Source: a virus. Taken from it: a stretch of 64,000 nt of DNA. Positions 1 to 64,000 of this stretch are shown here, piece by piece (the stretch's first letter is position 1; the number at the start of each line of letters is the position of its first letter). Under the pieces are notes generated by a model. That model was not told the origin of the DNA. It did not search any database and saw only the letters and a program-made list of their open reading frames with translations. The position numbers and the translations under genes were made by a program. The stretch spans positions 64,001-128,000 of the IMG/VR virus record IMGVR_UViG_3300025617_000007; one strand, written 5' to 3'.

Positions 1-644
1 TCTAACATTGTGCTTCTTATGAACTTAGAGTCAGCAATTGGTAAACTATTTACGAATTGTGAAATCTGTTCTCTATCTTCATTTCCGTCAATCGAGACTA
101 TATGTTTCTCTAATCTTTTAGTGATTAAAGGTACTGTAACATTTGCGGGATATTGGTCCCTTAAATTAGATAAATCGTTAGTATCTCTCATGGTTAACAA
201 CCTACAAACAACGTTTACCCCTGACTTAGGAAGATTCATTTCAAAAAATCCTTTATCATTTGGTTTTATTTTTGGTTGTTTAATATCTAACTCATCTAAA
301 AGAATTGTTTTCTCAAAAGATTTTTTTGTTTTTGGGTCAACTAAATTAAAAATATATTCAGGTCCAAATGCTGTGTTTCTAAGAAAAATTAGAATAGCTT
401 CAACATCACCTTCTAACAAGTCCTCAGAATTTGTATCAGGTTCATAAATTTTATTTTTAAGTAGTGTTTGAACTAAATTGGTATCATTAACGTTAGATAA
501 CAAGATATTTTCATCTTGAGCCGTTAGATATCCCACCTTAATTGACTTCTTTTTGTTAGTGTAAAAAAGTCCTTGAGAAGGTAATGGTACCACATCGTGT
601 GGTAAGTTCATATTCATTTGTCCGTATTGTTGTGCTTGGTCCAT
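1..644 (-). CDS. Baseplate hub assembly protein, T4 gp26-like (partial; runs off the window start)
   Basis: Manual translation from ATG at 644: MDQAQQYGQMNMNLPHDVVPLPSQGLFY...KVGYLTAQDENIL. The 'LPSxG..Y / T..DE.IL' pattern is typical of gp26-like proteins. The + strand ORF 10..447 is its antisense shadow. Confidence 0.7.
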   Translation of the reverse strand, partial: MDQAQQYGQMNMNLPHDVVPLPSQGLFYTNKKKSIKVGYLTAQDENILLSNVNDTNLVQTLLKNKIYEPDTNSEDLLEGDVEAILIFLRNTAFGPEYIFNLVDPKTKKSFEKTILLDELDIKQPKIKPNDKGFFEMNLPKSGVNVVCRLLTMRDTNDLSNLRDQYPANVTVPLITKRLEKHIVSIDGNEDREQISQFVNSLPIADSKFIRSTML

Positions 645-660
645 AATCTTTAAAATAAAA

Positions 661-692
661 AAACCATAGAAGTTTATATACCTCTATGGTTT
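661..692 (-). terminator. Intrinsic terminator after the tail tube gene
   Basis: Stem aaaccataga/tctatggttt followed by a U-tract on the minus strand. Confidence 0.65.
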
Positions 693-735
693 TAAATATA
701 TAGGTGATTGATTTTTAATCAATACTTTTTTTATA

Positions 736-1224
736 TTAGTAAACCAAAATACATCTATCAGGACGTAAAGTTGCCGAAATTGTAGCTAACGCATCGTCAC
801 TATAACCTAAACTATCAAAGTTAACATCTGTTAAGAATGTCCCTTGAAGAATCCATTTTTCCACTGCAACACCTGTTGGGTCTAACATTTCTAAATCGAT
901 ATCTTTTTTATATCCCGCAGCATAACCCATACGACCCGTTACGGACTCTGAGTGTAATCTAACCCATTCCATCAGTGCTTGAGCAGCTGAAGGACCTATT
1001 GGGTCACGGAAAGTTACGTTTATGGTATTCCAAGTGAATCTACCAGCCACATACGTAGATGTGTTTAGAAAAGGAATTTCAGTTGCCCCTATTTGGATGT
1101 TAGGTCTTGAAGTTGACTCTACATACCAAGAGTTAATCCCCAATGAAGTAGGAAATGATAGGATAAACCTATTTTTTCTTTTAGGTTCATAAGGAACGGG
1201 CATTTTCATTAATAAATCAGCCAT
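736..1224 (-). CDS. gp19: Tail tube protein, T4 gp19-like
   Basis: 162 aa with EPKRKNRF, 'W..I.VTFRDP', 'GY...YKKDI.LEMLDP.G..VEKW.L.G.F'; lies downstream of the sheath gene. Confidence 0.85.
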   Translation of the reverse strand: MADLLMKMPVPYEPKRKNRFILSFPTSLGINSWYVESTSRPNIQIGATEIPFLNTSTYVAGRFTWNTINVTFRDPIGPSAAQALMEWVRLHSESVTGRMGYAAGYKKDIDLEMLDPTGVAVEKWILQGTFLTDVNFDSLGYSDDALATISATLRPDRCILVY

Positions 1225-1351
1225 AATATTTTGGTTTTTTTAGTTCTTGTGTTTATTTTATTATAAATATCAACAACAAAAGTTTTTCTATTTACTTTTA
1301 TTTTTTTTTCAGTAAGTTCCACTAGAAGATAATATAAAACTAGAAAAATAA

Positions 1352-2203
1352 TTAAATTTCTTTTTTATCTCCTCCTTTAGTTAAATAAGTTCTTACTGGT
1401 TTATCTTCATACTCATTATCTAGAAATGCTTTAATTTTTTCTACATTTCCTGGGTCATCGTCAGAAAACCCTATCATTGGTATAAAATTATTTTTAACAT
1501 CATTTTTAAGGAAAGCTCTTTTTCCTAATCTCTCACTCATACTTTTAACGTAAGTGATAAATTCTCTTAAAGCCTTTATTTTACCTTCCTCAGGATTTGA
1601 CGCTGAACCCTCCCCATAAGTTACAGGATAATATTTACAAAGGTCCAAATATTCATTAATCATTGTTTGACCATCTTTGGACACATCCCCTGTCATATTT
1701 CTGTATTTTTTTAAATTCTCAATAAGGGTATCTTTACTAATACCATTATGTTCGGTAACTATAAAATTATAAATGGACTCTCTAAGAACTGAAGGTGTAT
1801 GACCTCTAGCAGTGATAATTGCAAAGATTGAACCTCCATTTATACATTCTACAAAATCATCCCAAGACGGTCCGATAGTTGCCATCATTGAGTCAATAAT
1901 AAAAGCATTGTCTCCTTTTACTCCGAAATTTCTATATGGGTCACTAGCATAACCAACAATCATAGTGTTTTTATACTCAAAAGGTTCTTTACCTATCATT
2001 GCACGGTAATCTGCAAAGTCTTCCGTAGACATTCCGATTTCTTCATCGTTTTCACTTAAAAGAATAATTTGAGTCGGCATCGTTACGATATTATCGTCCC
2101 AATCAAAGGCATAATATTTTAAATCTGGATTACCCTCAGTGTCGAAACCTTCTTTTAATTGTTTTTCTTCGATGAATTCTCTTATGATTCTTTTAATCGA
2201 CAT
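1352..2203 (-). CDS. HAD-superfamily phosphatase-like protein with N-terminal leader
   Basis: Motif I FDWDD, motif II IITARG, conserved Lys (GKIKA), motif IV GFSDDD. Confidence 0.65.
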   Translation of the reverse strand: MSIKRIIREFIEEKQLKEGFDTEGNPDLKYYAFDWDDNIVTMPTQIILLSENDEEIGMSTEDFADYRAMIGKEPFEYKNTMIVGYASDPYRNFGVKGDNAFIIDSMMATIGPSWDDFVECINGGSIFAIITARGHTPSVLRESIYNFIVTEHNGISKDTLIENLKKYRNMTGDVSKDGQTMINEYLDLCKYYPVTYGEGSASNPEEGKIKALREFITYVKSMSERLGKRAFLKNDVKNNFIPMIGFSDDDPGNVEKIKAFLDNEYEDKPVRTYLTKGGDKKEI

Positions 2204-2346
2204 TACTTATTGGTTTTTATTTTTTCAATTAATCTTTCCAATTGAGACTCAGAAATCACAATATTTTGTGGTTTTTCTGAAAACGATTTTTTGTTGTTAG
2301 TATTAATATCTAACGCTTCGTTAAGTGTTTTCTTTTTAAATTCCAT
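2203..2346 (-). CDS. 47-aa micro-protein (not in the ORF track)
   Basis: MEFKKKTLNEALDINTNNKKSFSEKPQNIVISESQLERLIEKIKTNK*. Its stop overlaps the next ATG (TAATG) and a late motif lies at 2404-2411. Confidence 0.7.
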   Translation of the reverse strand: MEFKKKTLNEALDINTNNKKSFSEKPQNIVISESQLERLIEKIKTNK

Positions 2347-2380
2347 TTTTTTTTAGTTTAAAAGTTTAATAAAGGCTAAT

Positions 2381-2399
2381 GGGGACCATAGTGGTCCCC
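2381..2399. other. GC-rich hairpin GGGGACCA-tag-TGGTCCCC
   Basis: Perfect 8-bp inverted repeat after the sheath gene; no immediate U-tract on the minus strand. Confidence 0.6.
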
Positions 2400-2421
2400 A
2401 TATTATAAATATATCAAGTGA

Positions 2422-5400
2422 TTAAATATCCTCAAATGATGCACCTGTTGGTGTAATTAAGAATTCAATATCTATGAATTCAAGTGCTCTTGTTGGTTTC
2501 AAGTAAATTTTACCTGTTAACGTATTAGAGTCTAAATCCTCAGGTGTGTTAGAAACGGTAACTCTAAAGTCAATTAAACCACGGTCTCTTCTGATACCAT
2601 CTAAGATTGGGTTTACCGAATCTAAGAACTCTTGTCTTACTTGTTCGTCATTTTGTTCAAACAATAACCTAACTGCTACTGCCGAAATCAATTTACGTGC
2701 TTGTAATAACAATCTTCTCACATTTATTCTATCTAGTGCACTTTCTCTAACTTGAGTAGTTTTATTACCCCATATTACCGTACCAACATCTGAGAAGGTT
2801 GCGATTGGGTTTAATCTACCTTTATAAAGAATGTCTCTATCTTCTTGAGTTAACTTCTTACGTGCCTTAACCGCATTTACTAAACCACGTGTGTATCCCG
2901 CTGATGCGAACCATGGGAACGCAATATTATCAGTTAATGCTAAGTTTCTAACAACCTCTGCAGTAGGTGGGATATAGATTTGTGTATTGTTAACAGTATC
3001 TCTTGTCAACACCCACGGATAGTAAGTTGCAGTATAGTTAGAATCGATTCCCGTTTCAGTTAAATTATCTACCGATTCTTCAGGATATATGAAATTAGTG
3101 TCAAAATCACCTAAAGTTGGTGTAAACATTTTATAATCAGGTGTAGTACAAATATAGATAGAATCTGCTCTGTCTGTTTCGACCATATCAATTGCCTCCT
3201 CAACTAAGTTAGAGTTGTTTACATAATCAATACCTGGTGTTGTAAATATATTAATATTAACCGCTTCAGGATTATGGAAAGTATGTTGACCCCATAAGTA
3301 AGCGTAATAATCAGTATTAGCCCAAGTTAATTGGTCAGGTCCTGTGATTTGTTTGAAAGCACCCCATCCACTAGCGTTTGGATAGTTAATTGATGGTGCA
3401 GCACCTGCTCTATAACCTGCGGAACCTAATTGGAATCTATCACCATTAGTTCTATACTGTCTATAGATGTCCCATCCATCAAAACCACCTGAAGGTGATA
3501 ATGTAAATTTACGAGAATTTAATCTGTAATATGGGTTATTCTCATCTTGTGGTTCACTTCTAAATTCAGCATCTCCCACTTCAAAAGCGGTTTCACCTGA
3601 AGTTGTATATGATGAAGGTATATTAACTATGGTAGCTCCCGAATCCATGTGGAATCCTTTTGTTAAGTATGCCCATGGTTGAGAATCTGTTGCAGTTGAT
3701 ATCTTAGTCGGATTTTGTTTTCCCTTATATTGGAAGAAGTCAGAATCTATACCTACAGTGTTAGAAACACCTAAGTAAACTTTTCTTACTTTATCTCCCG
3801 CAGCCCTAGTTTGATTATCACTTCCTGATGAGTTACCAAATGGTGGATTATAAATTACCTCACCCGGTGTATAATATTTTGTTTTATATTCTAAAAATGG
3901 TGATTTAGAACCTGAATATTGTCTTGTAAGATACCCACGGAAACCACAAGGTAATGAATCTACAGGAGCGTCTTCATTCATCTCTAACATAATGTATTTA
4001 GATTTCAATTCGAAGTCACCATTAGCCGTACCTATTTTTTTAGCGACAAAACTATTTTGATTTGGGTCCATAGAACAATTAGTGAATTTCTCAAGTACTA
4101 CAGGATTTGCGTCAGTATCAAAGAAGTCACGAATAATAACATCAAATGTTCCGTTGTTAAATGAAATATTAATAATAGAAATCTTAATTTCTCTGTTTGC
4201 ACTATTACCGTCAGATATAGTTACAAACTTAAACATATCATAAACTTGAGTACCTCTCAATTCTGAAACAACATATGGAGTTTCAGGGGTTTGATATCTG
4301 TCTAAGTACCAACCAATACCTGTATTGTCGTTATCGGTTCTAGCGCCTTTTAATGGAAGTAATTCACAATCCAAACCTCTAATCATACCTTTTCGGTATC
4401 CGATGTTTAACATTGAATAATATTCTTCTTCTAAAAATAAAGGGACTTCACTCTTTGGTTTAGCAAAATTAGACTTACCAAACACTTTAGAAATGTAATT
4501 AGAGTTTGATATGTCAAACGATGTTTTAAATGTGAATGTGTCACCATCAAACGTAACACCTGATATCGCAAATGTTGAGAATGGGTCTTTGGTCACTGCA
4601 GAATATGAACCTGAACAATCCATTATCACATCAGTTAATCCCGATACTTCATAAACTGGTCCATCATCTGTTGAATATGTTGCGATACCTCTTGAACGTA
4701 AAGTTGCAACAACTAAATCATTATATTGTGTCATCGGTGTGCCTGTGTAGTTAGTAACATAAACTACTGCGGTACCCGAATAGTTAGAGCCTACAGTGTT
4801 AACCATACTATCTACTCCTAAACCAAAACCTGTACCGTTATAAACACCTGCAGTTGCACTGAATAATGAGTAATACCATGGGTCGTTTTCAGATGATGTT
4901 AAATTATTATTTTCAAATAATATATTATCTACACCATAGACATTAGTATTTCCAGTATAATTTGGAGTTGCACCGGTTAAGTTATTAAATGTGGTACTAG
5001 TTACTGAACCCCAAAAGTATGCTGTAGAACCTGATGATGATGGTGATACGATTTCACCGTATAGATATTCTTCCATGTCACCTAAAATAGTTGACTCTCC
5101 ACCTGTATATGTAGTATATGGGTCTGTAATCACATCCTCTATTGATGGGGGTAATGATGAATAGTCAGTAACAGAGAAAGTGGTACTATCACCTGAAGTT
5201 CCTGAAAACTCGATAGTGAATGGGCCACTAACAGAATCAACTGTTGTCCCTGAACTGTCTAAATTACCTACAGTTTTTATAGACCAAGAAGGTCCTGCGT
5301 CATACCCTGATAATCCAAGTACTCTTGTTACGAACAATTGATTTGATTGTTGTAAGTAAGCCTTTGCAATATACGCTGCTTCGTACTTTGGAATCTGAGT

Positions 5401-5607
5401 ATTCACGAATTTTGTTGGATTTGTACCACCGAAGTAGGCTTGATACTCGTCAAAGTTTGAGATGAAAATAGGTTCGAATGCTGGACCCGAAAGAGTTTCA
5501 CCTACAATACCAAGAGTAGTTACACCTACGCTTTGTGCTACAAAACTTAAATCTCTTTCAGATGTATAAACACCTGGAGAAACGAATACTTTGTTTGCTG
5601 TCGCCAT
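2422..5607 (-). CDS. gp18: Tail sheath protein, T4 gp18-like
   Basis: N-terminal SPGVYTSERDLS; C-terminal PWFASAGYTRG, RINVRRLL and FEQND..R..F...V...L..I...RGL.DFRV; final IYLKPTRALEFIDIEF. Confidence 0.95.
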   Translation of the reverse strand: MATANKVFVSPGVYTSERDLSFVAQSVGVTTLGIVGETLSGPAFEPIFISNFDEYQAYFGGTNPTKFVNTQIPKYEAAYIAKAYLQQSNQLFVTRVLGLSGYDAGPSWSIKTVGNLDSSGTTVDSVSGPFTIEFSGTSGDSTTFSVTDYSSLPPSIEDVITDPYTTYTGGESTILGDMEEYLYGEIVSPSSSGSTAYFWGSVTSTTFNNLTGATPNYTGNTNVYGVDNILFENNNLTSSENDPWYYSLFSATAGVYNGTGFGLGVDSMVNTVGSNYSGTAVVYVTNYTGTPMTQYNDLVVATLRSRGIATYSTDDGPVYEVSGLTDVIMDCSGSYSAVTKDPFSTFAISGVTFDGDTFTFKTSFDISNSNYISKVFGKSNFAKPKSEVPLFLEEEYYSMLNIGYRKGMIRGLDCELLPLKGARTDNDNTGIGWYLDRYQTPETPYVVSELRGTQVYDMFKFVTISDGNSANREIKISIINISFNNGTFDVIIRDFFDTDANPVVLEKFTNCSMDPNQNSFVAKKIGTANGDFELKSKYIMLEMNEDAPVDSLPCGFRGYLTRQYSGSKSPFLEYKTKYYTPGEVIYNPPFGNSSGSDNQTRAAGDKVRKVYLGVSNTVGIDSDFFQYKGKQNPTKISTATDSQPWAYLTKGFHMDSGATIVNIPSSYTTSGETAFEVGDAEFRSEPQDENNPYYRLNSRKFTLSPSGGFDGWDIYRQYRTNGDRFQLGSAGYRAGAAPSINYPNASGWGAFKQITGPDQLTWANTDYYAYLWGQHTFHNPEAVNINIFTTPGIDYVNNSNLVEEAIDMVETDRADSIYICTTPDYKMFTPTLGDFDTNFIYPEESVDNLTETGIDSNYTATYYPWVLTRDTVNNTQIYIPPTAEVVRNLALTDNIAFPWFASAGYTRGLVNAVKARKKLTQEDRDILYKGRLNPIATFSDVGTVIWGNKTTQVRESALDRINVRRLLLQARKLISAVAVRLLFEQNDEQVRQEFLDSVNPILDGIRRDRGLIDFRVTVSNTPEDLDSNTLTGKIYLKPTRALEFIDIEFLITPTGASFEDI

Positions 5608-5740
5608 TGTTAAAAAATTTCTTTAGTTTTATTTATTAGATAAATATTAAGTAATTTACCAAAAAACTAATCAGGTGACACCATATTTATAAAGTGTATG
5701 AAAAAAGTATGCCTTTTTTCTACCTTTTAAAAAAATAACT

Positions 5741-5890
5741 ATGGCAAGAATAAAAAACATAAAAATTTCGCCTGAGTCACATCAGATACTTAAAAAGTAT
5801 TGTGAAAAACACGGACTTAAGATGTATAAGTTTTTAGAAAAATTAATCGAAGATAACTGTGAAGAAGTTACTGATATTTACGGAGAATGA
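5741..5890 (+). CDS. 49-aa ribbon-helix-helix DNA-binding protein (not in the ORF track)
   Basis: MARIKNIKISPESHQILKKYCEKHGLKMYKFLEKLIEDNCEEVTDIYGE: beta-strand, helix, Gly turn, helix, as in the CopG/Arc fold. Confidence 0.65.
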   Translation: MARIKNIKISPESHQILKKYCEKHGLKMYKFLEKLIEDNCEEVTDIYGE

Positions 5891-6931
5891 TTAAAGGAGT
5901 CTAGCTCTTGTTAGTATGTTAGACTTTTTATTCGTATCAATTTTTTCGACTTCTATCTTAATAGTGTCGTTAGTACTTATCTTAATAGTTTCTATATCGT
6001 CACCAATATAGTCATCGTTAATGTATACAGAATATGAGTCTACGTTATCCGTATCTTCCACAGATAAATCAACTCTATATCTATAAGTTTCAGTAAGTGC
6101 AGAAATTCCATTATTAAAGATAATATCTAAATCAAAATTTTGAGGATTTGATGGGTATTTGTTTGCTCTTCTTTTAGTATTAAATGTGTCCACTTCTAAA
6201 AAAGTTGCAGTTCTAGATATTGCGGGAGATACTTCAAATTCTTCTTCATCTAAAAGAAATCCCATCATAAGAAATTCATAATTTTGTACATAATATTTTC
6301 TTTTTTCAATATCTAAAACAGATTCATCAGAGCTATTATTTAAAATTATCGGAATGTAATGTCCTTTTATTTCTGCATATGACTGACGAGACGAAAACTT
6401 CTGTAAAACTTTTTTATTAAAGTCATTTAGTTCTCTCATTTTATTACAGAATATTTTAACATTAAATGTTATATCTACAGGAACGGGTTGAGGTATTTTA
6501 TATACGTCTATTCCTTTTCTTTGTCCGTCCCATGTTGGAACTTTGGCATAATAAAATTGTTTTCTGTTCGGTATGGTATATTGTAAAGACGGGTTGGTTC
6601 CAAACTTAACATCAGGATTTCTAACTGTTGCAACGAATGGAGGTTTAATATTTTTATCTAAATCTTGAAAATTCCAAGTTTCAGTAAACTGTGCCCAATT
6701 CTGTGTGGTAATAATTAAATCTATTGTTGGTATTTTTTTACCTGAAACAGAAATTTCTAATTCGTCTTTAACAAAATCCAACATTCCACGGTCTAAATCC
6801 GCATGTAAAATCGATTTAGGCAAATAAGTACCATCTTCCTGAATTCTATCTAATAATTCTTCTCTTCTATCTAAAAGAATTTTTTCAGGACTTAGCGGTA
6901 AATGTTTTTTTATTTTTTTAGGTAATGCCAT
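5891..6931 (-). CDS. Tail completion/sheath terminator-like protein (gp15/gp3-like)
   Basis: 'PQPVPVDITFNVKIF' pattern and position between neck and sheath genes. Confidence 0.55.
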   Translation of the reverse strand: MALPKKIKKHLPLSPEKILLDRREELLDRIQEDGTYLPKSILHADLDRGMLDFVKDELEISVSGKKIPTIDLIITTQNWAQFTETWNFQDLDKNIKPPFVATVRNPDVKFGTNPSLQYTIPNRKQFYYAKVPTWDGQRKGIDVYKIPQPVPVDITFNVKIFCNKMRELNDFNKKVLQKFSSRQSYAEIKGHYIPIILNNSSDESVLDIEKRKYYVQNYEFLMMGFLLDEEEFEVSPAISRTATFLEVDTFNTKRRANKYPSNPQNFDLDIIFNNGISALTETYRYRVDLSVEDTDNVDSYSVYINDDYIGDDIETIKISTNDTIKIEVEKIDTNKKSNILTRARLL

Positions 6932-7491
6932 TATCTTTTTATTTCACTAATAAAAAATACTTTATTTTTTGAATTAACCATCTCTACTTCTTTTGCGTTG
7001 TAGATTGGTTCTTTAGTGTCTTTCATAATAAATGAATCATATTTGTATGGGTTATAAGTTACAATATTATTACTTGGCTCATCAGGTATATTTTTACAAG
7101 GATAGTCACAATAATCAAGTAATGTTCCAATAATAAATGCGTGGACATTTTTTCTTTTTTCTTTTCTAACTTTATTCATACCGCCTTCTCTTACTCTAAA
7201 CTCGACATCTTCTAATTTAACAAAATCTGCGTGTTTAATAACTTTACCTTTGTACTGTACTGAAAATGTGTGTTTATGTAAATTATAATAAACCATAACT
7301 TTTTTACCGATATAATTTATTTCTTCATTATCATTCCAACATTTATGACAAATATAAGGGTCATCACCTCCATCGCTTAAATCCCACGACCATCCACAGT
7401 TGTCGCATATAACTTTACCGTCCACAATCTCTTCACATAGATATGACATTCTATTTTTAATAAACTTAATTTCCTTTAATAATTTACTCAT
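6931..7491 (-). CDS. Hypothetical protein: Zn ribbon (CDNC...CHKC) fused to a conserved phage domain
   Basis: CxxC pairs, then VMVYYNLHKHTFSV...EKRKNVHAF. Confidence 0.5.
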   Translation of the reverse strand: MSKLLKEIKFIKNRMSYLCEEIVDGKVICDNCGWSWDLSDGGDDPYICHKCWNDNEEINYIGKKVMVYYNLHKHTFSVQYKGKVIKHADFVKLEDVEFRVREGGMNKVRKEKRKNVHAFIIGTLLDYCDYPCKNIPDEPSNNIVTYNPYKYDSFIMKDTKEPIYNAKEVEMVNSKNKVFFISEIKR

Positions 7492-8003
7492 ATACCTTTA
7501 AATTCTCCATCATTAATTGGTGATGCAACTATACTTCTATAAAATGGTTTATATCCACCATAAGTATGTTTATTATCACTAACAACACGTCCATCATTAA
7601 CTACTGAATAATATCTCACTCTTTTTTCAGTTTCGTAATAACCAATATAATCACCATAAGATATGTCAATATTTAACTCATCAAGTGCGTTTTGATACAC
7701 ACCCACTTTTAAATTACCTGGTTCCATTTGAGACATTCGTGAATTAGCGTAGTCCGTATTATCAGGTTGTTCAATAGTTACATAACCCCTAAATTCTACT
7801 GGTGGTAAAAACTTAATACCATCTTCTTCGGTTTCACCATAGACATCGTCAGTCTTAGTTTTTTGACGGTCGACACGATATAAGACTAAGGTAAAATTCA
7901 TATCACCCTCAAGCCATTCTCGTCCCATATTTTGTTCTAATGCAAAATCTTCGGAACCAAAAAACTTATCTAAACGTGTTATAGGTATCTTTCTTCCACT
8001 CAT
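7488..8003 (-). CDS. Neck/head-completion protein, gp14-like (likely start 8003, MSGRKIP)
   Basis: Size and context fit; late motif at 8009-8016 directly precedes ATG 8003, so the ORF-track start at 8057 looks over-extended. Confidence 0.55.
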   Translation of the reverse strand: MSGRKIPITRLDKFFGSEDFALEQNMGREWLEGDMNFTLVLYRVDRQKTKTDDVYGETEEDGIKFLPPVEFRGYVTIEQPDNTDYANSRMSQMEPGNLKVGVYQNALDELNIDISYGDYIGYYETEKRVRYYSVVNDGRVVSDNKHTYGGYKPFYRSIVASPINDGEFKGI

Positions 8004-8051
8004 ATATTGATAAATAGTTTGTTTATTGTTATATTTAATAAATATTTCACT

Positions 8052-9815
8052 ATGCAAAGTAATAACGATAATTTATCAAAAATACCTGAAGTAAGGGCAC
8101 AACGTATTTTAGAAGAGTACGATGGGTTCAATAACTACATTATGGGTATTAAGAAAAAGAGTGAAATACAAAAACATTTTAAACTTACTCGTGCTCAATC
8201 TGACTACATCAATAGTTACCACGATAAGACACCTAAAATTGCTCGTAAATGGGTTGATTTAGATAGTTACTTTGGGACTAAGATGATGGAAGAAAAACTT
8301 CTAACAAGAATACCTGAAAAAGTTTACGTAGAAAAGATTTTAGTAGAAAAAGATAAATCTTTTCATTTATGGGGTAAAATATTCGAGAGTGAGGATTTAC
8401 ATGATTTTTGGTTACCTAAGGTCGCACTGATTCCGACACAAAAAGTTAAAGATGTCGAAATTAATTATGAAAAATACTCTAATCGACCACCTTTAAAACA
8501 TCAAATCGAAGCCATTGAAAAATTAGCATCTCATGATAAATATATCTTAGCTGATGATATGGGTCTTGGTAAGACCACCGCAACTGTTATTGCTGCGTTA
8601 GAGTCAGGTGCCGAAAGAGTCTTAATAGTTTGTCCCGCATCTTTAAAAATAAATTGGATGAGAGAAATACAAAACTACACCGATAAATCTATATCAATTA
8701 TAGATGGAAAAAGATGGGAATCTGCGGATTTTGTAATCATTAATTACGATATTTTAAAAAACTTTCACGATTTAAAAGATAAAGAAGAATCTATTATATT
8801 ACAAGAAGGTTTTGACTTAGTAGTTGTTGATGAGGCCCATTACATTCAAAATGTACAGGCTAAAAGAACAAAATTAATTAATGATATTATTAATCGAATT
8901 GGAAAAGTTTGGTTATTAACTGGTACTCCTATGACTTCAAGACCAATTAACTATTATAATTTATTAAATTTAGTTGAATCTCCTGTGGCATATAATTGGA
9001 TGGCATACGTTATTAGGTATTGTGAAGGTTATCAGTTCAATGTAGGAAATCGAAAAGTTTGGAATGTAAATGGAGCCTCCAATTTATTGGAGTTAAGAGA
9101 TAGGACTAAAACCCATGTACTTAGAAGGTTAAAACAAGACATATTAGACTTACCAGAGAAGATTATAACACCTGTTTACCTTAATCTAAAATCAAAGGCA
9201 TATGAAGAACTTATGGGTGAGTATTATGATTGGATTGAGGATGAGAGTGAAAAAAAATCATTGACCGTACAATTCTCAAAACTTATGAAAGTTCGTCAGA
9301 TAATTGCGGAAAGTAAAATAAAAGAAACTTGTGAGATTGCTGAGAATATTATAGAACAAGGAAAAAAAGTCATCATATTTACAAACTTTACAGACACACT
9401 TAATAAAATTGCAGAACATTTTGGTAAAAGTGCCGTCACATTAGATGGTAAAATGAGTAAACCTGCTAGACAAAATTCTGTCGACCAATTTCAAGAAAAC
9501 GATAAAATTAAAGTTTTTGTAGGTAACCTTAAAGCTGCTGGTGTTGGTATTACATTGACATCTGCGGAAGCAGTTATAATGAATGATTTATCGTTTGTCC
9601 CTTCCGACCATTCACAGGCGGAAGATAGGGCATATAGATATGGTCAAAAATCTAATGTATCGGTATTTTACCCAATATTTGATAACTCAATTGAAGGTAT
9701 AATTTATGATATTTTGTCACAAAAAAAGAATATATTTGAGACAGTAATGGGTGATAATGAAGGTAAAGGTGACATTATGGAAGAAATAATCAATGAAATT
9801 TCAGTAAGGAGATAA
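8052..9815 (+). CDS. SNF2-family (HARP/SMARCAL1-like) helicase/translocase
   Basis: LADDMGLGKT (motif I), DEAH (II), LTGTP (III), QAEDRAYRYGQ (VI). Likely start at 8052. Confidence 0.85.
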   Translation: MQSNNDNLSKIPEVRAQRILEEYDGFNNYIMGIKKKSEIQKHFKLTRAQSDYINSYHDKTPKIARKWVDLDSYFGTKMMEEKLLTRIPEKVYVEKILVEKDKSFHLWGKIFESEDLHDFWLPKVALIPTQKVKDVEINYEKYSNRPPLKHQIEAIEKLASHDKYILADDMGLGKTTATVIAALESGAERVLIVCPASLKINWMREIQNYTDKSISIIDGKRWESADFVIINYDILKNFHDLKDKEESIILQEGFDLVVVDEAHYIQNVQAKRTKLINDIINRIGKVWLLTGTPMTSRPINYYNLLNLVESPVAYNWMAYVIRYCEGYQFNVGNRKVWNVNGASNLLELRDRTKTHVLRRLKQDILDLPEKIITPVYLNLKSKAYEELMGEYYDWIEDESEKKSLTVQFSKLMKVRQIIAESKIKETCEIAENIIEQGKKVIIFTNFTDTLNKIAEHFGKSAVTLDGKMSKPARQNSVDQFQENDKIKVFVGNLKAAGVGITLTSAEAVIMNDLSFVPSDHSQAEDRAYRYGQKSNVSVFYPIFDNSIEGIIYDILSQKKNIFETVMGDNEGKGDIMEEIINEISVRR

Positions 9816-9856
9816 GATTTACAAGTTCTATATTATTTATATAGAAAATAACATTT

Positions 9857-11422
9857 ATGAAGTTCAAAAGATTAAAAGAAAAAATCTCATTAGTTGAACA
9901 TAAAATTAATAAGAGCCAAGATAACAAAACCCTCGTTTCAGAGATATCTGCGCAAACCTCAAAATATATTATTACAGAGATGAAAAAAATTGGTATTGAA
10001 AAACTACCATATTCTTATTCTGCCTTAGAAAGATTCATAGATTCAGACACTATGGATACTCACTATAACAAACACTATAAAGGATATGTAAAAAAATTAA
10101 ACGACGCATTAGAGAAAACTAAAGATGGTGATTTAGAATTAGAACAAATTATTAAAGGTATTTCACGATATAACACCACTATTAGAAATAATGCTGGAGG
10201 TGCATTTAACCATGCACTTTTTTGGAAAATGTTATCTCCAAAAAAACAAAGAGCTCAAGGAGAGGTGTATGAAAAAATAGTAAAAGATTTTGGAAATTTT
10301 TCTAAATTTAAAAACATCTTTACTGTTGAAGCTAAGAAACGTTTTGGTTCAGGATGGGTTTGGTTAGTATTAACTAAATCAGGAAAATTAAAAGTTATGT
10401 CCACTCCAAATCAAGATAACCCTTTAATGAATATTGTTAAAAATGGAGGTTTCCCTATATTAGGTTTAGATGTTTGGGAACACGCGTATTACTTAAAATA
10501 TAAAAATAAAAGGGATGAATATATTAAAAACTTTTGGTCTGTAGTAAATTGGGATTTTATAAATGACTTATACAATCTAAGAACTGATAAAAAAATCGAT
10601 GAGGTTAAAAAAGTTAAAACAATTATTACCGAAGGAGCGAGTGCGGGTTGTAATAGAAGTCAGGTTCAGAACTATAGAAGATTATTTAATACTAACCCTC
10701 AAATTAAAAAGAAATTTATGTTCACCATTATGGACATACTTAAAGAGGTTTTTTCAGAGTACTGGTACGAAAAAAATCAATACGATAAAGGTCAAATGTC
10801 AGGGATTTATGATTACGAACAAAAAGGTCGTTCAGTAATTAATAAACTTAACACAAATTACACCGCATTTTGTACTTTAGTAAACGATGTAAATCAATTT
10901 TTAAGAAAATACGGTATAGATGCAATCAATTTTAATAACAAAAATAATCAACAACAAATAAAAGAAGTTGAAAAATTAAATAAATATTTAATTGAGTTAC
11001 GGTACAGAATATTCGACTCAGAGTCACCCACCTTTAAAACGTTAATGGCAGGTTTAGATAAGACAAATAAATTTGGAGACAAAAGAGAAGTTGATGCGGT
11101 TGTAGGGTTAAAAGATATTTTTAAAACTGATAAGGTAACTAAAGTCGGTGAATTAGGTGGTGTTGATGATATGATAGGTGGAGTTGATGCCATTGTAGAA
11201 TTACCTGAAGGGACGAAAACAATGCAAATAAAACCATTTAACAATACCAAAAATACTAATGGGAAGATAACTGTTTTTGGGACTGGTAATGTTAAACCCT
11301 ACAAAACTGACTATTTAGTTTTTCACAATAACAAATTAGGTACGTTAGTGTTTGAAAACTCTAATACGAAAATTATTGACGGGAGATATGTTTTTGATGA
11401 GACATCCCAATACGTAAAGTAA
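9857..11422 (+). CDS. sod: Fe/Mn superoxide dismutase fused to a C-terminal PD-(D/E)XK-like domain
   Basis: LPYSYSALE, HYNKHYKGY, NHALFW, FGSGWVWL and DVWEHAYY give all four metal ligands; about 260 extra C-terminal residues. Confidence 0.9.
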   Translation: MKFKRLKEKISLVEHKINKSQDNKTLVSEISAQTSKYIITEMKKIGIEKLPYSYSALERFIDSDTMDTHYNKHYKGYVKKLNDALEKTKDGDLELEQIIKGISRYNTTIRNNAGGAFNHALFWKMLSPKKQRAQGEVYEKIVKDFGNFSKFKNIFTVEAKKRFGSGWVWLVLTKSGKLKVMSTPNQDNPLMNIVKNGGFPILGLDVWEHAYYLKYKNKRDEYIKNFWSVVNWDFINDLYNLRTDKKIDEVKKVKTIITEGASAGCNRSQVQNYRRLFNTNPQIKKKFMFTIMDILKEVFSEYWYEKNQYDKGQMSGIYDYEQKGRSVINKLNTNYTAFCTLVNDVNQFLRKYGIDAINFNNKNNQQQIKEVEKLNKYLIELRYRIFDSESPTFKTLMAGLDKTNKFGDKREVDAVVGLKDIFKTDKVTKVGELGGVDDMIGGVDAIVELPEGTKTMQIKPFNNTKNTNGKITVFGTGNVKPYKTDYLVFHNNKLGTLVFENSNTKIIDGRYVFDETSQYVK

Positions 11423-11462
11423 AGAAATGTTGTTTTCTTAATATTTATATAGAAAACAAAGT

Positions 11463-12575
11463 ATGTCAGTAATTAACGAACCTCAAAGAACAAAACTTTA
11501 CACAAGAGTAAAACACCTTTTAGGTGCACCCATTCGTAGTATAGAAATAGAAGATGAAATGATGGATTCCTTATTGGAATTATCGATTCAAGATTATGCA
11601 CAATACGTAAATGATTGGTTAATTGAATCTCAGTGGACTTCACTCTATGGGATGAACTTAGATGAACAATCTGTAACTCGAGCATTTACTACGCGTTCTT
11701 TAGATTGGGAAACACAATATACTTATGCCTATTCTAAAATTGTCGGATTACAAGCTGGTGGTGACTATGTACTTAAGAAAGACTACATTACTTTAGTACC
11801 TGGACAACAGATATATGAAATACCTAAAGGTCGTGAATTAAATGAACTTTTATGGTTTACACGTGCAGAATTAGATGCGGCTTTCTTTGACCCATTTATG
11901 GGTGGTTTTGGAGGTATGGGTGGTGTTGGATTAGGTGGAGGTGCTGGATTCTCACAAATGGGTACTACAGGTAATTACTTTGTAACTCCGGCATTCGACA
12001 TTCTACTTAGAATGCAAGACATTAATGTTAAAAGAAGAATCATTTCAGGAGAGTTAACTTATCGTGTTACTGCACTTCCAGACGGTAAAAAGGCTGTACA
12101 CTTAATGAATGTTCCCGGTGGAAAATTTGATTTTGGTAATATACAACATAACGAATATAAAGTATGGTATTGGTACTACGAAACTGATGACCGTGAAGAT
12201 TGTTTAGCTAAAAATCCTGATATTGTTCGTTTACCTTCAGATATTCCTATTGATGAAATGAAATGGGATGAACTTAATAGTCCCGCACAGACATGGGTTA
12301 GAAAATGGTTCGTTTCATATGTTAAAGAAACTTTAGGTAGAGTAAGAGGTAAATTTAGTGGTAATTTAAAAACACCTGACTCGGAATTACAACTAGAATA
12401 TGATTCTTTATTAACTGAAGCTAAAGATGAAAAATCTAAGTTATCTGAAGAGTTAACACAAAAACTTGAAAGGTTAAGACCTGAAAAAATGATGGAAAGA
12501 GAAGCGAATGTTGCTGAAAATCTAAATAAATCATTACAATTCCGTGCTATGCCACGACAGATATATGTAATATAA
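11463..12575 (+). CDS. Neck protein, T4 gp13-like
   Basis: 'HLLGAPIRSIEIEDEM.D.LLE.SIQDY' N-terminus and 'LGRVRGKFSG' C-terminal pattern of gp13-like proteins. Confidence 0.75.
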   Translation: MSVINEPQRTKLYTRVKHLLGAPIRSIEIEDEMMDSLLELSIQDYAQYVNDWLIESQWTSLYGMNLDEQSVTRAFTTRSLDWETQYTYAYSKIVGLQAGGDYVLKKDYITLVPGQQIYEIPKGRELNELLWFTRAELDAAFFDPFMGGFGGMGGVGLGGGAGFSQMGTTGNYFVTPAFDILLRMQDINVKRRIISGELTYRVTALPDGKKAVHLMNVPGGKFDFGNIQHNEYKVWYWYYETDDREDCLAKNPDIVRLPSDIPIDEMKWDELNSPAQTWVRKWFVSYVKETLGRVRGKFSGNLKTPDSELQLEYDSLLTEAKDEKSKLSEELTQKLERLRPEKMMEREANVAENLNKSLQFRAMPRQIYVI

Positions 12576-12577
12576 TT

Positions 12578-12910
12578 ATGGGTATAATTAAATCATACCC
12601 TGTTACTAAAATAGTTGCAGGTAAAGAAATTAAAACATCTGATAGTATCTTATGTACTAGTAAGTCATATACCACTAATGGTGAAAGTGCAATTGTAATT
12701 AAATCTAAAGAAGAGTGTGTGTTAACTTTAGATGAAACTACTACTGACCACGTAACTATTAAAGCAATGTCTGATGTTAAAATCGTTTCTGAAAAACTCA
12801 TAGATGATGAGTTTGAAGAAATATTACTTGAAAAATACGCGTCAGTAGAATTACGTTACATTGTAAATAGTTGGTATGTTATGTCGTCTGATGGTCTAAA
12901 GAACTCATAA
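12578..12910 (+). CDS. Small beta-rich putative virion protein
   Basis: 'LTLD...HVTIK...ID...L.KYASVEL...WYV' resembles repeats seen in phage tail-associated proteins. Confidence 0.4.
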   Translation: MGIIKSYPVTKIVAGKEIKTSDSILCTSKSYTTNGESAIVIKSKEECVLTLDETTTDHVTIKAMSDVKIVSEKLIDDEFEEILLEKYASVELRYIVNSWYVMSSDGLKNS

Positions 12911-15710
12911 TCTTAAGATTCTTTTCTACATACTCAGTATCTACTAAATCCATAGTGTCTTCTAGATACATATAGTATGGATTAATTCCGACTTTATTCC
13001 AAAAAGTTACCTCAGTGTCAGAAAGAGTTAATACCTCATCCAAATTATCTTGGTCACCATCTCTACGTGGATATCCTCTAACTAATTCCGTTTGTGTTTT
13101 AGTGAAGAAAGGACGGTCCTTAGGGTCTTCAATTAAAATCTCAGGTCTAATCTCAGGGTCGAAAACTACCAATAGTGGTTCAATACGTTTGTTAAATGAT
13201 GCTAAGTAACGAGGAACGTTGTATTCACCTAACATATCAGGTGTCTCAGTAATCATCTTCTCATCCACGTGGTAACAGTTAAGTACAATCTCCACACTAT
13301 CAGGTGGCATCGGTTTACCGTTGTCTACTGCGTATTGTCTCTTCTCAGCTGCAGTTGCATTCCATTTATTTTTCTTTTGTACATCACCGTGTGACTTTCT
13401 CTCACCATTATTAACATAGTAGATGGTATCACCTAAACCAACAGGTAAGTTGTGTTTAATAGCTAATTCCATATGTGCCTGACGAGACATAAGTGAACCC
13501 GATTTGGTTTTTTTAGTTATATGTTTTTTATACTCCACAATACTTTGTTTTACCCTCGATTTGTTGGCAATCTTAGAGATTGGAATCTGCCTATCATAAA
13601 TCTGTTGAACATAGTCATAGTAGTGTTCTAAGAACTCGTGACCTTTACCATCCAATAACATTCTTAGACCTTTATCCAAAAACTCCGCAACATATGTAGG
13701 TAACTTCTTAGACTTAATAGTGTTACCTGTTAGTTTTACTTTTCCTGTGTCGGTAAGAAGAGCATAGTTTTTACGGGCCACGTTAATCGTTGACGGCCAA
13801 ACACCATCAGTATCGAGACCCATCTCACCCCTCATAAAGATATCATTATACTCAGCAACATCAGCTTCAGTACCATAATAGGTTTTACCTTCTTCAACCA
13901 AACCATTAAGTCCCTTACCCACGTAAGTATGTTCTTCACGACCAGGAGGGGATGAGAAGTTCACACCATCCGTATCCATTACTAATGCTTTGTAACCACG
14001 GTCCATAAACCACATAATCATCTGACGTAAGTATTGACGACCTGTACAAGTAATCTGTTCACCCATATCCATATCACCCCATGGAAATACGTGAGGTGCT
14101 GACAATGAACCGAAGAATGCGTTAATAAAAATCTTAATCGGTAACTGTTTACGGTTATATTTCTTAGACTCTTTTGGGTCTGAAGTATAAAGGTCGGCAG
14201 CCAACTTCTTATATTTAATACGTGTGTCACGAAAATGTTTCAACATACTCTTCATTGCACCTGTGACATCACATTTAGGGAATACATCATGAACCAACTG
14301 AATAGACGGGTATAGTGATGAGTAATCGAGTTTTAGTACATTTGTTGAATAACCTACCGCTAAAAGACGTGATAAACCACCTGTGAATGGTCGTTTTTCA
14401 CCTTTCTTAGGGATTGCTAAGTTATGTTTGTAAGACCAAGCAGCCATAATCATTTTCCATAATGTGGCAGTACCCATTGTTGATAGTCTCTCATATGTTG
14501 TCGGAACTAACTTTGCAAGTAAGAAGTTTGCCTGATTAAACTCCTCATCAACAACCATGGTTTCCCAAATATCATCATATAGGTATCTTTCAATAATATA
14601 ATTACCATTAACTTTTTCATAGTGTCCCGGGTATTTCTCCATAAGACCTTCAGTTCCTGGTGACCCAATTTCTTTATATTTACCCGATTTAGGGTTGAAG
14701 TAATAGTCTTTATTATCAAAATAAATTTTACCAATTTTATCTCCCTCAACATACACACGGTTTTCTTTCTCCGCACCAATAAATTGTGTAATATATTTAA
14801 GACCCCAACTCTTAATATCTGAGTTGATTGCTTGTGCTCTACGAACTGCATGTGCAATATCAACAATGTTATATCCCCACATCATCGTCTGAGTATATGG
14901 TTCCATTTCATTTGCTAATTTAAGCATACCTTCCTTTTGTCTTAGAGGTCTTTGAGGGTTAAGAGTTTTTGAAATCTTTTTTGGGTCAAGTCCCAAGATT
15001 TCAGCTCGTCTTAATATAAATGGAAAATCAAAGAATGCTGAGTTATAACCACCAATTAGTGTAGGTTTTAAATACGCTATCGTATCAAAGAAATCGATTA
15101 TAATTTTTCTCTCCTCTTCTTCATTTTCGGCAGCAATAACTTTTTCAAAACCTTTATTATCTTTCATTCCGATAAGGAATATTTGACTTTCTTCAGGTGA
15201 AAGACCTGTGGTTTCAATATCGAATACAAAACGGTGAACCTCATCGTATTCATCAAATCCTTTAAATAGTCTTTTATTTTTTTGAACTAAGTATTGTTCA
15301 GTTGGAGGTAGAATCATTATGTGTTCTGAATTACCCATACCCCATGGGTCTAACCCTCCTGATTTAAAAAAGTTAACTAAGTTGTTGTATGACTTAGTTG
15401 TTTTAACCATATACTTAAGTCCGTTTTCCATTCTCTCATCACCATGAGTATCTAACTTATCGATAATTATTCCATTTTCGGACATTGCTTGTTTTTGAGC
15501 GGCTTTAGAACCTCTATAGAAGTTAAGACCTCTTAGGTCACCTACCCACGCAAATGGAATGAATGTGTCTGATTTAATTACTTTACCCTGTTCAGGATGT
15601 TGAATTACTTTAAAAATTTTCCCTGATGGATAGTCATATTCTAATGCTACTATGTACTTTTCAGGGTCCTCTCCAGTGAGGAATTCTTCGATTTCTTTTT
15701 GTGATACCAT
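12879..15710 (-). CDS. polB: Family B DNA polymerase with 3'-5' exonuclease
   Basis: ExoI FDIETTG, ExoII GYNSAFFDFPF, ExoIII YLYDD; motif A LDYSSLYPS, motif B KIFINAFFG, motif C MDTDG. Confidence 0.95.
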   Translation of the reverse strand: MVSQKEIEEFLTGEDPEKYIVALEYDYPSGKIFKVIQHPEQGKVIKSDTFIPFAWVGDLRGLNFYRGSKAAQKQAMSENGIIIDKLDTHGDERMENGLKYMVKTTKSYNNLVNFFKSGGLDPWGMGNSEHIMILPPTEQYLVQKNKRLFKGFDEYDEVHRFVFDIETTGLSPEESQIFLIGMKDNKGFEKVIAAENEEEERKIIIDFFDTIAYLKPTLIGGYNSAFFDFPFILRRAEILGLDPKKISKTLNPQRPLRQKEGMLKLANEMEPYTQTMMWGYNIVDIAHAVRRAQAINSDIKSWGLKYITQFIGAEKENRVYVEGDKIGKIYFDNKDYYFNPKSGKYKEIGSPGTEGLMEKYPGHYEKVNGNYIIERYLYDDIWETMVVDEEFNQANFLLAKLVPTTYERLSTMGTATLWKMIMAAWSYKHNLAIPKKGEKRPFTGGLSRLLAVGYSTNVLKLDYSSLYPSIQLVHDVFPKCDVTGAMKSMLKHFRDTRIKYKKLAADLYTSDPKESKKYNRKQLPIKIFINAFFGSLSAPHVFPWGDMDMGEQITCTGRQYLRQMIMWFMDRGYKALVMDTDGVNFSSPPGREEHTYVGKGLNGLVEEGKTYYGTEADVAEYNDIFMRGEMGLDTDGVWPSTINVARKNYALLTDTGKVKLTGNTIKSKKLPTYVAEFLDKGLRMLLDGKGHEFLEHYYDYVQQIYDRQIPISKIANKSRVKQSIVEYKKHITKKTKSGSLMSRQAHMELAIKHNLPVGLGDTIYYVNNGERKSHGDVQKKNKWNATAAEKRQYAVDNGKPMPPDSVEIVLNCYHVDEKMITETPDMLGEYNVPRYLASFNKRIEPLLVVFDPEIRPEILIEDPKDRPFFTKTQTELVRGYPRRDGDQDNLDEVLTLSDTEVTFWNKVGINPYYMYLEDTMDLVDTEYVEKNLKIMSSLDHQTT

Positions 15711-15779
15711 AATATTTGTTTTTTCATCTGAGATATTATACTCACATATAGTATGTGATTACTCTTGACATTCAAACAA

Positions 15780-15808
15780 ATAATAATGGATAATATAGTT
15801 TAAGTCAA
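15780..15808 (-). promoter_or_regulatory. Host-sigma promoter of the polymerase gene
   Basis: TTGACT-N17-TATTAT(TTG) on the minus strand. Confidence 0.6.
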
Positions 15809-15851
15809 ACTATTGGTTTTGATTTTTTCTACTTATATCTACACCCATAAG

Positions 15852-16205
15852 TTAAATTATGTTTATGTATAAATTATCTTTAATCGGCGCAATTAACTCT
15901 CCCATTGAGTTCACTATATGAAACTCCCCGATAAACCGACCCTTTTTCTTGGTATCCCTCTTAGACCACTTATAAAAAATGTAATATTCTTTCGGCGCAT
16001 CAGGATTTTGTTGTATCTTTTCTGTGATATATGCGTTGTTCATTAATATTTTAGGTATCCCATTACTTTCATCCTTCATAGTAAAACGAATGGTTGCAGT
16101 ATCTAAGTCGGCATCAAAAATTTTATTAGAGTTTGTTCTTCCGTCTTTTACTACCTGCATCTTTAAGATGGGTAACTCACTATTTTGTTTAATAAAAAAT
16201 TCCAT
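15852..16205 (-). CDS. Stand-alone BppU-like baseplate adaptor domain
   Basis: Clear paralog of the first ~115 aa of the upstream 1515-aa protein. Confidence 0.55.
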   Translation of the reverse strand: MEFFIKQNSELPILKMQVVKDGRTNSNKIFDADLDTATIRFTMKDESNGIPKILMNNAYITEKIQQNPDAPKEYYIFYKWSKRDTKKKGRFIGEFHIVNSMGELIAPIKDNLYINII

Positions 16206-16219
16206 ATTCTATAAATACA

Positions 16220-19200
16220 TTATATTAAAGTAACAGTAACATATCCATTACCTGTGTTATAAGTTCCTAAATTGGTGATTGAATTACCACCAAAAGTTGA
16301 ACTGTTATTATATTGCCCATCCGTTGTTGATACATTAGTAAGTCCTGATATTAAATAAGAACCAGCACCTCCACCACCGTCAGAACGAGGATTACCGTTT
16401 CTATATGAACCTCCACCACCGGAGTATCCACCACCACCTCCACCACAGATAGGAGCACCTCCACCAGCACCACCAAATCCACCATCGGAGCCTTGTGTAT
16501 GAGTGGAAGAACGTGCCCCTCCACTTAAACCTGCAGAATATGTTCTACCAGCCCCTCCGTCTTGAGAAGTTGCAGCGCCACCTGAAGTACCATCACCATT
16601 TTCACCGTCAGTTAAGAAACCTGCACCTGAGCCACTATCATATGTGTTTGTAGATACAATTGTACCGTTTGTGTGTGATTCTCCACCATTACCGTTAGTA
16701 CCACCAGGGGCACCAAATACTGATGTAGTACCGCTAATATTAGTAACAGCATCATTACCATTATAAAGTGTTCCTGACTCGGAACCATTGTATGCTCCAT
16801 CACCACCACCTCCACCAGCTACGATTAATGGTGTACCACTTAACACAACAAATGAACCACCACCCCCACCAGCTCCGTTATATTGTGTAGCATTAACCAC
16901 TGCAGCCCCTTGTTGTCCGACAATAATCTCAACAACATCACCTCTATTGAAAGAATATCTACCTTTCATTATTACACCTCTACCACCTGTGGATGAAGAA
17001 GGGTATGTGACTGAGGAGGCTTGTGCACCTGCCACTTCAAACTCGTAAGTTCCTGTTTGTGGAACCGTCCATTCTTGGTAACCATTTGTTGTTACATCAA
17101 GGTAACTAGTGTTTTGTGTCCACGATTCACCACTATAAGCACTTTGTACTTGGGCTAACGTTGGACCTGTTCTACCTACTAAACTTGCGGACGTAAATGT
17201 AAACGAACTAAATGAATATAGGTTAGTTGGTGTAGTCGATGGTGTTGGTGTTATTGATGGAGTAACGCTATTTGACGGAGTAATACTTGGAGTTATTGTT
17301 GCTGTAGGTGTAATTGACGGTGTTACTGATGGAGTAGCGCTACTTGTAGGTGTTGGGGTTATAGGTGATGATGACGATGAAGGTGTAACGGTAGTTGTTA
17401 CCGATGGAGTTGGTGTTGGTGTTATACTTGGACATGTTATAGTTTCAACACTAATATAAACAATGTCACCAATCACCCATTGTGTTGATGCCGATTGAAC
17501 TAACTGTATTTGATTATTACCATCACCTCTAAAGTAATATCCCGTTCCTTCAGTACCTCCTGTCCATCCTCCGTATGGTAAACCTGCGCCTCCGACATCC
17601 TCTAACGTTCCGTCATATATCGCGGTACTACCATTTTGAGAAATCGTCAAACGAACACAATTACCCACAAAAGACGAATAGTAAGAATCTCTATCTACAC
17701 CATTTTCATCGATTGCATTCCAATATATTCCATCCATCTGAGGACCATCATTGAATGAGTTTGGATTAGTAGAGCCACTAGATACGCCACCGTTACCATT
17801 ACTAATAATTGTATTACCTGAAGTTGGAACCTGATATGGTGTTGATACTAAATTATAACCATAACCTGTTGTCGGTACTGGCGATGGTGTAACTGATGGT
17901 GTAATTGTTGGAGTAACACTACTTGTTGGAGTGATAGTAGGAGTTACTGATGGTGTAATCGTTGGTGTTGGTGTGATTGAACTTGTCGGTGTTAATGAAG
18001 ATGTCGGAGTAATAGATGGGGTAACGGTAACTGATGGTGTTACACTTACAGATGATGTAGGTGTTACAGTATTTGTTGGTGTAACTGAAACGGTAGGAGT
18101 TACTGATGGAGTTACACTTACTGAACCACTTGGAGTAATTGATGGTGTAGGTGTTTCTGTAGACCTCGGAGTTGCAGACGGTGTTGACGTTGGTAAAGGA
18201 GATATTCCCGGTTGTGCACTCGTATCAAAACAGAACAAGTTTTGTTGGTGACAATTTACTGGTGAGACACTAACAGTTCCCGAAACGTAACTTACCCCCA
18301 CAATCCAATAATCTCCAGGAGAGGCGTTGGTAAAACTGTTTACAGTATACGTGGCAATTTGATTACCTAATTTCACATCTAGTGAGTTACCTGTTGTTAA
18401 TGGGAATAAATTATTAATGTCATATCCACTACATAATATATCTGACAAATACCACTCAGTAATCGATGACGGAGTTGCACTATTTGCGTATGCAACACCT
18501 GTTGCTGACGAACTAGGAACTGCTCCCGTTCCGTACCAGTTATAAGGAATACAAATCTCAGAGGACTGAGGTTCCGTTGGTGACGGACTTACCGTTAACG
18601 TAGGTGTTGGAGTTGGTGTTTGTGTTTGTGTTGGAGTTGGTGTTTGTGTTTGAGTTTGTGTTGGTGTTGGACTAACCTCAGGACATGGATAATCATTAAT
18701 ACAAGTTGCACAATCACTGTAAGTTTCTTTTACTGCAAGTGGACCACCAGCAGGTGGATTGATTAAAGTTACCTGGTGACACTGATTATTATGAATCAAG
18801 AAATCTCCGACAATGATACTGTCATAAGTTGTTAAAACTACATCTGCACCGTCACAACATCTTGTTGTTGCCGCTCTTGTTAAAACTGATGGTGTTGATG
18901 TTGGTGTAGGTGTTGGTGTTTCTGTCTGTGTTTGTGTCATCGTTGGAGTTGGTGTTTGTGTGTTGGTTTGAGTCACCGTAGCGGTAGGAGTTGGAGTAGG
19001 ACAATTACATGTTCCTGATGGTGTTGCAGAGGCGTTACATATAGGTGCATTATTATCTTCAACATATATAGCACATATGACAACAGTATCAAGTTGATTG
19101 ACAACTACTGTGGATATGTTATCATCACAATCGGTAACAATAAATTCGGCAGGTGAACCACACGTACCATCACCACCATATAGAGTCCATGTATCACAAC

Positions 19201-20767
19201 ATGGCGTAGTTGATGTTGGGGTAACTGACAAAGTTGGTGTAACTGATGGAGTTAATGTTACCGATGAGGTAGGAGTTATACTATTAGTTGGTGTTATTGA
19301 CGGAGTAGGTGTGACAGATGCAGTAGGAGTAATTGAAGGTGTAGATGTAGCACTACTAGTTGGTGTGATAGATGTTGTAGGAGTAATTGAAGGTGTAGGT
19401 GTAATGGTCGGTGTTGGAGTAATACTTGAAGTCGTTGTTATACTCGGAGTACTAGTTACTGTCGGAGTAATAGATACACTTGGAGTAATAGTAGGTGTAG
19501 GAGTAACCGACAAAGCAGGACTAACACTTACTGTTGGTGTTATTGACGATGTAGGAGTAACACTTGAAGTTGGCGTAATAGATGGAGTAACACTTATCGA
19601 TGGTGTTACGGTTTGTGTTGGAGTTACCGATGGTGTTGGTGTTACAGGTAATGATGAAGGAGTAACGGTAGTTGTTACCGATGGTGTTGGTGTCGGTGTC
19701 TGAGTTTGTGTTAATGTTGGAGTATTACTTATACCCGCAGTTGGGCTCTGAGTTATCGTTTGAGTCGGTGTCATTGTCACAGTTGCCGTTTGTGTCAATG
19801 TCGGAGTGTGAGTTGGTGTAATAGATGAAGTTGGTGTGTTAGTCGGTGTTAACGATATTGTTGGAGTGTTAGATGTTGTTACGCTTGGTGTTGGCGTATA
19901 TGTAGGTGTTACACTCGGAGTTGGCGTGTTAGTTGGTGTAACTGATGGTGTTGGTGTAGTTGACGGTGTTGTACTTACACCTGCGGTTACTGACGGAGTA
20001 GGTGTTACCGTAACACTTGGTGTGACAGACGGTGTTGAAGTAATTGTTATACTTGGAGTCGGCGTAATAGTTACTGAAGGTGTAATTGAAGAACTAGGCG
20101 TTATACTTGGTGATGGAGTAATTGAAACACTTGGAGTAACTGAAGAAGTAGGTGTAATAGTTACTGAAGGTGTAACTGAAGATGTGGGTGTGATAGACAC
20201 AATAGGAGTTACTGAAATGGTTGGGGTAATCGAACTGGTCGGAGTGATAGATGGTGTAGGGGTAGTAGAAGTGGTTGGTGTTATCGTAACTGAAGGAGTA
20301 ATAGAAATAGTTGGTGTTATCGTTACTGAAGGGGTAGGTCTAGGCGTTTCAGATGGTAATACAATAGCGTCTTGACCCCTATTTGGTTTACAACATAAGT
20401 CAGGAATACTTATTGAGTCCCTAACATTTATCACTAACTTTTCTCTTAAAGGTAATGTTATCTCACCCTGATTATTTGTGATTTTAAATTCGCCAATATA
20501 ACCGCCAGGTTTTCTTGTTTCGTGTGATGATAGTTGATAATAAACATAATAGTCAATATCAGGACTATCTCCGTTAGATTCCTTTACCATTATTTGTGCG
20601 GCTTTGTTCATAACATAATATCGATTAGTTTCCTCATCTCTCATTGAAAAAGTAATGGTTGAGTTATTTGTTAATTCATCGAATTCGCGAAAATCGACTC
20701 TGCCGTCCTTTATAATTTGGACCTTAATTATTGGTAATGTGCTATTTTTTCTAATAAAAAATTCCAT
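16220..20767 (-). CDS. 1515-aa mucin-like tail fibre/virion appendage protein
   Basis: BppU-like N-terminus, long Thr/Pro/Ser tracts, Cys-rich modules, and a C-terminal glycine-rich domain (WTVPQTGTYEFEVAGAQ...GGGGGS). Confidence 0.7.
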   Translation of the reverse strand: MEFFIRKNSTLPIIKVQIIKDGRVDFREFDELTNNSTITFSMRDEETNRYYVMNKAAQIMVKESNGDSPDIDYYVYYQLSSHETRKPGGYIGEFKITNNQGEITLPLREKLVINVRDSISIPDLCCKPNRGQDAIVLPSETPRPTPSVTITPTISITPSVTITPTTSTTPTPSITPTSSITPTISVTPIVSITPTSSVTPSVTITPTSSVTPSVSITPSPSITPSSSITPSVTITPTPSITITSTPSVTPSVTVTPTPSVTAGVSTTPSTTPTPSVTPTNTPTPSVTPTYTPTPSVTTSNTPTISLTPTNTPTSSITPTHTPTLTQTATVTMTPTQTITQSPTAGISNTPTLTQTQTPTPTPSVTTTVTPSSLPVTPTPSVTPTQTVTPSISVTPSITPTSSVTPTSSITPTVSVSPALSVTPTPTITPSVSITPTVTSTPSITTTSSITPTPTITPTPSITPTTSITPTSSATSTPSITPTASVTPTPSITPTNSITPTSSVTLTPSVTPTLSVTPTSTTPCCDTWTLYGGDGTCGSPAEFIVTDCDDNISTVVVNQLDTVVICAIYVEDNNAPICNASATPSGTCNCPTPTPTATVTQTNTQTPTPTMTQTQTETPTPTPTSTPSVLTRAATTRCCDGADVVLTTYDSIIVGDFLIHNNQCHQVTLINPPAGGPLAVKETYSDCATCINDYPCPEVSPTPTQTQTQTPTPTQTQTPTPTPTLTVSPSPTEPQSSEICIPYNWYGTGAVPSSSATGVAYANSATPSSITEWYLSDILCSGYDINNLFPLTTGNSLDVKLGNQIATYTVNSFTNASPGDYWIVGVSYVSGTVSVSPVNCHQQNLFCFDTSAQPGISPLPTSTPSATPRSTETPTPSITPSGSVSVTPSVTPTVSVTPTNTVTPTSSVSVTPSVTVTPSITPTSSLTPTSSITPTPTITPSVTPTITPTSSVTPTITPSVTPSPVPTTGYGYNLVSTPYQVPTSGNTIISNGNGGVSSGSTNPNSFNDGPQMDGIYWNAIDENGVDRDSYYSSFVGNCVRLTISQNGSTAIYDGTLEDVGGAGLPYGGWTGGTEGTGYYFRGDGNNQIQLVQSASTQWVIGDIVYISVETITCPSITPTPTPSVTTTVTPSSSSSPITPTPTSSATPSVTPSITPTATITPSITPSNSVTPSITPTPSTTPTNLYSFSSFTFTSASLVGRTGPTLAQVQSAYSGESWTQNTSYLDVTTNGYQEWTVPQTGTYEFEVAGAQASSVTYPSSSTGGRGVIMKGRYSFNRGDVVEIIVGQQGAAVVNATQYNGAGGGGGSFVVLSGTPLIVAGGGGGDGAYNGSESGTLYNGNDAVTNISGTTSVFGAPGGTNGNGGESHTNGTIVSTNTYDSGSGAGFLTDGENGDGTSGGAATSQDGGAGRTYSAGLSGGARSSTHTQGSDGGFGGAGGGAPICGGGGGGYSGGGGSYRNGNPRSDGGGGAGSYLISGLTNVSTTDGQYNNSSTFGGNSITNLGTYNTGNGYVTVTLI
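19205..20360 (-). repeat. Largest degenerate TPT(P/S)S(I/V) coding repeat tract, about 385 aa
   Basis: Protein-level repeats with varied codons. Further tracts lie at about 17220-17440, 17870-18200, 18590-18670 and 18890-19000. Confidence 0.85.
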
Positions 20768-20769
20768 AG

Positions 20770-22851
20770 TTAATTTGATTCATTAATTATATTAAAGTTA
20801 GGGTCGCAATCAGATTCAGTAATGTTAAATCCAAAATCACAAGTGATTTCATTAGTTACAAAATCAAAATCACATGCAGGTTTTGCCACTTCAAAATTAA
20901 AGAAACATCCTAACAAACAAGGGTAACAATTTGAACACCAAAAATCGTATAGGTCAAACTTATCTTTTAATTGTCTAAAATTATGTTGTAATTGAGGAGT
21001 ACCTAATGGTTCGGTATACATTCTAAATTGTGATATACCACCCATAAATGTTCCTCCAAAATTAGGTTCTAATAATATGTCCGTAGTTAACCCAGAAAGT
21101 GAAGTCCCTGATAATGTTTCATTTGACATAGATTCCGGGTCCTGAATGTATAATCCGTCAGTTGATGTACATCCACTAAACATTAAACTTTCTCTAAGAC
21201 CTTGTGTACCTCCACCCCAACTAATGTTAAATGGTACACCTAATTGTTTTTCTTTTTGAGTATTTAATTCACGAGGTATAATCTCTTCAAAATCTTCAAT
21301 TACCATAAAAAGATATCCGTTAACATATAACTTCAATAGTCCCTTTCGTTTATCTTTTTCTCTTAACCATTTTCTATTAAGTTCGGTTATGTTTGTTAAT
21401 TTTTCTTTAGTCGAACCGGGATGTGTTTGTGGAGGTACAATAAGATTTGGTGATGCACCGTTAATTGATGATGGGTATAGTAACTCTCGTATATCTCCTA
21501 AACCTCCCCAATTAATTAAATCACAATCCTCTAAACTTTCATATCTCTCAAATACTGTGGATATCATAACCCATCTTTCTTCAGTATTTGCGGTGTAACA
21601 AATTAAACTTTCATAGTCACAACTATCATATATCCCTTTAACGGAACATATTTCGTTAACACAATATCCTGATGAATATGTTGTACCTGTAACGTCACAA
21701 TTTACTTCAGTGACACAGTCACCAGTTAATTTTATATATTTAACACATAGTTTAGGATTCTTAGGGTCACCATCTAACCTAATTGACATCGCATTAGAAA
21801 ATACATCTTTACCTGGGTCGACAGGTGGATTTACAACCTCAGAATCATACCCACAATTAATTCCTATATTATGCTGAACAGTTGTTGCTGTTGTGGGGAA
21901 AACATTAAAACAATCTGAATTGGTTACTCCTGTATTGGAACATGCACAAGTTTTAATACAAGTTGTTAAACCTGACGTTACCCTTTTATAATTCCACTCA
22001 CTAACACTACCAACAATATCAACATCAAAATTACATTTAAACGTCTCTATTGATTGGACATCTCCTGATGCTGGATGGTAATATTTATTTTCTGCCCTTG
22101 TACCGAAGAAAAAGAATGTACCGGAGTTTTCAGGATAAACATCATTTAAGTAAACTTCAGAAGGTTGTATTTCAAACTCTTCTCTTTGTCTAGGTTTTAT
22201 TAATGTTTCCATTGTCCAACCCTTATTTACTCTTTCAGGAAATACTTCGTAATCGTACCCATATAACTTATAAAACCCTTGATAAAATCCACCATATAAT
22301 TCATTATAATAACCTTTATATTGGTCATCTTTAGAAACTATATTATACACCGTTTTAGTGTTTCCTGAAAATCTATGATTTGGCCAATTTGCATATGAGG
22401 TGACAGGATGTAATTTTAACCTTCTATCGTAATAATAGGGATTAAACTTTTCAAAATCATTTATACCCATAGTAAAAGTTAATGATTGTCCCGACATTTT
22501 ATCATATAATCCATTATCTGTACCTGTTAACCCTATATCACATAAAGTAGTTGCGGTTTCACAATTTAAATCTTCATTGTTCGGATTATAGTAATTTTTT
22601 GATATTAGAGTGTTACCTGAATAATTTACGTTCCATAATAATCTTAGTTTTTGATTAGATAATGATGAATTTAAATCGATACTAACAGGTAATCGATTAC
22701 CGTCATTTTCGGCAATAATATTATTTGAGAAAACGACTTCTTCATCGTAATCTTTTTCATCAGACGCTAATGTAAGGTCAAAATTACTACTATAATCTAA
22801 CCTAATGTCGTACCTATTGAAATAATAATTATTGATATTCTGACTTGGCAT
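20770..22851 (-). CDS. Cys-rich virion structural protein (LamG/ConA-like C-terminal features)
   Basis: 'LYVNGYL', 'NISWGGG', 'GGISQFRMYTEPL' pattern and C-terminal C-x-F-x-F repeats; late motif at 22865-22872. Confidence 0.5.
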   Translation of the reverse strand: MPSQNINNYYFNRYDIRLDYSSNFDLTLASDEKDYDEEVVFSNNIIAENDGNRLPVSIDLNSSLSNQKLRLLWNVNYSGNTLISKNYYNPNNEDLNCETATTLCDIGLTGTDNGLYDKMSGQSLTFTMGINDFEKFNPYYYDRRLKLHPVTSYANWPNHRFSGNTKTVYNIVSKDDQYKGYYNELYGGFYQGFYKLYGYDYEVFPERVNKGWTMETLIKPRQREEFEIQPSEVYLNDVYPENSGTFFFFGTRAENKYYHPASGDVQSIETFKCNFDVDIVGSVSEWNYKRVTSGLTTCIKTCACSNTGVTNSDCFNVFPTTATTVQHNIGINCGYDSEVVNPPVDPGKDVFSNAMSIRLDGDPKNPKLCVKYIKLTGDCVTEVNCDVTGTTYSSGYCVNEICSVKGIYDSCDYESLICYTANTEERWVMISTVFERYESLEDCDLINWGGLGDIRELLYPSSINGASPNLIVPPQTHPGSTKEKLTNITELNRKWLREKDKRKGLLKLYVNGYLFMVIEDFEEIIPRELNTQKEKQLGVPFNISWGGGTQGLRESLMFSGCTSTDGLYIQDPESMSNETLSGTSLSGLTTDILLEPNFGGTFMGGISQFRMYTEPLGTPQLQHNFRQLKDKFDLYDFWCSNCYPCLLGCFFNFEVAKPACDFDFVTNEITCDFGFNITESDCDPNFNIINESN

Positions 22852-22864
22852 ATTGGTTTTTATA

Positions 22865-22892
22865 GATAAATACTTTGTTTGTAGTATTTATA
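22865..22892. promoter_or_regulatory. Back-to-back putative late promoters
   Basis: TATTTATC on the minus strand (22865-22872) and TATTTATA on the plus strand (22885-22892), each 13-14 nt from a divergent ATG. Confidence 0.65.
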
Positions 22893-22906
22893 GTAAAAAA
22901 CAAACT

Positions 22907-23647
22907 ATGAAGTCATATCTTTATAAAACAGAAGAAGGTGCGAAGAATGCCTCCAAAGAGTTAGGATGTAAAGGTTTTCACAAACACAAAAGAAAAACTT
23001 TTATGCCTTGCTCAACACATAAGGAGTTTTTAGATAAAAGTAAATCTCAAAAACCCGAAGGTGAAATAGATGAATTAATTGATTATGATGGTACAATGTT
23101 AAATTCAAAAGTACCTATTCTCGACCCTCACGTAACTGCTAAAGGTGATGATACTATGGATAAAACGGTTGCAATGGCTCGTATCACCCAAGACCCACTA
23201 ACTAGAGGTTATAGAGTGTACTATGGAGAATCAGTAGTAAGAGAAGAAGATATGGAAGACGCTTTTGGTTTTGAGGAAACTAAGTTTATGGATGCCGAAG
23301 AAACTGTAGATTACTTCATGAGTGAATTAGGTTTTGACGAAATTGATGCTGAAGGTAGGGCAGAGGAAATGGGAAAAGACCCTAAATTAGATGATAGCTC
23401 TCAATATAAAAGTAAGAAAAACTTTGTAATGAAAGGTCGTTTAACGGAAAAAGGTAAAGTATTAAGTAAAGAAGAAATATTAAAAATGGGTGAAGACTCT
23501 TTAGTTGGTAAAACAGATAGTAGAGATATTAAAATGACAAAAGAAATTTCACCAATACTTAAAAGAAATATTAAAGCACTTAAGAAATTGGCAGTTATGG
23601 ACGGAGTATCTACCAACGAATTAATTAAGATGTTAAAAAATGAATAA
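22907..23647 (+). CDS. Hypothetical protein with an N-terminal Cys/His module
   Basis: Start probably 22907 (MKSYLYKTEEG); motif GCKGFHKH...MPCSTH. Confidence 0.55.
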   Translation: MKSYLYKTEEGAKNASKELGCKGFHKHKRKTFMPCSTHKEFLDKSKSQKPEGEIDELIDYDGTMLNSKVPILDPHVTAKGDDTMDKTVAMARITQDPLTRGYRVYYGESVVREEDMEDAFGFEETKFMDAEETVDYFMSELGFDEIDAEGRAEEMGKDPKLDDSSQYKSKKNFVMKGRLTEKGKVLSKEEILKMGEDSLVGKTDSRDIKMTKEISPILKRNIKALKKLAVMDGVSTNELIKMLKNE

Positions 23648-24104
23648 AGATTTATACGATAAAAAAGTTAAGTTACCTGACTCATTAAAAAGTCATCTTT
23701 CAAAAAGTTTTGAAATGGTTGAGGCTGATAGTAACACTGAAGGGTTCAATAGAAATAAAGAACTTAGAGATAGTGGTATTATGACTTACCAACAACTTAA
23801 AAGAGTAAAAAACTGGTTTGATGGTTATGATGGGGATAAAAAAGACGCCCCTTTTATATTAAATGGTGGCGAAAGAATGCAAAAATGGTGTAGTCACGTA
23901 TTGGACCATTGGAGGAATACCATTGAGAGTGGTAAAAAAGCCAAATCTGAAACGGGTATGGAAAATGAATATATTCAAAATCATACTAAAGATGGAATAG
24001 TTGTTAACCCTAATGATAAACACGAAAAAGGTATTAACAAATACGACACTGCAGTGACGGAACAAATTAAACAAATAAACTCAATAATGAAAACATTATT
24101 ATAA
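23640..24104 (+). CDS. Hypothetical phage protein
   Basis: Shares a 'R.K.(W/F)FD...GG....KW' domain with the C-terminus of 44250..44804. Confidence 0.55.
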   Translation: MNKDLYDKKVKLPDSLKSHLSKSFEMVEADSNTEGFNRNKELRDSGIMTYQQLKRVKNWFDGYDGDKKDAPFILNGGERMQKWCSHVLDHWRNTIESGKKAKSETGMENEYIQNHTKDGIVVNPNDKHEKGINKYDTAVTEQIKQINSIMKTLL

Positions 24105-24397
24105 TGGCAAAACAAAACGATAAAATACAATTTGACCAGCCAGACAATAGTTTGTCTGCAATTGCTGAAGCGGAAAGAAGTAAACTATTTCCGAAAAATG
24201 ATTTTTCACCTAAAAGTGATGCGTACTCACCACAACACCCTGATGCTATGGCTGATGGAGATGGGATAGGTAGAGGTACTGCTAAGTTCTTAGATGTGTA
24301 CAACGAAAACGCTGGTACATCGACAGATATTCAAGAAAGAATAGGTGATATTAAGATTAATAAATTTAATTCAAGTAAGACATACCCTAACTTTTAA
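24104..24397 (+). CDS. Hypothetical protein
   Basis: Abutting, translationally coupled ORF. Confidence 0.55.
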   Translation: MAKQNDKIQFDQPDNSLSAIAEAERSKLFPKNDFSPKSDAYSPQHPDAMADGDGIGRGTAKFLDVYNENAGTSTDIQERIGDIKINKFNSSKTYPNF

Positions 24398-24783
24398 TGA
24401 AACTTTTAGAAACATTTCGAGGACTTATTAATGAGGTTGCGTCCCTTAACGATATACAAAAATCGATTAAGGACAGAAATGTTACGACTATATATTACGA
24501 TGGTGACAATCCTGGAGGTACAGGTATTAGAGAAATTGAACCTGTTTGTGTTGGTTACAGTAAAGCAGGTAATTTAGTATTAAGAGCGTGGGACCTCGAA
24601 GGTGCGTCCCACACTGCCACAATCGGAGAAAAACCCTTACCGGGTTGGAGACTTTTCCGTGTAGACAAAATCTTTACTTATAAACCAACTATGGATACAT
24701 TTAATGAACCTAGACCTGGTTATAACCCTAATGGTGATAAAAGTATGTCTAGCGTAATTTTAAACGCAAAATTTAACACATAA
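24397..24783 (+). CDS. Stand-alone WYL-domain protein
   Basis: 'I.Y......R.IEP......L.AWD.......WRLFRVDKI' WYL signature. Confidence 0.75.
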   Translation: MKLLETFRGLINEVASLNDIQKSIKDRNVTTIYYDGDNPGGTGIREIEPVCVGYSKAGNLVLRAWDLEGASHTATIGEKPLPGWRLFRVDKIFTYKPTMDTFNEPRPGYNPNGDKSMSSVILNAKFNT

Positions 24784-24787
24784 GATA

Positions 24788-25381
24788 ATGAGTAATTTAA
24801 TGGAAAAATTAGCCATATCTAAAAAGATAATGGACAAACATAACGAAGTTCCAAGAAGTGGGATGTCAGGTGATTTACCTATGAATGATAACGTAAATGC
24901 AACATATAATATCCCTGATAGTGTTATGGAGCAGACTCAACAACCTATTAAACAACCTATTAATAATACAGTCCAAATGAATCAACCGGTAAGTGAAGAT
25001 GCAATTAAAAATTCTAAACTACCTGATGAGATTAAAAAATTAATGATGGAAAATCCTATCTCCCAACCACAAATGGGTGGACCTGTATTATCTGATGAAC
25101 TTATAGAGGGAGCAACTAGATTAATGGGAACATCTAAAAATCCTATTAATGAAACACAAAGACCTAATCATACTACTCAAACTAATACGAGCAATTCTGA
25201 TTTAAAACAAATGATTAGGGATGTTGTGAGAGACACGGTAAGAGATGTGATTAAAGAAGAATTACAAAGTGCAGGTTTAATATCTGAATCATCACAAAAA
25301 ACAAACGAAACATTATCACTTAGAGTAGGTAAACACGTATTTGAAGGAAAAGTTTTAAAGATTAAAAAAGTAAAACAGTAA
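24788..25381 (+). CDS. Hypothetical protein (Q/N/P-rich middle)
   Basis: Long ORF in the same operon. Confidence 0.55.
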   Translation: MSNLMEKLAISKKIMDKHNEVPRSGMSGDLPMNDNVNATYNIPDSVMEQTQQPIKQPINNTVQMNQPVSEDAIKNSKLPDEIKKLMMENPISQPQMGGPVLSDELIEGATRLMGTSKNPINETQRPNHTTQTNTSNSDLKQMIRDVVRDTVRDVIKEELQSAGLISESSQKTNETLSLRVGKHVFEGKVLKIKKVKQ

Positions 25382-25438
25382 TAGACCTTTTCTTATCCTA
25401 TTTTTTTACTTATACTTTGTCTAAAACTTATTAAGTAT

Positions 25439-26644
25439 ATGGCAAAGATTAAAATATTAGTATTACCCTCAGACAGGACTGGGGTTGGTAAGTTTCGTTC
25501 CGTTGAACCACATATCTTCTTACAAAACAAATATCCTGAAGACTTTCATGTAGATATAGACTACGAACCAAAAATTGATGACGATAATTATTGGAAGAAT
25601 TACGACATCGTTCATTTCCACAGAACAATAACAAAAGATTATGATAGTACTCCCGCACTTTTAGAGAAACTAAATAAATGGGGAATTACTACTATTGGTG
25701 ATATTGATGATTATTGGTTACCTTCTCGTGAACATCCTGCACATGCAATGATAATGAATAGTAAACTTCATTTAAAGATTGTTAAAAATTTAAAATCCGC
25801 ACAATACGTTACTACCACAACCCCATTGTTTGCTCAGGAAATCAAAAAAATTAATAAAAATGTAATTGTATTACCAAATGCGATTAACCCTAATGAACCT
25901 CAATTTCAAGAAAAAACAAAACCTTCAGATAAGTTACGATTCGGATGGTTAGGTGGTTCATCACACTTACATGATTTAAAATTATTGGGTGGTACTTTTG
26001 GACTTCTTTCATCATTAAAAGACCAATACGACTTATATCTATGTGGGTTTGACACTAGAGGTACTGTTACCGAAATAGATAATAGAACAGGTCAACAAAG
26101 ACAAAGACCTATTAAACCTGAGGAAACTGTATGGGCACAATACGAACAAATATTTACAAGTAATTATAAGTTAATTGATGAAGACTACAAAAAGTTTCTT
26201 TTAAATTATACACAGGGACAATACCCTAATGAGAAATTTTATCATAGAGTTTGGACCGCACCTGTAACTTCATATGCTAAGAATTATTCTAAGTTTGATG
26301 TATCGTTAGCACCAATCAAGAACCACTTATTCAATAGAATGAAATCACAACTTAAAGTGATTGAGGCAGGTTTTTATAAAAAAGCAATTATAGCTTCAAA
26401 TGTCGGACCTTACACGATAGATTTGACACATTCATTGAAAAATGGTAACTTTGTTGATGGAAATGCTTTATTGGTAAACGAAACAAGAAATCACGGAGAT
26501 TGGTCTAAGTTTATGAAAAAACTCATAAACAACCCTTCATGGGCTGAAGATTTGGGTGAAAGATTATATGAGACCGTTAAAGATACTTATGACTTAAATA
26601 ACGTAACCGATACAAGAGCACAATTTTATAAATCCTTAATATAA
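25439..26644 (+). CDS. Glycosyltransferase, GT-B (GT4-like)
   Basis: DIDDYW, 'VLPNAI', GWLGG, 'FN.MKSQLKVIEAG', IIASNV. Confidence 0.85.
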   Translation: MAKIKILVLPSDRTGVGKFRSVEPHIFLQNKYPEDFHVDIDYEPKIDDDNYWKNYDIVHFHRTITKDYDSTPALLEKLNKWGITTIGDIDDYWLPSREHPAHAMIMNSKLHLKIVKNLKSAQYVTTTTPLFAQEIKKINKNVIVLPNAINPNEPQFQEKTKPSDKLRFGWLGGSSHLHDLKLLGGTFGLLSSLKDQYDLYLCGFDTRGTVTEIDNRTGQQRQRPIKPEETVWAQYEQIFTSNYKLIDEDYKKFLLNYTQGQYPNEKFYHRVWTAPVTSYAKNYSKFDVSLAPIKNHLFNRMKSQLKVIEAGFYKKAIIASNVGPYTIDLTHSLKNGNFVDGNALLVNETRNHGDWSKFMKKLINNPSWAEDLGERLYETVKDTYDLNNVTDTRAQFYKSLI

Positions 26645-26649
26645 TATAT

Positions 26650-27351
26650 ATGATTAATTTACCTTTAAATAAACTTTTATTTTTCGATTTAGAAACTGTT
26701 GGTATTGAGAAAGATTTACCAACATTAAAAAAGAATAGACCAGAATTAGCAAGACTTTTTGATAGTTATGTGGATTGGTTTAAGAAAAAATACCCTGACC
26801 AAATTGATAATACACCTGAGGAAATTTTTATTAATAAAGCGGCTTTAGTTGCTGAGTTCTCTAAAATTATTGTCGCTTCATTCTCATTTATAACCCCAAA
26901 GAACGAGATTCATACTCAAACAATTGCTGAGGATGATGAAAAAGAGCTATTGATACAGGTTAGAGAATTATTAGATAAGGTAGATAAGTTCGATTTTTAC
27001 CTATGTGGTCACAATATCAAATTTTTTGATATACCCACATTAGGTAAGAGATTTTTAACTAATAATATTTTACCTCCAAAAATATTACCAAATTACGATA
27101 CTAAACCATGGGAAATCAAAGCGGTAGATACCAAAGAAGTGTGGCAATTTGGTAATAACTTTGGTATATCATCATTAGATTTAATGTGTGTATCAATGGG
27201 TGTTGATAGTCCTAAAACAGGTGAAGTGTCGGGTAACTTAGTTCATGATACGTATTGGAACGCAAACGGGTTATCACCAATTGCAGATTACTGTGAGAAA
27301 GACGTTACAGTTTTAATTGAATTAATGAGAAAAATTTATAATTTAAAATAG
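26650..27351 (+). CDS. Stand-alone DEDD 3'-5' exonuclease (PolB-exo-like)
   Basis: FFDLETV, GHNIKFFDIP, YCEKDV. Confidence 0.8.
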   Translation: MINLPLNKLLFFDLETVGIEKDLPTLKKNRPELARLFDSYVDWFKKKYPDQIDNTPEEIFINKAALVAEFSKIIVASFSFITPKNEIHTQTIAEDDEKELLIQVRELLDKVDKFDFYLCGHNIKFFDIPTLGKRFLTNNILPPKILPNYDTKPWEIKAVDTKEVWQFGNNFGISSLDLMCVSMGVDSPKTGEVSGNLVHDTYWNANGLSPIADYCEKDVTVLIELMRKIYNLK

Positions 27352-27354
27352 AAT

Positions 27355-27954
27355 ATGTTTAATAAGATAAAAGATTTTAAGGATAGCATGTCCAAATTAG
27401 GTGAATTAAAAGAAAAATTAGGTTCAGTTGACATGACGGACCCTAAAACAATGATGGATTCTTTCGGTATTGATTATGAAGAGTTAGAAAAAAACTTTGA
27501 AGAACAGTATTATAAGACTCCTGAGATTGAATATGTTTATAAATCGGTAAATCCTGAACCTAAGTACCACTACGGTAGTGATTCAGGATTTGACTTAAGA
27601 GCTAACGAAAAAGTAACACTAAAACCATTAGAAAGGGCTTTAGTGTCAACAGGTTTACATATAAACGTACCTGCTAGACATGAAGTACAGGTAAGACCTA
27701 AGAGCGGATTGGCAATTAAGAAAGGTTTAACTGTCCTTAACACACCAGGTACTGTTGATGAAGGGTATACAGGTGAAATAAAAGTTATACTGATTAATCT
27801 AAGTCAAGAAACTCAAGTAATTGAATTGGGTGACAAAATTGCACAAGCGGTTATCTGTCCTGTAGTTCAAGGAAGAGATGTTATCTTGAAAAGAGTATTA
27901 GAAATAAAAGAAAAAGATAGAAACGAAAATGGATTTGGTTCAACTGGAAACTAA
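27355..27954 (+). CDS. dut: Trimeric dUTPase with N-terminal extension
   Basis: SGFDL, RPKSGLA, GTVDEGYTGEIKV, IAQAV, RNENGFGSTG. Confidence 0.92.
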   Translation: MFNKIKDFKDSMSKLGELKEKLGSVDMTDPKTMMDSFGIDYEELEKNFEEQYYKTPEIEYVYKSVNPEPKYHYGSDSGFDLRANEKVTLKPLERALVSTGLHINVPARHEVQVRPKSGLAIKKGLTVLNTPGTVDEGYTGEIKVILINLSQETQVIELGDKIAQAVICPVVQGRDVILKRVLEIKEKDRNENGFGSTGN

Positions 27955-28333
27955 TACAAGTCCTGTATTAACAGACGAAAGAAAGAATTATTTGATTGAC
28001 ATTGATGGGACCATCACCGATGATGTACCCAACGAAGAACCTGAAAGAATGGTAACCTGTTTACCTTATAAAGGGTCCGTTGAGTTGATTAATGATTGGT
28101 ATAGTGAGGGTCACGTTATAACTTTTTTTACTTCAAGAACTGAAGAACATAGAAGAGTTACCGAAGAGTGGTTACAGAAACATGGATTCTTTTACCATAA
28201 TTTGTTAATGAACAAACCGAGAGGTGGAAATTATCATTGGATTGATAATCATATCGTAAGAGCAACACGATATAATGGTAAATGGACACCACTTACCGAA
28301 AAAGAAACTAAAATACAAGTATTTGACGATTAA
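27929..28333 (+). CDS. Small HAD-family phosphatase
   Basis: IDIDGTI, FFTSR, LLMNKP, WIDN. Confidence 0.75.
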   Translation: MDLVQLETNTSPVLTDERKNYLIDIDGTITDDVPNEEPERMVTCLPYKGSVELINDWYSEGHVITFFTSRTEEHRRVTEEWLQKHGFFYHNLLMNKPRGGNYHWIDNHIVRATRYNGKWTPLTEKETKIQVFDD

Positions 28334-30516
28334 TGATAACAATAGGATATAGCACAAAGAAAATAGACTCTGAATTTAGAGAGTATATCGAGAAATCATG
28401 TGGATTAAAAAACGTTGAGGTAATCCCATTTGAAAACCCTGGCACTCATTCATTGACCGAAGCATATAATATCATTCTTGAGAAATCGAGCAATGATATT
28501 GTTGTTTTATGTCATGATGACATCTACTTCGAGAAAAATAATTGGGGTAACAAAATATTAAAACATTTTAAAAGAAATCCTGAATACGGTATTATTGGTG
28601 CTGCTGGTTCCAAATATATGCCGAGAACGGGGATGTGGTGGGAAGTTCAATCCGAAATGATTGGTATTGTTAATCACGAACACGAAGGTAAAAAATGGAC
28701 ATCAAAATATAGTGAATCCAAAGGAAATAAATTAGACGATACTGTAATTGTTGACGGTCTTTTTATGGTGGTTAATAAACCAAATCTAAAGGTAAATTTT
28801 AATGAAGATGTTAAAGGGTTTCACTTTTACGAAGTAGATTTTTGTTTTAGGAACTTTTTAGAAGGTGTTAGAGTAGGTGTTTTTTATGACGTTAGGATTA
28901 CTCATAAATCTATCGGTATGACTAATGAACAGTGGGAGAAAAACCGGCAACAATTTGCTAAAACTTATAAAGATAATCTTCCTGTTTTATTACCCACATC
29001 ATTTACAAAAAAAGATGTTAAAAAGAATGAGCCATTAGTAACATTAGCAATGCCAATTTACAATTACGCAAAAAGATTAAACCCAACCCTACATTCTGTT
29101 TTTAATCAAGATTACACCAATTTTGAAATTACATTGGTGAATGATGGTTCTGATGATGAATATTGCTTAATGAAGTTGGATTCTTTAAAAGACCATGACT
29201 CAATTCGAGTTATACATAAAGAAAATACAGGAGTGTCTGATACTCGTAACCGAGCGGTTAAAGAGGGTAAAGGGGAATATATTTTACCTCTTGATGCTGA
29301 TGATATGATATTGCCAGGTTATCTTAAAACCGCAGTAAACATTATTAAGAACAATCCAAAGATTAGTCCCGTATATTGTGATACAATACACATTGGTGAG
29401 ATGCAAGGATTGGAAAAAAGACCTGAGTGGAGTAAAGACCAGCTTATGAGAGGTCCTTTCATCGTCAATAGTTCAATGTACTCTCGTGAATCATATGAGT
29501 ATGTGGGTGGGTACGATACCACACTTCAAGGTTGGGAGGACTATGATTTTTGGATTAGAATGTCAAAAGAAGGATATGAAGGTAAACATATACCAAAAGG
29601 GTTATTTGTTTATTTCCATCATGAAAAAGATGGTTCAGTATCGACTAAAGCAAATGAAAATCAACAAAAACTATACTCTGCAATTATGAATAAAAACTTT
29701 AACACCAAAAATACTTATACTTTTAATAATAGAGTAATAACACCTGATAATACAATGAATTGGGGTGATTTAGTACCATTTAATATAATTGATAATATAT
29801 TTGAACATAATATTAAAAAAGAAGATGTTTTTAATGTTAAACAACCTAACGGTAACTATAACATATATTCAACTGGTAGTGTTATGTTATTCACAAAACC
29901 AAACAGTATTGTTTGGGGGACAGGATGTATCGATAAGGGGATGATAGGTCAAAAACCGTCCAAAGTTTACGCAGTTAGAGGACCTTTAACTCGTGAAGAA
30001 CTTATTAAAAAAGGTATTGAATGTCCTGAAGTATATGGTGACCCGGCATTATTATATCCTCGTTTCTATAATCCTAAAGTTGAGAAGAAATATAAGTGGG
30101 GAATCATACCACACTATATAGAGTTTGAATCGTCAAGAGATAGGGAAGTCCTTAAAAACTTAGAAGAACAAGGAGTTAGAATCATTGATATCTGTTCAGG
30201 AGAAAAAGAGTTTATTAATGAGTTATTAGAAGTTGAAAATGTTCTATCATCTAGTCTACATGGATTAATAATGGCCGACGCGTACGGGATACCGAATGCG
30301 AGAGTTAACATATCAAATAAACTAATTGGTGGACATTTTAAATTTAAAGATTACTATTTATCTATTAATAGAAAAATAGATTTAGGTCTACAATTAAGTA
30401 AACACACTAAAATTAAAGATATTGAAAAACTATATTTTAATACCTCAATTGACTTTGATGGTGATAAATTAATTAACTCGTCCCCTTGGACTCAAAAAAA
30501 AATAACTTATGTATAA
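28333..30516 (+). CDS. Tri-domain glycan enzyme: GT-A + GT2 + polysaccharide pyruvyltransferase
   Basis: Domain 1 LCHDD/VDGLF; domain 2 VNDGS...LDADD...EDYDFW; domain 3 NWGD...GSV...VWGTG...AVRGPLT...GDPA...SSSLHGLIMADAYGIP. Confidence 0.8.
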   Translation: MITIGYSTKKIDSEFREYIEKSCGLKNVEVIPFENPGTHSLTEAYNIILEKSSNDIVVLCHDDIYFEKNNWGNKILKHFKRNPEYGIIGAAGSKYMPRTGMWWEVQSEMIGIVNHEHEGKKWTSKYSESKGNKLDDTVIVDGLFMVVNKPNLKVNFNEDVKGFHFYEVDFCFRNFLEGVRVGVFYDVRITHKSIGMTNEQWEKNRQQFAKTYKDNLPVLLPTSFTKKDVKKNEPLVTLAMPIYNYAKRLNPTLHSVFNQDYTNFEITLVNDGSDDEYCLMKLDSLKDHDSIRVIHKENTGVSDTRNRAVKEGKGEYILPLDADDMILPGYLKTAVNIIKNNPKISPVYCDTIHIGEMQGLEKRPEWSKDQLMRGPFIVNSSMYSRESYEYVGGYDTTLQGWEDYDFWIRMSKEGYEGKHIPKGLFVYFHHEKDGSVSTKANENQQKLYSAIMNKNFNTKNTYTFNNRVITPDNTMNWGDLVPFNIIDNIFEHNIKKEDVFNVKQPNGNYNIYSTGSVMLFTKPNSIVWGTGCIDKGMIGQKPSKVYAVRGPLTREELIKKGIECPEVYGDPALLYPRFYNPKVEKKYKWGIIPHYIEFESSRDREVLKNLEEQGVRIIDICSGEKEFINELLEVENVLSSSLHGLIMADAYGIPNARVNISNKLIGGHFKFKDYYLSINRKIDLGLQLSKHTKIKDIEKLYFNTSIDFDGDKLINSSPWTQKKITYV

Positions 30517-31366
30517 TTTTAATTACCTCTTAAACAAGATAAAAAACTCTGAGTTCATTAAAGAACCTTTTGAACATTTGGATATTCGAAACTTTTTAAG
30601 TGACGAACACTTATCCATTTTAAAAAATAATAAACAAATACATTTTGAAGAGTGCTCTACTCAAGAGCAATTAAGGTCTAACCTAAACAGTAATGGGTTT
30701 ACTCCGACACCATTTCCTGGATGTACAACAAATGAAAACTTATATTTTTCACTACTTAAAGAAAATAAATTAAATCAAATACAAACTGAAGGGGATTCAG
30801 AAGGTGTCGGTATAGCATATGTTTTGAATAAGGTCAATGATGAATTTGTAAAATCTCTATTGAGATTTTTAAATGGTGAAGAGTTTCACAATACACTTAA
30901 AGAAAAGTTTAATATCACCGAACAGACTAGGGTAACCACGAAAATTCAAAAATATTTAACAGGTTATGAAATATCTCCACATCCTGATATTCGACAAAAA
31001 TCTTTAACATATCTATTAAATATCAATAAAGACAATCATAGTGAAAATGACCAAATACATACCGATTTATTATCATTAAAAGAAGATTATAAATTTATTT
31101 ATGATTATTGGGAGAAAAACCCAAGAGAAAATCGTGCATGGGTATCATGGAAATGGTGTGATATAAAAAAGACTATGAGGGAAAATAATAGTATTGTAAT
31201 TTTCAAACCTTCTAACTATTCGTTACACGCTATCAAGTTAAACTATGACCATAAGAAATATCAGAGAACACAAATATATGGTAACCTTATGTTTACTAAA
31301 CCAAAACAATATACACCACAAAAGATTGATAAATTTATTAAGATGATTAATGAAAGTAAAAAATAA
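30509..31366 (+). CDS. 2-oxoglutarate/Fe(II)-dependent oxygenase
   Basis: ISPHPD (HxD), LTYLLNIN, distal SLHAI and a C-terminal Arg (QRT). Confidence 0.65.
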   Translation: MYNFNYLLNKIKNSEFIKEPFEHLDIRNFLSDEHLSILKNNKQIHFEECSTQEQLRSNLNSNGFTPTPFPGCTTNENLYFSLLKENKLNQIQTEGDSEGVGIAYVLNKVNDEFVKSLLRFLNGEEFHNTLKEKFNITEQTRVTTKIQKYLTGYEISPHPDIRQKSLTYLLNINKDNHSENDQIHTDLLSLKEDYKFIYDYWEKNPRENRAWVSWKWCDIKKTMRENNSIVIFKPSNYSLHAIKLNYDHKKYQRTQIYGNLMFTKPKQYTPQKIDKFIKMINESKK

Positions 31367-31943
31367 ACACATATATTTAATACACATAAATAAATGTGGA
31401 GGTACGTCAATGAAAGGTATTATGTCCAATAAAGACAATGTTACAATACCTAAAAATGATGATATTATTGAACTTAAGAAAAAAGATAAGTGGAAAAACT
31501 CAATTAAAGTTACAATAACACGTAATCCTTATCATCGGATACTTTCATTACATTCAATGTTAATAAGAGATGGAGTTGGAATCACTTTACAGGAGGTTAT
31601 TGATATAATTACTGATGATAGTATTAAATATAAAGTTAAAAATGGTGGACTAAATAAAGGAACTAAACAACATGTCAAAAGACACGGTTTACCAATGACT
31701 CACAAGCATTATGGTGTGGTTAATGAAGACTTGTCCTTGGATGTTGATTATGTATTTAAACTTGAGGAATTACATGACAAGTGGGATGAGTTTAAGGAAT
31801 TAACTGATATTCATTCAGAAATAGTGATACGTAATAAGTCAAATAACAAAAACGATATTACTATATTCAGTGGAGAACAAATTAAAAAAATTAACGAACA
31901 CTATTATAATGATTTTATTTGTTTTAAATATGAAATGATATGA
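31350..31943 (+). CDS. Carbohydrate sulfotransferase (Sulfotransfer_2-like)
   Basis: 5'-PSB loop HINKCGGTS and 3'-PB RNPYHRILS. Confidence 0.8.
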   Translation: MKVKNKHIYLIHINKCGGTSMKGIMSNKDNVTIPKNDDIIELKKKDKWKNSIKVTITRNPYHRILSLHSMLIRDGVGITLQEVIDIITDDSIKYKVKNGGLNKGTKQHVKRHGLPMTHKHYGVVNEDLSLDVDYVFKLEELHDKWDEFKELTDIHSEIVIRNKSNNKNDITIFSGEQIKKINEHYYNDFICFKYEMI

Positions 31944-32836
31944 GATTAATAACAGGGAACGGATTAGTTGGGTCAGCATTAGATGGTGACGTTAAAATAT
32001 CGTCAGGGCATTTTGATTTAAGAAATACGGAGAGCGTTAAGTCAATGTTTAAATTTTATCAACCAACAGAGGTAATCCACACAGCAGCAAAAGTAGGTGG
32101 ATTGGGTTCAAACATGAAATATAAAGGAGAATACTTTTATGATAACATAATGATGAATACAAATGTCATCGAACAATCAAGACAATCGGGTGTTAAAAAA
32201 TTGGTGTCATTTTTATCCACATGTGTATTTCCTGATGATGTTGAATATCCCTTAACTGAAAAGAAAATACATTTAGGTGAACCTCACTTTTCAAACAACG
32301 CATATGCATATGCGAAAAGAATGGTAGATGTCCAAATCAGGGCATATCGAGAACAATATGGTTTAGAATATAAATCAGTTATACCAACAAACATATATGG
32401 ACCAAACGATAACTTTTCACTAACTCACGGACATGTCATGCCAATGTTAATACATAAAATGTATTTAGCTCAAAAAAACAACACCCCTTTTGAAGTTTGG
32501 GGTTCAGGTAAACCACTTAGAGAGTTTATTTATTCTAAAGATGTTGCAAAACTTACCGAATGGGTTATGAATAATTACGATGAAGATGAACCAATCATAC
32601 TATCCACTTCTCAAGAAATATCAATACGAGATTTAGTTGATTTATTAGTTCAAGAGTTTAACTTTAAAGGCGAAGTAATTTTTGATGGGTCAAAGCCTGA
32701 TGGTCAATTTAGAAAACCATCAGATAACTCAAAAATCAAAAACTACTTACCTGACTTTAAATTCACACCAATAGAGGAAGGTATAAAGGAAACGGTAAAT
32801 TGGTTTATTGAAAATTATGAAACAACAAGAAAATAA
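31940..32836 (+). CDS. fcl: GDP-L-fucose synthase
   Basis: HTAAKVGG, FLSTCVFP, YAYAK (YxxxK), PTNIYGPNDNF, WGSGKPLREF. Confidence 0.9.
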   Translation: MRLITGNGLVGSALDGDVKISSGHFDLRNTESVKSMFKFYQPTEVIHTAAKVGGLGSNMKYKGEYFYDNIMMNTNVIEQSRQSGVKKLVSFLSTCVFPDDVEYPLTEKKIHLGEPHFSNNAYAYAKRMVDVQIRAYREQYGLEYKSVIPTNIYGPNDNFSLTHGHVMPMLIHKMYLAQKNNTPFEVWGSGKPLREFIYSKDVAKLTEWVMNNYDEDEPIILSTSQEISIRDLVDLLVQEFNFKGEVIFDGSKPDGQFRKPSDNSKIKNYLPDFKFTPIEEGIKETVNWFIENYETTRK

Positions 32837-33815
32837 AGTTGCACTAATTACAGGTATTAACGGACAGGACGGTTCATATTTAACAGAATTTTTATTAGAA
32901 AAAGGATATGAAGTTTGGGGGACGATAAAAAGAAATTCTGTTTCTGAGAACCAAACAAATCGATTAGGTGAGACCTACTATAAAATTAAAGATAATTTGG
33001 AGTATGTGGATATGACCGACTTATCTTCACTTCTCAGGATTATTCAAAAATGTAAACCTAATGAGATATACAATCTAGCTGCACAATCACACGTAAGAAT
33101 ATCTTTTGACCAACCAATATATACCGCAAACGTCACAGGTATGGGTTCGTTGAATCTATTGGAGGCAGTTAAATTAATCGACCCAACCATTAAAATATAT
33201 CAAGCATCATCTTCTGAAATGTTTGGTAATAATATAGATGAGGACGGATATCAGCGAGAGACGACACCGATGGACCCAGTATCCCCATATGGATGTTCTA
33301 AGGTGTTTGCATATAACATTAGTAGAAATTATCGTAATTCATACGGTATGTTTATTTCAAACGGAATATTATTTAATCACGAATCCCCAAGACGAGGTAG
33401 TAACTTTGTAACTAATAAAGTTGTTAAAACTGCTGTGGAGATTAAGAAGGGTTTAAGGGACGATTTAGTATTAGGTAATATGGAAGCAACTAGAGACTGG
33501 GGACATGCTAAAGACTATGTTGAGGCTATGTGGTTAATTCTACAACAAGATGAACCTGACGATTACGTATGTTCTACAGGAATCTCACATTCAGTAAAAG
33601 ATTTAGTTACTTATGTTTTTAATAAGTTACATTTAGATATAGATAAACATGTTAAAACAAATAACAAATACTTTAGACCTGAAGAGTTAAAAGACTTAAA
33701 AGGTGATAGTAGTAAATTAAGGAGTAAAACAGGATGGGTACCTAACTATACTTTTGAGAGTATGTTAGATGAAATGATAGATTATTGGATGAAAAAATTG
33801 CCAAGCTTAATTTAA
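32808..33815 (+). CDS. gmd: GDP-mannose 4,6-dehydratase
   Basis: ALITGINGQDGSYL, YNLAAQSHV, YQASSSEMFG, NHESPRRG, RDWGHAKDYV. Confidence 0.95.
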   Translation: MKIMKQQENKVALITGINGQDGSYLTEFLLEKGYEVWGTIKRNSVSENQTNRLGETYYKIKDNLEYVDMTDLSSLLRIIQKCKPNEIYNLAAQSHVRISFDQPIYTANVTGMGSLNLLEAVKLIDPTIKIYQASSSEMFGNNIDEDGYQRETTPMDPVSPYGCSKVFAYNISRNYRNSYGMFISNGILFNHESPRRGSNFVTNKVVKTAVEIKKGLRDDLVLGNMEATRDWGHAKDYVEAMWLILQQDEPDDYVCSTGISHSVKDLVTYVFNKLHLDIDKHVKTNNKYFRPEELKDLKGDSSKLRSKTGWVPNYTFESMLDEMIDYWMKKLPSLI

Positions 33816-33828
33816 ATAAAAAAAATAC

Positions 33829-34545
33829 ATGACAAATAGAACCAAAAAAACAGAAAATAAAGGTAGTAATATGCCTCGTAAAGATTTAATAAACTCAATT
33901 ATTGGTAAAAAACCAAGAAAGAAGTTTTTATCTGAAAGTCAAAAGGAATATTACGATGTCTTAACTAAAAGTGAAATTACGGTATGTACAGGACCTGCAG
34001 GTGTTGGTAAATCGTTTATCGCAATGAAAGCGGCGGTAGAATTACTAATGGACCCTAAGAATTCTTATGAGAAGATTATTATTGTAAGACCAGCGGTAGA
34101 AGCTGAAGAAAAACTTGGTTCACTACCAGGTAACTTGGAGGAAAAATTAGACCCTTATATTTTTCCATCATATTACTTATTAAATAAAATTATAGGTAAA
34201 GAGGCAAGAGAGAAATTAAAAGAAAACGATATTATTGAAGTATTTGCATTGGCATACATGAGAGGTATGAATATCGACAACTCTATATTAATTTTTGAAG
34301 AAGCTCAAAACTCGACACCGTCACAGATGAAACTTCTATTGACAAGAATTGGGTTTAATAGTAAGTTTTTTATATCAGGAGATATTGAACAAACTGATAG
34401 GTACAAAGATAAAACACAATCAGGTCTTTACGATGCGGTTCACAGGTTTCAACAATTAGATGGTGTTGGAACATATTCATTCAATACCGATGACGTAATA
34501 CGAAATCCTTTGATTAGTAAAATATTAAAAAGATACGAAGAATGA
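33829..34545 (+). CDS. phoH: PhoH-family ATPase
   Basis: GPAGVGKS, RPAVEA, LAYMRG, EEAQN, GDIEQTD. Confidence 0.92.
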   Translation: MTNRTKKTENKGSNMPRKDLINSIIGKKPRKKFLSESQKEYYDVLTKSEITVCTGPAGVGKSFIAMKAAVELLMDPKNSYEKIIIVRPAVEAEEKLGSLPGNLEEKLDPYIFPSYYLLNKIIGKEAREKLKENDIIEVFALAYMRGMNIDNSILIFEEAQNSTPSQMKLLLTRIGFNSKFFISGDIEQTDRYKDKTQSGLYDAVHRFQQLDGVGTYSFNTDDVIRNPLISKILKRYEE

Positions 34546-35195
34546 GAATAGCATTTGACATAAATGGAGTTTTAAGAGACACTTTTTTAAAGGCGGAACA
34601 ACTATATCAAAAATTCTATATTGACGAGTTTGAGGAAGAAAAAACCTCATCTTTTAATGAAGATACTGAGGAGTTTACCGAAGAAGTTATGGTGGACGAT
34701 TTTACTTATGAATTAAATCTACCCGTAAAATCTTTAGACAATTTAGAGGATTATTTTAAGTTTAAAACTAAAGACGATTTATTTAACTTTTTTTATGTGG
34801 ATTTCCCTATGCAAATTTTTGGTCATTCCCCATCAATGTCGGTATCAACCTTTAATGTGTTAAATGAAATTTATGAAGAATTAAGGAATGAACACGAAAT
34901 TTTGATTGTTTCGGACGAAATACAAAAATCAAAACCCGCGTCATTATTTTTCCTTTCAAAATACGGATGTTTGGTTGAAAAGATTTTATTTTACTCAAAT
35001 ATAACATTAGATAATATGTGGGATGAAGTAGATGTATTAATTACTGCAAATCCCAACCACATATTAAACAGACCAAAAGATAAAATAACTATAAAATATA
35101 AAACCACATATAATGAAAATATTGAGTCAGAGTATGAAATATCAGATATCTCGGAAATAAGAGAATTATATGAAAAATTAAAGATAGCGAAATGA
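34542..35195 (+). CDS. HAD-like 5'(3')-nucleotidase-type protein
   Basis: N-terminal IAFDINGVLRD. Confidence 0.55.
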   Translation: MRIAFDINGVLRDTFLKAEQLYQKFYIDEFEEEKTSSFNEDTEEFTEEVMVDDFTYELNLPVKSLDNLEDYFKFKTKDDLFNFFYVDFPMQIFGHSPSMSVSTFNVLNEIYEELRNEHEILIVSDEIQKSKPASLFFLSKYGCLVEKILFYSNITLDNMWDEVDVLITANPNHILNRPKDKITIKYKTTYNENIESEYEISDISEIRELYEKLKIAK

Positions 35196-35500
35196 TAGAA
35201 TTATTAGGAGAAAATTATTATGTTGACTTTACTGAGTTGGAAGAGAATATTAATATCCCGAAGACCGAAAAAGAAGTTAATCAAGAAGAAACAGAGGTTG
35301 ATGTGGAACTTCAAGGTGACGACACTCAACATATTAGTATTGTAAAATACGAAACAATAAAAATGATGTTAGAGGTAGTTTTAACAGAAAGAGAAGAATT
35401 AGATGAAAATTTAGGAGTATATAATACTAAAAATTTAAGCCTTCCCTTTAAGATAGCTTTTAATACATTATTAAAACATGGTATAATAAAACACTTATAG
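35192..35500 (+). CDS. Hypothetical protein
   Basis: Overlapping-codon coupling within the operon. Confidence 0.55.
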   Translation: MIELLGENYYVDFTELEENINIPKTEKEVNQEETEVDVELQGDDTQHISIVKYETIKMMLEVVLTEREELDENLGVYNTKNLSLPFKIAFNTLLKHGIIKHL

Positions 35501-35503
35501 AAT

Positions 35504-36568
35504 ATGGATACACAATTATTACAAAAAGTTGAACAATCAGTTAAGAATTTAGAGGATAAGTCGGTAAGACTTTATTTTTTAGTTCAAGACACTAAGGGTA
35601 ATGCCCGAGCAAGTGTTAGACACACATACGATATGGCTCTAACACTGAAAAATAACGGATTTAATCCGATTATTATTCACGAAAATAAAGAATATACAGG
35701 AGTTTCTGAATGGTTAGGTGAAAAATATATGGAATTACCTCACGAATCGATTGATGGTGAAAACTTAAAAATATCACCTGAAGATTTTATTTTTGTACCT
35801 GAAATTTACGGACATGTATTGGAGCAAGTTTCTAATTTACCTTGTGGTAAAGTAGTTATTTGTCAAGCATATGACCATATGTTGGAAACTTTACAACCTG
35901 GTACTTCATGGTCCCAATATGGATTTTTAAAGGCTATCACGACAAATCAGAATCAAGTAGATTACATTAAAGGAATTATGAAAAATGTAACTATCGATAA
36001 AATCGAACCTTTTATTCCTGAGATTTTTACAGAAAAAGATAAACCATCGAAACCAATTATCTCGATTCATACTCGCGAACAAAGAGATACTATGAAAATT
36101 ATTAAAACTTTCTACTTAAAGTATCCTCAGTTTAGGTGGGTTACTTTCCGTGACATGAGAGGTTTGAACCAAGAAGAATTTTCTAAGTACTTAAAAGATT
36201 CTTTTGTTTCTGTTTGGGTTGACGATACTTCAGGTTTTGGGACATTTCCTATTGAGTCTATGGCTAGTAGAACACCCGTTATCGGTAAAGTCCCGAATAT
36301 GAAACCTGAGTGGATGCAAGACGATAATGGTGTGTGGACATATGAACTAAACCAAATGCCTGATATAATTGCAGAATTTACTCAGAATTGGTTAGAAGAT
36401 AATATCTCTTCAGGTCTTTATCAATCAGGTTTAGAAACATCTTCTAAATATCAAAATAGAGGCGAGTTCGAAAGTAATGTTGTATCGACATTTGAAAATT
36501 ACTTAAACGTTAGAAAACAATCGTTTGAGTCACAATTAGATAAACTTAAAGTAGTAGAAGAAAAATAA
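35504..36568 (+). CDS. Glycosyltransferase, GT-B fold
   Basis: C-terminal 'SGFGTFPIESMASRTPVIG' nucleotide-sugar-binding motif. Confidence 0.7.
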   Translation: MDTQLLQKVEQSVKNLEDKSVRLYFLVQDTKGNARASVRHTYDMALTLKNNGFNPIIIHENKEYTGVSEWLGEKYMELPHESIDGENLKISPEDFIFVPEIYGHVLEQVSNLPCGKVVICQAYDHMLETLQPGTSWSQYGFLKAITTNQNQVDYIKGIMKNVTIDKIEPFIPEIFTEKDKPSKPIISIHTREQRDTMKIIKTFYLKYPQFRWVTFRDMRGLNQEEFSKYLKDSFVSVWVDDTSGFGTFPIESMASRTPVIGKVPNMKPEWMQDDNGVWTYELNQMPDIIAEFTQNWLEDNISSGLYQSGLETSSKYQNRGEFESNVVSTFENYLNVRKQSFESQLDKLKVVEEK

Positions 36569-36573
36569 GAATT

Positions 36574-37380
36574 ATGGAAGATAAATTAAATGTATCGGTT
36601 ATTTTACCGATTAACTCATCAAAAAACAAAAATTTTGAGACTTTTTTTGAAAGTTGTATCACTTCTATTCAAAACCAATCAACACCAATTAATGAAGTTG
36701 TAATAGTACATAGCGATGAAGAATCTTTAGTATCTATGTTAGATAACTATAATTTTAGTGGTCTAACAGTTAATAGAGTACTAAATAAAGGTGATGTTGA
36801 TTTCGCTACTCAAGTGAATTTGGGAGTTGAGAACGCAAAAAGTGATTGGATTTCAATTATTGAATTTGATGATGAATATGCCACTATATGGTTTAAAAAC
36901 GTTAAACGTTATATGGAGTCGTATCCTGAAATATCAGGTTTTTTACCGTTAGTTATTGATGTGGACGATAAAGGTGTTTTTGCAGGGTTCACCAATGAAG
37001 CAACCTTTGCCGCAAATATGAATACTGAAATTGGTTACTTAACTAATGAGGTGTTATTAAATTATCAAAACTTTCAAACTAGTGGTATTGTAATTAAAAA
37101 AGATACTTTTCAACAGTTTGGAGGTATTAAAAAATCTATGAAGCTAACATTCGTATATGAGTTCCTATTAAGATTAACATATAACTCAGTTGAGTTAATG
37201 ACAATCCCTCGAATAGGTTATAAACACATGAATATGAGAGAAGGTTCTATATTTTGGAACTACAAATTTGGAGAGAATAAGATAACTGAAGATGAGGTAG
37301 CTTTTTGGATTGACTCAGCAAAGAAAGAACACTTTTTTATTGAAAATAGGGACATAAATTATCAACCCGAAAATGTTTAA
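36574..37380 (+). CDS. Glycosyltransferase, GT-A (GT2-like)
   Basis: SVILP, 'FATQVNLGVENAKSDWISIIEFDDEY' (DxD-like). Confidence 0.7.
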   Translation: MEDKLNVSVILPINSSKNKNFETFFESCITSIQNQSTPINEVVIVHSDEESLVSMLDNYNFSGLTVNRVLNKGDVDFATQVNLGVENAKSDWISIIEFDDEYATIWFKNVKRYMESYPEISGFLPLVIDVDDKGVFAGFTNEATFAANMNTEIGYLTNEVLLNYQNFQTSGIVIKKDTFQQFGGIKKSMKLTFVYEFLLRLTYNSVELMTIPRIGYKHMNMREGSIFWNYKFGENKITEDEVAFWIDSAKKEHFFIENRDINYQPENV

Positions 37381-38141
37381 TGTTTTTAGAATCGTTAAGT
37401 GCTACTTCGACAAACTCTGAATCAGTAGAAAAGAAAAAAAGAGGTAGAAAACCGAAGTCAAATAATTATTTTGCAGAAAGAGAAGAAGGTGCGGTTAGAA
37501 TGTTTCTAACTGCATCTACTTTTAATGAAAAAAATCAAATATATAATGAGTATTTGCGTGCTCCGTTAGATAAAATGATAGAATCCATAATACGAAGATA
37601 TAAGTTATATCGTAAGGATATGGATTTTCGTGAGATACATCACGACACACATTCATTTCTTATAACTAAAGTTGAGAAGTTCAAACCTTCCAAAGGTAAA
37701 AAAGCGTACTCTTATTTTGGTACTATTTGTAAAAATTATTTAATGGGTCAAATCATTAAAGACCAAAAAGAACAAAATAGAAAAATATCATATGAAGATA
37801 TCACTACTAAGTTAGAAAGTAGACCTGATATGATTTACTATATTGAAAATGAAAAAATAGAACCTACAGAAATCATTTCACAGTTTATTAAAGAATTAGA
37901 AGATTTTATTGAGAATAGTAATTTAAATAATAATGAGTTAAAGTTAGGATACGCTTTAGCTGAGTTATTTGAAAATTATAATGAGATATTCATAGGTACT
38001 GATAATAATAAATTCAATAAAAATATCATACTTCTATCTTTAAGAGAAATGACAAATATGACTACCAAAGAGATTAGAACGTCTATGAGGAAATTTAAAA
38101 AGTTGTATTACGAACTCACGAACAAATTAAACAATTTATAA
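37380..38141 (+). CDS. Phage RNA polymerase sigma factor (probable late sigma, gp55 analogue)
   Basis: Sigma region-2 pattern 'LITKVEKFKPSKGKKAYSYFGTICKNYL'. Confidence 0.7.
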   Translation: MFLESLSATSTNSESVEKKKRGRKPKSNNYFAEREEGAVRMFLTASTFNEKNQIYNEYLRAPLDKMIESIIRRYKLYRKDMDFREIHHDTHSFLITKVEKFKPSKGKKAYSYFGTICKNYLMGQIIKDQKEQNRKISYEDITTKLESRPDMIYYIENEKIEPTEIISQFIKELEDFIENSNLNNNELKLGYALAELFENYNEIFIGTDNNKFNKNIILLSLREMTNMTTKEIRTSMRKFKKLYYELTNKLNNL

Positions 38142-38171
38142 AAAAATTAGTCAGTAAATATTTATAATATT

Positions 38172-38546
38172 ATGGCAAGACCTAAGAAAAAAGAAATAGT
38201 ATTAAGTAAAGACTCAGTTCTTTCTCTATTACAAGAAATCTACAATGAATTAGTAGAACAAAGAGCGACTGCCGTAAGAATTCAAAACAAAATGTTGGCA
38301 ATGTTAAAGGACCCTGAAGATATGACGGTTATTGGTCCTGTAATTAAAGAACAACAAAAGATTATAAATGACACCATAGAAAAGAAATTAACTTTATCTA
38401 AATTACAGTCAACAATATGGGAGAAGTCGAATAGTAATACTGAAGAAAGTTTTAGTTTATCCGATATGGATGATGATGTATTACAATCACTAATTCAAAA
38501 AGATTTAGATAATGATAATAAAAATGATGGTTATAAATTAGATTAA
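38172..38546 (+). CDS. Hypothetical coiled-coil protein
   Basis: Late motif 5 nt upstream of the ATG. Confidence 0.55.
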   Translation: MARPKKKEIVLSKDSVLSLLQEIYNELVEQRATAVRIQNKMLAMLKDPEDMTVIGPVIKEQQKIINDTIEKKLTLSKLQSTIWEKSNSNTEESFSLSDMDDDVLQSLIQKDLDNDNKNDGYKLD

Positions 38547-38558
38547 ATATTAACCATT

Positions 38559-40514
38559 ATGTCAGACAAAGATTCTAAATTAAAAAAAATAAAGACTAAA
38601 ACTAAGTCCTTTGTTACTACAAAACAAACTCAAACTGACGAGTTAAAAATCAAAAAACAAAACTTAGCAGACAACTTTGCACAAACCAAAAGTGAGTCGT
38701 TAAAACAACTTAACGCAATGGGTGATATTAAACAAAGAGCCCAACAACAAGTAAAAACCACTTTTGATGAATTAGTTGACATATTCAAAGAAACAGTACC
38801 TAACCCAAAAAATTCAGGTTCTAGTACGATTGATTTCTTAATTAAACAAGTATTAACTGCCAGTGAGAATACCAAAAGTCGAATGAATGAAATAGTTGCG
38901 GACGAGGTATTACACGTTGCAGGTTGTTCTGAAGAACAAACATTCAACTCACAACAAAAATTATACATTAAAGTTTCAGAAATTGATTTAAGAGGTTTAT
39001 TAAAAAACTCTCCTGATTCTGAACCTTGGAGTTTAAAGTACGAATCCTCACCAATAAGTGTGGGTCAGACTCCATTTTCGATGGATAAGGAGCTTTATAA
39101 TAGGTTACAGAACCAAGGGGTTTCATTTAACCAAGAATATGGTAACAAATATATTGGTGCATCAGGGAGTGGAATTTTCGACATTAAATACGTTAATAGT
39201 TATGTTGATGGTGGTACGACATTTTATGGTGATTTTTATGAAGTCGCTTTAGATAATAGAATTAAAGGTAACAATGTTGGTGATTTTTTAAGGGACTATT
39301 ATGGGTCAATCGATATTGTTAATTTTGATATGGTTTCTGTTGAGATTATGAATCTTTTAACAAACTTTATTGACATATCGGGAGGAATATCTCTTGAAAA
39401 GAAAGAGGACCAAAGTAGAATGTCTATAATATTACAAAGAATATTAGGTCTATGTTTTGACAATACAAAAGAGATTGATGTTCAAGGTACCGCGAAGGTC
39501 GGCCAATTAGATAATTTGGACCAATCGTTTTTTGAATTAAGCCCGACAGATTTAAAGAATATAGAAACCGAAATTAATAATGTTGTTGAGGGTATTACAG
39601 AGTTTACCGATTGTGATAATGTTAAATTTCCAGTAAATACCGAATCTATAATATCTTCAATGAAGAAAATTAGGGACGAGGATAAGAACGCCAATAAAAA
39701 AATAGACGAATTAATGAAGGCTGTTAATGACATGTCTAAAGACCAAGATTGGAAATTAAATTTACCTTCAGGTGTTAATTTTAATTTGAATGTTGCAATA
39801 AACAACGATTTTTTAAAGATTATACCTAAAGGTTTAATGTTATCTATTCTATCACCAAAAATGTTATTAGGGTTATTCATCGTGTTAAAGTCAGTAAATC
39901 CTAGTTTTTCATTAAGTTTAAATATAGATGACTTCAAATCATTTTTAGCCAAGTTTGGTAAATTTGTGGTCAATCTAATGAGTAAAATTGCCGCGATTTT
40001 TATTGAAGAATTGTTTGAGTTAATTAAAAAAAATATTAGATTATTAGTCGAAACTCTATTACTGGAAATTGTTAAAGAATCTAAAGATAAAATAGCTGTC
40101 ATTATTAGTTCTGTAATTTTTATCTTAATACAAACAGTTTCAGGTGTAATTGATTATAGAGAATGTAATAGTTTAGTTGATGAAATATTAAAATTATTGA
40201 ATTTGGGTGCTGCAGTTTTAGGGGTTTCAATACCTTCATTTGCATTAGCTGCGAGTTCATTACTTGGTGGTTTTTCACCGACAAGGGCAATGGCAGAAGT
40301 TACAGAAAGGTTACAAGGATTAGGTGTACCAACAGGGGACTTACCAAGTGGAGCACCTAATATTGCATTACCTGCAATCGCTCAACAAATAAAAGGTACT
40401 TATCAAGAACAATTAGCAAATGGTAAAGTTGAGGTATTTGTACCTCCATTAGCGGTTCCACCAGTTGTTGCGGGTTCTACAGTACCTGCAAAGGCATCGG
40501 GTAAATTCTTTTAA
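38559..40514 (+). CDS. 651-aa putative virion/baseplate protein with hydrophobic C-terminal segments
   Basis: Long ORF upstream of the spike gene; several apolar stretches. Confidence 0.45.
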   Translation: MSDKDSKLKKIKTKTKSFVTTKQTQTDELKIKKQNLADNFAQTKSESLKQLNAMGDIKQRAQQQVKTTFDELVDIFKETVPNPKNSGSSTIDFLIKQVLTASENTKSRMNEIVADEVLHVAGCSEEQTFNSQQKLYIKVSEIDLRGLLKNSPDSEPWSLKYESSPISVGQTPFSMDKELYNRLQNQGVSFNQEYGNKYIGASGSGIFDIKYVNSYVDGGTTFYGDFYEVALDNRIKGNNVGDFLRDYYGSIDIVNFDMVSVEIMNLLTNFIDISGGISLEKKEDQSRMSIILQRILGLCFDNTKEIDVQGTAKVGQLDNLDQSFFELSPTDLKNIETEINNVVEGITEFTDCDNVKFPVNTESIISSMKKIRDEDKNANKKIDELMKAVNDMSKDQDWKLNLPSGVNFNLNVAINNDFLKIIPKGLMLSILSPKMLLGLFIVLKSVNPSFSLSLNIDDFKSFLAKFGKFVVNLMSKIAAIFIEELFELIKKNIRLLVETLLLEIVKESKDKIAVIISSVIFILIQTVSGVIDYRECNSLVDEILKLLNLGAAVLGVSIPSFALAASSLLGGFSPTRAMAEVTERLQGLGVPTGDLPSGAPNIALPAIAQQIKGTYQEQLANGKVEVFVPPLAVPPVVAGSTVPAKASGKFF

Positions 40515-40516
40515 TT

Positions 40517-40714
40517 ATGGATATTGAAAAAGTAAAAAAAGTAATAGTAGATTATGAAAGTAGACCTAATAAAGATTTACTTGAAGTGATGGATTTCCTT
40601 CAAAATGATTTTGAAGAAACTAAAAAGACTCTTATTGAGTTAACGAGACATTTAGACGGGACAGAAACTGTCTATAATAAGATTTTGAAAGAATATAAAA
40701 AAAGAACTAAGTAA
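40517..40714 (+). CDS. Hypothetical coiled-coil protein
   Basis: Coupled to the next gene (TAATG). Confidence 0.55.
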   Translation: MDIEKVKKVIVDYESRPNKDLLEVMDFLQNDFEETKKTLIELTRHLDGTETVYNKILKEYKKRTK

Positions 40715-42273
40715 TGAATCAAAATAATTTACCATACAATAATAGAGTATTTTATTATGGAGAATGTATAGATAATAAAGACCCTGATGGTTTAGGTCGT
40801 ATTCGTGCAATTTTAAAAAGTGAAAATACTGCAGATAGAGAATTAAGTACAGGTCAGGGTAATGGTTTACAAAAAAAAGATGAGTGGACTAGTAAAGACC
40901 CTTTTGTTATTAGACCTTTATTACCTGTATTTGTAAATACGATTCCTAAAGAAAAAGAATTCGTACACTTAATTTATTCTAATTCTGATGACAAGTCAAA
41001 CAAGGATAAATTTTACATCGGTGGTGTACACTCAAGTTTGACGACATTAAATCAAGAACCTTATGAGTCTGCAGTGAAGAACGCAAACTTAGGTAGTCGT
41101 GATAAAGATAGAAAAAAATATAGAAATAAGTTAACAGGTGAAGAGACTGACCCTAAGACTAAAGGAGTTTATTCAAAACCTAACGATATTTCTATTAATG
41201 GTAGAGGGAGTGCAGATATTATAATTCAAGATGATAGTGTTTTATTAAGAGCCGGTAAATTTAACACCAACCCAACACCTAACGTTTATCCTATTGGTAA
41301 CGACAACAGAGCCTTTTTACAATTAAGTAAATATAATGAAAAGATAGTTTACGGGGAACCTAAAAAATTTAAAAAGTTCAAGTTTGAGGACAAACCAATA
41401 AAATTACTTATTGAGTACAATATTCAAAACCCTGAAAATAACTCAGATAGTTATACAGGTCAACTTTTTATTTACACATTACAACCCACAGAAAAAACAG
41501 GAACTCAAAACTTTACAATATCTTCGGATGTTGAGGCTGAGAAAAGTTTGTTTAAAACTTTTTCATTTAACGCTTTAAGTAAAAGTAAAATAACTGAGTT
41601 GGTAAATGCTGTTTTACAAGGCATTTGTGAAGGTTTAATACCTTATATGAAAGATATTAGTCCATCCATACAACCTGAAGGTCCGTTTGGTATAGATAAA
41701 GGATTAAGTTTTCCTTTTTACTTTAGACCTCAACAATCACTTTATGATAAATTAAAATCCGATACCACTCCCACGTCTGAAAAATTATTCATAACTAACC
41801 TTATGTCAGGGATTAAGATTAACGAATCTGACGCAAATGGGGGTTATGGTTTGGTTTACGATGACACTAAGAGGACTACGGTACCTTACGTTGCCGAAGA
41901 TAATAATGTGATACCAAAAAATGTATTACCTATTAATAATACTGCGGCTCTAATGGGTGGTGATTATCTTTATCTATTATCTCATAAATCAAGTAATTCA
42001 GGTGGACAAATTAATTTAAGTGATACTTTATATGGGGTTGGAAATAGAATTGTTAGTGATGAAATTGAACCAAAAACTTCATCAATGGTAAGAGGTGAGG
42101 AACTTATAGAATTACTTGACTTGATTGTTCAATTTTTAGTGGGACATGTTCACCCTTGGCATGGTATGATACCTGATGGTACTTCAGTTAATGGAGTCAG
42201 TGTTGAAAACATACTTAAGGAATTAAGAAATGCAAATCAAAAGATATTAAACAAGTATATTCGTATAAACTAA
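40714..42273 (+). CDS. Baseplate central spike/hub, gp5/gpV-like
   Basis: N-terminal OB-fold 'GECIDNKDPDGLGRIRA'; C-terminal HVH motif. Confidence 0.7.
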   Translation: MNQNNLPYNNRVFYYGECIDNKDPDGLGRIRAILKSENTADRELSTGQGNGLQKKDEWTSKDPFVIRPLLPVFVNTIPKEKEFVHLIYSNSDDKSNKDKFYIGGVHSSLTTLNQEPYESAVKNANLGSRDKDRKKYRNKLTGEETDPKTKGVYSKPNDISINGRGSADIIIQDDSVLLRAGKFNTNPTPNVYPIGNDNRAFLQLSKYNEKIVYGEPKKFKKFKFEDKPIKLLIEYNIQNPENNSDSYTGQLFIYTLQPTEKTGTQNFTISSDVEAEKSLFKTFSFNALSKSKITELVNAVLQGICEGLIPYMKDISPSIQPEGPFGIDKGLSFPFYFRPQQSLYDKLKSDTTPTSEKLFITNLMSGIKINESDANGGYGLVYDDTKRTTVPYVAEDNNVIPKNVLPINNTAALMGGDYLYLLSHKSSNSGGQINLSDTLYGVGNRIVSDEIEPKTSSMVRGEELIELLDLIVQFLVGHVHPWHGMIPDGTSVNGVSVENILKELRNANQKILNKYIRIN

Positions 42274-42294
42274 GTATTTATATTAAAAGAATAT

Positions 42295-43764
42295 ATGTCA
42301 GTTTATAAATCATATTTTAGTAGAAACAATACCTTAGTTTATAATTCTTACGCAAACACGGGTAAAAATCCTATCGTAGAGTTATTTTTCGGTAGAGTAG
42401 ATAACGTATTATTACCTAAAGGTTTTAGTCGTTTTATTTTCGATATAGATTTAGAATCTTTAACAAAAAAAGTTAACGATGGTGAAATATCAATAGAGTC
42501 AGGTTGTACTCGTAATATGACACATAAACTAAAAATGGTTAATTCTTCAGCATTTGATAAAGAATTGTTAAATGATAAGTGGTCAAACGGAAGACGTAGA
42601 GCAACATCATTTGATTTAGTATTATTCAGAATACCTAAATCTTTAGGTAATGAAGGTAATCCACAACCATGGGACGAAGGTGTAGGTTATGACTACTATA
42701 ACTTTAACCAATTGCCTACCGACAAATCTTACTCTGACAGACCATCAAATTGGTTTGAGGCTAAAACTGTGAATAATTGGTCATTACCTGGTTTATACGA
42801 TAATGAAAACAATCAATCGACTTCAGGTCTTAACTTTTCAGGGTTAAATATTATCGATACTCAACACTTTGAATTTGGTAATGAAGATATTGAGTTCGAT
42901 ATGACAGATGAGATTAATAATATCTTAACAGGGTCAACAACAGGTGTTACAGGATGGGGAATAGCATTCTATCCTGAAGTTGAAAATATTACAGGTTTAA
43001 CCGAAAATTATTCTGTAGGTTTTTTCTCTCGACACACACAAACATTCTACGAACCATATTTAGAGACTAATTACGATGACTTAATTCAAGATGACCGTAA
43101 TATATTTTACACTGAAAAATCTAATAAATTATATCTTTATAGTTACAAATTTGGAATACCTCAAGACTTCGATGAAAACCCTACTGTTGACATATTAAAA
43201 TCCGATGGTTCTCCTTTATTAGTTAATTTAGAAACTTGTAAGGTAACTAATGGTGTTTATGAAGTTGAGGTTAGTGGAATTACTTCCACTTCAACCCCTT
43301 GTATGTATTATGACGTATGGAAAGGATTAATTATTGATGGTACGACCATAAACTCAGTTGAAAATGAATTTGTACTTAACGATTTATCTGAACTATATCA
43401 AATAGGTTCAACAACTAATGAACCGTCAATATATGGATTTGATTTCTACGGTATCAAACAAGATGAAAAGATTTTAGGGTCAGATACTCGTAAAGTTAGT
43501 GTAATAATTAAAAAGGCATATACGACTAATGAAGTTTTAAGTAAAGTTAAAGCATATTATAGGATTTATGTTAGAGAAGGAAAAACAGAAGTCCAAGTTC
43601 AAGATTGGACACTACTTAACCGAACACCTGATGGGTATTATTTCATTTTTAATACTGACGATAAGATACCAAATGAATATTTTATTGATTTAAAAGTAGT
43701 TACAGATAGAGAAGTGAATACTTATAAAAGAGAACTTAAGTTCCAAATAGTAAATAGAAAATAA
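42295..43764 (+). CDS. Virion structural protein (baseplate-associated)
   Basis: Late motif at 42275-42282; beta-rich composition. Confidence 0.45.
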   Translation: MSVYKSYFSRNNTLVYNSYANTGKNPIVELFFGRVDNVLLPKGFSRFIFDIDLESLTKKVNDGEISIESGCTRNMTHKLKMVNSSAFDKELLNDKWSNGRRRATSFDLVLFRIPKSLGNEGNPQPWDEGVGYDYYNFNQLPTDKSYSDRPSNWFEAKTVNNWSLPGLYDNENNQSTSGLNFSGLNIIDTQHFEFGNEDIEFDMTDEINNILTGSTTGVTGWGIAFYPEVENITGLTENYSVGFFSRHTQTFYEPYLETNYDDLIQDDRNIFYTEKSNKLYLYSYKFGIPQDFDENPTVDILKSDGSPLLVNLETCKVTNGVYEVEVSGITSTSTPCMYYDVWKGLIIDGTTINSVENEFVLNDLSELYQIGSTTNEPSIYGFDFYGIKQDEKILGSDTRKVSVIIKKAYTTNEVLSKVKAYYRIYVREGKTEVQVQDWTLLNRTPDGYYFIFNTDDKIPNEYFIDLKVVTDREVNTYKRELKFQIVNRK

Positions 43765-44024
43765 TGAAAATAAAAATAACTGAACAGGAATTGATGGAGA
43801 TTATAACTCGTGTTATCAACGAGAAGAAAAAATCTAAGAAGAAAAAATCTAAGAAGAAAAAATCTAAAAAAGACACTACTCTTTGTTCGAGAGGTAAAAA
43901 TGCCGCAAAGGCCAAATATGACGTGTATCCGTCCGCATACGCTAATGGATACGCGGTTCAAGTGTGTAAAGGTAAAATGCCGGGACTGGATGGTGAAAAA
44001 AGATGTTCGGGTAAGTATTGTTAG
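43764..44024 (+). CDS. Small basic protein: leader + (KSKKK)n + Cys-containing module
   Basis: MKIKITEQELMEIITRVINE, Lys repeats, LCSRGKNAAKAKYDVYPSAYANGYA. Confidence 0.65.
   Translation: MKIKITEQELMEIITRVINEKKKSKKKKSKKKKSKKDTTLCSRGKNAAKAKYDVYPSAYANGYAVQVCKGKMPGLDGEKRCSGKYC
43823..43868 (+). repeat. 15-bp tandem repeat (aagaaaaaatctaag, about 3 copies) encoding KKKSK
   Basis: Direct reading. Confidence 0.85.
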
Positions 44025-44048
44025 ATTAAAAAATATTATCTACATTTG
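44018..44048 (+). promoter_or_regulatory. Bacteroidota-type promoter TTG-N20-TACATTTG
   Basis: Matches the TAnnTTTG -7 element; lies upstream of ATG 44068. Confidence 0.55.
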
Positions 44049-44067
44049 TAATATAAAACTAATTAAG

Positions 44068-44253
44068 ATGAACCAAACGATATACCAATTAATTAAAGTT
44101 AAAAAAGACAATACTGAAAAAATTGTTTTAGAAACAGGCGCATCATCAATAGAGAGAGCTATGGATTATTTTTATTTTGAAAAACCAAGGGCTTATTCTA
44201 ATAAGAAATATAGAATATCCATCAAACAAGAGGAACATAAAATAGTTAGTTAG
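44068..44253 (+). CDS. 61-aa hypothetical protein (true start probably 44068, MNQTIYQL)
   Basis: Promoter-like site directly upstream; the track start at 43810 overlaps the previous gene out of frame. Confidence 0.5.
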   Translation: MNQTIYQLIKVKKDNTEKIVLETGASSIERAMDYFYFEKPRAYSNKKYRISIKQEEHKIVS

Positions 44254-44804
44254 GTTAATTTACTAATCACCCATTTATAACCAACATCACCACCGTGAGA
44301 TAACCAATCAACATACTCGGTATGTTTTTCAGGTCTACCCTTAAATCCCTCGTTAAGTGTTACAGAAGTCTTTTTAGAATCAAAAAAACTTTTTAATCTC
44401 ATCATCTCTTCTTTGGTTATAACTTTCTTATCAATCAATTTAAGAGAAAATTTATTGACATTTTTAGACTTTTTACCGTAAAAAATACCCTTCTTCATCT
44501 CATTTATAACAATTTTAGGTATTAGGTATTTATCATTATTTTCAAATACGACTATTTTAAGGTCGTCAGAACCTTTAATTACTCTATGGTATGTCTCTTT
44601 AGGTATAAAGTATTTTTCACCTTCTCGTAGGACCTGAGGTATCTCCTCGTCCATTTGTAGTCTCCATTCACTTCCTGACTCAACAAAAACTATACGGTCA
44701 AATTTGTCTTTATGCCATTTTAACTCATCGTTATCTACAGATTCAGAAAACACTCTTCTGAATTTATTATGTGATATATTTTCTTGTGTATAAATCATTA
44801 CCAA
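44250..44804 (-). CDS. Cupin-like domain fused to a second conserved phage domain
   Basis: 'LKWHKD...IPKETYHRVIKG' cupin pattern; VINE at the domain boundary. Confidence 0.5.
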   Translation of the reverse strand: MVMIYTQENISHNKFRRVFSESVDNDELKWHKDKFDRIVFVESGSEWRLQMDEEIPQVLREGEKYFIPKETYHRVIKGSDDLKIVVFENNDKYLIPKIVINEMKKGIFYGKKSKNVNKFSLKLIDKKVITKEEMMRLKSFFDSKKTSVTLNEGFKGRPEKHTEYVDWLSHGGDVGYKWVISKLT

Positions 44805-45679
44805 TATCTCCCCGATACATTTTTACCAAAATCTTTATGTGCTCTACACGCCCAATAACCCGCCTTTGTCTTATCCTTTTTCTTAGCACATTGGTGTCTC
44901 GCAGCAAATGATTTACGAGCAGCAGGGTCATTCCATTTGGCGGTCATCACAGGAGAACCATAAGATACCTTCTTAATCTTACCTGTCTTAGGATTACGTA
45001 CATATACATACCATTTCTTTGAACCACCTGATTTAGGTTTGTTCAATTCAACGTCCTTACCCTGATACTCCGCTTCATTAATCATCGGATAATCCAAAGG
45101 TAATCTCTCACCTTCATAGATAAAGAACTTACCCAAATCACTTTCTAAAAGTCTGTTATCTTTTTCTCTATTATAATGTCCTTTCTCCTTGAGTTCTCTC
45201 GCCTCATTAATGACGGAGAAGTATTTATCACTACCTCTACGGAAAATATTTTCAGATAAAGAAATGCCGTTATCAATATGGTACTGCAATTCTTCGGAAA
45301 CTTCATACTTTATTTCGTTATATTCTTTTAATATTTTTTTAATAATATTAGTGTCGACTGATTCTTTTTTGTAATTTTTAACTTTAATTCGTGTAGGCTT
45401 TTGACCTTTACCTGTTTGAGGGTCCTTTTTTTCTTTTTCCCTCTTTCTACGACAAGCAGAATCTTTTTCTTTTTGAGACATTTTACCAGCAACACCTGCA
45501 CCTCGACATACAGGGTAACCTCCTTTATCCGCATCTTTACGACCACAAGGAGGGTGACCTCCACCTTTTTTCTTTTTACAAATGTTTACCCACGGTCCTT
45601 TAGGTTGTGAAGAACCTTTCTTCTTTTTTTTCTTACCAAACCATACTGATAAATCTTCTGATAAAATATATTCACTCAT
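44798..45679 (-). CDS. Basic multi-module protein (probable head-packaged DNA-binding protein)
   Basis: K/R/C/G-rich module, linker, middle module, then 'EAEYQGKDVELNKP...SFAARHQC...YWACR'. Confidence 0.55.
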   Translation of the reverse strand: MSEYILSEDLSVWFGKKKKKKGSSQPKGPWVNICKKKKGGGHPPCGRKDADKGGYPVCRGAGVAGKMSQKEKDSACRRKREKEKKDPQTGKGQKPTRIKVKNYKKESVDTNIIKKILKEYNEIKYEVSEELQYHIDNGISLSENIFRRGSDKYFSVINEARELKEKGHYNREKDNRLLESDLGKFFIYEGERLPLDYPMINEAEYQGKDVELNKPKSGGSKKWYVYVRNPKTGKIKKVSYGSPVMTAKWNDPAARKSFAARHQCAKKKDKTKAGYWACRAHKDFGKNVSGRYW

Positions 45680-45758
45680 ACTTGATTATTATAATACTTT
45701 TATTATCTATTAGATAAATATAACTGAGAATAAACTTTTCACTTAAATAAGAAAGAAA

Positions 45759-46160
45759 ATGGCAAGAGCAAAAAAAACAGAAGAGTCGGAAGAGACAAAA
45801 AAACCGACAACACGTAAGACAAGAACTAAATCAACAGAGAAAAAACCTGTTGAGGAAGTAGTAAATGAAGTATTGGAAGATAAACCTGATGAGAATACAT
45901 CTTCTGAGGACCAACCTCAACCAATTGGGTCTTTATTTAATACAATCAATTACAATAACACTGCGGATTTAGACCGTTTCATTAGTGACCTAACACCTGA
46001 CCAAGCACTATACTGTGTTGTACAGGCCGCAAGAGCTGCTCACCAAAGAAGTGCGTATGGAATTGAAGAATCTGAAGTTATTTCAAAAGCAATCAGAGTG
46101 TTAACAACACCTCAAGAACCTCAACAAGATGTTCCTGAACCTGAAGTTCACAAAGCTTAA
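45759..46160 (+). CDS. Hypothetical protein
   Basis: ORF followed by a hairpin and U-tract. Confidence 0.55.
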   Translation: MARAKKTEESEETKKPTTRKTRTKSTEKKPVEEVVNEVLEDKPDENTSSEDQPQPIGSLFNTINYNNTADLDRFISDLTPDQALYCVVQAARAAHQRSAYGIEESEVISKAIRVLTTPQEPQQDVPEPEVHKA

Positions 46161-46177
46161 TTAATTAAACTTTATTG

Positions 46178-46203
46178 AAGGGGACTTAATTGTCCCCTTT
46201 TTT
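46178..46203 (+). terminator. Intrinsic terminator
   Basis: aagggac-ttaatt-gtcccct followed by a T-tract. Confidence 0.65.
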
Positions 46204-46407
46204 ATGCAAAAAACTATGGATATAAAAGATATAAGTTCAAGAATTTATAAATTATCGTCAGAAATTACAAAGGCAGTCATAAATGGTCATAAAGCACACG
46301 ACCATGATAAATTTAGAGAACATCGTAGAGAGTTGGTTGAATTACGGTGTCAGTATTTTGGTAAGGATTCTAAACTATGTAAAAATGAAAGAAAAAATTT
46401 TAGGTAG
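46204..46407 (+). CDS. Hypothetical protein
   Basis: 67-aa ORF; the start may be a later ATG. Confidence 0.45.
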   Translation: MQKTMDIKDISSRIYKLSSEITKAVINGHKAHDHDKFREHRRELVELRCQYFGKDSKLCKNERKNFR

Positions 46408-46956
46408 TTAATTATAAAAGAAATAACCAAAATCAATTATATCAATTGAAACGTAGTAATTGTTTTCGTTCTCAATTACATATGTTCCCATAATCATAGT
46501 ATGTCCTTTAGTGTCTGAATTTGTGTTGAAAAGTATTTCATTATGTTGTTCTGAAGATTTAAAACTATTAATTACCTGATTAACAAACTTATCATAACTC
46601 TCAAAACCCCACACATCTACACACACTTCACCAATACCATATTTTAATCTAGTGGTATCAATATTGTTAATCAATCCATACTCTACTCTAATAGAGTTAA
46701 TAATATCTTTTACGTCACTTTTTGGTATGTTTGGGTGAAACAGACTATCTTCTTCCGAGATAATAGTGGAAACTTTTTTACTATACCCTAAACCGAAGTC
46801 TAATGAGAGGGATAGGGTATCAACACCATTTTGAATACGAATTTGATTAACCTTTTTTACAAGTAATTTAGAAAATACAACATTATCGAACGTATTTTGG
46901 GAGTATACATTTAGACCGAATAATAAAGTTGTTAAGATTAATAGTATTTTTTTCAT
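46408..46956 (-). CDS. Secreted CAP/SCP-like protein with Sec signal peptide
   Basis: MKKILLILTTLLFGLNVYS|Q; 'VNQIR...G...L' and 'SFKSSEQHNEIL' CAP-like motifs. Confidence 0.6.
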   Translation of the reverse strand: MKKILLILTTLLFGLNVYSQNTFDNVVFSKLLVKKVNQIRIQNGVDTLSLSLDFGLGYSKKVSTIISEEDSLFHPNIPKSDVKDIINSIRVEYGLINNIDTTRLKYGIGEVCVDVWGFESYDKFVNQVINSFKSSEQHNEILFNTNSDTKGHTMIMGTYVIENENNYYVSIDIIDFGYFFYN

Positions 46957-46960
46957 ATAA

Positions 46961-46991
46961 CAAATATACGAAAAATAATGTAAACCACAAA
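46961..46991 (-). promoter_or_regulatory. Bacteroidota sigma-A promoter TTTG-N19-TATATTTG
   Basis: Exact match to the -33/-7 consensus, immediately upstream of ATG 46956. Confidence 0.75.
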
Positions 46992-46994
46992 ATA

Positions 46995-48512
46995 TTATGC
47001 GATGTTAAGGTCTTTAATTCTTCCATAAATAGTTCCAGCAGGAACCCCTTTATTTCTGTAATCGTTGTCCTCATTCTTAAAGAATAAGTCAAAAATATCA
47101 AAGAATTTCTTCAAATCAATTCTTACATCACCATACATATCACCATTTCTTATGGTTTTATTACGTATTTTATTTTTTCTAGGACCACCATTTCTCCACA
47201 AATCATATTTTTGTAACATTGGAAATGCTGATGAATATATATCTTCTAAGCTAATACTTTTTATGTAATCAAATTTTTCTCGTCTATTATTAATTGATTT
47301 TACCTTTTTAATTACATCACCTAAGTTACTCGCGATTGGTAATAAATCACCAACATCGTTTAATAACATTTGTTTAGTATCATCTTTACTATCATCAATA
47401 CGCGGTAATTTCCCCTTTTTATACATCTGCAATCTACTACTTACCAACGATTCTCTTTCTTGTTGAACGGTACTAGGTCTAATAACTACTTTATTATCCA
47501 CTACTTTATCACCACAAGCATCTAAAGTTAATAATAACCCATCATTTTTACCTGGTTTATTATCATAAACCACCTCACCATTTTTAACTATTTTAACTCT
47601 TGGTAAATCTTTATGTGCTCGACTAGTGACAGATATAAACCATATGTTAATAAGTCCTTTACCTTGTTTAACAATATTTTTTGATTGTTCATTTGTAACT
47701 GTAAATGTATCAACCCTTGTGCCCTTAATGTCACCATCTTTATTTGACCCATATTTTTTACTTATGTAACCATACGCAGGATTAACTAACTGAGCAGGTA
47801 ATTTAGGTTTACCTGAAATGTTGTGATATGTTATATTAGTGTCCGCGTTATTTAAATTAGCCGTTTTACCACCCTCACCATTTAATAACAATGTATCGTT
47901 GGCAAATAAGAAAAATTCAGCATTATTACACTCGTGAGATGGGACCCAAACCTTTATTTCAAGTCCTGTAACACAATCTAGTGTTATTATAGAGACAGGC
48001 TTTTTTTCACCTATCGCCTTTATTGTAAAATTTGAAAATTGTTCTTCTGTGTAATTATCATCTCTAGGATTGTCTTCACCTTGAGTATATTTAGTTGAAC
48101 CTATAACTGGTTCATTAACTACTATTTTAACATCTTGTAGAATATCAGACGCATTTTTTTCTAAATAGTTTTTTAATGTTTCGGCTCTTTTTTTAGATAA
48201 ATAACCTGGGTCGACTTTTTTCTTTGGAGTTACCTCAGCATCGTAGTTAGTTACCTGTGATTCCCCTGAATTAATTTCAACTTGTATAACACTACCTTTA
48301 TTCTTTTCTTTAAATGTTCTAATTTTTTGAATTGCATCATCAATTTTTTTAACATTCTCAGGTATTTTCCATTTACCCGATTGAAAAGTATCCGCAATGT
48401 CTATTTGTTCAGTGGGTTTATCTTGTTCAGTGGGTTTATCTTGTTCAGTAATAATTCTACGAACAATATTTTCTAAATCTGACTCAGTTAGACGTATTAT
48501 TTTTTTAGACAT
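46995..48512 (-). CDS. Putative head-packaged/ejection protein with degenerate OmpA-like domain
   Basis: Leader IIRLTESDLENIVRRIITE, TEQDKP repeats, 'FQSG...IQVEINSGESQV...LSKKRAETLKNYL'. Confidence 0.55.
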   Translation of the reverse strand: MSKKIIRLTESDLENIVRRIITEQDKPTEQDKPTEQIDIADTFQSGKWKIPENVKKIDDAIQKIRTFKEKNKGSVIQVEINSGESQVTNYDAEVTPKKKVDPGYLSKKRAETLKNYLEKNASDILQDVKIVVNEPVIGSTKYTQGEDNPRDDNYTEEQFSNFTIKAIGEKKPVSIITLDCVTGLEIKVWVPSHECNNAEFFLFANDTLLLNGEGGKTANLNNADTNITYHNISGKPKLPAQLVNPAYGYISKKYGSNKDGDIKGTRVDTFTVTNEQSKNIVKQGKGLINIWFISVTSRAHKDLPRVKIVKNGEVVYDNKPGKNDGLLLTLDACGDKVVDNKVVIRPSTVQQERESLVSSRLQMYKKGKLPRIDDSKDDTKQMLLNDVGDLLPIASNLGDVIKKVKSINNRREKFDYIKSISLEDIYSSAFPMLQKYDLWRNGGPRKNKIRNKTIRNGDMYGDVRIDLKKFFDIFDLFFKNEDNDYRNKGVPAGTIYGRIKDLNIA

Positions 48513-48550
48513 AATATATTTGTTTAATTATAAATATCTGTAAATAAAAA

Positions 48551-48573
48551 AAGGGGACCAAATGGTCCCCTTT
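48551..48573 (-). terminator. Terminator of the major capsid gene
   Basis: GGGGACCA-aa-TGGTCCCC plus a 7-nt U-tract on the minus strand. Confidence 0.8.
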
Positions 48574-48593
48574 AATATTGGAATTAAGATATA

Positions 48594-50336
48594 TTATCTT
48601 AATGAGTTCAAATCAAATGTTCTAACTCCATCAACGATGATTCTTCCGTAGAATCTGTTGTTCACCATCTTCTTAGCGTATCTGGTCATGATACCTTTGA
48701 TTGGTGTAAAGTTGAATGGGTTATACATTGTTGGTGTCAACTGTAATGGTACGTATGGTGCGTAAACGTAACCTGTATCCAATAGAGAAGAACCTTTATG
48801 ACCCATCAATACAGTGTTTGGTGGGAAGTAAGGGTCACGGTAAACTTGATATCTACCTGATAACGTACCTACTCTCTCAATACCCATGTTGTATTGGTCT
48901 TGGTCTGGTGCTGCGTTTGATACGTGGAAGTATTCCAAGTCATCAAAGATTGCTGAAATTTCAGAAGAAACTACAATCCAGTTAGCTCCACCTCTTAATG
49001 TTGATTTGTGAATTTGAGCTGAGATTTGGTTAATCGCAGTAATTAACGTTTGGTTCCAATCTTTTTGGTTGTAATTTACTGACCCGTTAGCCACTCTTTT
49101 CCAACCGTTGTAATCCCAACGTAATGTCCATGCTGCACCTTTTCTCAAGTCTCTTAAGATTTCACGGTCAATTTCTGCCGCAACTTGTTCAGACAATAAA
49201 GCTGTCAATTCAGCTTCAGCGTCGATGTTGTGGAATGCAGAAACGTCTTGTGCTAATTCTGGAGACCATTGTGCTCTTAGTTTTCTTTCTGTTACAGAAA
49301 CTGTTACTGACTCAAGGTCAAATGAAACTTCACCGATTCTATCTTCGAACTCCATATCTTTGTAGATTCTGTAAGTTGCGTTGAATGAAGGTGCTCCACC
49401 TGTGTAAGATACTCCTTCGTAACCATCTAATGATGTTGTTCCAATTGCCACTGGTGAAGATACGTCAACTGATAAATAAATTTTACCATCAGCAGTACAG
49501 ATATCATCATACTTACCACCAGGGAATGCTGTAGGAGCTTCCTGACCGTATTGTACGATACCTTTACCGTATTTCTGAGTAACAACATTAAAGTTATAGA
49601 AAGTAGAACCCGCTTTAACTTGTAATGAAGATAAGAACTCTTCAGTATCCATTTCGTTACCGTTAGGTCCGATTAATTTACCTGCTCCGTCAGATTGGAA
49701 ATTTGATAATTCAACCAATACCGCTCTAACTTCAGTTTGTGCAGTGTAGAATGCATTAGCACCTGTATCAGTTAATGAAGAACCGTCCCAAATCACATTA
49801 GTTAAACCCGTTGTGATTGCAGAATATGCACCTTTAGAGTAGTCGAATAAACCTGCTGGGTCTTCAGCTGGTTCAGCACCTTCGTAGAAACGGTCATACA
49901 AGTTTTTATCACCTGCACTGTAACCTGCCTCAGTACTACCTGTGTTACCAGGTGCACCGTAAGGTTGATAGTGACTGGATAAACCATCGACAGTCGTTCT
50001 GTTTTGAATTTTAGGTACGAAGTAGAACAATTTACCGATTGGTAAGTTCATAGCTTGTACTGATACGATATCATTAGCTAATAATTTAGAGAAAACTCTT
50101 CTAATGATAGGGAAAACAACTGTTTCAAATGAACCTGAGTTATCTGATGCAGATGCTTCGTTGATTAAGTGAGATGCTTGGTTTTCATACAATTGTGCCA
50201 TGTTCTCTTTAGTGTGACCTTTAAGTCCTTCTAGGAATCCTAATTTATCCCATTTGTTGATTGTGTCTTCTTTGATAACTTTCAAGTGCTTAAGACCGAT
50301 GTTACCAACTAGACCTGATTCTAATAATGCTCCCAT
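48594..50336 (-). CDS. gp23: Major capsid protein, T4 gp23-like
   Basis: 'IVSVQAMNLPIGKLFY', 'RKLRAQWSPELAQD..AFH.IDAEAEL', 'YAPYVPL', 'P.KGIMTRY'. Confidence 0.95.
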   Translation of the reverse strand: MGALLESGLVGNIGLKHLKVIKEDTINKWDKLGFLEGLKGHTKENMAQLYENQASHLINEASASDNSGSFETVVFPIIRRVFSKLLANDIVSVQAMNLPIGKLFYFVPKIQNRTTVDGLSSHYQPYGAPGNTGSTEAGYSAGDKNLYDRFYEGAEPAEDPAGLFDYSKGAYSAITTGLTNVIWDGSSLTDTGANAFYTAQTEVRAVLVELSNFQSDGAGKLIGPNGNEMDTEEFLSSLQVKAGSTFYNFNVVTQKYGKGIVQYGQEAPTAFPGGKYDDICTADGKIYLSVDVSSPVAIGTTSLDGYEGVSYTGGAPSFNATYRIYKDMEFEDRIGEVSFDLESVTVSVTERKLRAQWSPELAQDVSAFHNIDAEAELTALLSEQVAAEIDREILRDLRKGAAWTLRWDYNGWKRVANGSVNYNQKDWNQTLITAINQISAQIHKSTLRGGANWIVVSSEISAIFDDLEYFHVSNAAPDQDQYNMGIERVGTLSGRYQVYRDPYFPPNTVLMGHKGSSLLDTGYVYAPYVPLQLTPTMYNPFNFTPIKGIMTRYAKKMVNNRFYGRIIVDGVRTFDLNSLR

Positions 50337-50363
50337 TTTAGTATTTTTTAATTAATTTTAATT

Positions 50364-51731
50364 TTATTTTTGAATTTTACCCATCAAATCCTTCATTCTT
50401 AAGAATTGTGGATTCTCATAAGTTTTATTTTCAATAAGGTTAGTCGCGGAACCTTTAGACGGTGATTTCTGAACTTTAGATGTTACCGATTCAGTAACAA
50501 CTGAAGAACCTGATTTCGAATCTAAATCTTCTTTGATTGTTTTGTAAAGACCTTTAGATTCTTTGATTGTTTCTGCAGAATCAAAACGTCTTAAAATGTT
50601 TATTTTTTCTTGTTTTGTTGTCGAATGCTCAGTGAACAGTCGAGTTGCATATGCTAGATTTGAATTGAAAACTGCAACCTCGTTAAGTTTTTCTTTAAAG
50701 ATGTTAAGTGCCTTACGGTACTCTTCATTTTTTTCTCTTAACTGAGAAACTTCTTTTTCTAAAGATTCGTTTCTCTGTGCCGGTCTCTTTAAAGACTTAG
50801 GGAAGTTCTGAGGTTTTTTGTTAGTGATACGACCATTAACATTTGAACGAACAGAGGATTCTTTATATTCACCTTCCATTTCTTCACCTTCTTCCATTTG
50901 GTCCATACTCATATCTCCTGAATATTTTTTCTTACCCATAGACTTTTCCATTCCTTCACTTTCTTTTCTTCTATCAGCGAAAGATTGTTTCATTTTTCTA
51001 CCGCGGTCTTTCATACCTAATGAATCATCAAGGTCATCATCGTAACCTTCACCCATTTCTTCTTCAGATTCGTCTTCATCACCAAGTTCGATTTCATAAA
51101 CAATTTCATCTTCTAATTCCATTCCTTCACCCATTTCATCGTCCATTACATCTTCTTCTTCGTCACCCTCTGTTTGAATTTGATATTCAACGTCAGCTTC
51201 CTCGTCTTTTAAGTGAATCTCATCACCGTCTTGTGTTACCACAATACCGTCTTCTTCACCCATAGCTTTGAAAACCTTAAGGATTTCTTCGTCAGAAGCA
51301 CCTGTAAGGTCAAGAGGTAAAAGAATTTCTTCTTCGTCATCAACTTCTAAATCATCACCTGGTAAATCCATCATAAGCATTTCATCAGAATCCATTTCCA
51401 TATCATCTTCATCTTCCATTTCGTCAGACTCGTCTTCAAATTCCATTTCATCTTCTTCGTCATCCATATCCTCAATTTCCATGTCCAGCTCTTCTTGTTC
51501 TTTCATTTCGGTACCCATATCGTGGTCCCCTTTTTCTTTTTCTTCGCTTTCCATTTCTTCTGATGACATTTCTTCAATCTCTTTATCTGATAGAGATTCT
51601 TTTACTAATTCACTGATTTCTTCCTTCATAGTAGAAGCAAGTATTCCTTTTGCATTCTCCGTTACGGCTTCCTCCAAATTCTTCATTTGTAGTAGTGCCT
51701 CTTCAACTAAATTTTGTTTTTTTTCTGCCAT
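50364..51731 (-). CDS. gp22: Prohead core scaffold protein, gp22-like, very acidic
   Basis: Position between protease and capsid genes; E/D/M-rich; C-terminal coiled coil. Confidence 0.75.
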   Translation of the reverse strand: MAEKKQNLVEEALLQMKNLEEAVTENAKGILASTMKEEISELVKESLSDKEIEEMSSEEMESEEKEKGDHDMGTEMKEQEELDMEIEDMDDEEDEMEFEDESDEMEDEDDMEMDSDEMLMMDLPGDDLEVDDEEEILLPLDLTGASDEEILKVFKAMGEEDGIVVTQDGDEIHLKDEEADVEYQIQTEGDEEEDVMDDEMGEGMELEDEIVYEIELGDEDESEEEMGEGYDDDLDDSLGMKDRGRKMKQSFADRRKESEGMEKSMGKKKYSGDMSMDQMEEGEEMEGEYKESSVRSNVNGRITNKKPQNFPKSLKRPAQRNESLEKEVSQLREKNEEYRKALNIFKEKLNEVAVFNSNLAYATRLFTEHSTTKQEKINILRRFDSAETIKESKGLYKTIKEDLDSKSGSSVVTESVTSKVQKSPSKGSATNLIENKTYENPQFLRMKDLMGKIQK

Positions 51732-51825
51732 TCTATTTTTTTTTATTGCAAAAGTTTATTTATAGATTTACTAATAAATATATCGAAATGAAAAAAAACA
51801 CCTTTTTCTAAGTAATAAGCAAAAA

Positions 51826-51873
51826 AAAATCGGGTATTAACCCGATTTTATAATTTATCAGGTATAACCTGAT
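51826..51873 (-). terminator. Two adjacent hairpins downstream of 51893..52102
   Basis: aaaatcgggt/acccgatttt with a U-tract on the minus strand, and atcaggt-ata-acctgat. Confidence 0.6.
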
Positions 51874-51892
51874 TTAAGTATTTAGTTAGTTT

Positions 51893-52102
51893 TTATTCAA
51901 AAACTTCATCAATTTTACTTTCAACACATGCGGTTATTCTCCACTCGTGAGGAAATCCTTCAAACGCTTTAGTTACTTTAGCCTCAACATCTGTGACATT
52001 AATACCTTTAACTAATTTTTCTTCTCTGATTTTTTTAATCTTTCCTGAATTTTCATCAGGTAAGTCATAACTGACTTTCGCTACAAAATATTTTTCATCC
52101 AT
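51893..52102 (-). CDS. Hypothetical protein
   Basis: 69-aa ORF in the head operon. Confidence 0.55.
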   Translation of the reverse strand: MDEKYFVAKVSYDLPDENSGKIKKIREEKLVKGINVTDVEAKVTKAFEGFPHEWRITACVESKIDEVFE

Positions 52103-52115
52103 AATTTAAGTTTTT

Positions 52116-52838
52116 TTAATTTCCTAAATAATCGGAAAGTTTTCTCATTAAGTCAAGTGATTTGTCCATACCTTTTGAAGATTCTACTGAAGAACCTTTA
52201 TGTTTCGTTTCTTCTTCAATGTTTTCATCGTACTTTGTTCTATCATCTTGATTTAAGAATAAGTAAGCTCCTGGTGTTGATGGGGAAGATACTAAATCAA
52301 AACATATCAATTCAAAATCTTCTTGTACTTCATTCTTTTCACCTTTTTTTACTAATGAACCCACACCACGAGATGAAACTCCCATAGTAACACCCTGTCT
52401 CATAAGATTAGCTGCTTGGTCACCAGGGCAAGATACTACACCTTTTTCGTGGAAACCTGGTGATGTTAGTAATTTTAATTTACCCATAAGTACATTACCT
52501 TCCCACCACATATCAGTAATTAAATGCGATACACGGTCTAAATCGATTAGAGATGACTCAGGATGGTTAAGTTCAGATATTGATAACCCTTTCTTTATTG
52601 CTCCTTGATACTTATCAGCCTCTCTTTTTAAAATCTTTTCAGGGTAGATACGTCCGTTTCTATTCGGCGTATCGTATTTCTGTAATACAGCATAAAACTC
52701 AAAGGGTTTAGAGTGGTCTAATTGACCATAGGATTCTTTAATTACCTCAGCGTTTCTAGTATCGTTGGGATTTATAAATCCAGCATCCCATTCTATTAAT
52801 ATACCTTTACCTGTATCGTTCGGTCCTAATATTTTCAT
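52116..52838 (-). CDS. gp21: Prohead protease, T4 gp21-like
   Basis: NRNGRIYP, ELNHP (His), GVSSRGVGS (Ser), DLVSSPS (Asp). Confidence 0.92.
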   Translation of the reverse strand: MKILGPNDTGKGILIEWDAGFINPNDTRNAEVIKESYGQLDHSKPFEFYAVLQKYDTPNRNGRIYPEKILKREADKYQGAIKKGLSISELNHPESSLIDLDRVSHLITDMWWEGNVLMGKLKLLTSPGFHEKGVVSCPGDQAANLMRQGVTMGVSSRGVGSLVKKGEKNEVQEDFELICFDLVSSPSTPGAYLFLNQDDRTKYDENIEEETKHKGSSVESSKGMDKSLDLMRKLSDYLGN

Positions 52839-52857
52839 AATCTTTTATTTATAAATA

Positions 52858-53241
52858 TTACGGAATGCCAAGTACGACATCCCATTCACTTATTTGGATG
52901 GGGGTTAACCTTAATATTTTGTTTATTTTATCTACAATAAAATCTTTATATTGATAAGCTAATTCACTATCGTTCCCCTCTCCCGACCAAAAAACATAGT
53001 TATTTGCAAAATCAGTAACGTCTTTCCCGTCATACATAACCTCACCAATGGCTACATGAACAGTTATATCCTCATCTTCTATACTACCCTCCATAAAAAC
53101 ACTATCAGGTATAATAACTGAATTTCTATACCCAAATTTATATGAGTAATCTTTAGGTTTTATCATATTGTTAAGGTTATCCAAAACAGTATTTGATTCG
53201 AATAACCTTCTCATTTGATTTTCTTTTATGATAATTTTCAT
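52858..53241 (-). CDS. Hypothetical protein with N-terminal leader
   Basis: MKIIIKENQMRRLFES; late motif at 53255-53262. Confidence 0.55.
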   Translation of the reverse strand: MKIIIKENQMRRLFESNTVLDNLNNMIKPKDYSYKFGYRNSVIIPDSVFMEGSIEDEDITVHVAIGEVMYDGKDVTDFANNYVFWSGEGNDSELAYQYKDFIVDKINKILRLTPIQISEWDVVLGIP

Positions 53242-53264
53242 TTGGTCGTTTTAAGATAAATATA

Positions 53265-53702
53265 TCAGACCTTCTCTTTTTTTGTTTTGTGTAATGTGAA
53301 ATAATCTGAACCCATTAAAGGAAACCCATAAACCGTTTTAACTATACTTTTTATTTTATCTCTCAAAATGAGGGATTTAAATTCCGTATGTTCTTTTAAA
53401 AAAAGAGTTACTTCTAAATTCATGAAACTTCTTTTACCTATTTGTATTCCACTACTTCTTAAGTCCAAATCAACAATATTGTGTTTTTCAAAAAATAATG
53501 GGTCAACAACATCTAAAAGATGATGTTTAATGTCTCTTTCTAACATACCCGTAACTCTTTTCCAATTATTAACTTCCTTTATGGGTTCTACCCAACTTTG
53601 AATTACGATATATATCGATTTTAATTCTTTCGCATCTACGGTTCCGTAACTACACTTTGCATTCTCAAATCCTTTTAACTGAGACGTTTTTCCTTTTTTC
53701 AT
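53265..53702 (-). CDS. Hypothetical protein
   Basis: Preceded by a perfect sigma70-type promoter. Confidence 0.6.
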   Translation of the reverse strand: MKKGKTSQLKGFENAKCSYGTVDAKELKSIYIVIQSWVEPIKEVNNWKRVTGMLERDIKHHLLDVVDPLFFEKHNIVDLDLRSSGIQIGKRSFMNLEVTLFLKEHTEFKSLILRDKIKSIVKTVYGFPLMGSDYFTLHKTKKEKV

Positions 53703-53738
53703 ATAATTTTTTAATCATACTCGTTTATTTTTACATAA

Positions 53739-53767
53739 ATTATAAACAATAAAAGGGTCTATGTCAA
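53739..53767 (-). promoter_or_regulatory. TTGACA-N17-TATAAT promoter
   Basis: Exact canonical consensus on the minus strand. Confidence 0.7.
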
Positions 53768-53810
53768 AATATTGATTATTTCGGTATATTTATTTATAAT
53801 AAAAGAAGTT

Positions 53811-54002
53811 ATGATAATAATAAAAGTAGGAAAAAACGAAAATATTGAAAAGGCACTTAAGCGTTATAAGTTTAAAGTGTATAAGACAAAACAGATTGAC
53901 GAGATTCGTAATAGGAAAGAATATGTGAAAAAATCTGAAAAAAAAAGAAAGCAAAAACAAAAAGCCAAATATGTTCAAAAAATAAAGGGTTCAGAAATCT
54001 GA
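53811..54002 (+). CDS. rpsU: Ribosomal protein bS21 (63 aa from ATG 53811)
   Basis: MIIIKVGKNENIEKALKRYK...EIRNRKEYVKKSEKKR...KAKY matches the bS21 pattern; late motif at 53791-53798. Confidence 0.88.
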   Translation: MIIIKVGKNENIEKALKRYKFKVYKTKQIDEIRNRKEYVKKSEKKRKQKQKAKYVQKIKGSEI

Positions 54003-54013
54003 ACCCTTTTTTA
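53983..54013. terminator. Bidirectional terminator overlapping the bS21 stop
   Basis: aaagggttcag-aaat-ctgaaccctttt flanked by A/T tracts between convergent genes. Confidence 0.75.
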
Positions 54014-54036
54014 TTTAGTAGTTAATTAGTTAAGTG

Positions 54037-54771
54037 TTATAACCCTTGTTCTAATTGTCTTAATTTATATAGGGAAGATAATGTGTTTTCAGAATCGTTG
54101 ATTTTTTGAATGGTCATCTCAACCTTACTTTTTAAATCTTCATCATTTGACTCAGTTAACGTACTTTGTAGTTTATTTAATACTATTAGTTTAGATTTGT
54201 CAATCTCCTCAGACAATTGAGTTTTATTTAATGACAGTAAATCTTTTAATTCTTTTTTCTCTTCTTCAGATATATTACTAAACTCTTTATTAAATGTAAA
54301 TGTTGCAATTTTTAACATTGAACTTAAGGGTATGTTAAGTGACTCTGAAACCACTTTATTTACTACAACTTCAGAGATGTTATTTTTTATTCTGTTCTTA
54401 GATTCTAATATTTTTTCCAAATCTTTAACTGATGAATTATAAACAACGATATCAATGTCAGAGTAATGGTTATCTTTATTTTCTTTTAGGTTTTCAGAAA
54501 CCCACATATCAATCTCTTTAATCTTTTTTGATTCAGAAGTTATAATACTTTTTAATGTTTCAATACTTTCATTAACGTAATCATCCACAATATCCTTAGA
54601 CATTCCTTTTTTATTACTTAATTCATTATATAAGTAATAAGCTTCAGAAATTTTTTTATTGTTTAAAACATTCTTTTTAAAAGACTTCATGTGAGTCTTA
54701 AATGAAGGTTTACCATATGATTTTGTCAATAGAGACTCAATACCGGATTTTATTTGGCCAAATTTATTCAT
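54037..54771 (-). CDS. Hypothetical head-module protein
   Basis: Late motif 12 nt upstream; follows the portal gene. Confidence 0.55.
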   Translation of the reverse strand: MNKFGQIKSGIESLLTKSYGKPSFKTHMKSFKKNVLNNKKISEAYYLYNELSNKKGMSKDIVDDYVNESIETLKSIITSESKKIKEIDMWVSENLKENKDNHYSDIDIVVYNSSVKDLEKILESKNRIKNNISEVVVNKVVSESLNIPLSSMLKIATFTFNKEFSNISEEEKKELKDLLSLNKTQLSEEIDKSKLIVLNKLQSTLTESNDEDLKSKVEMTIQKINDSENTLSSLYKLRQLEQGL

Positions 54772-54791
54772 AATGTTTTTTATTATAAATA

Positions 54792-56666
54792 TTAGTCATT
54801 TAGCAATGTGTTGAGTTTTTCTTCAATTTCACTTAAAGATTTACGACCTTTTGATAAGTCTAATTCTGATTTACCTGTAATCATATCATCCTCTAAGATT
54901 AAGTTAAGGTCTTTTTCTTTAGTACTTTCAGGGGTAATATCAGCATCACCACCTTCAGGTGCTCCCCCAACATCTCCACCAGTATCTCCACCGATGTCAC
55001 CTCCAATATCACCACCTAAGTCTACACCTCCGAAGTCTCCACCTCCACCAAAGTCGGAACCTCCTCCAAATCCCGTGTCAGATGGTTCTGTAGTTTCACC
55101 TTCAGGGGTATCACCTTCACCAGGTTTGTTTCCGTATAACTTATCAATATTAGCGAAGATACCTGTTTTAGATATAACTTCAGGTGTTTTTTCAAGCTCA
55201 GCTCCGACAGCTTTCTCAATTCGTTGTTGTTGTAAATCAAGTTTAATTTCCTCGTCAGAAAAACCAAGAATATGTTTCTTAGCCCACGATGTTGATACAG
55301 GTTGTATCCCGTTTCCTGGGTCTGAGACGGCATCTCTATATAGTTGTATTTTACTTTGCCATTGCTCAACTTTAAGTAGGTCAGCCTGTGTTGATGGGTT
55401 AGTCAAACCTAATGTAAAGTTATTTAACTCATCTTCAAAACCTAAGACGTATAAATGTATAATTGCAATTTTATTTAACTCTTGAATCATCGATTTTTGA
55501 ATTCTATTGATAGTACGGGCAAAACGAATATCCTGTAAAGCCAAATTTTTACCGTCACCGACAACTTCCTCAAAACCTAAAAACGCTTTAGGTACTCTAA
55601 GGGCAGTTAATAATTTCTTTTGGATATATTCGATATCTGCAATCTCTGATAAGTTCTGAGCACCTGGTAAGGTATCTATTGGGTTTGGTGCGTTAGGGTC
55701 ACGAACAGGAATGAAATAATCTTGGTCAACAGCCATTTGATTATATCTTAAATCCACATTTCCATTTTGTGGGTCCGCAACTTGGTCACGTTTAAACTTA
55801 TTGGCAACACGTTGTACGTACGGTTCAACATCTTTGTCATCCATATTTCCTACAAATACTTTGAATACCCTTCGTTCAGGTGCTCGTGACGTTCTATAAA
55901 TTAACATTGCATCTTCAGAAAGAATAAGTTGTTTCCATATTCTTCTAGCCTTCTCTAACATAGAAGTACCGTAAGGAAGTTTACGGTCATCACCTAATAA
56001 TCTAAAGTGAGCCACCTCCCATGTGTTAAATTCAATATCCTTAGTTTGCCATAAGAATTTTAACGCATCATTTTCAGTATCCGTTGAGTTTCTCTCAGGT
56101 TTAATTTTCATACCTCGTTCTTGACGAGTAATTTCAATATTAGGTAATTGCTGTACCCCCATAACACCCTTTTCAGGGTCTAACTTTAAGTAAACAAAGT
56201 TATCCCCATACTTACAAGTATTTCTTGTCCACATAGGTAAATTAGTACTAATGTCGAGTCTATTGTTAAATAAGTCTCCCAAGACTGATTTAATTCGTTT
56301 ACTCTCAGAAAAAATTTGTAATATAAATCCATCTTCATTTGTTGTTGTTGATTCTTCAGCATATATGTCAAGAGCAGCAGATATTTCAGGAGTATACTCC
56401 ATACTTTCATAATCATAAAAAGACGCTAATCGAGTTGGTTCATAATAAACCGCCTGACTGTAAAGATTATTTTCAATCTTCTGCCATTGTTGACCTAAGT
56501 AAAGTGTTTGTTGTGCCTGTAATTTCTCTCTTTCGTATTCTTGTTTGTTAGGTGTTTTTAATAACTCCTTTTTATCAAACTTAAAGACAGGGGCTTGTTG
56601 GTCCAGTGTAGAATCGGGACCAAAAACTTTTGTAAGTCTTTGCCATATAGTATAATTGTCTTCCAT
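54792..56666 (-). CDS. gp20: Portal protein, T4 gp20-like
   Basis: 'PYGTSMLE.ARRIWKQL.L.EDAMLIYR.SRAPERRVF', 'DYFIPVR', 'IDTLPGAQNL..I.DI.Y.QKKL..ALRVP'; Gly/Asp-rich C-terminal tail. Confidence 0.93.
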   Translation of the reverse strand: MEDNYTIWQRLTKVFGPDSTLDQQAPVFKFDKKELLKTPNKQEYEREKLQAQQTLYLGQQWQKIENNLYSQAVYYEPTRLASFYDYESMEYTPEISAALDIYAEESTTTNEDGFILQIFSESKRIKSVLGDLFNNRLDISTNLPMWTRNTCKYGDNFVYLKLDPEKGVMGVQQLPNIEITRQERGMKIKPERNSTDTENDALKFLWQTKDIEFNTWEVAHFRLLGDDRKLPYGTSMLEKARRIWKQLILSEDAMLIYRTSRAPERRVFKVFVGNMDDKDVEPYVQRVANKFKRDQVADPQNGNVDLRYNQMAVDQDYFIPVRDPNAPNPIDTLPGAQNLSEIADIEYIQKKLLTALRVPKAFLGFEEVVGDGKNLALQDIRFARTINRIQKSMIQELNKIAIIHLYVLGFEDELNNFTLGLTNPSTQADLLKVEQWQSKIQLYRDAVSDPGNGIQPVSTSWAKKHILGFSDEEIKLDLQQQRIEKAVGAELEKTPEVISKTGIFANIDKLYGNKPGEGDTPEGETTEPSDTGFGGGSDFGGGGDFGGVDLGGDIGGDIGGDTGGDVGGAPEGGDADITPESTKEKDLNLILEDDMITGKSELDLSKGRKSLSEIEEKLNTLLND

Positions 56667-56713
56667 GTTCTTTTTTACATAAATAGTAAGTTTATTATAA
56701 TTAAACTAAAGAT

Positions 56714-58486
56714 TTAAAAACTTCCAAATAACCAGGAATTATTCTTATAATCATCACGAGTAGGATTACTACCTGTTCTGTGGTGGTTAATTCCACCTGG
56801 TATTGAAGGCATTCCGGGGTTGAAATCGTTAGAAGTATTTTTAACAGGAGTTTCATTAACCATCCAACTTTCCATCATCGCTTTTGTCTGTTCGGTAACT
56901 TTCTCTAATTGTGTGAATGAGTTTTCACCTACATAGATTGCCATAGCTATTGCCATAATAAGGTCATCATGTTGACCTTTTTGGTGGTCAGGTCTACCGT
57001 TTATATAAACAAAAGTATTTAATTCGTTCAATAATCTAGAAGAACGTATTGCGAAATTATGTCTCAACGACTCTTCAAATGATGCGACAATCTGAACTCG
57101 TTTACTATTAAAGTTCAAACCTGGTATTTTTTCTTGTAAATTAGGATTATACTTCCACTTGTCGGCAGCGTTCGTACCTTCGACATAAAGGTTTTTATAA
57201 CCCATTTCCTGTAGTTTTCTAGATGTTGAAACGCCCATACCTCCAGTTATATCTATAACGATAAACGCACTATACATAGTCGCCCATTTATATGCAATTT
57301 CTGCAACAACATCGGGAGGTACTTTACCTAAATATTCTAATACTTGCTCCCTCTCATCAAAATCAATAATCGTAAATGTGGTAAAATCTTCACTATCTCC
57401 ACGAGATACATCAATACCCATAATATATTTATGTCCCGGTATTGGCTCTTTCCATTGCCATAACGCCCCACCCATAAATTTGTTTTCAGGGTTCCTTATA
57501 AATTTTTCTTTGATGATTTCAATTGTGTCATTTGGGATGACATTATCCCCTGAACCAAGGAAGTTACACTCCAATTCCTGAGCAATTTTTCTTCTGTCGA
57601 ATTTGAGTTTTTTAGCCATTCCTTCAAACCAAGGAGAATATGCTTTGTATCCATCTAATAATTTTTCTTTTATTTCAACATAATCCCTTTTACGAGGGTG
57701 TATATGTGAATAATCTATAATAATTTCGTCATCGTTATAATCTTCACGGTTCAATAAATAATGAACTATATCCTTACACTTAATTAATTTAAAGTCTTTA
57801 GCATATCGAGGGTCACGATACCAAAACATTTCAGTAATTTTAAAATCGTTCATACCTCTTAAGGCTTGGTCATAGATAGTGTAGTAAATTGGGTCAAAAC
57901 CATTAGGGGTTGAGATTACAATCACTTTACCACCCGTAGAAAGTGAAGCCATACATGCAGACCAAAAATCGTCATCTGCATCGATAAATGCAGCTTCATC
58001 AAATATTAATATAGTTGGAGTATAACCACGTAGGGCATCTTTAGATGTTGCAACTGCCTTTACCTCACATCCGTTAGATAATTTAAAATGTCGTTGTGAG
58101 TTTTTTTCAGCTGAAAATGTTATACCAAACCATGCGGGCCATTGGTCAACAAAGGACCTGACTTTATTTGCGAACTCCATTGAAGTGTCCAATTTATTCG
58201 CAATAATAAGTACTTTTTCAGGTTTCTTTTTAGATGCCGTTACAACTTTTTTAGATGCCCAAGCAGCGGTCACTGTAGACACACCAGCTTGTCGATACTT
58301 TAATGCAATATTTTCTTCGTGATTGTCGTAATCGTTAATTAGATTAACTTGGTCGGGAAATAACTCTAAAGGTACATATTGTGATTGGGTATTATCGTAA
58401 GTTTGTAGGTATGTCTTTAATGCGTAAGGAGTATCCTTTACACATTTCGCATACTCCAATAAAACTTGTTCTCTTGATAATCCCAT
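56714..58486 (-). CDS. gp17: Terminase large subunit, gp17-like
   Basis: KYRQAGVST (Walker A), IFDEAAF (Walker B), ISTPNG, GIDVSRG, HDDLIMA. Confidence 0.93.
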   Translation of the reverse strand: MGLSREQVLLEYAKCVKDTPYALKTYLQTYDNTQSQYVPLELFPDQVNLINDYDNHEENIALKYRQAGVSTVTAAWASKKVVTASKKKPEKVLIIANKLDTSMEFANKVRSFVDQWPAWFGITFSAEKNSQRHFKLSNGCEVKAVATSKDALRGYTPTILIFDEAAFIDADDDFWSACMASLSTGGKVIVISTPNGFDPIYYTIYDQALRGMNDFKITEMFWYRDPRYAKDFKLIKCKDIVHYLLNREDYNDDEIIIDYSHIHPRKRDYVEIKEKLLDGYKAYSPWFEGMAKKLKFDRRKIAQELECNFLGSGDNVIPNDTIEIIKEKFIRNPENKFMGGALWQWKEPIPGHKYIMGIDVSRGDSEDFTTFTIIDFDEREQVLEYLGKVPPDVVAEIAYKWATMYSAFIVIDITGGMGVSTSRKLQEMGYKNLYVEGTNAADKWKYNPNLQEKIPGLNFNSKRVQIVASFEESLRHNFAIRSSRLLNELNTFVYINGRPDHQKGQHDDLIMAIAMAIYVGENSFTQLEKVTEQTKAMMESWMVNETPVKNTSNDFNPGMPSIPGGINHHRTGSNPTRDDYKNNSWLFGSF

Positions 58487-58506
58487 CTATACACGATAAT
58501 AGTATT

Positions 58507-59781
58507 TTATGTTAAAGAAATACCTAAATCGCCTAAAAGTCCTTCAAGACCTCCATAGTCATCATCATCGTCATCATCACTATACTGAGACATCGCATCA
58601 TCGTATTCTTCTTGACGTAATTCCTCAATGATTTCATCAACCATTTTAGAAACAATTTCTTTACCTTTTTCTGAACCTGAAAGAATCATCTTAGCAACAT
58701 CGAAAAACTCTTCAGTGTTAAGTGCTGAGAAACGTGAGAATAGATAATTTTGAATTTCTCTCATATCGTCCTCATATAATTTTTCAGGATACGATTCCAT
58801 AAATTTTTCCCAAATCACAGGACCTAAACGTAAGTCCCATATTTCATATGGTAAAGTATCTTGTGAAGCCATAACCATTTCTGCGGCTTTAGGGTCGTCA
58901 GGTAGACCTTGTGTACCCATAACTTCATAAACACCTTTCACTAATTCGTGAACTAAAATAGGGAAAAATAATCCTTTAGCTCTAATAGTTGGTGGGTCTG
59001 TGGTCTCGTCTACTTCTTCTTTACCTTCCATACCTTGACCGCTTTGAGCGGCATTCATAACCATTTGGTCAGGTAAAATCCAATATAGTAAGTCGTTTAC
59101 TGACATTAATACACCATAAAGGTTCAATAAACGAGGATTAAGATTGTTTAACTGCTCTTCAACTAAGTGGAACATATAATGACCTTTTTTTGATGCTCCT
59201 TGAATAAGTGAGTTAATAAATCTTCTTTTTGCCTTCTCTAAGTCAAACTTTTCAAAAGCAACCATAAAGTTTTCTAAATCGTCTTCGGCTTCATCTTCAG
59301 ATACTCCAAATTGTTCAATAACATCTTCATCTTCAGGTTCCTCAGAATCACTTTTCATTCCTGACATATCAATCTGTCCCGGCATTGAGGTTATCTCAAC
59401 ATCGTATTGAAAAGCATCGTCAGGAATTGACATTTCTTGTTTTACTAAGTCAACAGCTAATTGTTCGAGGTAACCTTCATTGTTCGATTCAATTTGTTTT
59501 ACTTCTTGGACTGCACTCATCATCATCATTTGTAAGTTCATCAATTGATTTTGACTTACTTCTTGAACTCCTGTATATCTTTTAACCTTTTCAACAACAT
59601 CTTTAAATCTTTTAGATGCGATAAGTTGTTCAAAAGAATTATCAAACTCATCTTCATCCTTACGTGGTAATCCAGGATTATCCGACATAGGTGTCTCACC
59701 TTTTTCTAATTTTGACTGAATTGATGGGTCCATTCTTTCAGGTCCATCATATTCTATTTGTTCTTTTACTTTCTTACTCAT
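58507..59781 (-). CDS. Acidic hypothetical protein
   Basis: Long ORF, co-oriented with the head module. Confidence 0.55.
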   Translation of the reverse strand: MSKKVKEQIEYDGPERMDPSIQSKLEKGETPMSDNPGLPRKDEDEFDNSFEQLIASKRFKDVVEKVKRYTGVQEVSQNQLMNLQMMMMSAVQEVKQIESNNEGYLEQLAVDLVKQEMSIPDDAFQYDVEITSMPGQIDMSGMKSDSEEPEDEDVIEQFGVSEDEAEDDLENFMVAFEKFDLEKAKRRFINSLIQGASKKGHYMFHLVEEQLNNLNPRLLNLYGVLMSVNDLLYWILPDQMVMNAAQSGQGMEGKEEVDETTDPPTIRAKGLFFPILVHELVKGVYEVMGTQGLPDDPKAAEMVMASQDTLPYEIWDLRLGPVIWEKFMESYPEKLYEDDMREIQNYLFSRFSALNTEEFFDVAKMILSGSEKGKEIVSKMVDEIIEELRQEEYDDAMSQYSDDDDDDDYGGLEGLLGDLGISLT

Positions 59782-60868
59782 CTCTAAATGTTATGTTTAA
59801 ATTATTGAACTTAAGGAAATCCGGCATTTCAGTACCTGCCTTAGGTGCCGGTTTATGTTTTGGTTTGTAAGGACTTTTTCTGTCAGGTTTAGAAGGTGTT
59901 TTTGTTGGAGTTTTAACAGGGGCTTCTTTGGTTCCTTGTTCCAATAAATCTTTTTTAGTCATTGTCGGTTTCTTATAATTTCTCAACAAAGATACTAAAC
60001 TTTCTTCAATTTTACTAACTTTCCTCTGAAAAGATTCGTTCTGTTTTTTTACATCTCTTACACAACGCTCGAATTTTTCATTTTCTTTCTTAGTGTAATC
60101 ATCTTTTTCTTTACCTTCAAGACCTAATGATGACGTACATACCGCCCATGGGTTATATTTTTCTTTTTTCTTATCCTCAAACATACCTAACGTAGTGATT
60201 GGTGTTTTCATCTTAACACTTTTCTTTTTAGTTTCAGAAATACCCATACCGTCATTGGCTTTCATATTGTCAGAAGGACCGTCTTCATTACCTTCAGGGT
60301 TTGGGTCCTCATTAGGGTCAATACCTGCAATTTTATTCAAATCATTAGTCATTTGATTCTCATCTAATTCGATATCAACATCATATGGGTCAACCTCTTT
60401 AACTGGTTCGAACATCCTAACCATAGCGTAGAATGTTTCGGGAAAATATCGTCTAAGATATCTTCTTTTAGCATCATCAATAAGACCTTCTCTATCTGTT
60501 TCATACTCTTCCCAATCATCCCAATAAAAATCTACGGCGTCTTCAGCTGCGGATTCTAACTCAGAAGAAAATGGACTTGGCATACTTTGAGGTTCACCTA
60601 AATCCCTGTGAATAGAATCATTCATAATACTTTGGTCCGAAGAACCCCATTCATTTAATTCTTCCTCACCTAATTCTTGTGATATTTTTTGAACTAAGTC
60701 ATTTGCCTGATTTAAATCATTTTTAATTTTTTCAGTCTTATCCGTAGTACTTTGTTCATTAACAATTTTTTTATGTAAAACATTGATTTGTTTTTCATTA
60801 AGGTTTTTAAGAGTTTTAATCGTAAAACCTTCTTTCATTAATTCCATTAATTTATTCTTGGTGCTCAT
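59774..60868 (-). CDS. Multi-module hypothetical protein with leader
   Basis: LNEKQINVLHKKIVNE leader; 'NPWAVCTSSLG...KFERCVRDVK' module; P/K-rich tail. Confidence 0.55.
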   Translation of the reverse strand: MSTKNKLMELMKEGFTIKTLKNLNEKQINVLHKKIVNEQSTTDKTEKIKNDLNQANDLVQKISQELGEEELNEWGSSDQSIMNDSIHRDLGEPQSMPSPFSSELESAAEDAVDFYWDDWEEYETDREGLIDDAKRRYLRRYFPETFYAMVRMFEPVKEVDPYDVDIELDENQMTNDLNKIAGIDPNEDPNPEGNEDGPSDNMKANDGMGISETKKKSVKMKTPITTLGMFEDKKKEKYNPWAVCTSSLGLEGKEKDDYTKKENEKFERCVRDVKKQNESFQRKVSKIEESLVSLLRNYKKPTMTKKDLLEQGTKEAPVKTPTKTPSKPDRKSPYKPKHKPAPKAGTEMPDFLKFNNLNITFRDE

Positions 60869-61268
60869 CTTCTATAAAACTTTTTTCGTAATCTAATACA
60901 ATATCTCTTTCGTAAATTTTATCTTCAACAGATTTTACACTGTCTCCGTAATGGAAAACTAATCTAGTGAGCTTTTCATTAACAATCGCTTCACTATCTT
61001 CGTCTTCCCATGCTAAGGCAATAACCCCGTCAATTGAGTCATATACCCCAAAAAAATCAGAATTTTGAATTAAATGTAACTCAATACCTGAATTTCTAAG
61101 GACTCCAACTTTCTTTATAAACTGAATATGGGGTGGTGAAGGGTTCCCATTAGCTGGTTGCGAGTCCCATTCATCACCCCATACATCGTTATCATCTGAA
61201 AAGATGAATTCATATATGTTATCACCCTTAAAATTGGGTCCTAGTTCATTTACATAAACTAATTTCAT
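60852..61268 (-). CDS. Hypothetical protein
   Basis: Overlaps both neighbouring genes. Confidence 0.55.
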   Translation of the reverse strand: MKLVYVNELGPNFKGDNIYEFIFSDDNDVWGDEWDSQPANGNPSPPHIQFIKKVGVLRNSGIELHLIQNSDFFGVYDSIDGVIALAWEDEDSEAIVNEKLTRLVFHYGDSVKSVEDKIYERDIVLDYEKSFIEDEHQE

Positions 61269-62497
61269 AGTAACTCACCTTTTGGAGATACTTTATATTG
61301 TTTACCGTCAGCTTCAAAAACTAAATTACTCTTATTTGTTTTTCCTAAAAATTTGATATTATCGTTTTCTTTAACTAAAAACTCAGAAGTTAATTCTTGT
61401 TCGATAGTTTCTGACAATCTTTTTATTTCTTTTTTAACTGTAATGTTTTGTACTTTTTCAGTTAAAAATTTTTTAATTTTTTTTCCTTCATTAATTTGTT
61501 TTTCATCTTCAGAAATAACAAAGTATTTTTCCAAAACTTTATCTATTTTAGATTCTTTGAATAACTCATCAACCATATATTTCATAGAATCCCCTTCTGC
61601 CATTTCACCTTCAGGTTCAGCCATTTCTTCATCTTCGAAATCTAAGTCTAAATCTAAGTCTAAATCTTCTTCACCTGCATCTACATCTATATCAACGTCA
61701 CCGTCCATACCGTAATCGATTTCATCTTCCTCAAAATTATCTAAAATATCTTCTTTATCTTCTTCAGATAGTTTTTCTAATTCAACGGCAGAAATTATTG
61801 AATTTAAAACATACTTAATATCTTCAGAAGAAAGTCCTTGATTTTTATCAAACATTCTAAGTTTTTGACCTAACTTACCTGTTAATTTTTGAATAGCCTT
61901 AAACGAGCCTTCTTCTTCGTCTTCTTCACCATCCATAGGTTCTTCATCACCCATACCCATTTCTTCACCATCCATAGGTTCTTCATCACCCATATCTAAA
62001 TCCAAATCTAAGTCTAACTCTTCACCACCCTCATCAGATGGTTCTTCAACACTCATATCTAAATCTAATTCAGGTTCCATAGCCGGTACCTCAACTTCAG
62101 GTTCTACCTCAGGTTTAGGTGTTTTTAATACAAATTTCTTTTGTTCACCAATTAAGTTAATGCCTTCTTCATTTTCATGAATTCTATTTAACTCACCCGC
62201 AAGTAAATTAATTTTCTTCATTGCTTGAGAATAAGATTTATGGTATTTTCTATTCTTCATAGGTTCAATGTAATCAAACTCTGATTCATTAATTCCTTTC
62301 TTAACAATATAACCTAATTTTTCTTTTACAATTCCATAGTAGTTACCGTCCGCCAGTTGAATTGAATAATCAGCTGAGGAAGTTTTACTTTCATTTACGG
62401 TAGATGGTTTTGAACCATAATTAGCTATTTCAAGAATTCTACTAATTTTTTCTTGACCTTCTAATTTTTCACTACCTAGAGGATTTAAATCTGCCAT
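61265..62497 (-). CDS. Acidic low-complexity (E/D/M) protein, probable prohead core component
   Basis: DLDLDL and EEPMDGEE repeats; composition resembles the scaffold. Confidence 0.5.
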   Translation of the reverse strand: MADLNPLGSEKLEGQEKISRILEIANYGSKPSTVNESKTSSADYSIQLADGNYYGIVKEKLGYIVKKGINESEFDYIEPMKNRKYHKSYSQAMKKINLLAGELNRIHENEEGINLIGEQKKFVLKTPKPEVEPEVEVPAMEPELDLDMSVEEPSDEGGEELDLDLDLDMGDEEPMDGEEMGMGDEEPMDGEEDEEEGSFKAIQKLTGKLGQKLRMFDKNQGLSSEDIKYVLNSIISAVELEKLSEEDKEDILDNFEEDEIDYGMDGDVDIDVDAGEEDLDLDLDLDFEDEEMAEPEGEMAEGDSMKYMVDELFKESKIDKVLEKYFVISEDEKQINEGKKIKKFLTEKVQNITVKKEIKRLSETIEQELTSEFLVKENDNIKFLGKTNKSNLVFEADGKQYKVSPKGELL

Positions 62498-62521
62498 TTC
62501 TATATTTTTTAATTTAATTTT

Positions 62522-62668
62522 TTAGTTGTATACACCATTACCACCAAGTTTAACAGTTCCACATTGAATGGATTCGGCACCATCTGCTTCACTATAAATT
62601 GCGTGTGGAGTTTCCGTTCCACCCGTATAAATTATATATTCATTATCTGTACATGCTGTAATTGCCAT
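62522..62668 (-). CDS. 48-aa micro-protein (not in the ORF track)
   Basis: MAITACTDNEYIIYTGGTETPHAIYSEADGAESIQCGTVKLGGNGVYN*; late motif 13 nt upstream. Confidence 0.6.
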   Translation of the reverse strand: MAITACTDNEYIIYTGGTETPHAIYSEADGAESIQCGTVKLGGNGVYN

Positions 62669-62745
62669 AATAGTTTTTTATAATAAATATATCATAAGTT
62701 AAGAATTTCCATTTTTTCTTATCTTACGTGATAATTATACTTTAT

Positions 62746-63492
62746 TTATTGGGACAATGATAGTCGGTCATCCATTACTTTATTTTGAAAATCAAATAAC
62801 TTTTGAATGTATCCATTTCTCCTTAAGAATTTAAAAACTAAATTTTCGTATGAGTATTCACCATCACCCTCTAATCCTGATTGCCTATACTTTTTTAACC
62901 TATCTTTAAGTTTGTCTATTTTTTCGTTTGATTTTTCCAAATCTTCATCACCGTTCTCAATATCTTCAATAACCGCATCAATCATATCTTCCCACTGACC
63001 AACCTTTTCTTTAATGATTTCATTATTAATTTCGACCTCCTCTTTAGATGGTTCAATTATCCATTCATCATATAAGACAGAATATACTCCTGTGGATATG
63101 TGGGGTTCATTTGTGTCCTGGACATATAATTCAACTTCATAACCTTTAACTGTTATATCGTGAGTTGAGTTAAATAAAGTTTTTTTCAATTTAAATAAAT
63201 CTTGAAATAATTCTTTTTCAGGTCCAGATTCATTAAAGTCATACATCACATGTAAATCGATATCTGAAAACTCAGACCAATTATAATTTGATAGTGAACC
63301 TGTCATAGTAATATCTTGTATGAAAATTTCATACCCTAAAAATTCAATGAATTTTTCAGATATTTCAATAAGTCTTAGACGTATTTCTTCTTTCATTTTG
63401 GCATCAGAAGACGAGTCAGGGTTTTCCCATATTGTAGGGTTTAACTCGTCTTTAACGTTAAAGCTTGAAAGTATCTTACCAAAGTTCTCCAT
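62746..63492 (-). CDS. Pol-beta-superfamily nucleotidyltransferase
   Basis: TGSLSNYNWSEFSDIDLH (GS...DxD) and a third acidic residue in VELYVQD. Confidence 0.75.
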   Translation of the reverse strand: MENFGKILSSFNVKDELNPTIWENPDSSSDAKMKEEIRLRLIEISEKFIEFLGYEIFIQDITMTGSLSNYNWSEFSDIDLHVMYDFNESGPEKELFQDLFKLKKTLFNSTHDITVKGYEVELYVQDTNEPHISTGVYSVLYDEWIIEPSKEEVEINNEIIKEKVGQWEDMIDAVIEDIENGDEDLEKSNEKIDKLKDRLKKYRQSGLEGDGEYSYENLVFKFLRRNGYIQKLFDFQNKVMDDRLSLSQ

Positions 63493-63514
63493 GTATTATA
63501 AATAGTGTAAAGAA

Positions 63515-63763
63515 TTACTTTGTGATTTTTTTGTATTTGTATTTCTTGGATATCTCAATATTAAAGAATTTTCCTTGAGATTCTGCCATTCTAAATTTAG
63601 TATAAACATTATGTGGTACTTTTTCGTACTCATACTCTATACCGTTTTTAAAGGTGGCGGTTAGTTTCTCCTCACCCGTATCATAAACTGTTTTCATTAA
63701 GTTTGATGATTCAATTTCATTGATGATTAATTTACCATCGATTTTTTCACTCTTAATAGCCAT
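63515..63763 (-). CDS. KTSC-domain protein
   Basis: 'ESSNL....YD.....L...FKNG..YEY..VP..VY..F..AES.GKFFN..I'. Confidence 0.85.
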   Translation of the reverse strand: MAIKSEKIDGKLIINEIESSNLMKTVYDTGEEKLTATFKNGIEYEYEKVPHNVYTKFRMAESQGKFFNIEISKKYKYKKITK

Positions 63764-63802
63764 AACATATTTTTTAGATAAGTATAAGAATTATTGTAAA
63801 AT

Positions 63803-63829
63803 AAAAAACCCCTCTTTGTGGGGGGTTTT
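63803..63829 (-). terminator. Intrinsic terminator
   Basis: aaaacccc...ggggtttt stem with a U-tract on the minus strand. Confidence 0.65.
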
Positions 63830-63849
63830 GTTTAAAATATTATATTATG

Positions 63850-63999
63850 TTAAGATTGAGGTATTATAACCCATGGACCTTTGTATGGGGTAGTTACTTT
63901 AATCATAACCTTACCTCCTTCACATTTCCAATTACCCTTAACTTCTATTGATTCTGTTGATTCTAAAATTGCAAATCTATTATTGTCAAAGAATATATA
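63850..63999 (-). CDS. 3' end of a gene that starts beyond the window
   Basis: Open frame ...YIFFDNNRFAILES...KGNWKCEGGK...PQS*. Confidence 0.5.
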   Translation of the reverse strand, partial: YIFFDNNRFAILESTESIEVKGNWKCEGGKVMIKVTTPYKGPWVIIPQS

Positions 64000-64000
64000 A

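What the first reader, a model, noticed from the sequence alone, without database searches (positions are those of the whole stretch)
1352..62497. Candidate capsid-cargo system: shared leader and hydrophobic-(I/V)-(N/T)-E sites at domain boundaries of unrelated proteins
Seen in sequence: the tetrapeptide hydrophobic-(I/V)-(N/T)-E falls at the point where recognisable domains begin. Examples: SOD IITE|MKKIGIEKLPY and IITE|GASAG (second domain); WYL LINE|VAS; 43764 VINE|KKK; 44250 VINE|MKK (cupin/second-domain boundary); 44798 MINE|AEYQG; 46995 IITE|QDKP; 59774 IVNE|QST; and the major capsid protein LINE|ASASD. Several proteins also share a longer leader, (I/L)-(T/S/K/N)-E-x-(D/E/Q)-(L/M/I): IRLTESDLENIV, IKITEQELMEII, IIIKENQMRRLFE, IVISESQLERLIE, LNEKQINVL. 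Established: T4 gp21 cleaves after Glu in (I/L)-x-E, removes the gp23 N-terminus, and removes the short capsid-targeting sequence of internal proteins such as the anti-restriction protein IPI. Inference: this phage uses a portable leader plus internal cleavage sites to load diverse enzymes and multi-domain polyproteins into the prohead, cut them with the gp21-like protease at 52116-52838, and inject them with the DNA. The leader would then predict the injected toolkit genome-wide.
Basis: partly seen in the sequence, partly recalled or inferred. Interest (0 to 1): 0.88.

Follow-up and report, generated by a model that had tools for sequence, protein, structure and literature searches.

The report
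Capsid-loading leaders in T4-like jumbo phage
An uncultured T4-related giant phage puts N-terminal leaders ending in its head protease's likely cutting motif on unrelated proteins, among them a superoxide dismutase fused to a nuclease-like domain. It probably loads them into the capsid as T4 loads its internal proteins, but no cut, packaging or injection has been measured.

Summary
Every quoted peptide is present. Hydrophobic-(I/V)-(N/T)-E occurs 46 times against 19.5 expected, and 15 against 3.4 in the first 60 residues; permuted control motifs stay near 1-1.7x overall.

The window has a T4-type head module: gp23-like capsid protein, S77 protease, portal, terminase. Comparative data support a broader rule, hydrophobic-[I/L/V]-x-Glu.
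- Capsid protein: LINE|A is invariant in 71 relatives.
- SOD fusion: in 64 orthologs the 18-41-residue leader is hypervariable, yet it ends in this motif in 98%. The inter-domain linker carries two conserved sites in a segment AlphaFold models as disordered.
- The WYL protein (45 orthologs) and a DWDDN-motif protein (70 orthologs) behave alike.
- A roughly 22-residue leader (M-K-K-h-h-R-L-T-E-S-D-L...h-h-x-E|Q/K) heads about ten unrelated protein families in relatives.

Limits:
- The cupin example fails in orthologs.
- The short motif alone is not specific; a control gave similar counts for a Lys variant.
- Cleavage, packaging and injection are inferred.

This is a new variant of T4's capsid-targeting system. 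The scan has reported comparable leader systems on other uncultured T4-like phages.

The parts
52116..52838 (-). Prohead maturation protease, T4 gp21 type (Peptidase S77). Its N-terminus carries GILIE (13-16) and VIKE (32-35).
   Evidence: Pfam PF03420 1.1e-23 and PHROG 207 4.7e-44. Aligns to T4 gp21 structure 5JBL at E 3.2e-16, with ELNHP and SSRG conserved. ILIE is invariant in 38 relatives and parallels T4 gp21 LLIE-9.
48594..50336 (-). Major capsid protein, gp23 family. Predicted 61-residue propeptide (nt 50154-50336), cut after HLINE.
   Evidence: Pfam Gp23 6.5e-73. LINE|A is invariant in 71 distinct IMG/VR relatives, and the residues just after it vary. Flavobacterium phage immuto has IVSE|AN and Microcystis phage Mel-JY01 has LISE|AN at the same place. 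The delta-domain aligns with T4 gp23, which reads FLTE|AEIGG.
50364..51731 (-). Probable scaffold (gp22 position). Acidic and helical, with several h-[ILV]-x-E sites (residues 8, 42, 210, 411).
   Evidence: Lies between protease and capsid gene as in T4. No family hit. Sites 210 and 411 have Glu in 100% of 18 relatives within variable flanks.
9857..11422 (+). Predicted polyprotein: 41-residue leader (9857-9979), Fe/Mn SOD (9980-10633), linker sites IDE 247-249 and IITE 256-259 (10595-10633), then a helical plus PD-(D/E)XK-like domain (10634-11419).
   Evidence: Pfam Sod_Fe_N 2.9e-23 and Sod_Fe_C 1.9e-39. In 64 orthologs the leader columns have 2-3.2 bits of entropy plus indels, but P4 is 98% I/F/L, P3 98% L/I and P1 98% Glu. 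Linker Glu249 is 100% conserved and Glu259 98%. AlphaFold: leader helix of low confidence, linker 246-261 with pLDDT under 50, C-domain about 89. C-domain fold matches Hjc (Z 7.8) and I-Ssp6803I (Z 7.4).
24397..24783 (+). WYL-domain protein with a 13-residue leader (24397-24435) ending LINE.
   Evidence: In 45 distinct orthologs P4 is L/I, P3 is I/L, P2 is free (entropy 2.17 bits) and P1 is Glu in 100%. The WYL Pfam match passes its cut-off in 5 of 8 orthologs and starts at residue 17. The window's own copy scores 19.3 against a cut-off of 21.8.
1352..2203 (-). DWDDN-motif protein (possible HAD-type phosphatase, unverified) with an 18-residue leader (2150-2203) ending QLKE|G.
   Evidence: In 70 orthologs the variable N-terminus always ends [L/I]-x-E|G just before the conserved body. 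No Pfam or PHROG hit.
46995..48512 (-). 505-residue cargo candidate with the 23-residue shared leader (48444-48512) ending IITE|Q. Lies directly downstream of the capsid gene.
   Evidence: Best leader-profile hit, 19.9 bits. Proteins at this position in relatives carry variant leaders that all end h-h-x-E|Q/G. A terminator hairpin plus TATTTATA lies upstream. Weak OmpA-like lead only.
43764..44024 (+). 86-residue basic protein: 20-residue shared leader (43764-43823), Lys run, Cys-containing domain. The closest analogue here of a T4 internal protein.
   Evidence: PHROG 27331 5.8e-13 on residues 40-72. Orthologs near the capsid gene in relatives keep leader, h-h-x-E|K and the Lys run.
59774..60868 (-). 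364-residue protein with a 38-residue variant leader (60755-60868) ending IVNE|Q.
   Evidence: Orthologs end in IVKE|Q, IVSE|V, KITE|D, KLNE|Q or RLVE|Q.
44798..45679 (-). Modular protein: MSEYILSE start, Zn-ribbon-like basic module, helical module, then the AEYQGK module after PMINE (nt 45074-45085).
   Evidence: Glu202 is 94% conserved and Glu8 100% in 16 relatives. In relatives extra modules are inserted, or the gene is split, exactly at [ILV]-x-E junctions. PHROG 7595 begins at residue 202.
52858..53241 (-). 127-residue protein at the T4 gp68 position, with a leader-like N-terminus (…ENQMRRLFE|S).
   Evidence: Leader profile 12.9 bits. Orthologs keep RLFE.
63850..64000 (-). C-terminal end of a 272-residue gene (63850-64668, running past the window edge). 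It carries a leader variant ending YLKE|Q and a peptidoglycan-binding domain.
   Evidence: Leader profile 16.7 bits. Pfam PG_binding_1 7.5e-8. TATTTATA plus a terminator lies upstream.
44250..44798 (-). Cupin fused to a second domain. The VINE|MKK junction is NOT supported as a cleavage site.
   Evidence: Orthologs read VISQ|MKK, VRES|VKK and VKEN|AKK. The cupin is a stand-alone 87-residue ORF in most relatives.

Best explanation
The window belongs to an uncultured T4-related jumbo phage; the record is about 46% of a genome of roughly 300 kb.

Proposed mechanism: its gp21-type serine protease cuts after Glu in hydrophobic-[I/L/V]-x-Glu. It removes a 61-residue propeptide from the capsid protein. 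It also trims N-terminal leaders from a set of non-structural proteins that share a promoter-like motif with the virion genes.

There are two kinds of leader:
- A portable, roughly 22-residue amphipathic helix (M-K-K-h-h-R/K-L-T/S-E-S-D/E-L-x-x-h-h-K/R-K/R-h-h-x-E|Q/K). It sits on hypervariable genes around the head module.
- Protein-specific helical leaders of 13-41 residues on conserved core genes: the SOD-nuclease-like fusion, the WYL protein and the DWDDN-motif protein.

As with T4's capsid-targeting sequence, the leader most likely holds the protein on the scaffolding core while the prohead forms. Cleavage then frees it inside the head. Multi-domain proteins are cut apart at linker sites. 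The cargo leaves with the DNA.

Shown here: motif presence, enrichment, conservation against variable flanks, portability, predicted accessibility of the sites, the protease family and head-module synteny. Inferred: cleavage itself, prohead incorporation and ejection.
For: - T4-type head module, with the protease His and Ser motifs kept.
- The capsid-protein site is invariant and positionally equivalent to the T4 gp23 cut.
- SOD fusion: P4/P3/P1 are 98/98/98% conserved at the end of a hypervariable leader, and there are two conserved Glu sites in a disordered linker.
- WYL protein: 100% Glu with free P2 in 45 orthologs.
- DWDDN-motif protein: [L/I]-x-E|G in all 70 orthologs.
- Leader profile: 43 of 47 hits are N-terminal, against 1 decoy hit. 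41 of 42 distinct leaders end in h-h-x-E; median length is 22 residues; about 12 downstream clusters.
- Two leaders in this genome are 72% identical as protein but 61% as DNA, so the peptide is what is conserved.
- Modules are inserted or genes split exactly at [ILV]-x-E junctions.
- TATTTATA lies 12-16 nt upstream of the start codons of tail tube, head-module and leader genes alike.
- The motif is enriched in N-termini of two related genomes: 1.56x (z 3.8) and 1.70x (z 3.6).
- T4 precedent: gp21 cuts after L/I-x-E, and 10-19-residue CTS propeptides load diverse proteins (PMC9026906, PMC3012670).
Against: - There are no proteomic, N-terminal or biochemical data for this phage or any close relative. 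No isolate lies nearer than 42-43% capsid-protein identity.
- The short motif has low specificity. With 2-4 orthologs, conserved h-x-E near N-termini is as common as h-x-K (15 against 15 of 69) and occurs in proteins that are clearly not virion parts.
- Two of four related fragments show little N-terminal enrichment.
- In the SOD the conserved h-h-x-E abuts the conserved enzyme N-terminus, so part of its conservation could be structural.
- The leaders have no sequence similarity to T4's MKTYQEFIAE.
Confidence: 0.6

Rival explanations
1. The leader-bearing proteins do enter the prohead and are cut by the protease, but they are core or assembly components that are degraded and expelled before DNA packaging (like T4 gp22, gp67 and gp68). 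They are not delivered effectors.
For: 52858-53241 sits at the gp68 position and carries a leader-like N-terminus. In T4 most core fragments leave the head (PMC9026906). Nothing here bears on ejection.
Against: The cargo includes intact enzyme folds (SOD, PD-(D/E)XK-like, WYL, a peptidoglycan-binding domain) with conserved catalytic-type residues. These are unlikely for disposable scaffolds. The variable leader genes behave like T-even internal-protein loci: they have no orthologs in the closest genomes.
Confidence: 0.15
2. The shared N-terminal helix serves another purpose, such as oligomerisation, recognition by a modifying enzyme, or localisation in the infected cell. Its ending in h-x-E is incidental to an amphipathic helix rich in Ile, Leu and Glu.
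For: An earlier case in this scan (e1-127136) had a shared N-terminal tag that tracked a radical-SAM enzyme rather than the capsid. Short h-x-E motifs are common here. The complex prediction gave no verdict.
Against: 41 of 42 leaders end in exactly the motif found at the capsid protein's inferred maturation site, with P2 free and P1 Glu fixed. Unrelated protein-specific leaders (SOD, WYL, DWDDN-motif protein) share only that ending. No radical-SAM gene was found in the 138.6-kb record, although the record is only 46% complete. Leader genes cluster around the head module.
Confidence: 0.15
3. A compositional or chance effect in an AT-rich proteome, picked out after the fact by the reader.
For: Related hydrophobic-polar-acidic patterns are mildly enriched too (1.3-1.7x).
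Against: z is about 6 over shuffles, and 4.4x in N-termini against at most 1.9x for most controls. Deep ortholog sets show selection on P4, P3 and P1 only. Decoy control for the leader profile: 1 against 47.
Confidence: 0.05

Closest known systems
Phage T4 capsid-targeting sequence (CTS) with internal proteins IPI-III and Alt, processed by gp21
   Same: A gp21-family protease. N-terminal propeptides that end in a hydrophobic-x-Glu motif. One leader on unrelated, fast-evolving proteins encoded around the head genes. The capsid protein is matured at the same kind of site (PMC9026906, PMC3012670).
   Different: The leader is about 22 residues (T4: 10-19) and has no sequence likeness to MKTYQEFIAE. 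An extra hydrophobic P4 is preferred. Conserved core enzymes (SOD fusion, WYL) carry their own leaders. Predicted internal cuts would separate two enzyme domains. Nothing has been shown experimentally.
Giant-phage head maturation (phiKZ gp175, 201phi2-1, SPN3US gp245), with many cleaved inner-body and ejection proteins
   Same: Diverged gp21 homologues cut after Glu in a short motif. Many head proteins have propeptides, often with redundant sites. Large protein cargo is ejected into the cell (PMC9026906, PMC10052503, PMC5694885).
   Different: Those motifs are S/A/G-x-E or A-x-E and the capsids are not gp23-type. Here the motif is T4-like (I/L/V at P3) and the head module is collinear with T4.
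Virion-packaged Cu/Zn superoxide dismutase of chlorovirus PBCV-1 (A245R)
   Same: A late-expressed viral SOD carried in the particle and thought to damp superoxide early in infection (PMC7019647).
   Different: A eukaryotic giant virus, a Cu/Zn enzyme, no leader or protease processing. Here it is an Fe/Mn SOD fused to a nuclease-like domain in a tailed phage, and packaging is only predicted.
Earlier findings of this scan on other uncultured T4-like phages (e1-3862018, e1-5388769, e1-5407407, e1-5410523, e1-5689061)
   Same: Shared N-terminal tags ending in L/I-x-E on many unrelated proteins, and module chains joined at protease-type sites.
   Different: Different leader sequences and lineages. 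Those are AI notes, not independent evidence.

Membership tests
Peptidase S77 (T4 gp21 prohead protease) | Profile match above the curated cut-off | tested here: met
   PF03420 scored 84.2 bits against a cut-off of 27. PHROG 207 scored 4.7e-44.
Peptidase S77 (T4 gp21 prohead protease) | Catalytic His and Ser motifs aligned with T4 gp21 | tested here: met
   ELNHP and GVSSRG align with T4 LNHP and GVASRG in 5JBL and NC_000866. That these are the catalytic residues rests on my own knowledge of gp21.
Peptidase S77 (T4 gp21 prohead protease) | Gene order portal - small core genes - protease - scaffold - capsid protein | tested here: met
   Genes at 54792-56666, 54037, 53265, 52858, 52116, 50364 and 48594 compare with T4 genes 20, 67, 68, 21, 22 and 23.
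Peptidase S77 (T4 gp21 prohead protease) | Cleaves after Glu in L/I-x-E | not testable with these tools
   Only inferred, from conserved sites.
T4-type capsid-targeting sequence / internal-protein system | One N-terminal propeptide shared by otherwise unrelated proteins | tested here: met
   Leader profile: 43 of 47 hits are N-terminal, with 1 decoy hit. About 12 downstream clusters.
T4-type capsid-targeting sequence / internal-protein system | The propeptide ends in the prohead protease's motif | tested here: met
   41 of 42 distinct leaders end in h-h-x-E, the same motif as at the capsid-protein site.
T4-type capsid-targeting sequence / internal-protein system | Sequence relationship to the T4 CTS (MKTYQEFIAE) | tested here: not met
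   No likeness on direct reading. The length is 22 residues against 10. It works like a CTS but is not a homologue by sequence.
T4-type capsid-targeting sequence / internal-protein system | Physical incorporation into the prohead core and removal of the leader | not testable with these tools
   No proteomic data exist for this clade.
T4-type capsid-targeting sequence / internal-protein system | Ejection into the host with the DNA | not testable with these tools
   Inference by analogy only.
Fe/Mn superoxide dismutase | Both Pfam domains above cut-off, with His/His/Asp/His-type invariant residues | tested here: met
   Sod_Fe_N scored 82.6 bits and Sod_Fe_C 134.3 bits. H69, H73, H119, D205 and H209 are invariant in 40 orthologs. 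Their role as ligands is from my own knowledge.
PD-(D/E)XK nuclease fold (C-terminal domain of the SOD fusion) | Fold match plus an acidic...x-K motif | tested here: inconclusive
   Top structural hits are all of this fold: Hjc Z 7.8 (rmsd 3.5, 103 aligned) and I-Ssp6803I Z 7.4. Foldseek gave E 0.02 with probability 0.97. But Z is under 8. E411, D438, D444, Q457 and K459 are invariant, a Q-x-K variant.
WYL domain | Pfam PF13280 above the gathering score | tested here: inconclusive
   The window's protein scores 19.3 against 21.8. 5 of 8 orthologs pass, at 23.1-27.3 bits.

The most novel reading that the evidence does not exclude
A widespread clade of roughly 300-kb T4-like jumbo phages (hundreds of IMG/VR contigs) packages a polyprotein that the head protease splits into an Fe/Mn superoxide dismutase and a PD-(D/E)XK-type nuclease. 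It injects both with its DNA, together with a changing set of leader-tagged proteins that includes peptidoglycan-binding ones. This would be the first phage known to deliver an antioxidant enzyme from the capsid. It would also give a general grammar (leader plus h-[ILV]-x-E joints) for building and reshuffling capsid cargo.
Probability: 0.3. Interest if true: 0.75.

Novelty: new variant of a known kind. Interest (0 to 1): 0.55.

Why it matters
If the prediction holds, T4's capsid-targeting trick is not a T-even peculiarity. It would be a general, evolvable loading system in distant T4-type phages. The leader profile (not the tetrapeptide) would then let the injected protein set be read from metagenomic sequence. 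The conserved SOD-nuclease-like polyprotein would point to an early-infection need to remove superoxide and act on nucleic acid before any phage gene is expressed. The leader could also serve as a packaging tag for engineering phages of this lineage's so far unidentified hosts.

Tried and rejected
- Complex prediction of the protease (27-row alignment) with residues 1-45 of the 46995 protein returned no verdict (score 0.00). It is not evidence either way.
- A word-based homology search with the leader region (residues 1-40) found one protein only. A 40-residue query is too short for that database.
- Megablast of the head module against isolate phages found nothing. The nearest isolates have 42-43% capsid-protein identity, and no virion proteomics for them is in the paper library.
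- I looked for homology between the 86-residue basic leader protein and a look-alike in Flavobacterium phage immuto. BLASTP gave E 2.1 and the PHROG families differ. The likeness stays visual only.
- A five-genome test for conserved h-x-E near N-termini did not separate Glu from the Lys control. I dropped it as support and report it as a caution.
- No radical-SAM partner was found in the record, which is 46% complete.
- An Atlas search on the 505-residue cargo gave only weak OmpA-like leads, with scores under 0.8.
- Sites I considered and rejected as cleavage sites: 44250 VINE|MKK; 63515 IINE (the Glu is not conserved); 60852 YVNE (inside a conserved block); 11463 VINE at residues 3-6 of a neck (head-tail adaptor) protein; and the ribonucleotide-reductase-like protein's WINE.

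Full report
**What the window is.** The 64-kb window is the middle of a 138,593-bp virus record with 33% G+C. CheckV rates the record 46% complete. Related contigs of 125-162 kb rate 42-52%, and others reach 304-326 kb, so the phage is a jumbo of about 300 kb. The minus strand from 48.6 to 58.5 kb carries a T4-type head module in T4 order. It holds the large terminase (56714-58486), the portal (54792-56666), three small genes, an S77 prohead protease (52116-52838), an acidic helical protein at the scaffold position (50364-51731) and a gp23-family capsid protein (48594-50336). The nearest isolates are Flavobacterium phage immuto and Microcystis phage Mel-JY01, at 42-43% capsid-protein identity. 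IMG/VR holds at least 598 relatives, of which the 80 loci kept are 72-84% identical.

**Checking the observation.** I shuffled each of the 114 ORFs of the record internally as the null. Hydrophobic-(I/V)-(N/T)-E occurs 46 times against 19.5 expected (z 5.8), and 15 times against 3.4 in the first 60 residues (z 6.4). Eleven permuted or substituted control motifs gave 0.85-1.72x overall. Within the first 60 residues the only other strongly enriched one was the K/R-at-P2 version (2.9x). That already suggests P2 is free. The longer leader is also real. A profile built from it hits 47 ORFs at 12 bits or more in the record and its relatives, 43 of them within the first 15 residues, against one hit in reversed decoys.

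**The protease and the capsid-protein site.** The protease aligns with the solved T4 gp21 (5JBL, E 3.2e-16) and keeps the LNHP and SRG motifs. Read from the T4 record, gp23 has FLTE|AEIGG, gp24 LLRE|S, Alt LFDE|D and gp21 itself LLIE|TWG. The literature gives L/I-x-E as the gp21 rule and 7-65-residue propeptides (PMC9026906). Here the capsid protein's delta-domain aligns with T4's (INKW...LEGL...YENQ). The only matching motif between it and the conserved N-arm is HLINE|A. That site is invariant in 71 distinct relatives, while the residues after it vary. Immuto and Mel-JY01 read IVSE|AN and LISE|AN there. The protease's own GILIE|W (residues 13-16) is invariant and parallels T4's LLIE-9.

**Deep ortholog sets.** This is the strongest evidence.
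- **SOD fusion (9857-11422).** It is a core gene of the clade, and I compared 64 distinct orthologs. The N-terminal extension varies from 18 to 41 residues, with 2-3.2 bits of entropy per column. Its last four residues are nevertheless 98% I/F/L, 98% L/I, free (2.76 bits) and 98% Glu, directly before the canonical SOD start MKKIGIEKLPY.
- **SOD linker.** The linker to the second domain has an invariant [LIV]-[NTK]-Glu249 and a second site at 256-259 (100/98/free/98%). AlphaFold with a 40-row alignment gives a low-confidence leader helix, a disordered linker (246-261, pLDDT under 50) and a confident C-terminal domain.
- **SOD C-domain.** Folded alone, that domain reaches pLDDT 90.5. Its last 120 residues match PD-(D/E)XK nucleases: Hjc at Z 7.8 and I-Ssp6803I at Z 7.4, with Foldseek E 0.02. 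This is a consistent but middling match.
- **WYL protein.** All 45 orthologs have L/I - I/L - x - Glu at residues 10-13, and the WYL profile starts at residue 17.
- **1352-2203 protein.**

**Portability of the leader.** The consensus is M-K-K-h-h-R/K-L-T/S-E-S-D/E-L-x-x-h-h-K/R-K/R-h-h-x-E. It heads proteins with about a dozen unrelated downstream sequences in the record and in capsid-gene neighbourhoods of relatives. Of 42 distinct leaders, 41 end in h-h-x-E. The median length is 22 residues. The next residue is Q (17), K (12), N or G.

In this record the carriers are 46995-48512, 43764-44024 (leader, Lys run and a small Cys domain, the closest thing to a T4 internal protein), 63850-64668 (peptidoglycan-binding domain, Pfam 7.5e-8), 71107-72366 (outside the window), and more weakly 52858-53241 and 59774-60868. 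Several of these have no orthologs in the two closest large contigs. T-even internal-protein genes are likewise poorly conserved among related phages. Two leaders in the record are 72% identical as protein but 61% as DNA, so the peptide is under selection.

**Modular proteins.** In the 44798-45679 family, relatives carry extra modules inserted after LVLE| and PMVNE|. Other modules start after VISE|, LSE| or IDE|. One relative splits the gene into a leader-tagged first module and the rest. This fits cleavable joints. The cupin gene next door does not fit: its VINE|MKK reads VISQ, VRES or VKEN in orthologs, and most relatives have the cupin as a separate ORF.

**Expression context.** All 16 copies of TATAAATA/TATTTATA in the window are intergenic. 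In coding orientation, TATTTATA sits 12-16 nt before the start codons of the tail tube gene, the head-module gene 54037-54771, the SOD fusion, 46995, 63850 and 71107 (the last outside the window). The portal gene 54792-56666 carries only a one-mismatch variant. 46995 and 63850 also follow terminator-like hairpins. This fits co-expression with virion genes, but the motif's role is not established.

**Cautions.**
- With only 2-4 orthologs per gene, conserved h-x-E near N-termini is as frequent as h-x-K (15 against 15 of 69 orthogroups). It also turns up in a sugar-nucleotide dehydratase-like protein, a glycosyltransferase-like protein and the terminase. The tetrapeptide alone therefore cannot list the cargo. 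The leader profile, or deep conservation against variable flanks, is needed.
- N-terminal enrichment is clear in two related fragments (1.56x and 1.70x) and weak in two others.
- No experiment bears on cleavage, packaging or ejection, and no close isolate exists. The complex prediction gave no verdict.

**Comparison with what is known.** The system works like T4's CTS and internal proteins, and like propeptide processing in phiKZ-type giants (PMC9026906, PMC3012670, PMC10052503). It is not a sequence homologue of the T4 CTS. Virion-carried SOD is known for chlorovirus PBCV-1 (PMC7019647). I found no phage case among 39 papers retrieved with those terms, of which 12 were listed and one was read. 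This scan has already reported comparable leader systems in other uncultured T4-like phages. I therefore rate this as a new variant of a known kind. Its most distinctive elements are the conserved SOD-nuclease-like polyprotein and the long leader.

Noticed in passing
window 53811-54002 (+): A ribosomal protein bS21 homologue (Pfam Ribosomal_S21, 1.2e-12) sits inside the head module on the opposite strand. Microcystis phage Mel-JY01 has an annotated RpsU gene in the corresponding head-gene region.
   Followed up: partly
window, 16 intergenic sites, e.g. 9834-9841, 11442-11449, 48529-48536, 54784-54791: The octamer TATTTATA (coding orientation) lies 12-16 nt upstream of many start codons. All 16 window copies are intergenic. 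It is a candidate late promoter, but of a form unlike T4's TATAAATA orientation.
   Followed up: partly
window 2203-2346 (-): A 47-residue ORF has the leader-like helix (…IVISESQLERLIEK) at its C-terminus, not its N-terminus. It is conserved in two relatives, and its stop overlaps the start of the DWDDN-motif gene. Its function and its relation to the leader family are unexplained.
   Followed up: no
whole record (window = C1:64001-128000): The record is about 46% of a genome. Relatives reach 304-326 kb, so this is a jumbo-phage clade with hundreds of IMG/VR contigs and no cultured member.
   Followed up: partly
window 46408-46956 (-); record 134522-135037 (+): Two ORFs start with signal-peptide or lipoprotein-like N-termini (MKKILLILTTLLFGLNVYSQ…, MKKIILILLLLPLSVFSQ…) of a style common in Bacteroidota. 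This is a hint to the host, not a test.
   Followed up: no
window 54792-56666 (-), residues 589-592: The portal protein has an invariant LILE|D about 35 residues from its C-terminus, inside an otherwise variable tail (flank entropy 1.95 bits). This may be C-terminal processing, which is not known for T4 gp20.
   Followed up: no
record 49145-49792 (-), outside the window: A 215-residue protein has RYISE|QEEP at residues 19-23, conserved in four relatives. The ending resembles the leader ending YLKE|QEEEE, so it may be further cargo.
   Followed up: no
window 10634-11419 (+): The second domain of the SOD fusion has an N-terminal helical half of about 140 residues with no structural match. The nuclease-like half carries a Q-x-K variant of the (D/E)-x-K motif, so catalytic competence is open.
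   Followed up: partly

Follow-up and report, generated by a model that had tools for sequence, protein, structure and literature searches.

Architecture of a 1515-residue phage protein combining [Ser/Thr]-X tracts, variable modules and a predicted ALK/LTK-type terminal domain

Locus and tract architecture

The analysed window is a 64,000-nucleotide stretch of a 138.6-kb viral record (G+C of the genome, 33%), and positions refer to this window unless otherwise indicated. Positions 16220-20767 of the minus strand form one uninterrupted reading frame of 1515 codons, and the opposite (plus) strand over the same interval is riddled with stops. The encoded protein has an unmodified mass of 154.4 kDa and contains 314 Thr, 207 Ser, 172 Pro and 136 Gly residues, and neither a signal peptide nor a membrane segment was predicted in it. 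Five tracts totalling 644 aa (42% of the protein) are interspersed with six globular modules, as listed in Table 1. The preliminary description had proposed about five tracts, the longest of about 385 aa, separating an N-terminal, two Cys-rich, two further and a Gly-rich C-terminal module; all of these were mapped, with a longest tract of 382 aa. Judged from its sequence, the protein is built as beads on a string, with a small anchor, five stalks, swappable binding-type modules and an ALK-like tip. Tract-type ORFs are rare in the record (3 of 216 ORFs).

Table 1 Features of the 1515-residue protein and its surroundings in the window.
Feature	Position	Strand	Residues	Remarks
Stand-alone anchor paralog P0003	15852..16205	(-)	117 aa	42% identity to aa 1-115 of the 1515-aa protein
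C-terminal ALK/LTK-type TG domain (predicted)	16223..17209	(-)	aa 1187-1515	
Tract 5	17210..17434	(-)	aa 1112-1186	
Module D	17435..17875	(-)	aa 965-1111	
Tract 4	17876..18205	(-)	aa 855-964	One phase 95% Ser/Thr
Module C	18206..18571	(-)	aa 733-854	
Tract 3	18572..18670	(-)	aa 700-732	One phase 100% Ser/Thr
Cys-rich module B	18671..18880	(-)	aa 630-699	
Tract 2	18881..19012	(-)	aa 586-629	Thr-X, X = Pro/Gln
Cys-rich module A	19013..19198	(-)	aa 524-585	
Tract 1	19199..20344	(-)	aa 142-523	382 aa, [Ser/Thr]-X alternation
N-terminal anchor domain	20345..20767	(-)	aa 1-141	
Cys-rich upstream gene P0002	20770..22851	(-)	693 aa	Syntenic in relatives
Promoter-like inverted repeat TATAAATAC-N10-GTATTTATC	22865..22892	(-)		13 nt before the P0002 ATG
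Glycan genes	28333..33815	(+)		Five genes, part of the cluster named in the preliminary description
GT2 glycosyltransferase	36574..37380	(+)	268 aa	

The tracts are written as a strict dipeptide alternation of [Ser/Thr]-X, a feature that the preliminary description had missed, with X occurring in the order Pro>Val>Ile. The unbroken register covers 600 residues, which is far beyond chance, since 1000 shuffles within tracts averaged 19 residues and never exceeded 90. Its Ser/Thr phase comprises 210 Thr and 90 Ser, and its X phase includes 126 Pro, 51 Val, 42 Ile, 23 Ser and 15 Gln. Charged residues are nearly absent from the tracts (0 Lys, 2 Arg, 0 Asp, 3 Glu). Thr accounts for 31-43% and Pro for 20-27% of tract composition, while Ser makes up 19-23% of the three long tracts and 5-6% of the two short ones; purity dips slightly at aa 331-351 of tract 1. 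All five are long and Pro/Thr/Ser-dominated, as in mucin-type PTS sequences. Glycoside hydrolase Pro/Thr linkers and the polyproline-II stalks of bacterial adhesins likewise separate globular modules by extended, low-complexity Pro/Thr/Ser sequence, but the phage tracts differ in forming 42% of the protein, in reaching 382 aa, in placing Ser/Thr at every second position and in their frequent Val and Ile.

Thr is encoded by all four of its codons and Ser by both codon families. Ten copies of TPSITP are written as nine distinct 18-mers, with a mean pairwise nucleotide identity of 0.65-0.79. The longest exact DNA repeat within the gene is 25 nt, and the arrays found by Tandem Repeats Finder are short and imperfect. 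The codon degeneracy noted earlier was thus borne out, and these data support upkeep of the repeats at the protein level.

The stop codon of P0002 lies 2 nt ahead of the 1515-codon frame, so the two genes are probably co-transcribed. No match to P0002 was found in Pfam, PHROG, PDB or cultured phages. Within the upstream region of P0002, TATAAATA is kept in 18 of 19 relatives though its flanks diverge, and TATTTATA shows an orientation bias toward gene starts, that of the tail tube gene among them. P0003 carries GTATTTATA 13 nt ahead of its ATG and is kept directly downstream of the anchor gene in the near clade, with a mean column identity of 86%. The promoter-like motif preceding P0002 and P0003 is also common to the tail tube and head-module genes. 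The slot order is conserved as 693-aa gene, anchor gene, 117-aa paralog and PolB; the 1515-aa gene adjoins PolB, in a region where replication and structural genes are mixed.

Anchor domain, exchangeable modules and C-terminal domain

The anchor domain was modelled by AF2 (pLDDT 74) as an Ig-like beta-sandwich with nine strands, and it closes with a conserved Cys-Cys pair, C125 and C126. No fewer than 411 relatives are known from viral contigs, which supports the earlier proposal of an N-terminal adaptor in the form of a conserved adaptor-type domain. No Pfam family was found for the domain, a search of 15 family members with the threshold relaxed to E<=10 gave no BppU_N hit, and a PDB sequence search with the family returned no match. 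Named fold matches in BFVD were minor tail, tailspike, baseplate and BppU-domain proteins (E about 1e-4, TM 0.45-0.55), the entries "BppU domain protein" (TM 0.47-0.52) and "baseplate component" both matching at E 3.5e-4. Fold matches in the PDB were non-discriminating (Z <=8.7), none scoring above antibodies; the N-domain of lactococcal phage TP901-1 ORF48 (3uh8_A, Z 7.4; 4v96_AA, Z 8.0) was level with many Ig domains.

The resemblance to BppU-type proteins such as ORF48 lies in the general plan, in which a small Ig-like sandwich at the N-terminus precedes distal binding modules that vary. The phage protein differs from them in its lack of a Pfam BppU_N match, in an anchor fold that scores no better than antibodies, and in carrying its cargo on hundreds of residues of [Ser/Thr]-X stalk where BppU has a coiled coil. 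The anchor, found here in a myovirus, is furthermore mostly a stand-alone protein: in most of 79 loci it is complete at 125-135 aa and ends at the Cys-Cys pair. These stand-alone forms include loci with 66-84% identity and the same synteny, the protein measuring 131-134 aa in close relatives. Because the anchor stands alone in the same slot of most relatives, the long extension was interpreted as an accessory add-on rather than an essential fibre, and comparison of these loci indicates that the tract-and-module extension is dispensable.

The internal modules are exchanged between alleles. A copy of module A with 40% identity is present in the allele of relative L004, and a 69%-identical copy of module C lies within allele P0007 in another architecture. 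Module D is 97% identical to its copy in the L004 allele, whereas the anchor domains of the same pair are only 79% identical, which argues for a recent cassette exchange. No family match was found for Cys-rich modules A and B, and modules C and D had neither a Pfam match nor a usable Atlas lead. Anchor and tracts are common to the alleles while the cargo varies, consisting of Laminin_G_3, a reprolysin-like region, module C or the TG domain, the last of which is missing from many alleles.

A profile of 28 homologs of the C-terminal domain, searched against the PDB, matched the human ALK and LTK ectodomains over ~280 residues at E 6e-30 to 6e-29. The AF2 model of the domain has a pLDDT of 94 and a pTM of 0.93, and its 20 best Foldseek hits comprise only ALK/LTK TG or GRD structures (E 4e-14, TM 0.57-0.70), to which the phage domain is 23-26% identical. 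The single sequence scores 19.1 bits against PF12810, under the Pfam cut-off of 24.5, and a precomputed PF12810 assignment is present on many of its homologs. The Gly runs are conserved, and metagenomes contain the family in very large numbers (3822 cluster representatives at E<=1e-3). Profile and predicted fold together identify the domain as a true ALK/LTK TG domain (TNF-like plus polyglycine; Pfam PF12810). Together with the concanavalin-like Laminin_G_3 of other alleles, this assignment supports the distal binding-type modules of the preliminary description. In animals the ligands of the ALK/LTK TG domain are ALKAL cytokines; unlike its animal counterparts, the phage TG domain is a terminal module without kinase or EGF parts.

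A distal TG domain, and alleles that vary as receptor-binding proteins do, could also describe an essential primary receptor-binding tail fibre whose host-receptor adhesin is the TG domain, and T4-like adhesins do use polyglycine-rich tips, as cited for S16 gp38 (Dunne 2018, cited in PMC13243192). This reading is very improbable given that close relatives with the anchor conserved in sequence and synteny have no cargo, that the cargo is wholly different between alleles, many of which lack the TG domain, and that long flexible single-chain stalks contrast with rigid trimeric fibres. The term fibre, where it implied an essential tail fibre, is accordingly unlikely to apply.

Candidate glycosylation genes

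The preliminary description had named the cluster at 25439-37380 as the candidate modifying machinery. Only part of this interval consists of glycan genes, which are limited to the two segments in Table 1; positions 25439-28333 code for a 401-aa ORF, a PolB-type exonuclease, a dUTPase and a HAD phosphatase, and PhoH is also located within the cluster. The five-gene segment begins with a 727-aa GT2+GT2+pyruvyl-transferase fusion, followed by a 285-aa ORF, and further encodes a sulfotransferase, a GDP-fucose-synthase-like epimerase and a GDP-mannose 4,6-dehydratase. The suggested co-occurrence of fibre genes and glycan cluster failed when relatives were compared: the cluster is at the same place in five extension-less close relatives (L005, L008, L011, L012 and L014), and its GDP-mannose dehydratase is missing from relative G017, which has a tract-rich form of 1076 aa. 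The cluster thus does not track the fibre, and involvement of 28333-37380 in modifying the protein is doubtful.

Two GT60 (PF11397) genes were identified outside the window, at genome positions 5774-7057 and 7044-8318, ~72 kb from the 1515-aa gene. They score 164 and 245 bits (cut-off 21; E 1e-47 and 2e-72), and no membrane segment or signal peptide was predicted in either product. The pair are better and more specific candidate initiators than the window cluster, and the earlier claim of phage-encoded modifying machinery stands to the extent that a predicted route to O-glycosylation exists in the genome, though not through the cluster it named. All three tract proteins of the genome co-reside with the two GT60 genes. 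In relatives, small tract proteins are followed by GT60, other transferases and the anchor gene, in that order. A tract ORF lies within 10 kb at 50 of 80 GT60 loci, and 44 of 96 tract ORFs near GT60 start 0-4 kb upstream of it, these loci being drawn from related phages and hence non-independent events. GT60 is present on 21 of the 40 records examined from relatives, the near-clade contigs being fragmentary, and on all three of those that are at least 90% complete. It also occurs in relatives with a tract-free anchor and is consequently not specific for the 1515-aa protein.

Protist GT60 systems include Dictyostelium Gnt2 and T. cruzi TcOGNT-2, with Tc-mucins and gp72 as acceptors. The heavily glycosylated domain of T. 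cruzi gp72, PTVTPTP...TPTVTP, is of the same alternating type as the phage tracts (PMC3630849). The phage resembles protist mucin-type O-GlcNAc systems in combining PF11397 enzymes with Thr-rich, acceptor-like tracts of gp72-type T-P/T-V alternation (PMC3630849, PMC3769586). In contrast to the protist enzymes, those predicted for the phage have no membrane anchor and would act in the bacterial cytoplasm, and the phage tracts are far longer and strictly dipeptide-periodic.

Glycosylation of the stalks by GT60 is a tentative proposal with slightly less than even confidence. The same architecture could instead carry bare stalks, as intrinsically extended polyproline-II or PT-type linkers; the targets of the glycan genes, GT60 included, would then be different ones, for instance other proteins of the phage, polymers of the host envelope or DNA-unrelated acceptors. 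Sugar-free PX-type repeats of bacterial adhesins form extended stalks (PMC13243192), extension-less relatives keep the window cluster, and tract-free anchors co-occur with GT60. Bare stalks are nevertheless judged unlikely. One phase is 100% Ser/Thr across 600 residues, which exceeds the need of a spacer, since Pro/Ala/Gly/Glu linkers would suffice; tract ORFs lie immediately upstream of GT60 in many contigs; three tract proteins and two GT60 genes share one genome; and the acceptors known for GT60 are similar tracts rich in Thr (PMC3769586, PMC3630849).

Proposed function

The protein is interpreted, with confidence evenly balanced for the reading as a whole, as an accessory surface "tentacle" of modular build, belonging to a jumbo T4-like phage. 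The Ig-like N-terminal domain would plug it into the virion, likeliest at the tail or baseplate, in the style of a BppU-type N-domain. The five uncharged stalks would serve as extended, trypsin-proof spacers with a summed length of roughly 160-220 nm, at 0.25-0.34 nm per residue; protease resistance is likewise a prediction. The Cys-rich modules, modules C and D and the distal TG domain would act as interchangeable ligand-binding heads that give reversible attachment to cells, capsules or particles a wider capture radius, which is the putative adhesion function of the protein. The two soluble GT60 homologs of polypeptide alpha-GlcNAc-transferases would probably use the roughly 300 in-register stalk hydroxyls as acceptors. 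Because neither the enzymes nor the acceptor protein has a signal peptide or membrane segment, they would encounter each other in the host cytoplasm, ahead of assembly, and further glycan genes of the phage may extend the stalk sugars or decorate them.

Attachment to the virion is considered more likely than not. A soluble or cell-associated product freed at lysis, acting as a decoy, as an aggregation or biofilm-binding factor, or as a coat of the infected cell or debris, was considered improbable. It would suit the dispensable extension and the adjoining PolB and other replication genes, and no homolog was found in cultured phages with a virion proteome. Against it, signal peptide and membrane segment are absent, the conserved N-terminal module with variable cargo follows the usual logic of virion-attached adaptors, named matches among viral folds come from tail and baseplate proteins, and the tail tube and head-module genes carry the promoter-like motif too.

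T4 Hoc offers a parallel for an accessory tentacle, being a dispensable, Ig-containing, outward-reaching adhesin that may raise surface encounters. Hoc binds the capsid via its C-terminus and has no mucin-like stalk, in which it differs from the protein as proposed here. A precedent for phage-encoded virion glycosylation is cited for mycobacteriophages (Che8 and relatives; Freeman et al. 2023, cited in PMC11256854), whose glycosyltransferases were proposed or shown to decorate their own structural proteins; for the present phage a comparable link is proposed. The mycobacteriophages differ in enzyme families and hosts, and the acceptors named in that account are capsid and tail-tube proteins rather than mucin-like stalks.

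Short poly-Thr tails end some of the stand-alone anchors located beside GT60. These tails resemble the peptide acceptor of the T. cruzi enzyme, KPPTTTTTTTTKPP (PMC3769586).

The extended protein and its genome

The protein under study is encoded by a single intact ORF of 1515 codons, and the plus-strand reading of the same stretch is riddled with stops. A frame artefact was rejected because 4.5 kb stays open in an AT-rich genome. The unmodified protein has a mass of 154.4 kDa, and no signal peptide or membrane segment was found in it or in the GT60 enzymes (a candidate polypeptide GlcNAc-transferase family, PF11397) encoded by the same genome. The source record is one viral contig of 138,593 bp, of which the window comprises bases 64001-128000, and carries genes for a gp23-type major head protein, portal, large terminase, tail sheath, tail tube and a family-B DNA polymerase (PolB). 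The nearest capsid relatives are those of a Microcystis phage and Flavobacterium phages, at ~43% identity. CheckV estimates, which place a relative of 293,850 bp at 100% completeness and the 138.6-kb record at 46%, indicate that the record is a fragment of a jumbo genome of ~290 kb; absences from it are therefore weak evidence. The host of these jumbo T4-like phages carrying tract proteins is probably a member of the Bacteroidota. A second tract protein of the genome, 1838 aa long, contains SprB repeats (PF13573), a repeat of Bacteroidota gliding adhesins, which gives a host hint.

Five tracts were identified at residues 142-523, 586-629, 700-732, 855-964 and 1112-1186, the longest of 382 aa; together they account for 42% of the protein (644 residues). 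The preliminary description had counted about five tracts and called them TPTPS(I/V)-type; the order is stricter, with Ser or Thr at every second residue (210 T, 90 S) and only occasional one-residue phase slips. The alternate position is occupied mainly by P (126), V (51), I (42), S (23) and Q (15). Residues in [S/T]-X runs numbered 600, against a mean of 19 and a maximum of 90 in 1000 within-tract shuffles, and charged residues are nearly excluded (0 Lys, 2 Arg, 0 Asp, 3 Glu). Identical tract hexapeptides are encoded by 18-mers that are nearly all different, and the longest exact DNA repeat in the gene is 25 nt; selection for the pattern thus acts on the protein, in line with what the preliminary description had inferred. 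Recent slippage expansion was rejected because the DNA repeats are short and imperfect, as are the only arrays reported by Tandem Repeats Finder. With 0.25-0.34 nm allowed for each residue, the combined length of the tracts would come to ~160-220 nm.

Since the whole protein had no match in Pfam, its modules were scanned one by one. Matches to phrog_15511, phrog_22713 and phrog_7388 were obtained, all without known function, and the ESM Atlas gave no usable lead for the internal modules C (733-854) and D (965-1111). Paralogy among the internal modules was rejected because they showed no BLAST matches to one another. The C-terminal domain was identified as a TG domain, the TNF-like plus glycine-rich domain of ALK and LTK. 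A profile of 28 homologs matched the human ALK and LTK ectodomains over ~280 residues (E 6e-30), and an AF2 model (pLDDT 94) matched the LTK/ALK TG domains with E 4e-14 and TM 0.6-0.7. In metagenomes the TG family is very large: it has 3822 cluster representatives, which range from 300 to 5000 aa in protein length and in many cases carry PF12810. The domain is a predicted ligand-binding module, known mainly as part of cytokine receptors; in this phage protein it forms the tip. Polyglycine-rich tips are also known from T4-like adhesins (Dunne 2018, as relayed in PMC13243192), although their fold is different.

Features of the locus and of the wider genome (window numbering unless marked genome)
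Feature	Coordinates	Strand	Evidence or remark
Extended anchor gene	16220-20767	-	intact ORF
Anchor domain, residues 1-141	20345-20767	-	
Conserved Cys-Cys pair	20390-20395	-	
117-aa anchor paralog (P0003)	15852-16205		
Promoter-like motif TATTTATA before P0003	16210-16218	-	
693-aa Cys-rich gene (P0002)	20770-22851	-	
Inverted repeat upstream of P0002	22865-22892	-	TATTTATA motif and TATAAATAC
DUF3721 gene	22853-23647	+	PF12518, E 2e-10
Unassigned 401-aa ORF, PolB-type exonuclease, dUTPase, HAD phosphatase	25439-28333		
GT2+GT2+pyruvyl-transferase fusion, unassigned ORF, sulfotransferase, GDP-fucose-synthase-like epimerase, GDP-mannose 4,6-dehydratase	28333-33815		
PhoH	between 33815 and 36574		
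GT2	36574-37380		
GT60 (PF11397) tandem pair	genome 5774-7057 and 7044-8318 (L001)	-	E 1e-47 and 2e-72
714-aa tract protein, tract ~430 aa	genome 18476-20620 (L002:476-2620)	-	same [S/T]-X tracts
1838-aa tract protein with SprB repeats	genome 20688-26204 (L002:2688-8204)	-	same [S/T]-X tracts

A conserved anchor with an optional extension

The anchor domain is 42% identical to the adjoining downstream stand-alone paralog. Relatives of the anchor were detected on at least 411 IMG/VR contigs; most related contigs are fragmentary and the anchor fold is generic, which are among the chief weaknesses of the account given here. The gene order 693-aa gene, anchor gene, 117-aa paralog, PolB is kept across 79 loci. 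In most of these, including relatives with 66-84% identity, the anchor gene encodes only 125-135 aa and terminates at a conserved Cys-Cys pair. Stand-alone anchors at nine loci (L005, L008, L010-L012, L014, L019, L027 and L043) end at this pair or within ~9 residues of it, and in extended forms the tract begins ~15 residues past it. The extension is therefore an optional add-on, which makes an essential fibre unlikely. The observation of the preliminary description is confirmed and refined, and its interpretation is supported in part: the modular stalk-and-heads architecture was retained, whereas the likely glycosylation initiators lie elsewhere than in the gene cluster it had named as candidate modifying machinery.

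The same N-terminal domain occurs in proteins of 348-1289 aa, each continuing into [S/T]-X tracts. The cargo varies among them: some have Laminin_G_3 lectin-like domains, and others a reprolysin-like region, module C or the Gly-rich end described above. One allele (an anchor-bearing relative) shares 97% identity over module D against 79% over the anchor, and another shares 87% over the Gly-rich end against 57% over the anchor. Modules thus move between alleles.

An AF2 model of the anchor showed an Ig-like sandwich (pLDDT 74). Its matches in the PDB were weak and generic: phage baseplate chains, the N-domain of TP901-1 BppU among them, reached Z 7.4-8.7, about the same as antibodies. Against predicted viral structures, 69 matches were found at E<=1e-3, the named ones being minor tail, tailspike, baseplate and 'BppU domain' proteins. 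The anchor matched no Pfam family, and neither it nor the 693-aa neighbor had a match by tblastn against 50,697 cultured-phage records or by PDB sequence search. We read the modeled anchor as a BppU-like attachment domain whose membership of the family is unproven.

Complex prediction for the anchor and the 117-aa paralog gave a score of 0.47, against 0.02 for the best control, with contact agreement between runs of at least 61% and partner pLDDT of at least 77. Of 80 solved complexes 58 pass the mark used, only 7 of them with scores of 0.60 or below; 2 of 110 mismatched pairs also pass, both with such scores. The prediction is a weak lead that the two may pair. Mean column identity is 86% for the paralog vs 67% for the anchor, the paralog being much more conserved.

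Candidate glycosylation of the tracts

The preliminary description had proposed the cluster at window 25439-37380 as the candidate modifying machinery, an assignment that is not supported in that form. The content of the cluster is mixed, and near relatives keep it in the same place whether their anchor is extended or bare. Its GDP-mannose 4,6-dehydratase gene is present in two bare-anchor records (G003, G006) and absent from G017, a record with a 1076-aa tract-rich form. Retention of the fibre with loss of the glycan cluster, which had been said to speak against the proposal, is thus seen in part.

The likely initiators are the GT60 genes outside the window, which are better candidates and are preferred here over the neighboring cluster. 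FkbM-methyltransferase/HtrL/GT2 and GT2 genes adjoin the GT60 pair in the same operon, and the 714- and 1838-aa tract proteins, also outside the window, lie 10-18 kb upstream of the pair. Of 40 records from relatives, 21 carry GT60, among them all three that are at least 90% complete. The order in a distant clade is small tract proteins, GT60, further transferases (GT9-like, HtrL-like), anchor gene and PolB; some bare anchors beside GT60 (L025, L028, L035) terminate in short poly-Thr tails. GT60 relatives occur on at least 582 viral contigs. In the best 80 of these loci, a tract ORF lies within 10 kb in 50, and 44 of 96 such ORFs begin 0-4 kb upstream of GT60; the background, from one complete relative, is 4 tract ORFs in 294 kb. 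Since the GT60 loci are kin to one another, this adjacency is conserved linkage and not independent replication. Co-occurrence by record of GT60 and tract DNA (pattern TP[S/T]-[V/I]-TP) was not decisive, as the contigs are mostly fragmentary and tracts of other types escape the pattern. No prolyl-hydroxylase-type 2OG oxygenase (PF13640), a route to Hyp-linked GlcNAc, was found in this 46%-complete record.

Known GT60 enzymes initiate mucin-type O-GlcNAc on Thr-rich tracts (PMC3769586), and T. cruzi gp72 has a heavily glycosylated domain of alternating PTVTPTP... sequence (PMC3630849). Phage self-glycosylation has a precedent in mycobacteriophage (Freeman 2023, as relayed in PMC11256854). Literature searches returned no relevant paper on GT60 in connection with phages and nothing relevant on mucin-like phage fibres. 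Glycosylation of the tracts is plausible. We tentatively advance, as a possibility we would sooner doubt than accept, a phage-run cytoplasmic mucin-type O-glycosylation of [Ser/Thr]-X stalks that yields glycosylated 'phage mucin' tentacles of 100-200 nm with exchangeable heads. In the bacterial cytoplasm, alpha-GlcNAc would be placed on the periodic stalks as the first sugar by soluble GT60 enzymes, further phage transferases (GT2, pyruvyl-, sulfo-, with GDP-fucose supply) would lengthen the sugars, and the finished tentacles would display exchangeable binding heads such as the ALK-type TG domain.

The kinds of component involved are already known, namely adaptor-plus-cargo phage proteins, PT linkers, phage self-glycosylation and TG domains. 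If the proposal is true, it would describe a viral equivalent of mucin biosynthesis in eukaryotes and a virion appendage of a new class. Were the stalks glycosylated, a bacterial virus would produce mucin-like glycoproteins using enzymes otherwise studied in protists, with a simple acceptor code of Ser/Thr at every second residue. If the sugars are lacking, the locus still shows how a small conserved, putative virion adaptor becomes a very long cassette-swapping adhesin; this matters for the host range of abundant uncultured aquatic phages and for their encounter rates, and the tract protein is a natural scaffold for binding-domain display.

The upstream gene and a promoter-like motif

The anchor gene begins 2 nt past the stop of the 693-aa gene P0002, which is preceded by TATAAATAC-N10-GTATTTATC, an arrangement kept in 18 of 19 relatives although the flanks diverge. 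The T4 late promoter TATAAATA was rejected as an overall signal (16 matches vs 13.7 expected, not enriched); the oriented motif is its complement TATTTATA, often seen as GTATTTATA/C. Across the whole record, 18 of 33 occurrences of TATTTATA lie 12-45 nt upstream of an ORF, vs 6 of 33 for its complement. The motif precedes the tail tube gene, several head-module ORFs, an SOD fusion, P0002, P0003 and the 714-aa tract protein, and was not found before the PolB, helicase, dUTPase or transferase genes of the same genome. This distribution would fit a structural or late expression class.

P0002 itself, which is kept upstream of the anchor gene, had no match in Pfam, PHROGs, the PDB or cultured phages. 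Its distant-clade homologs carry short tracts and are positioned before small tract proteins and GT60. The DUF3721 gene diverges from P0002, the two starts being only a few bases apart, and the inverted-repeat promoter-like region is common to both genes.
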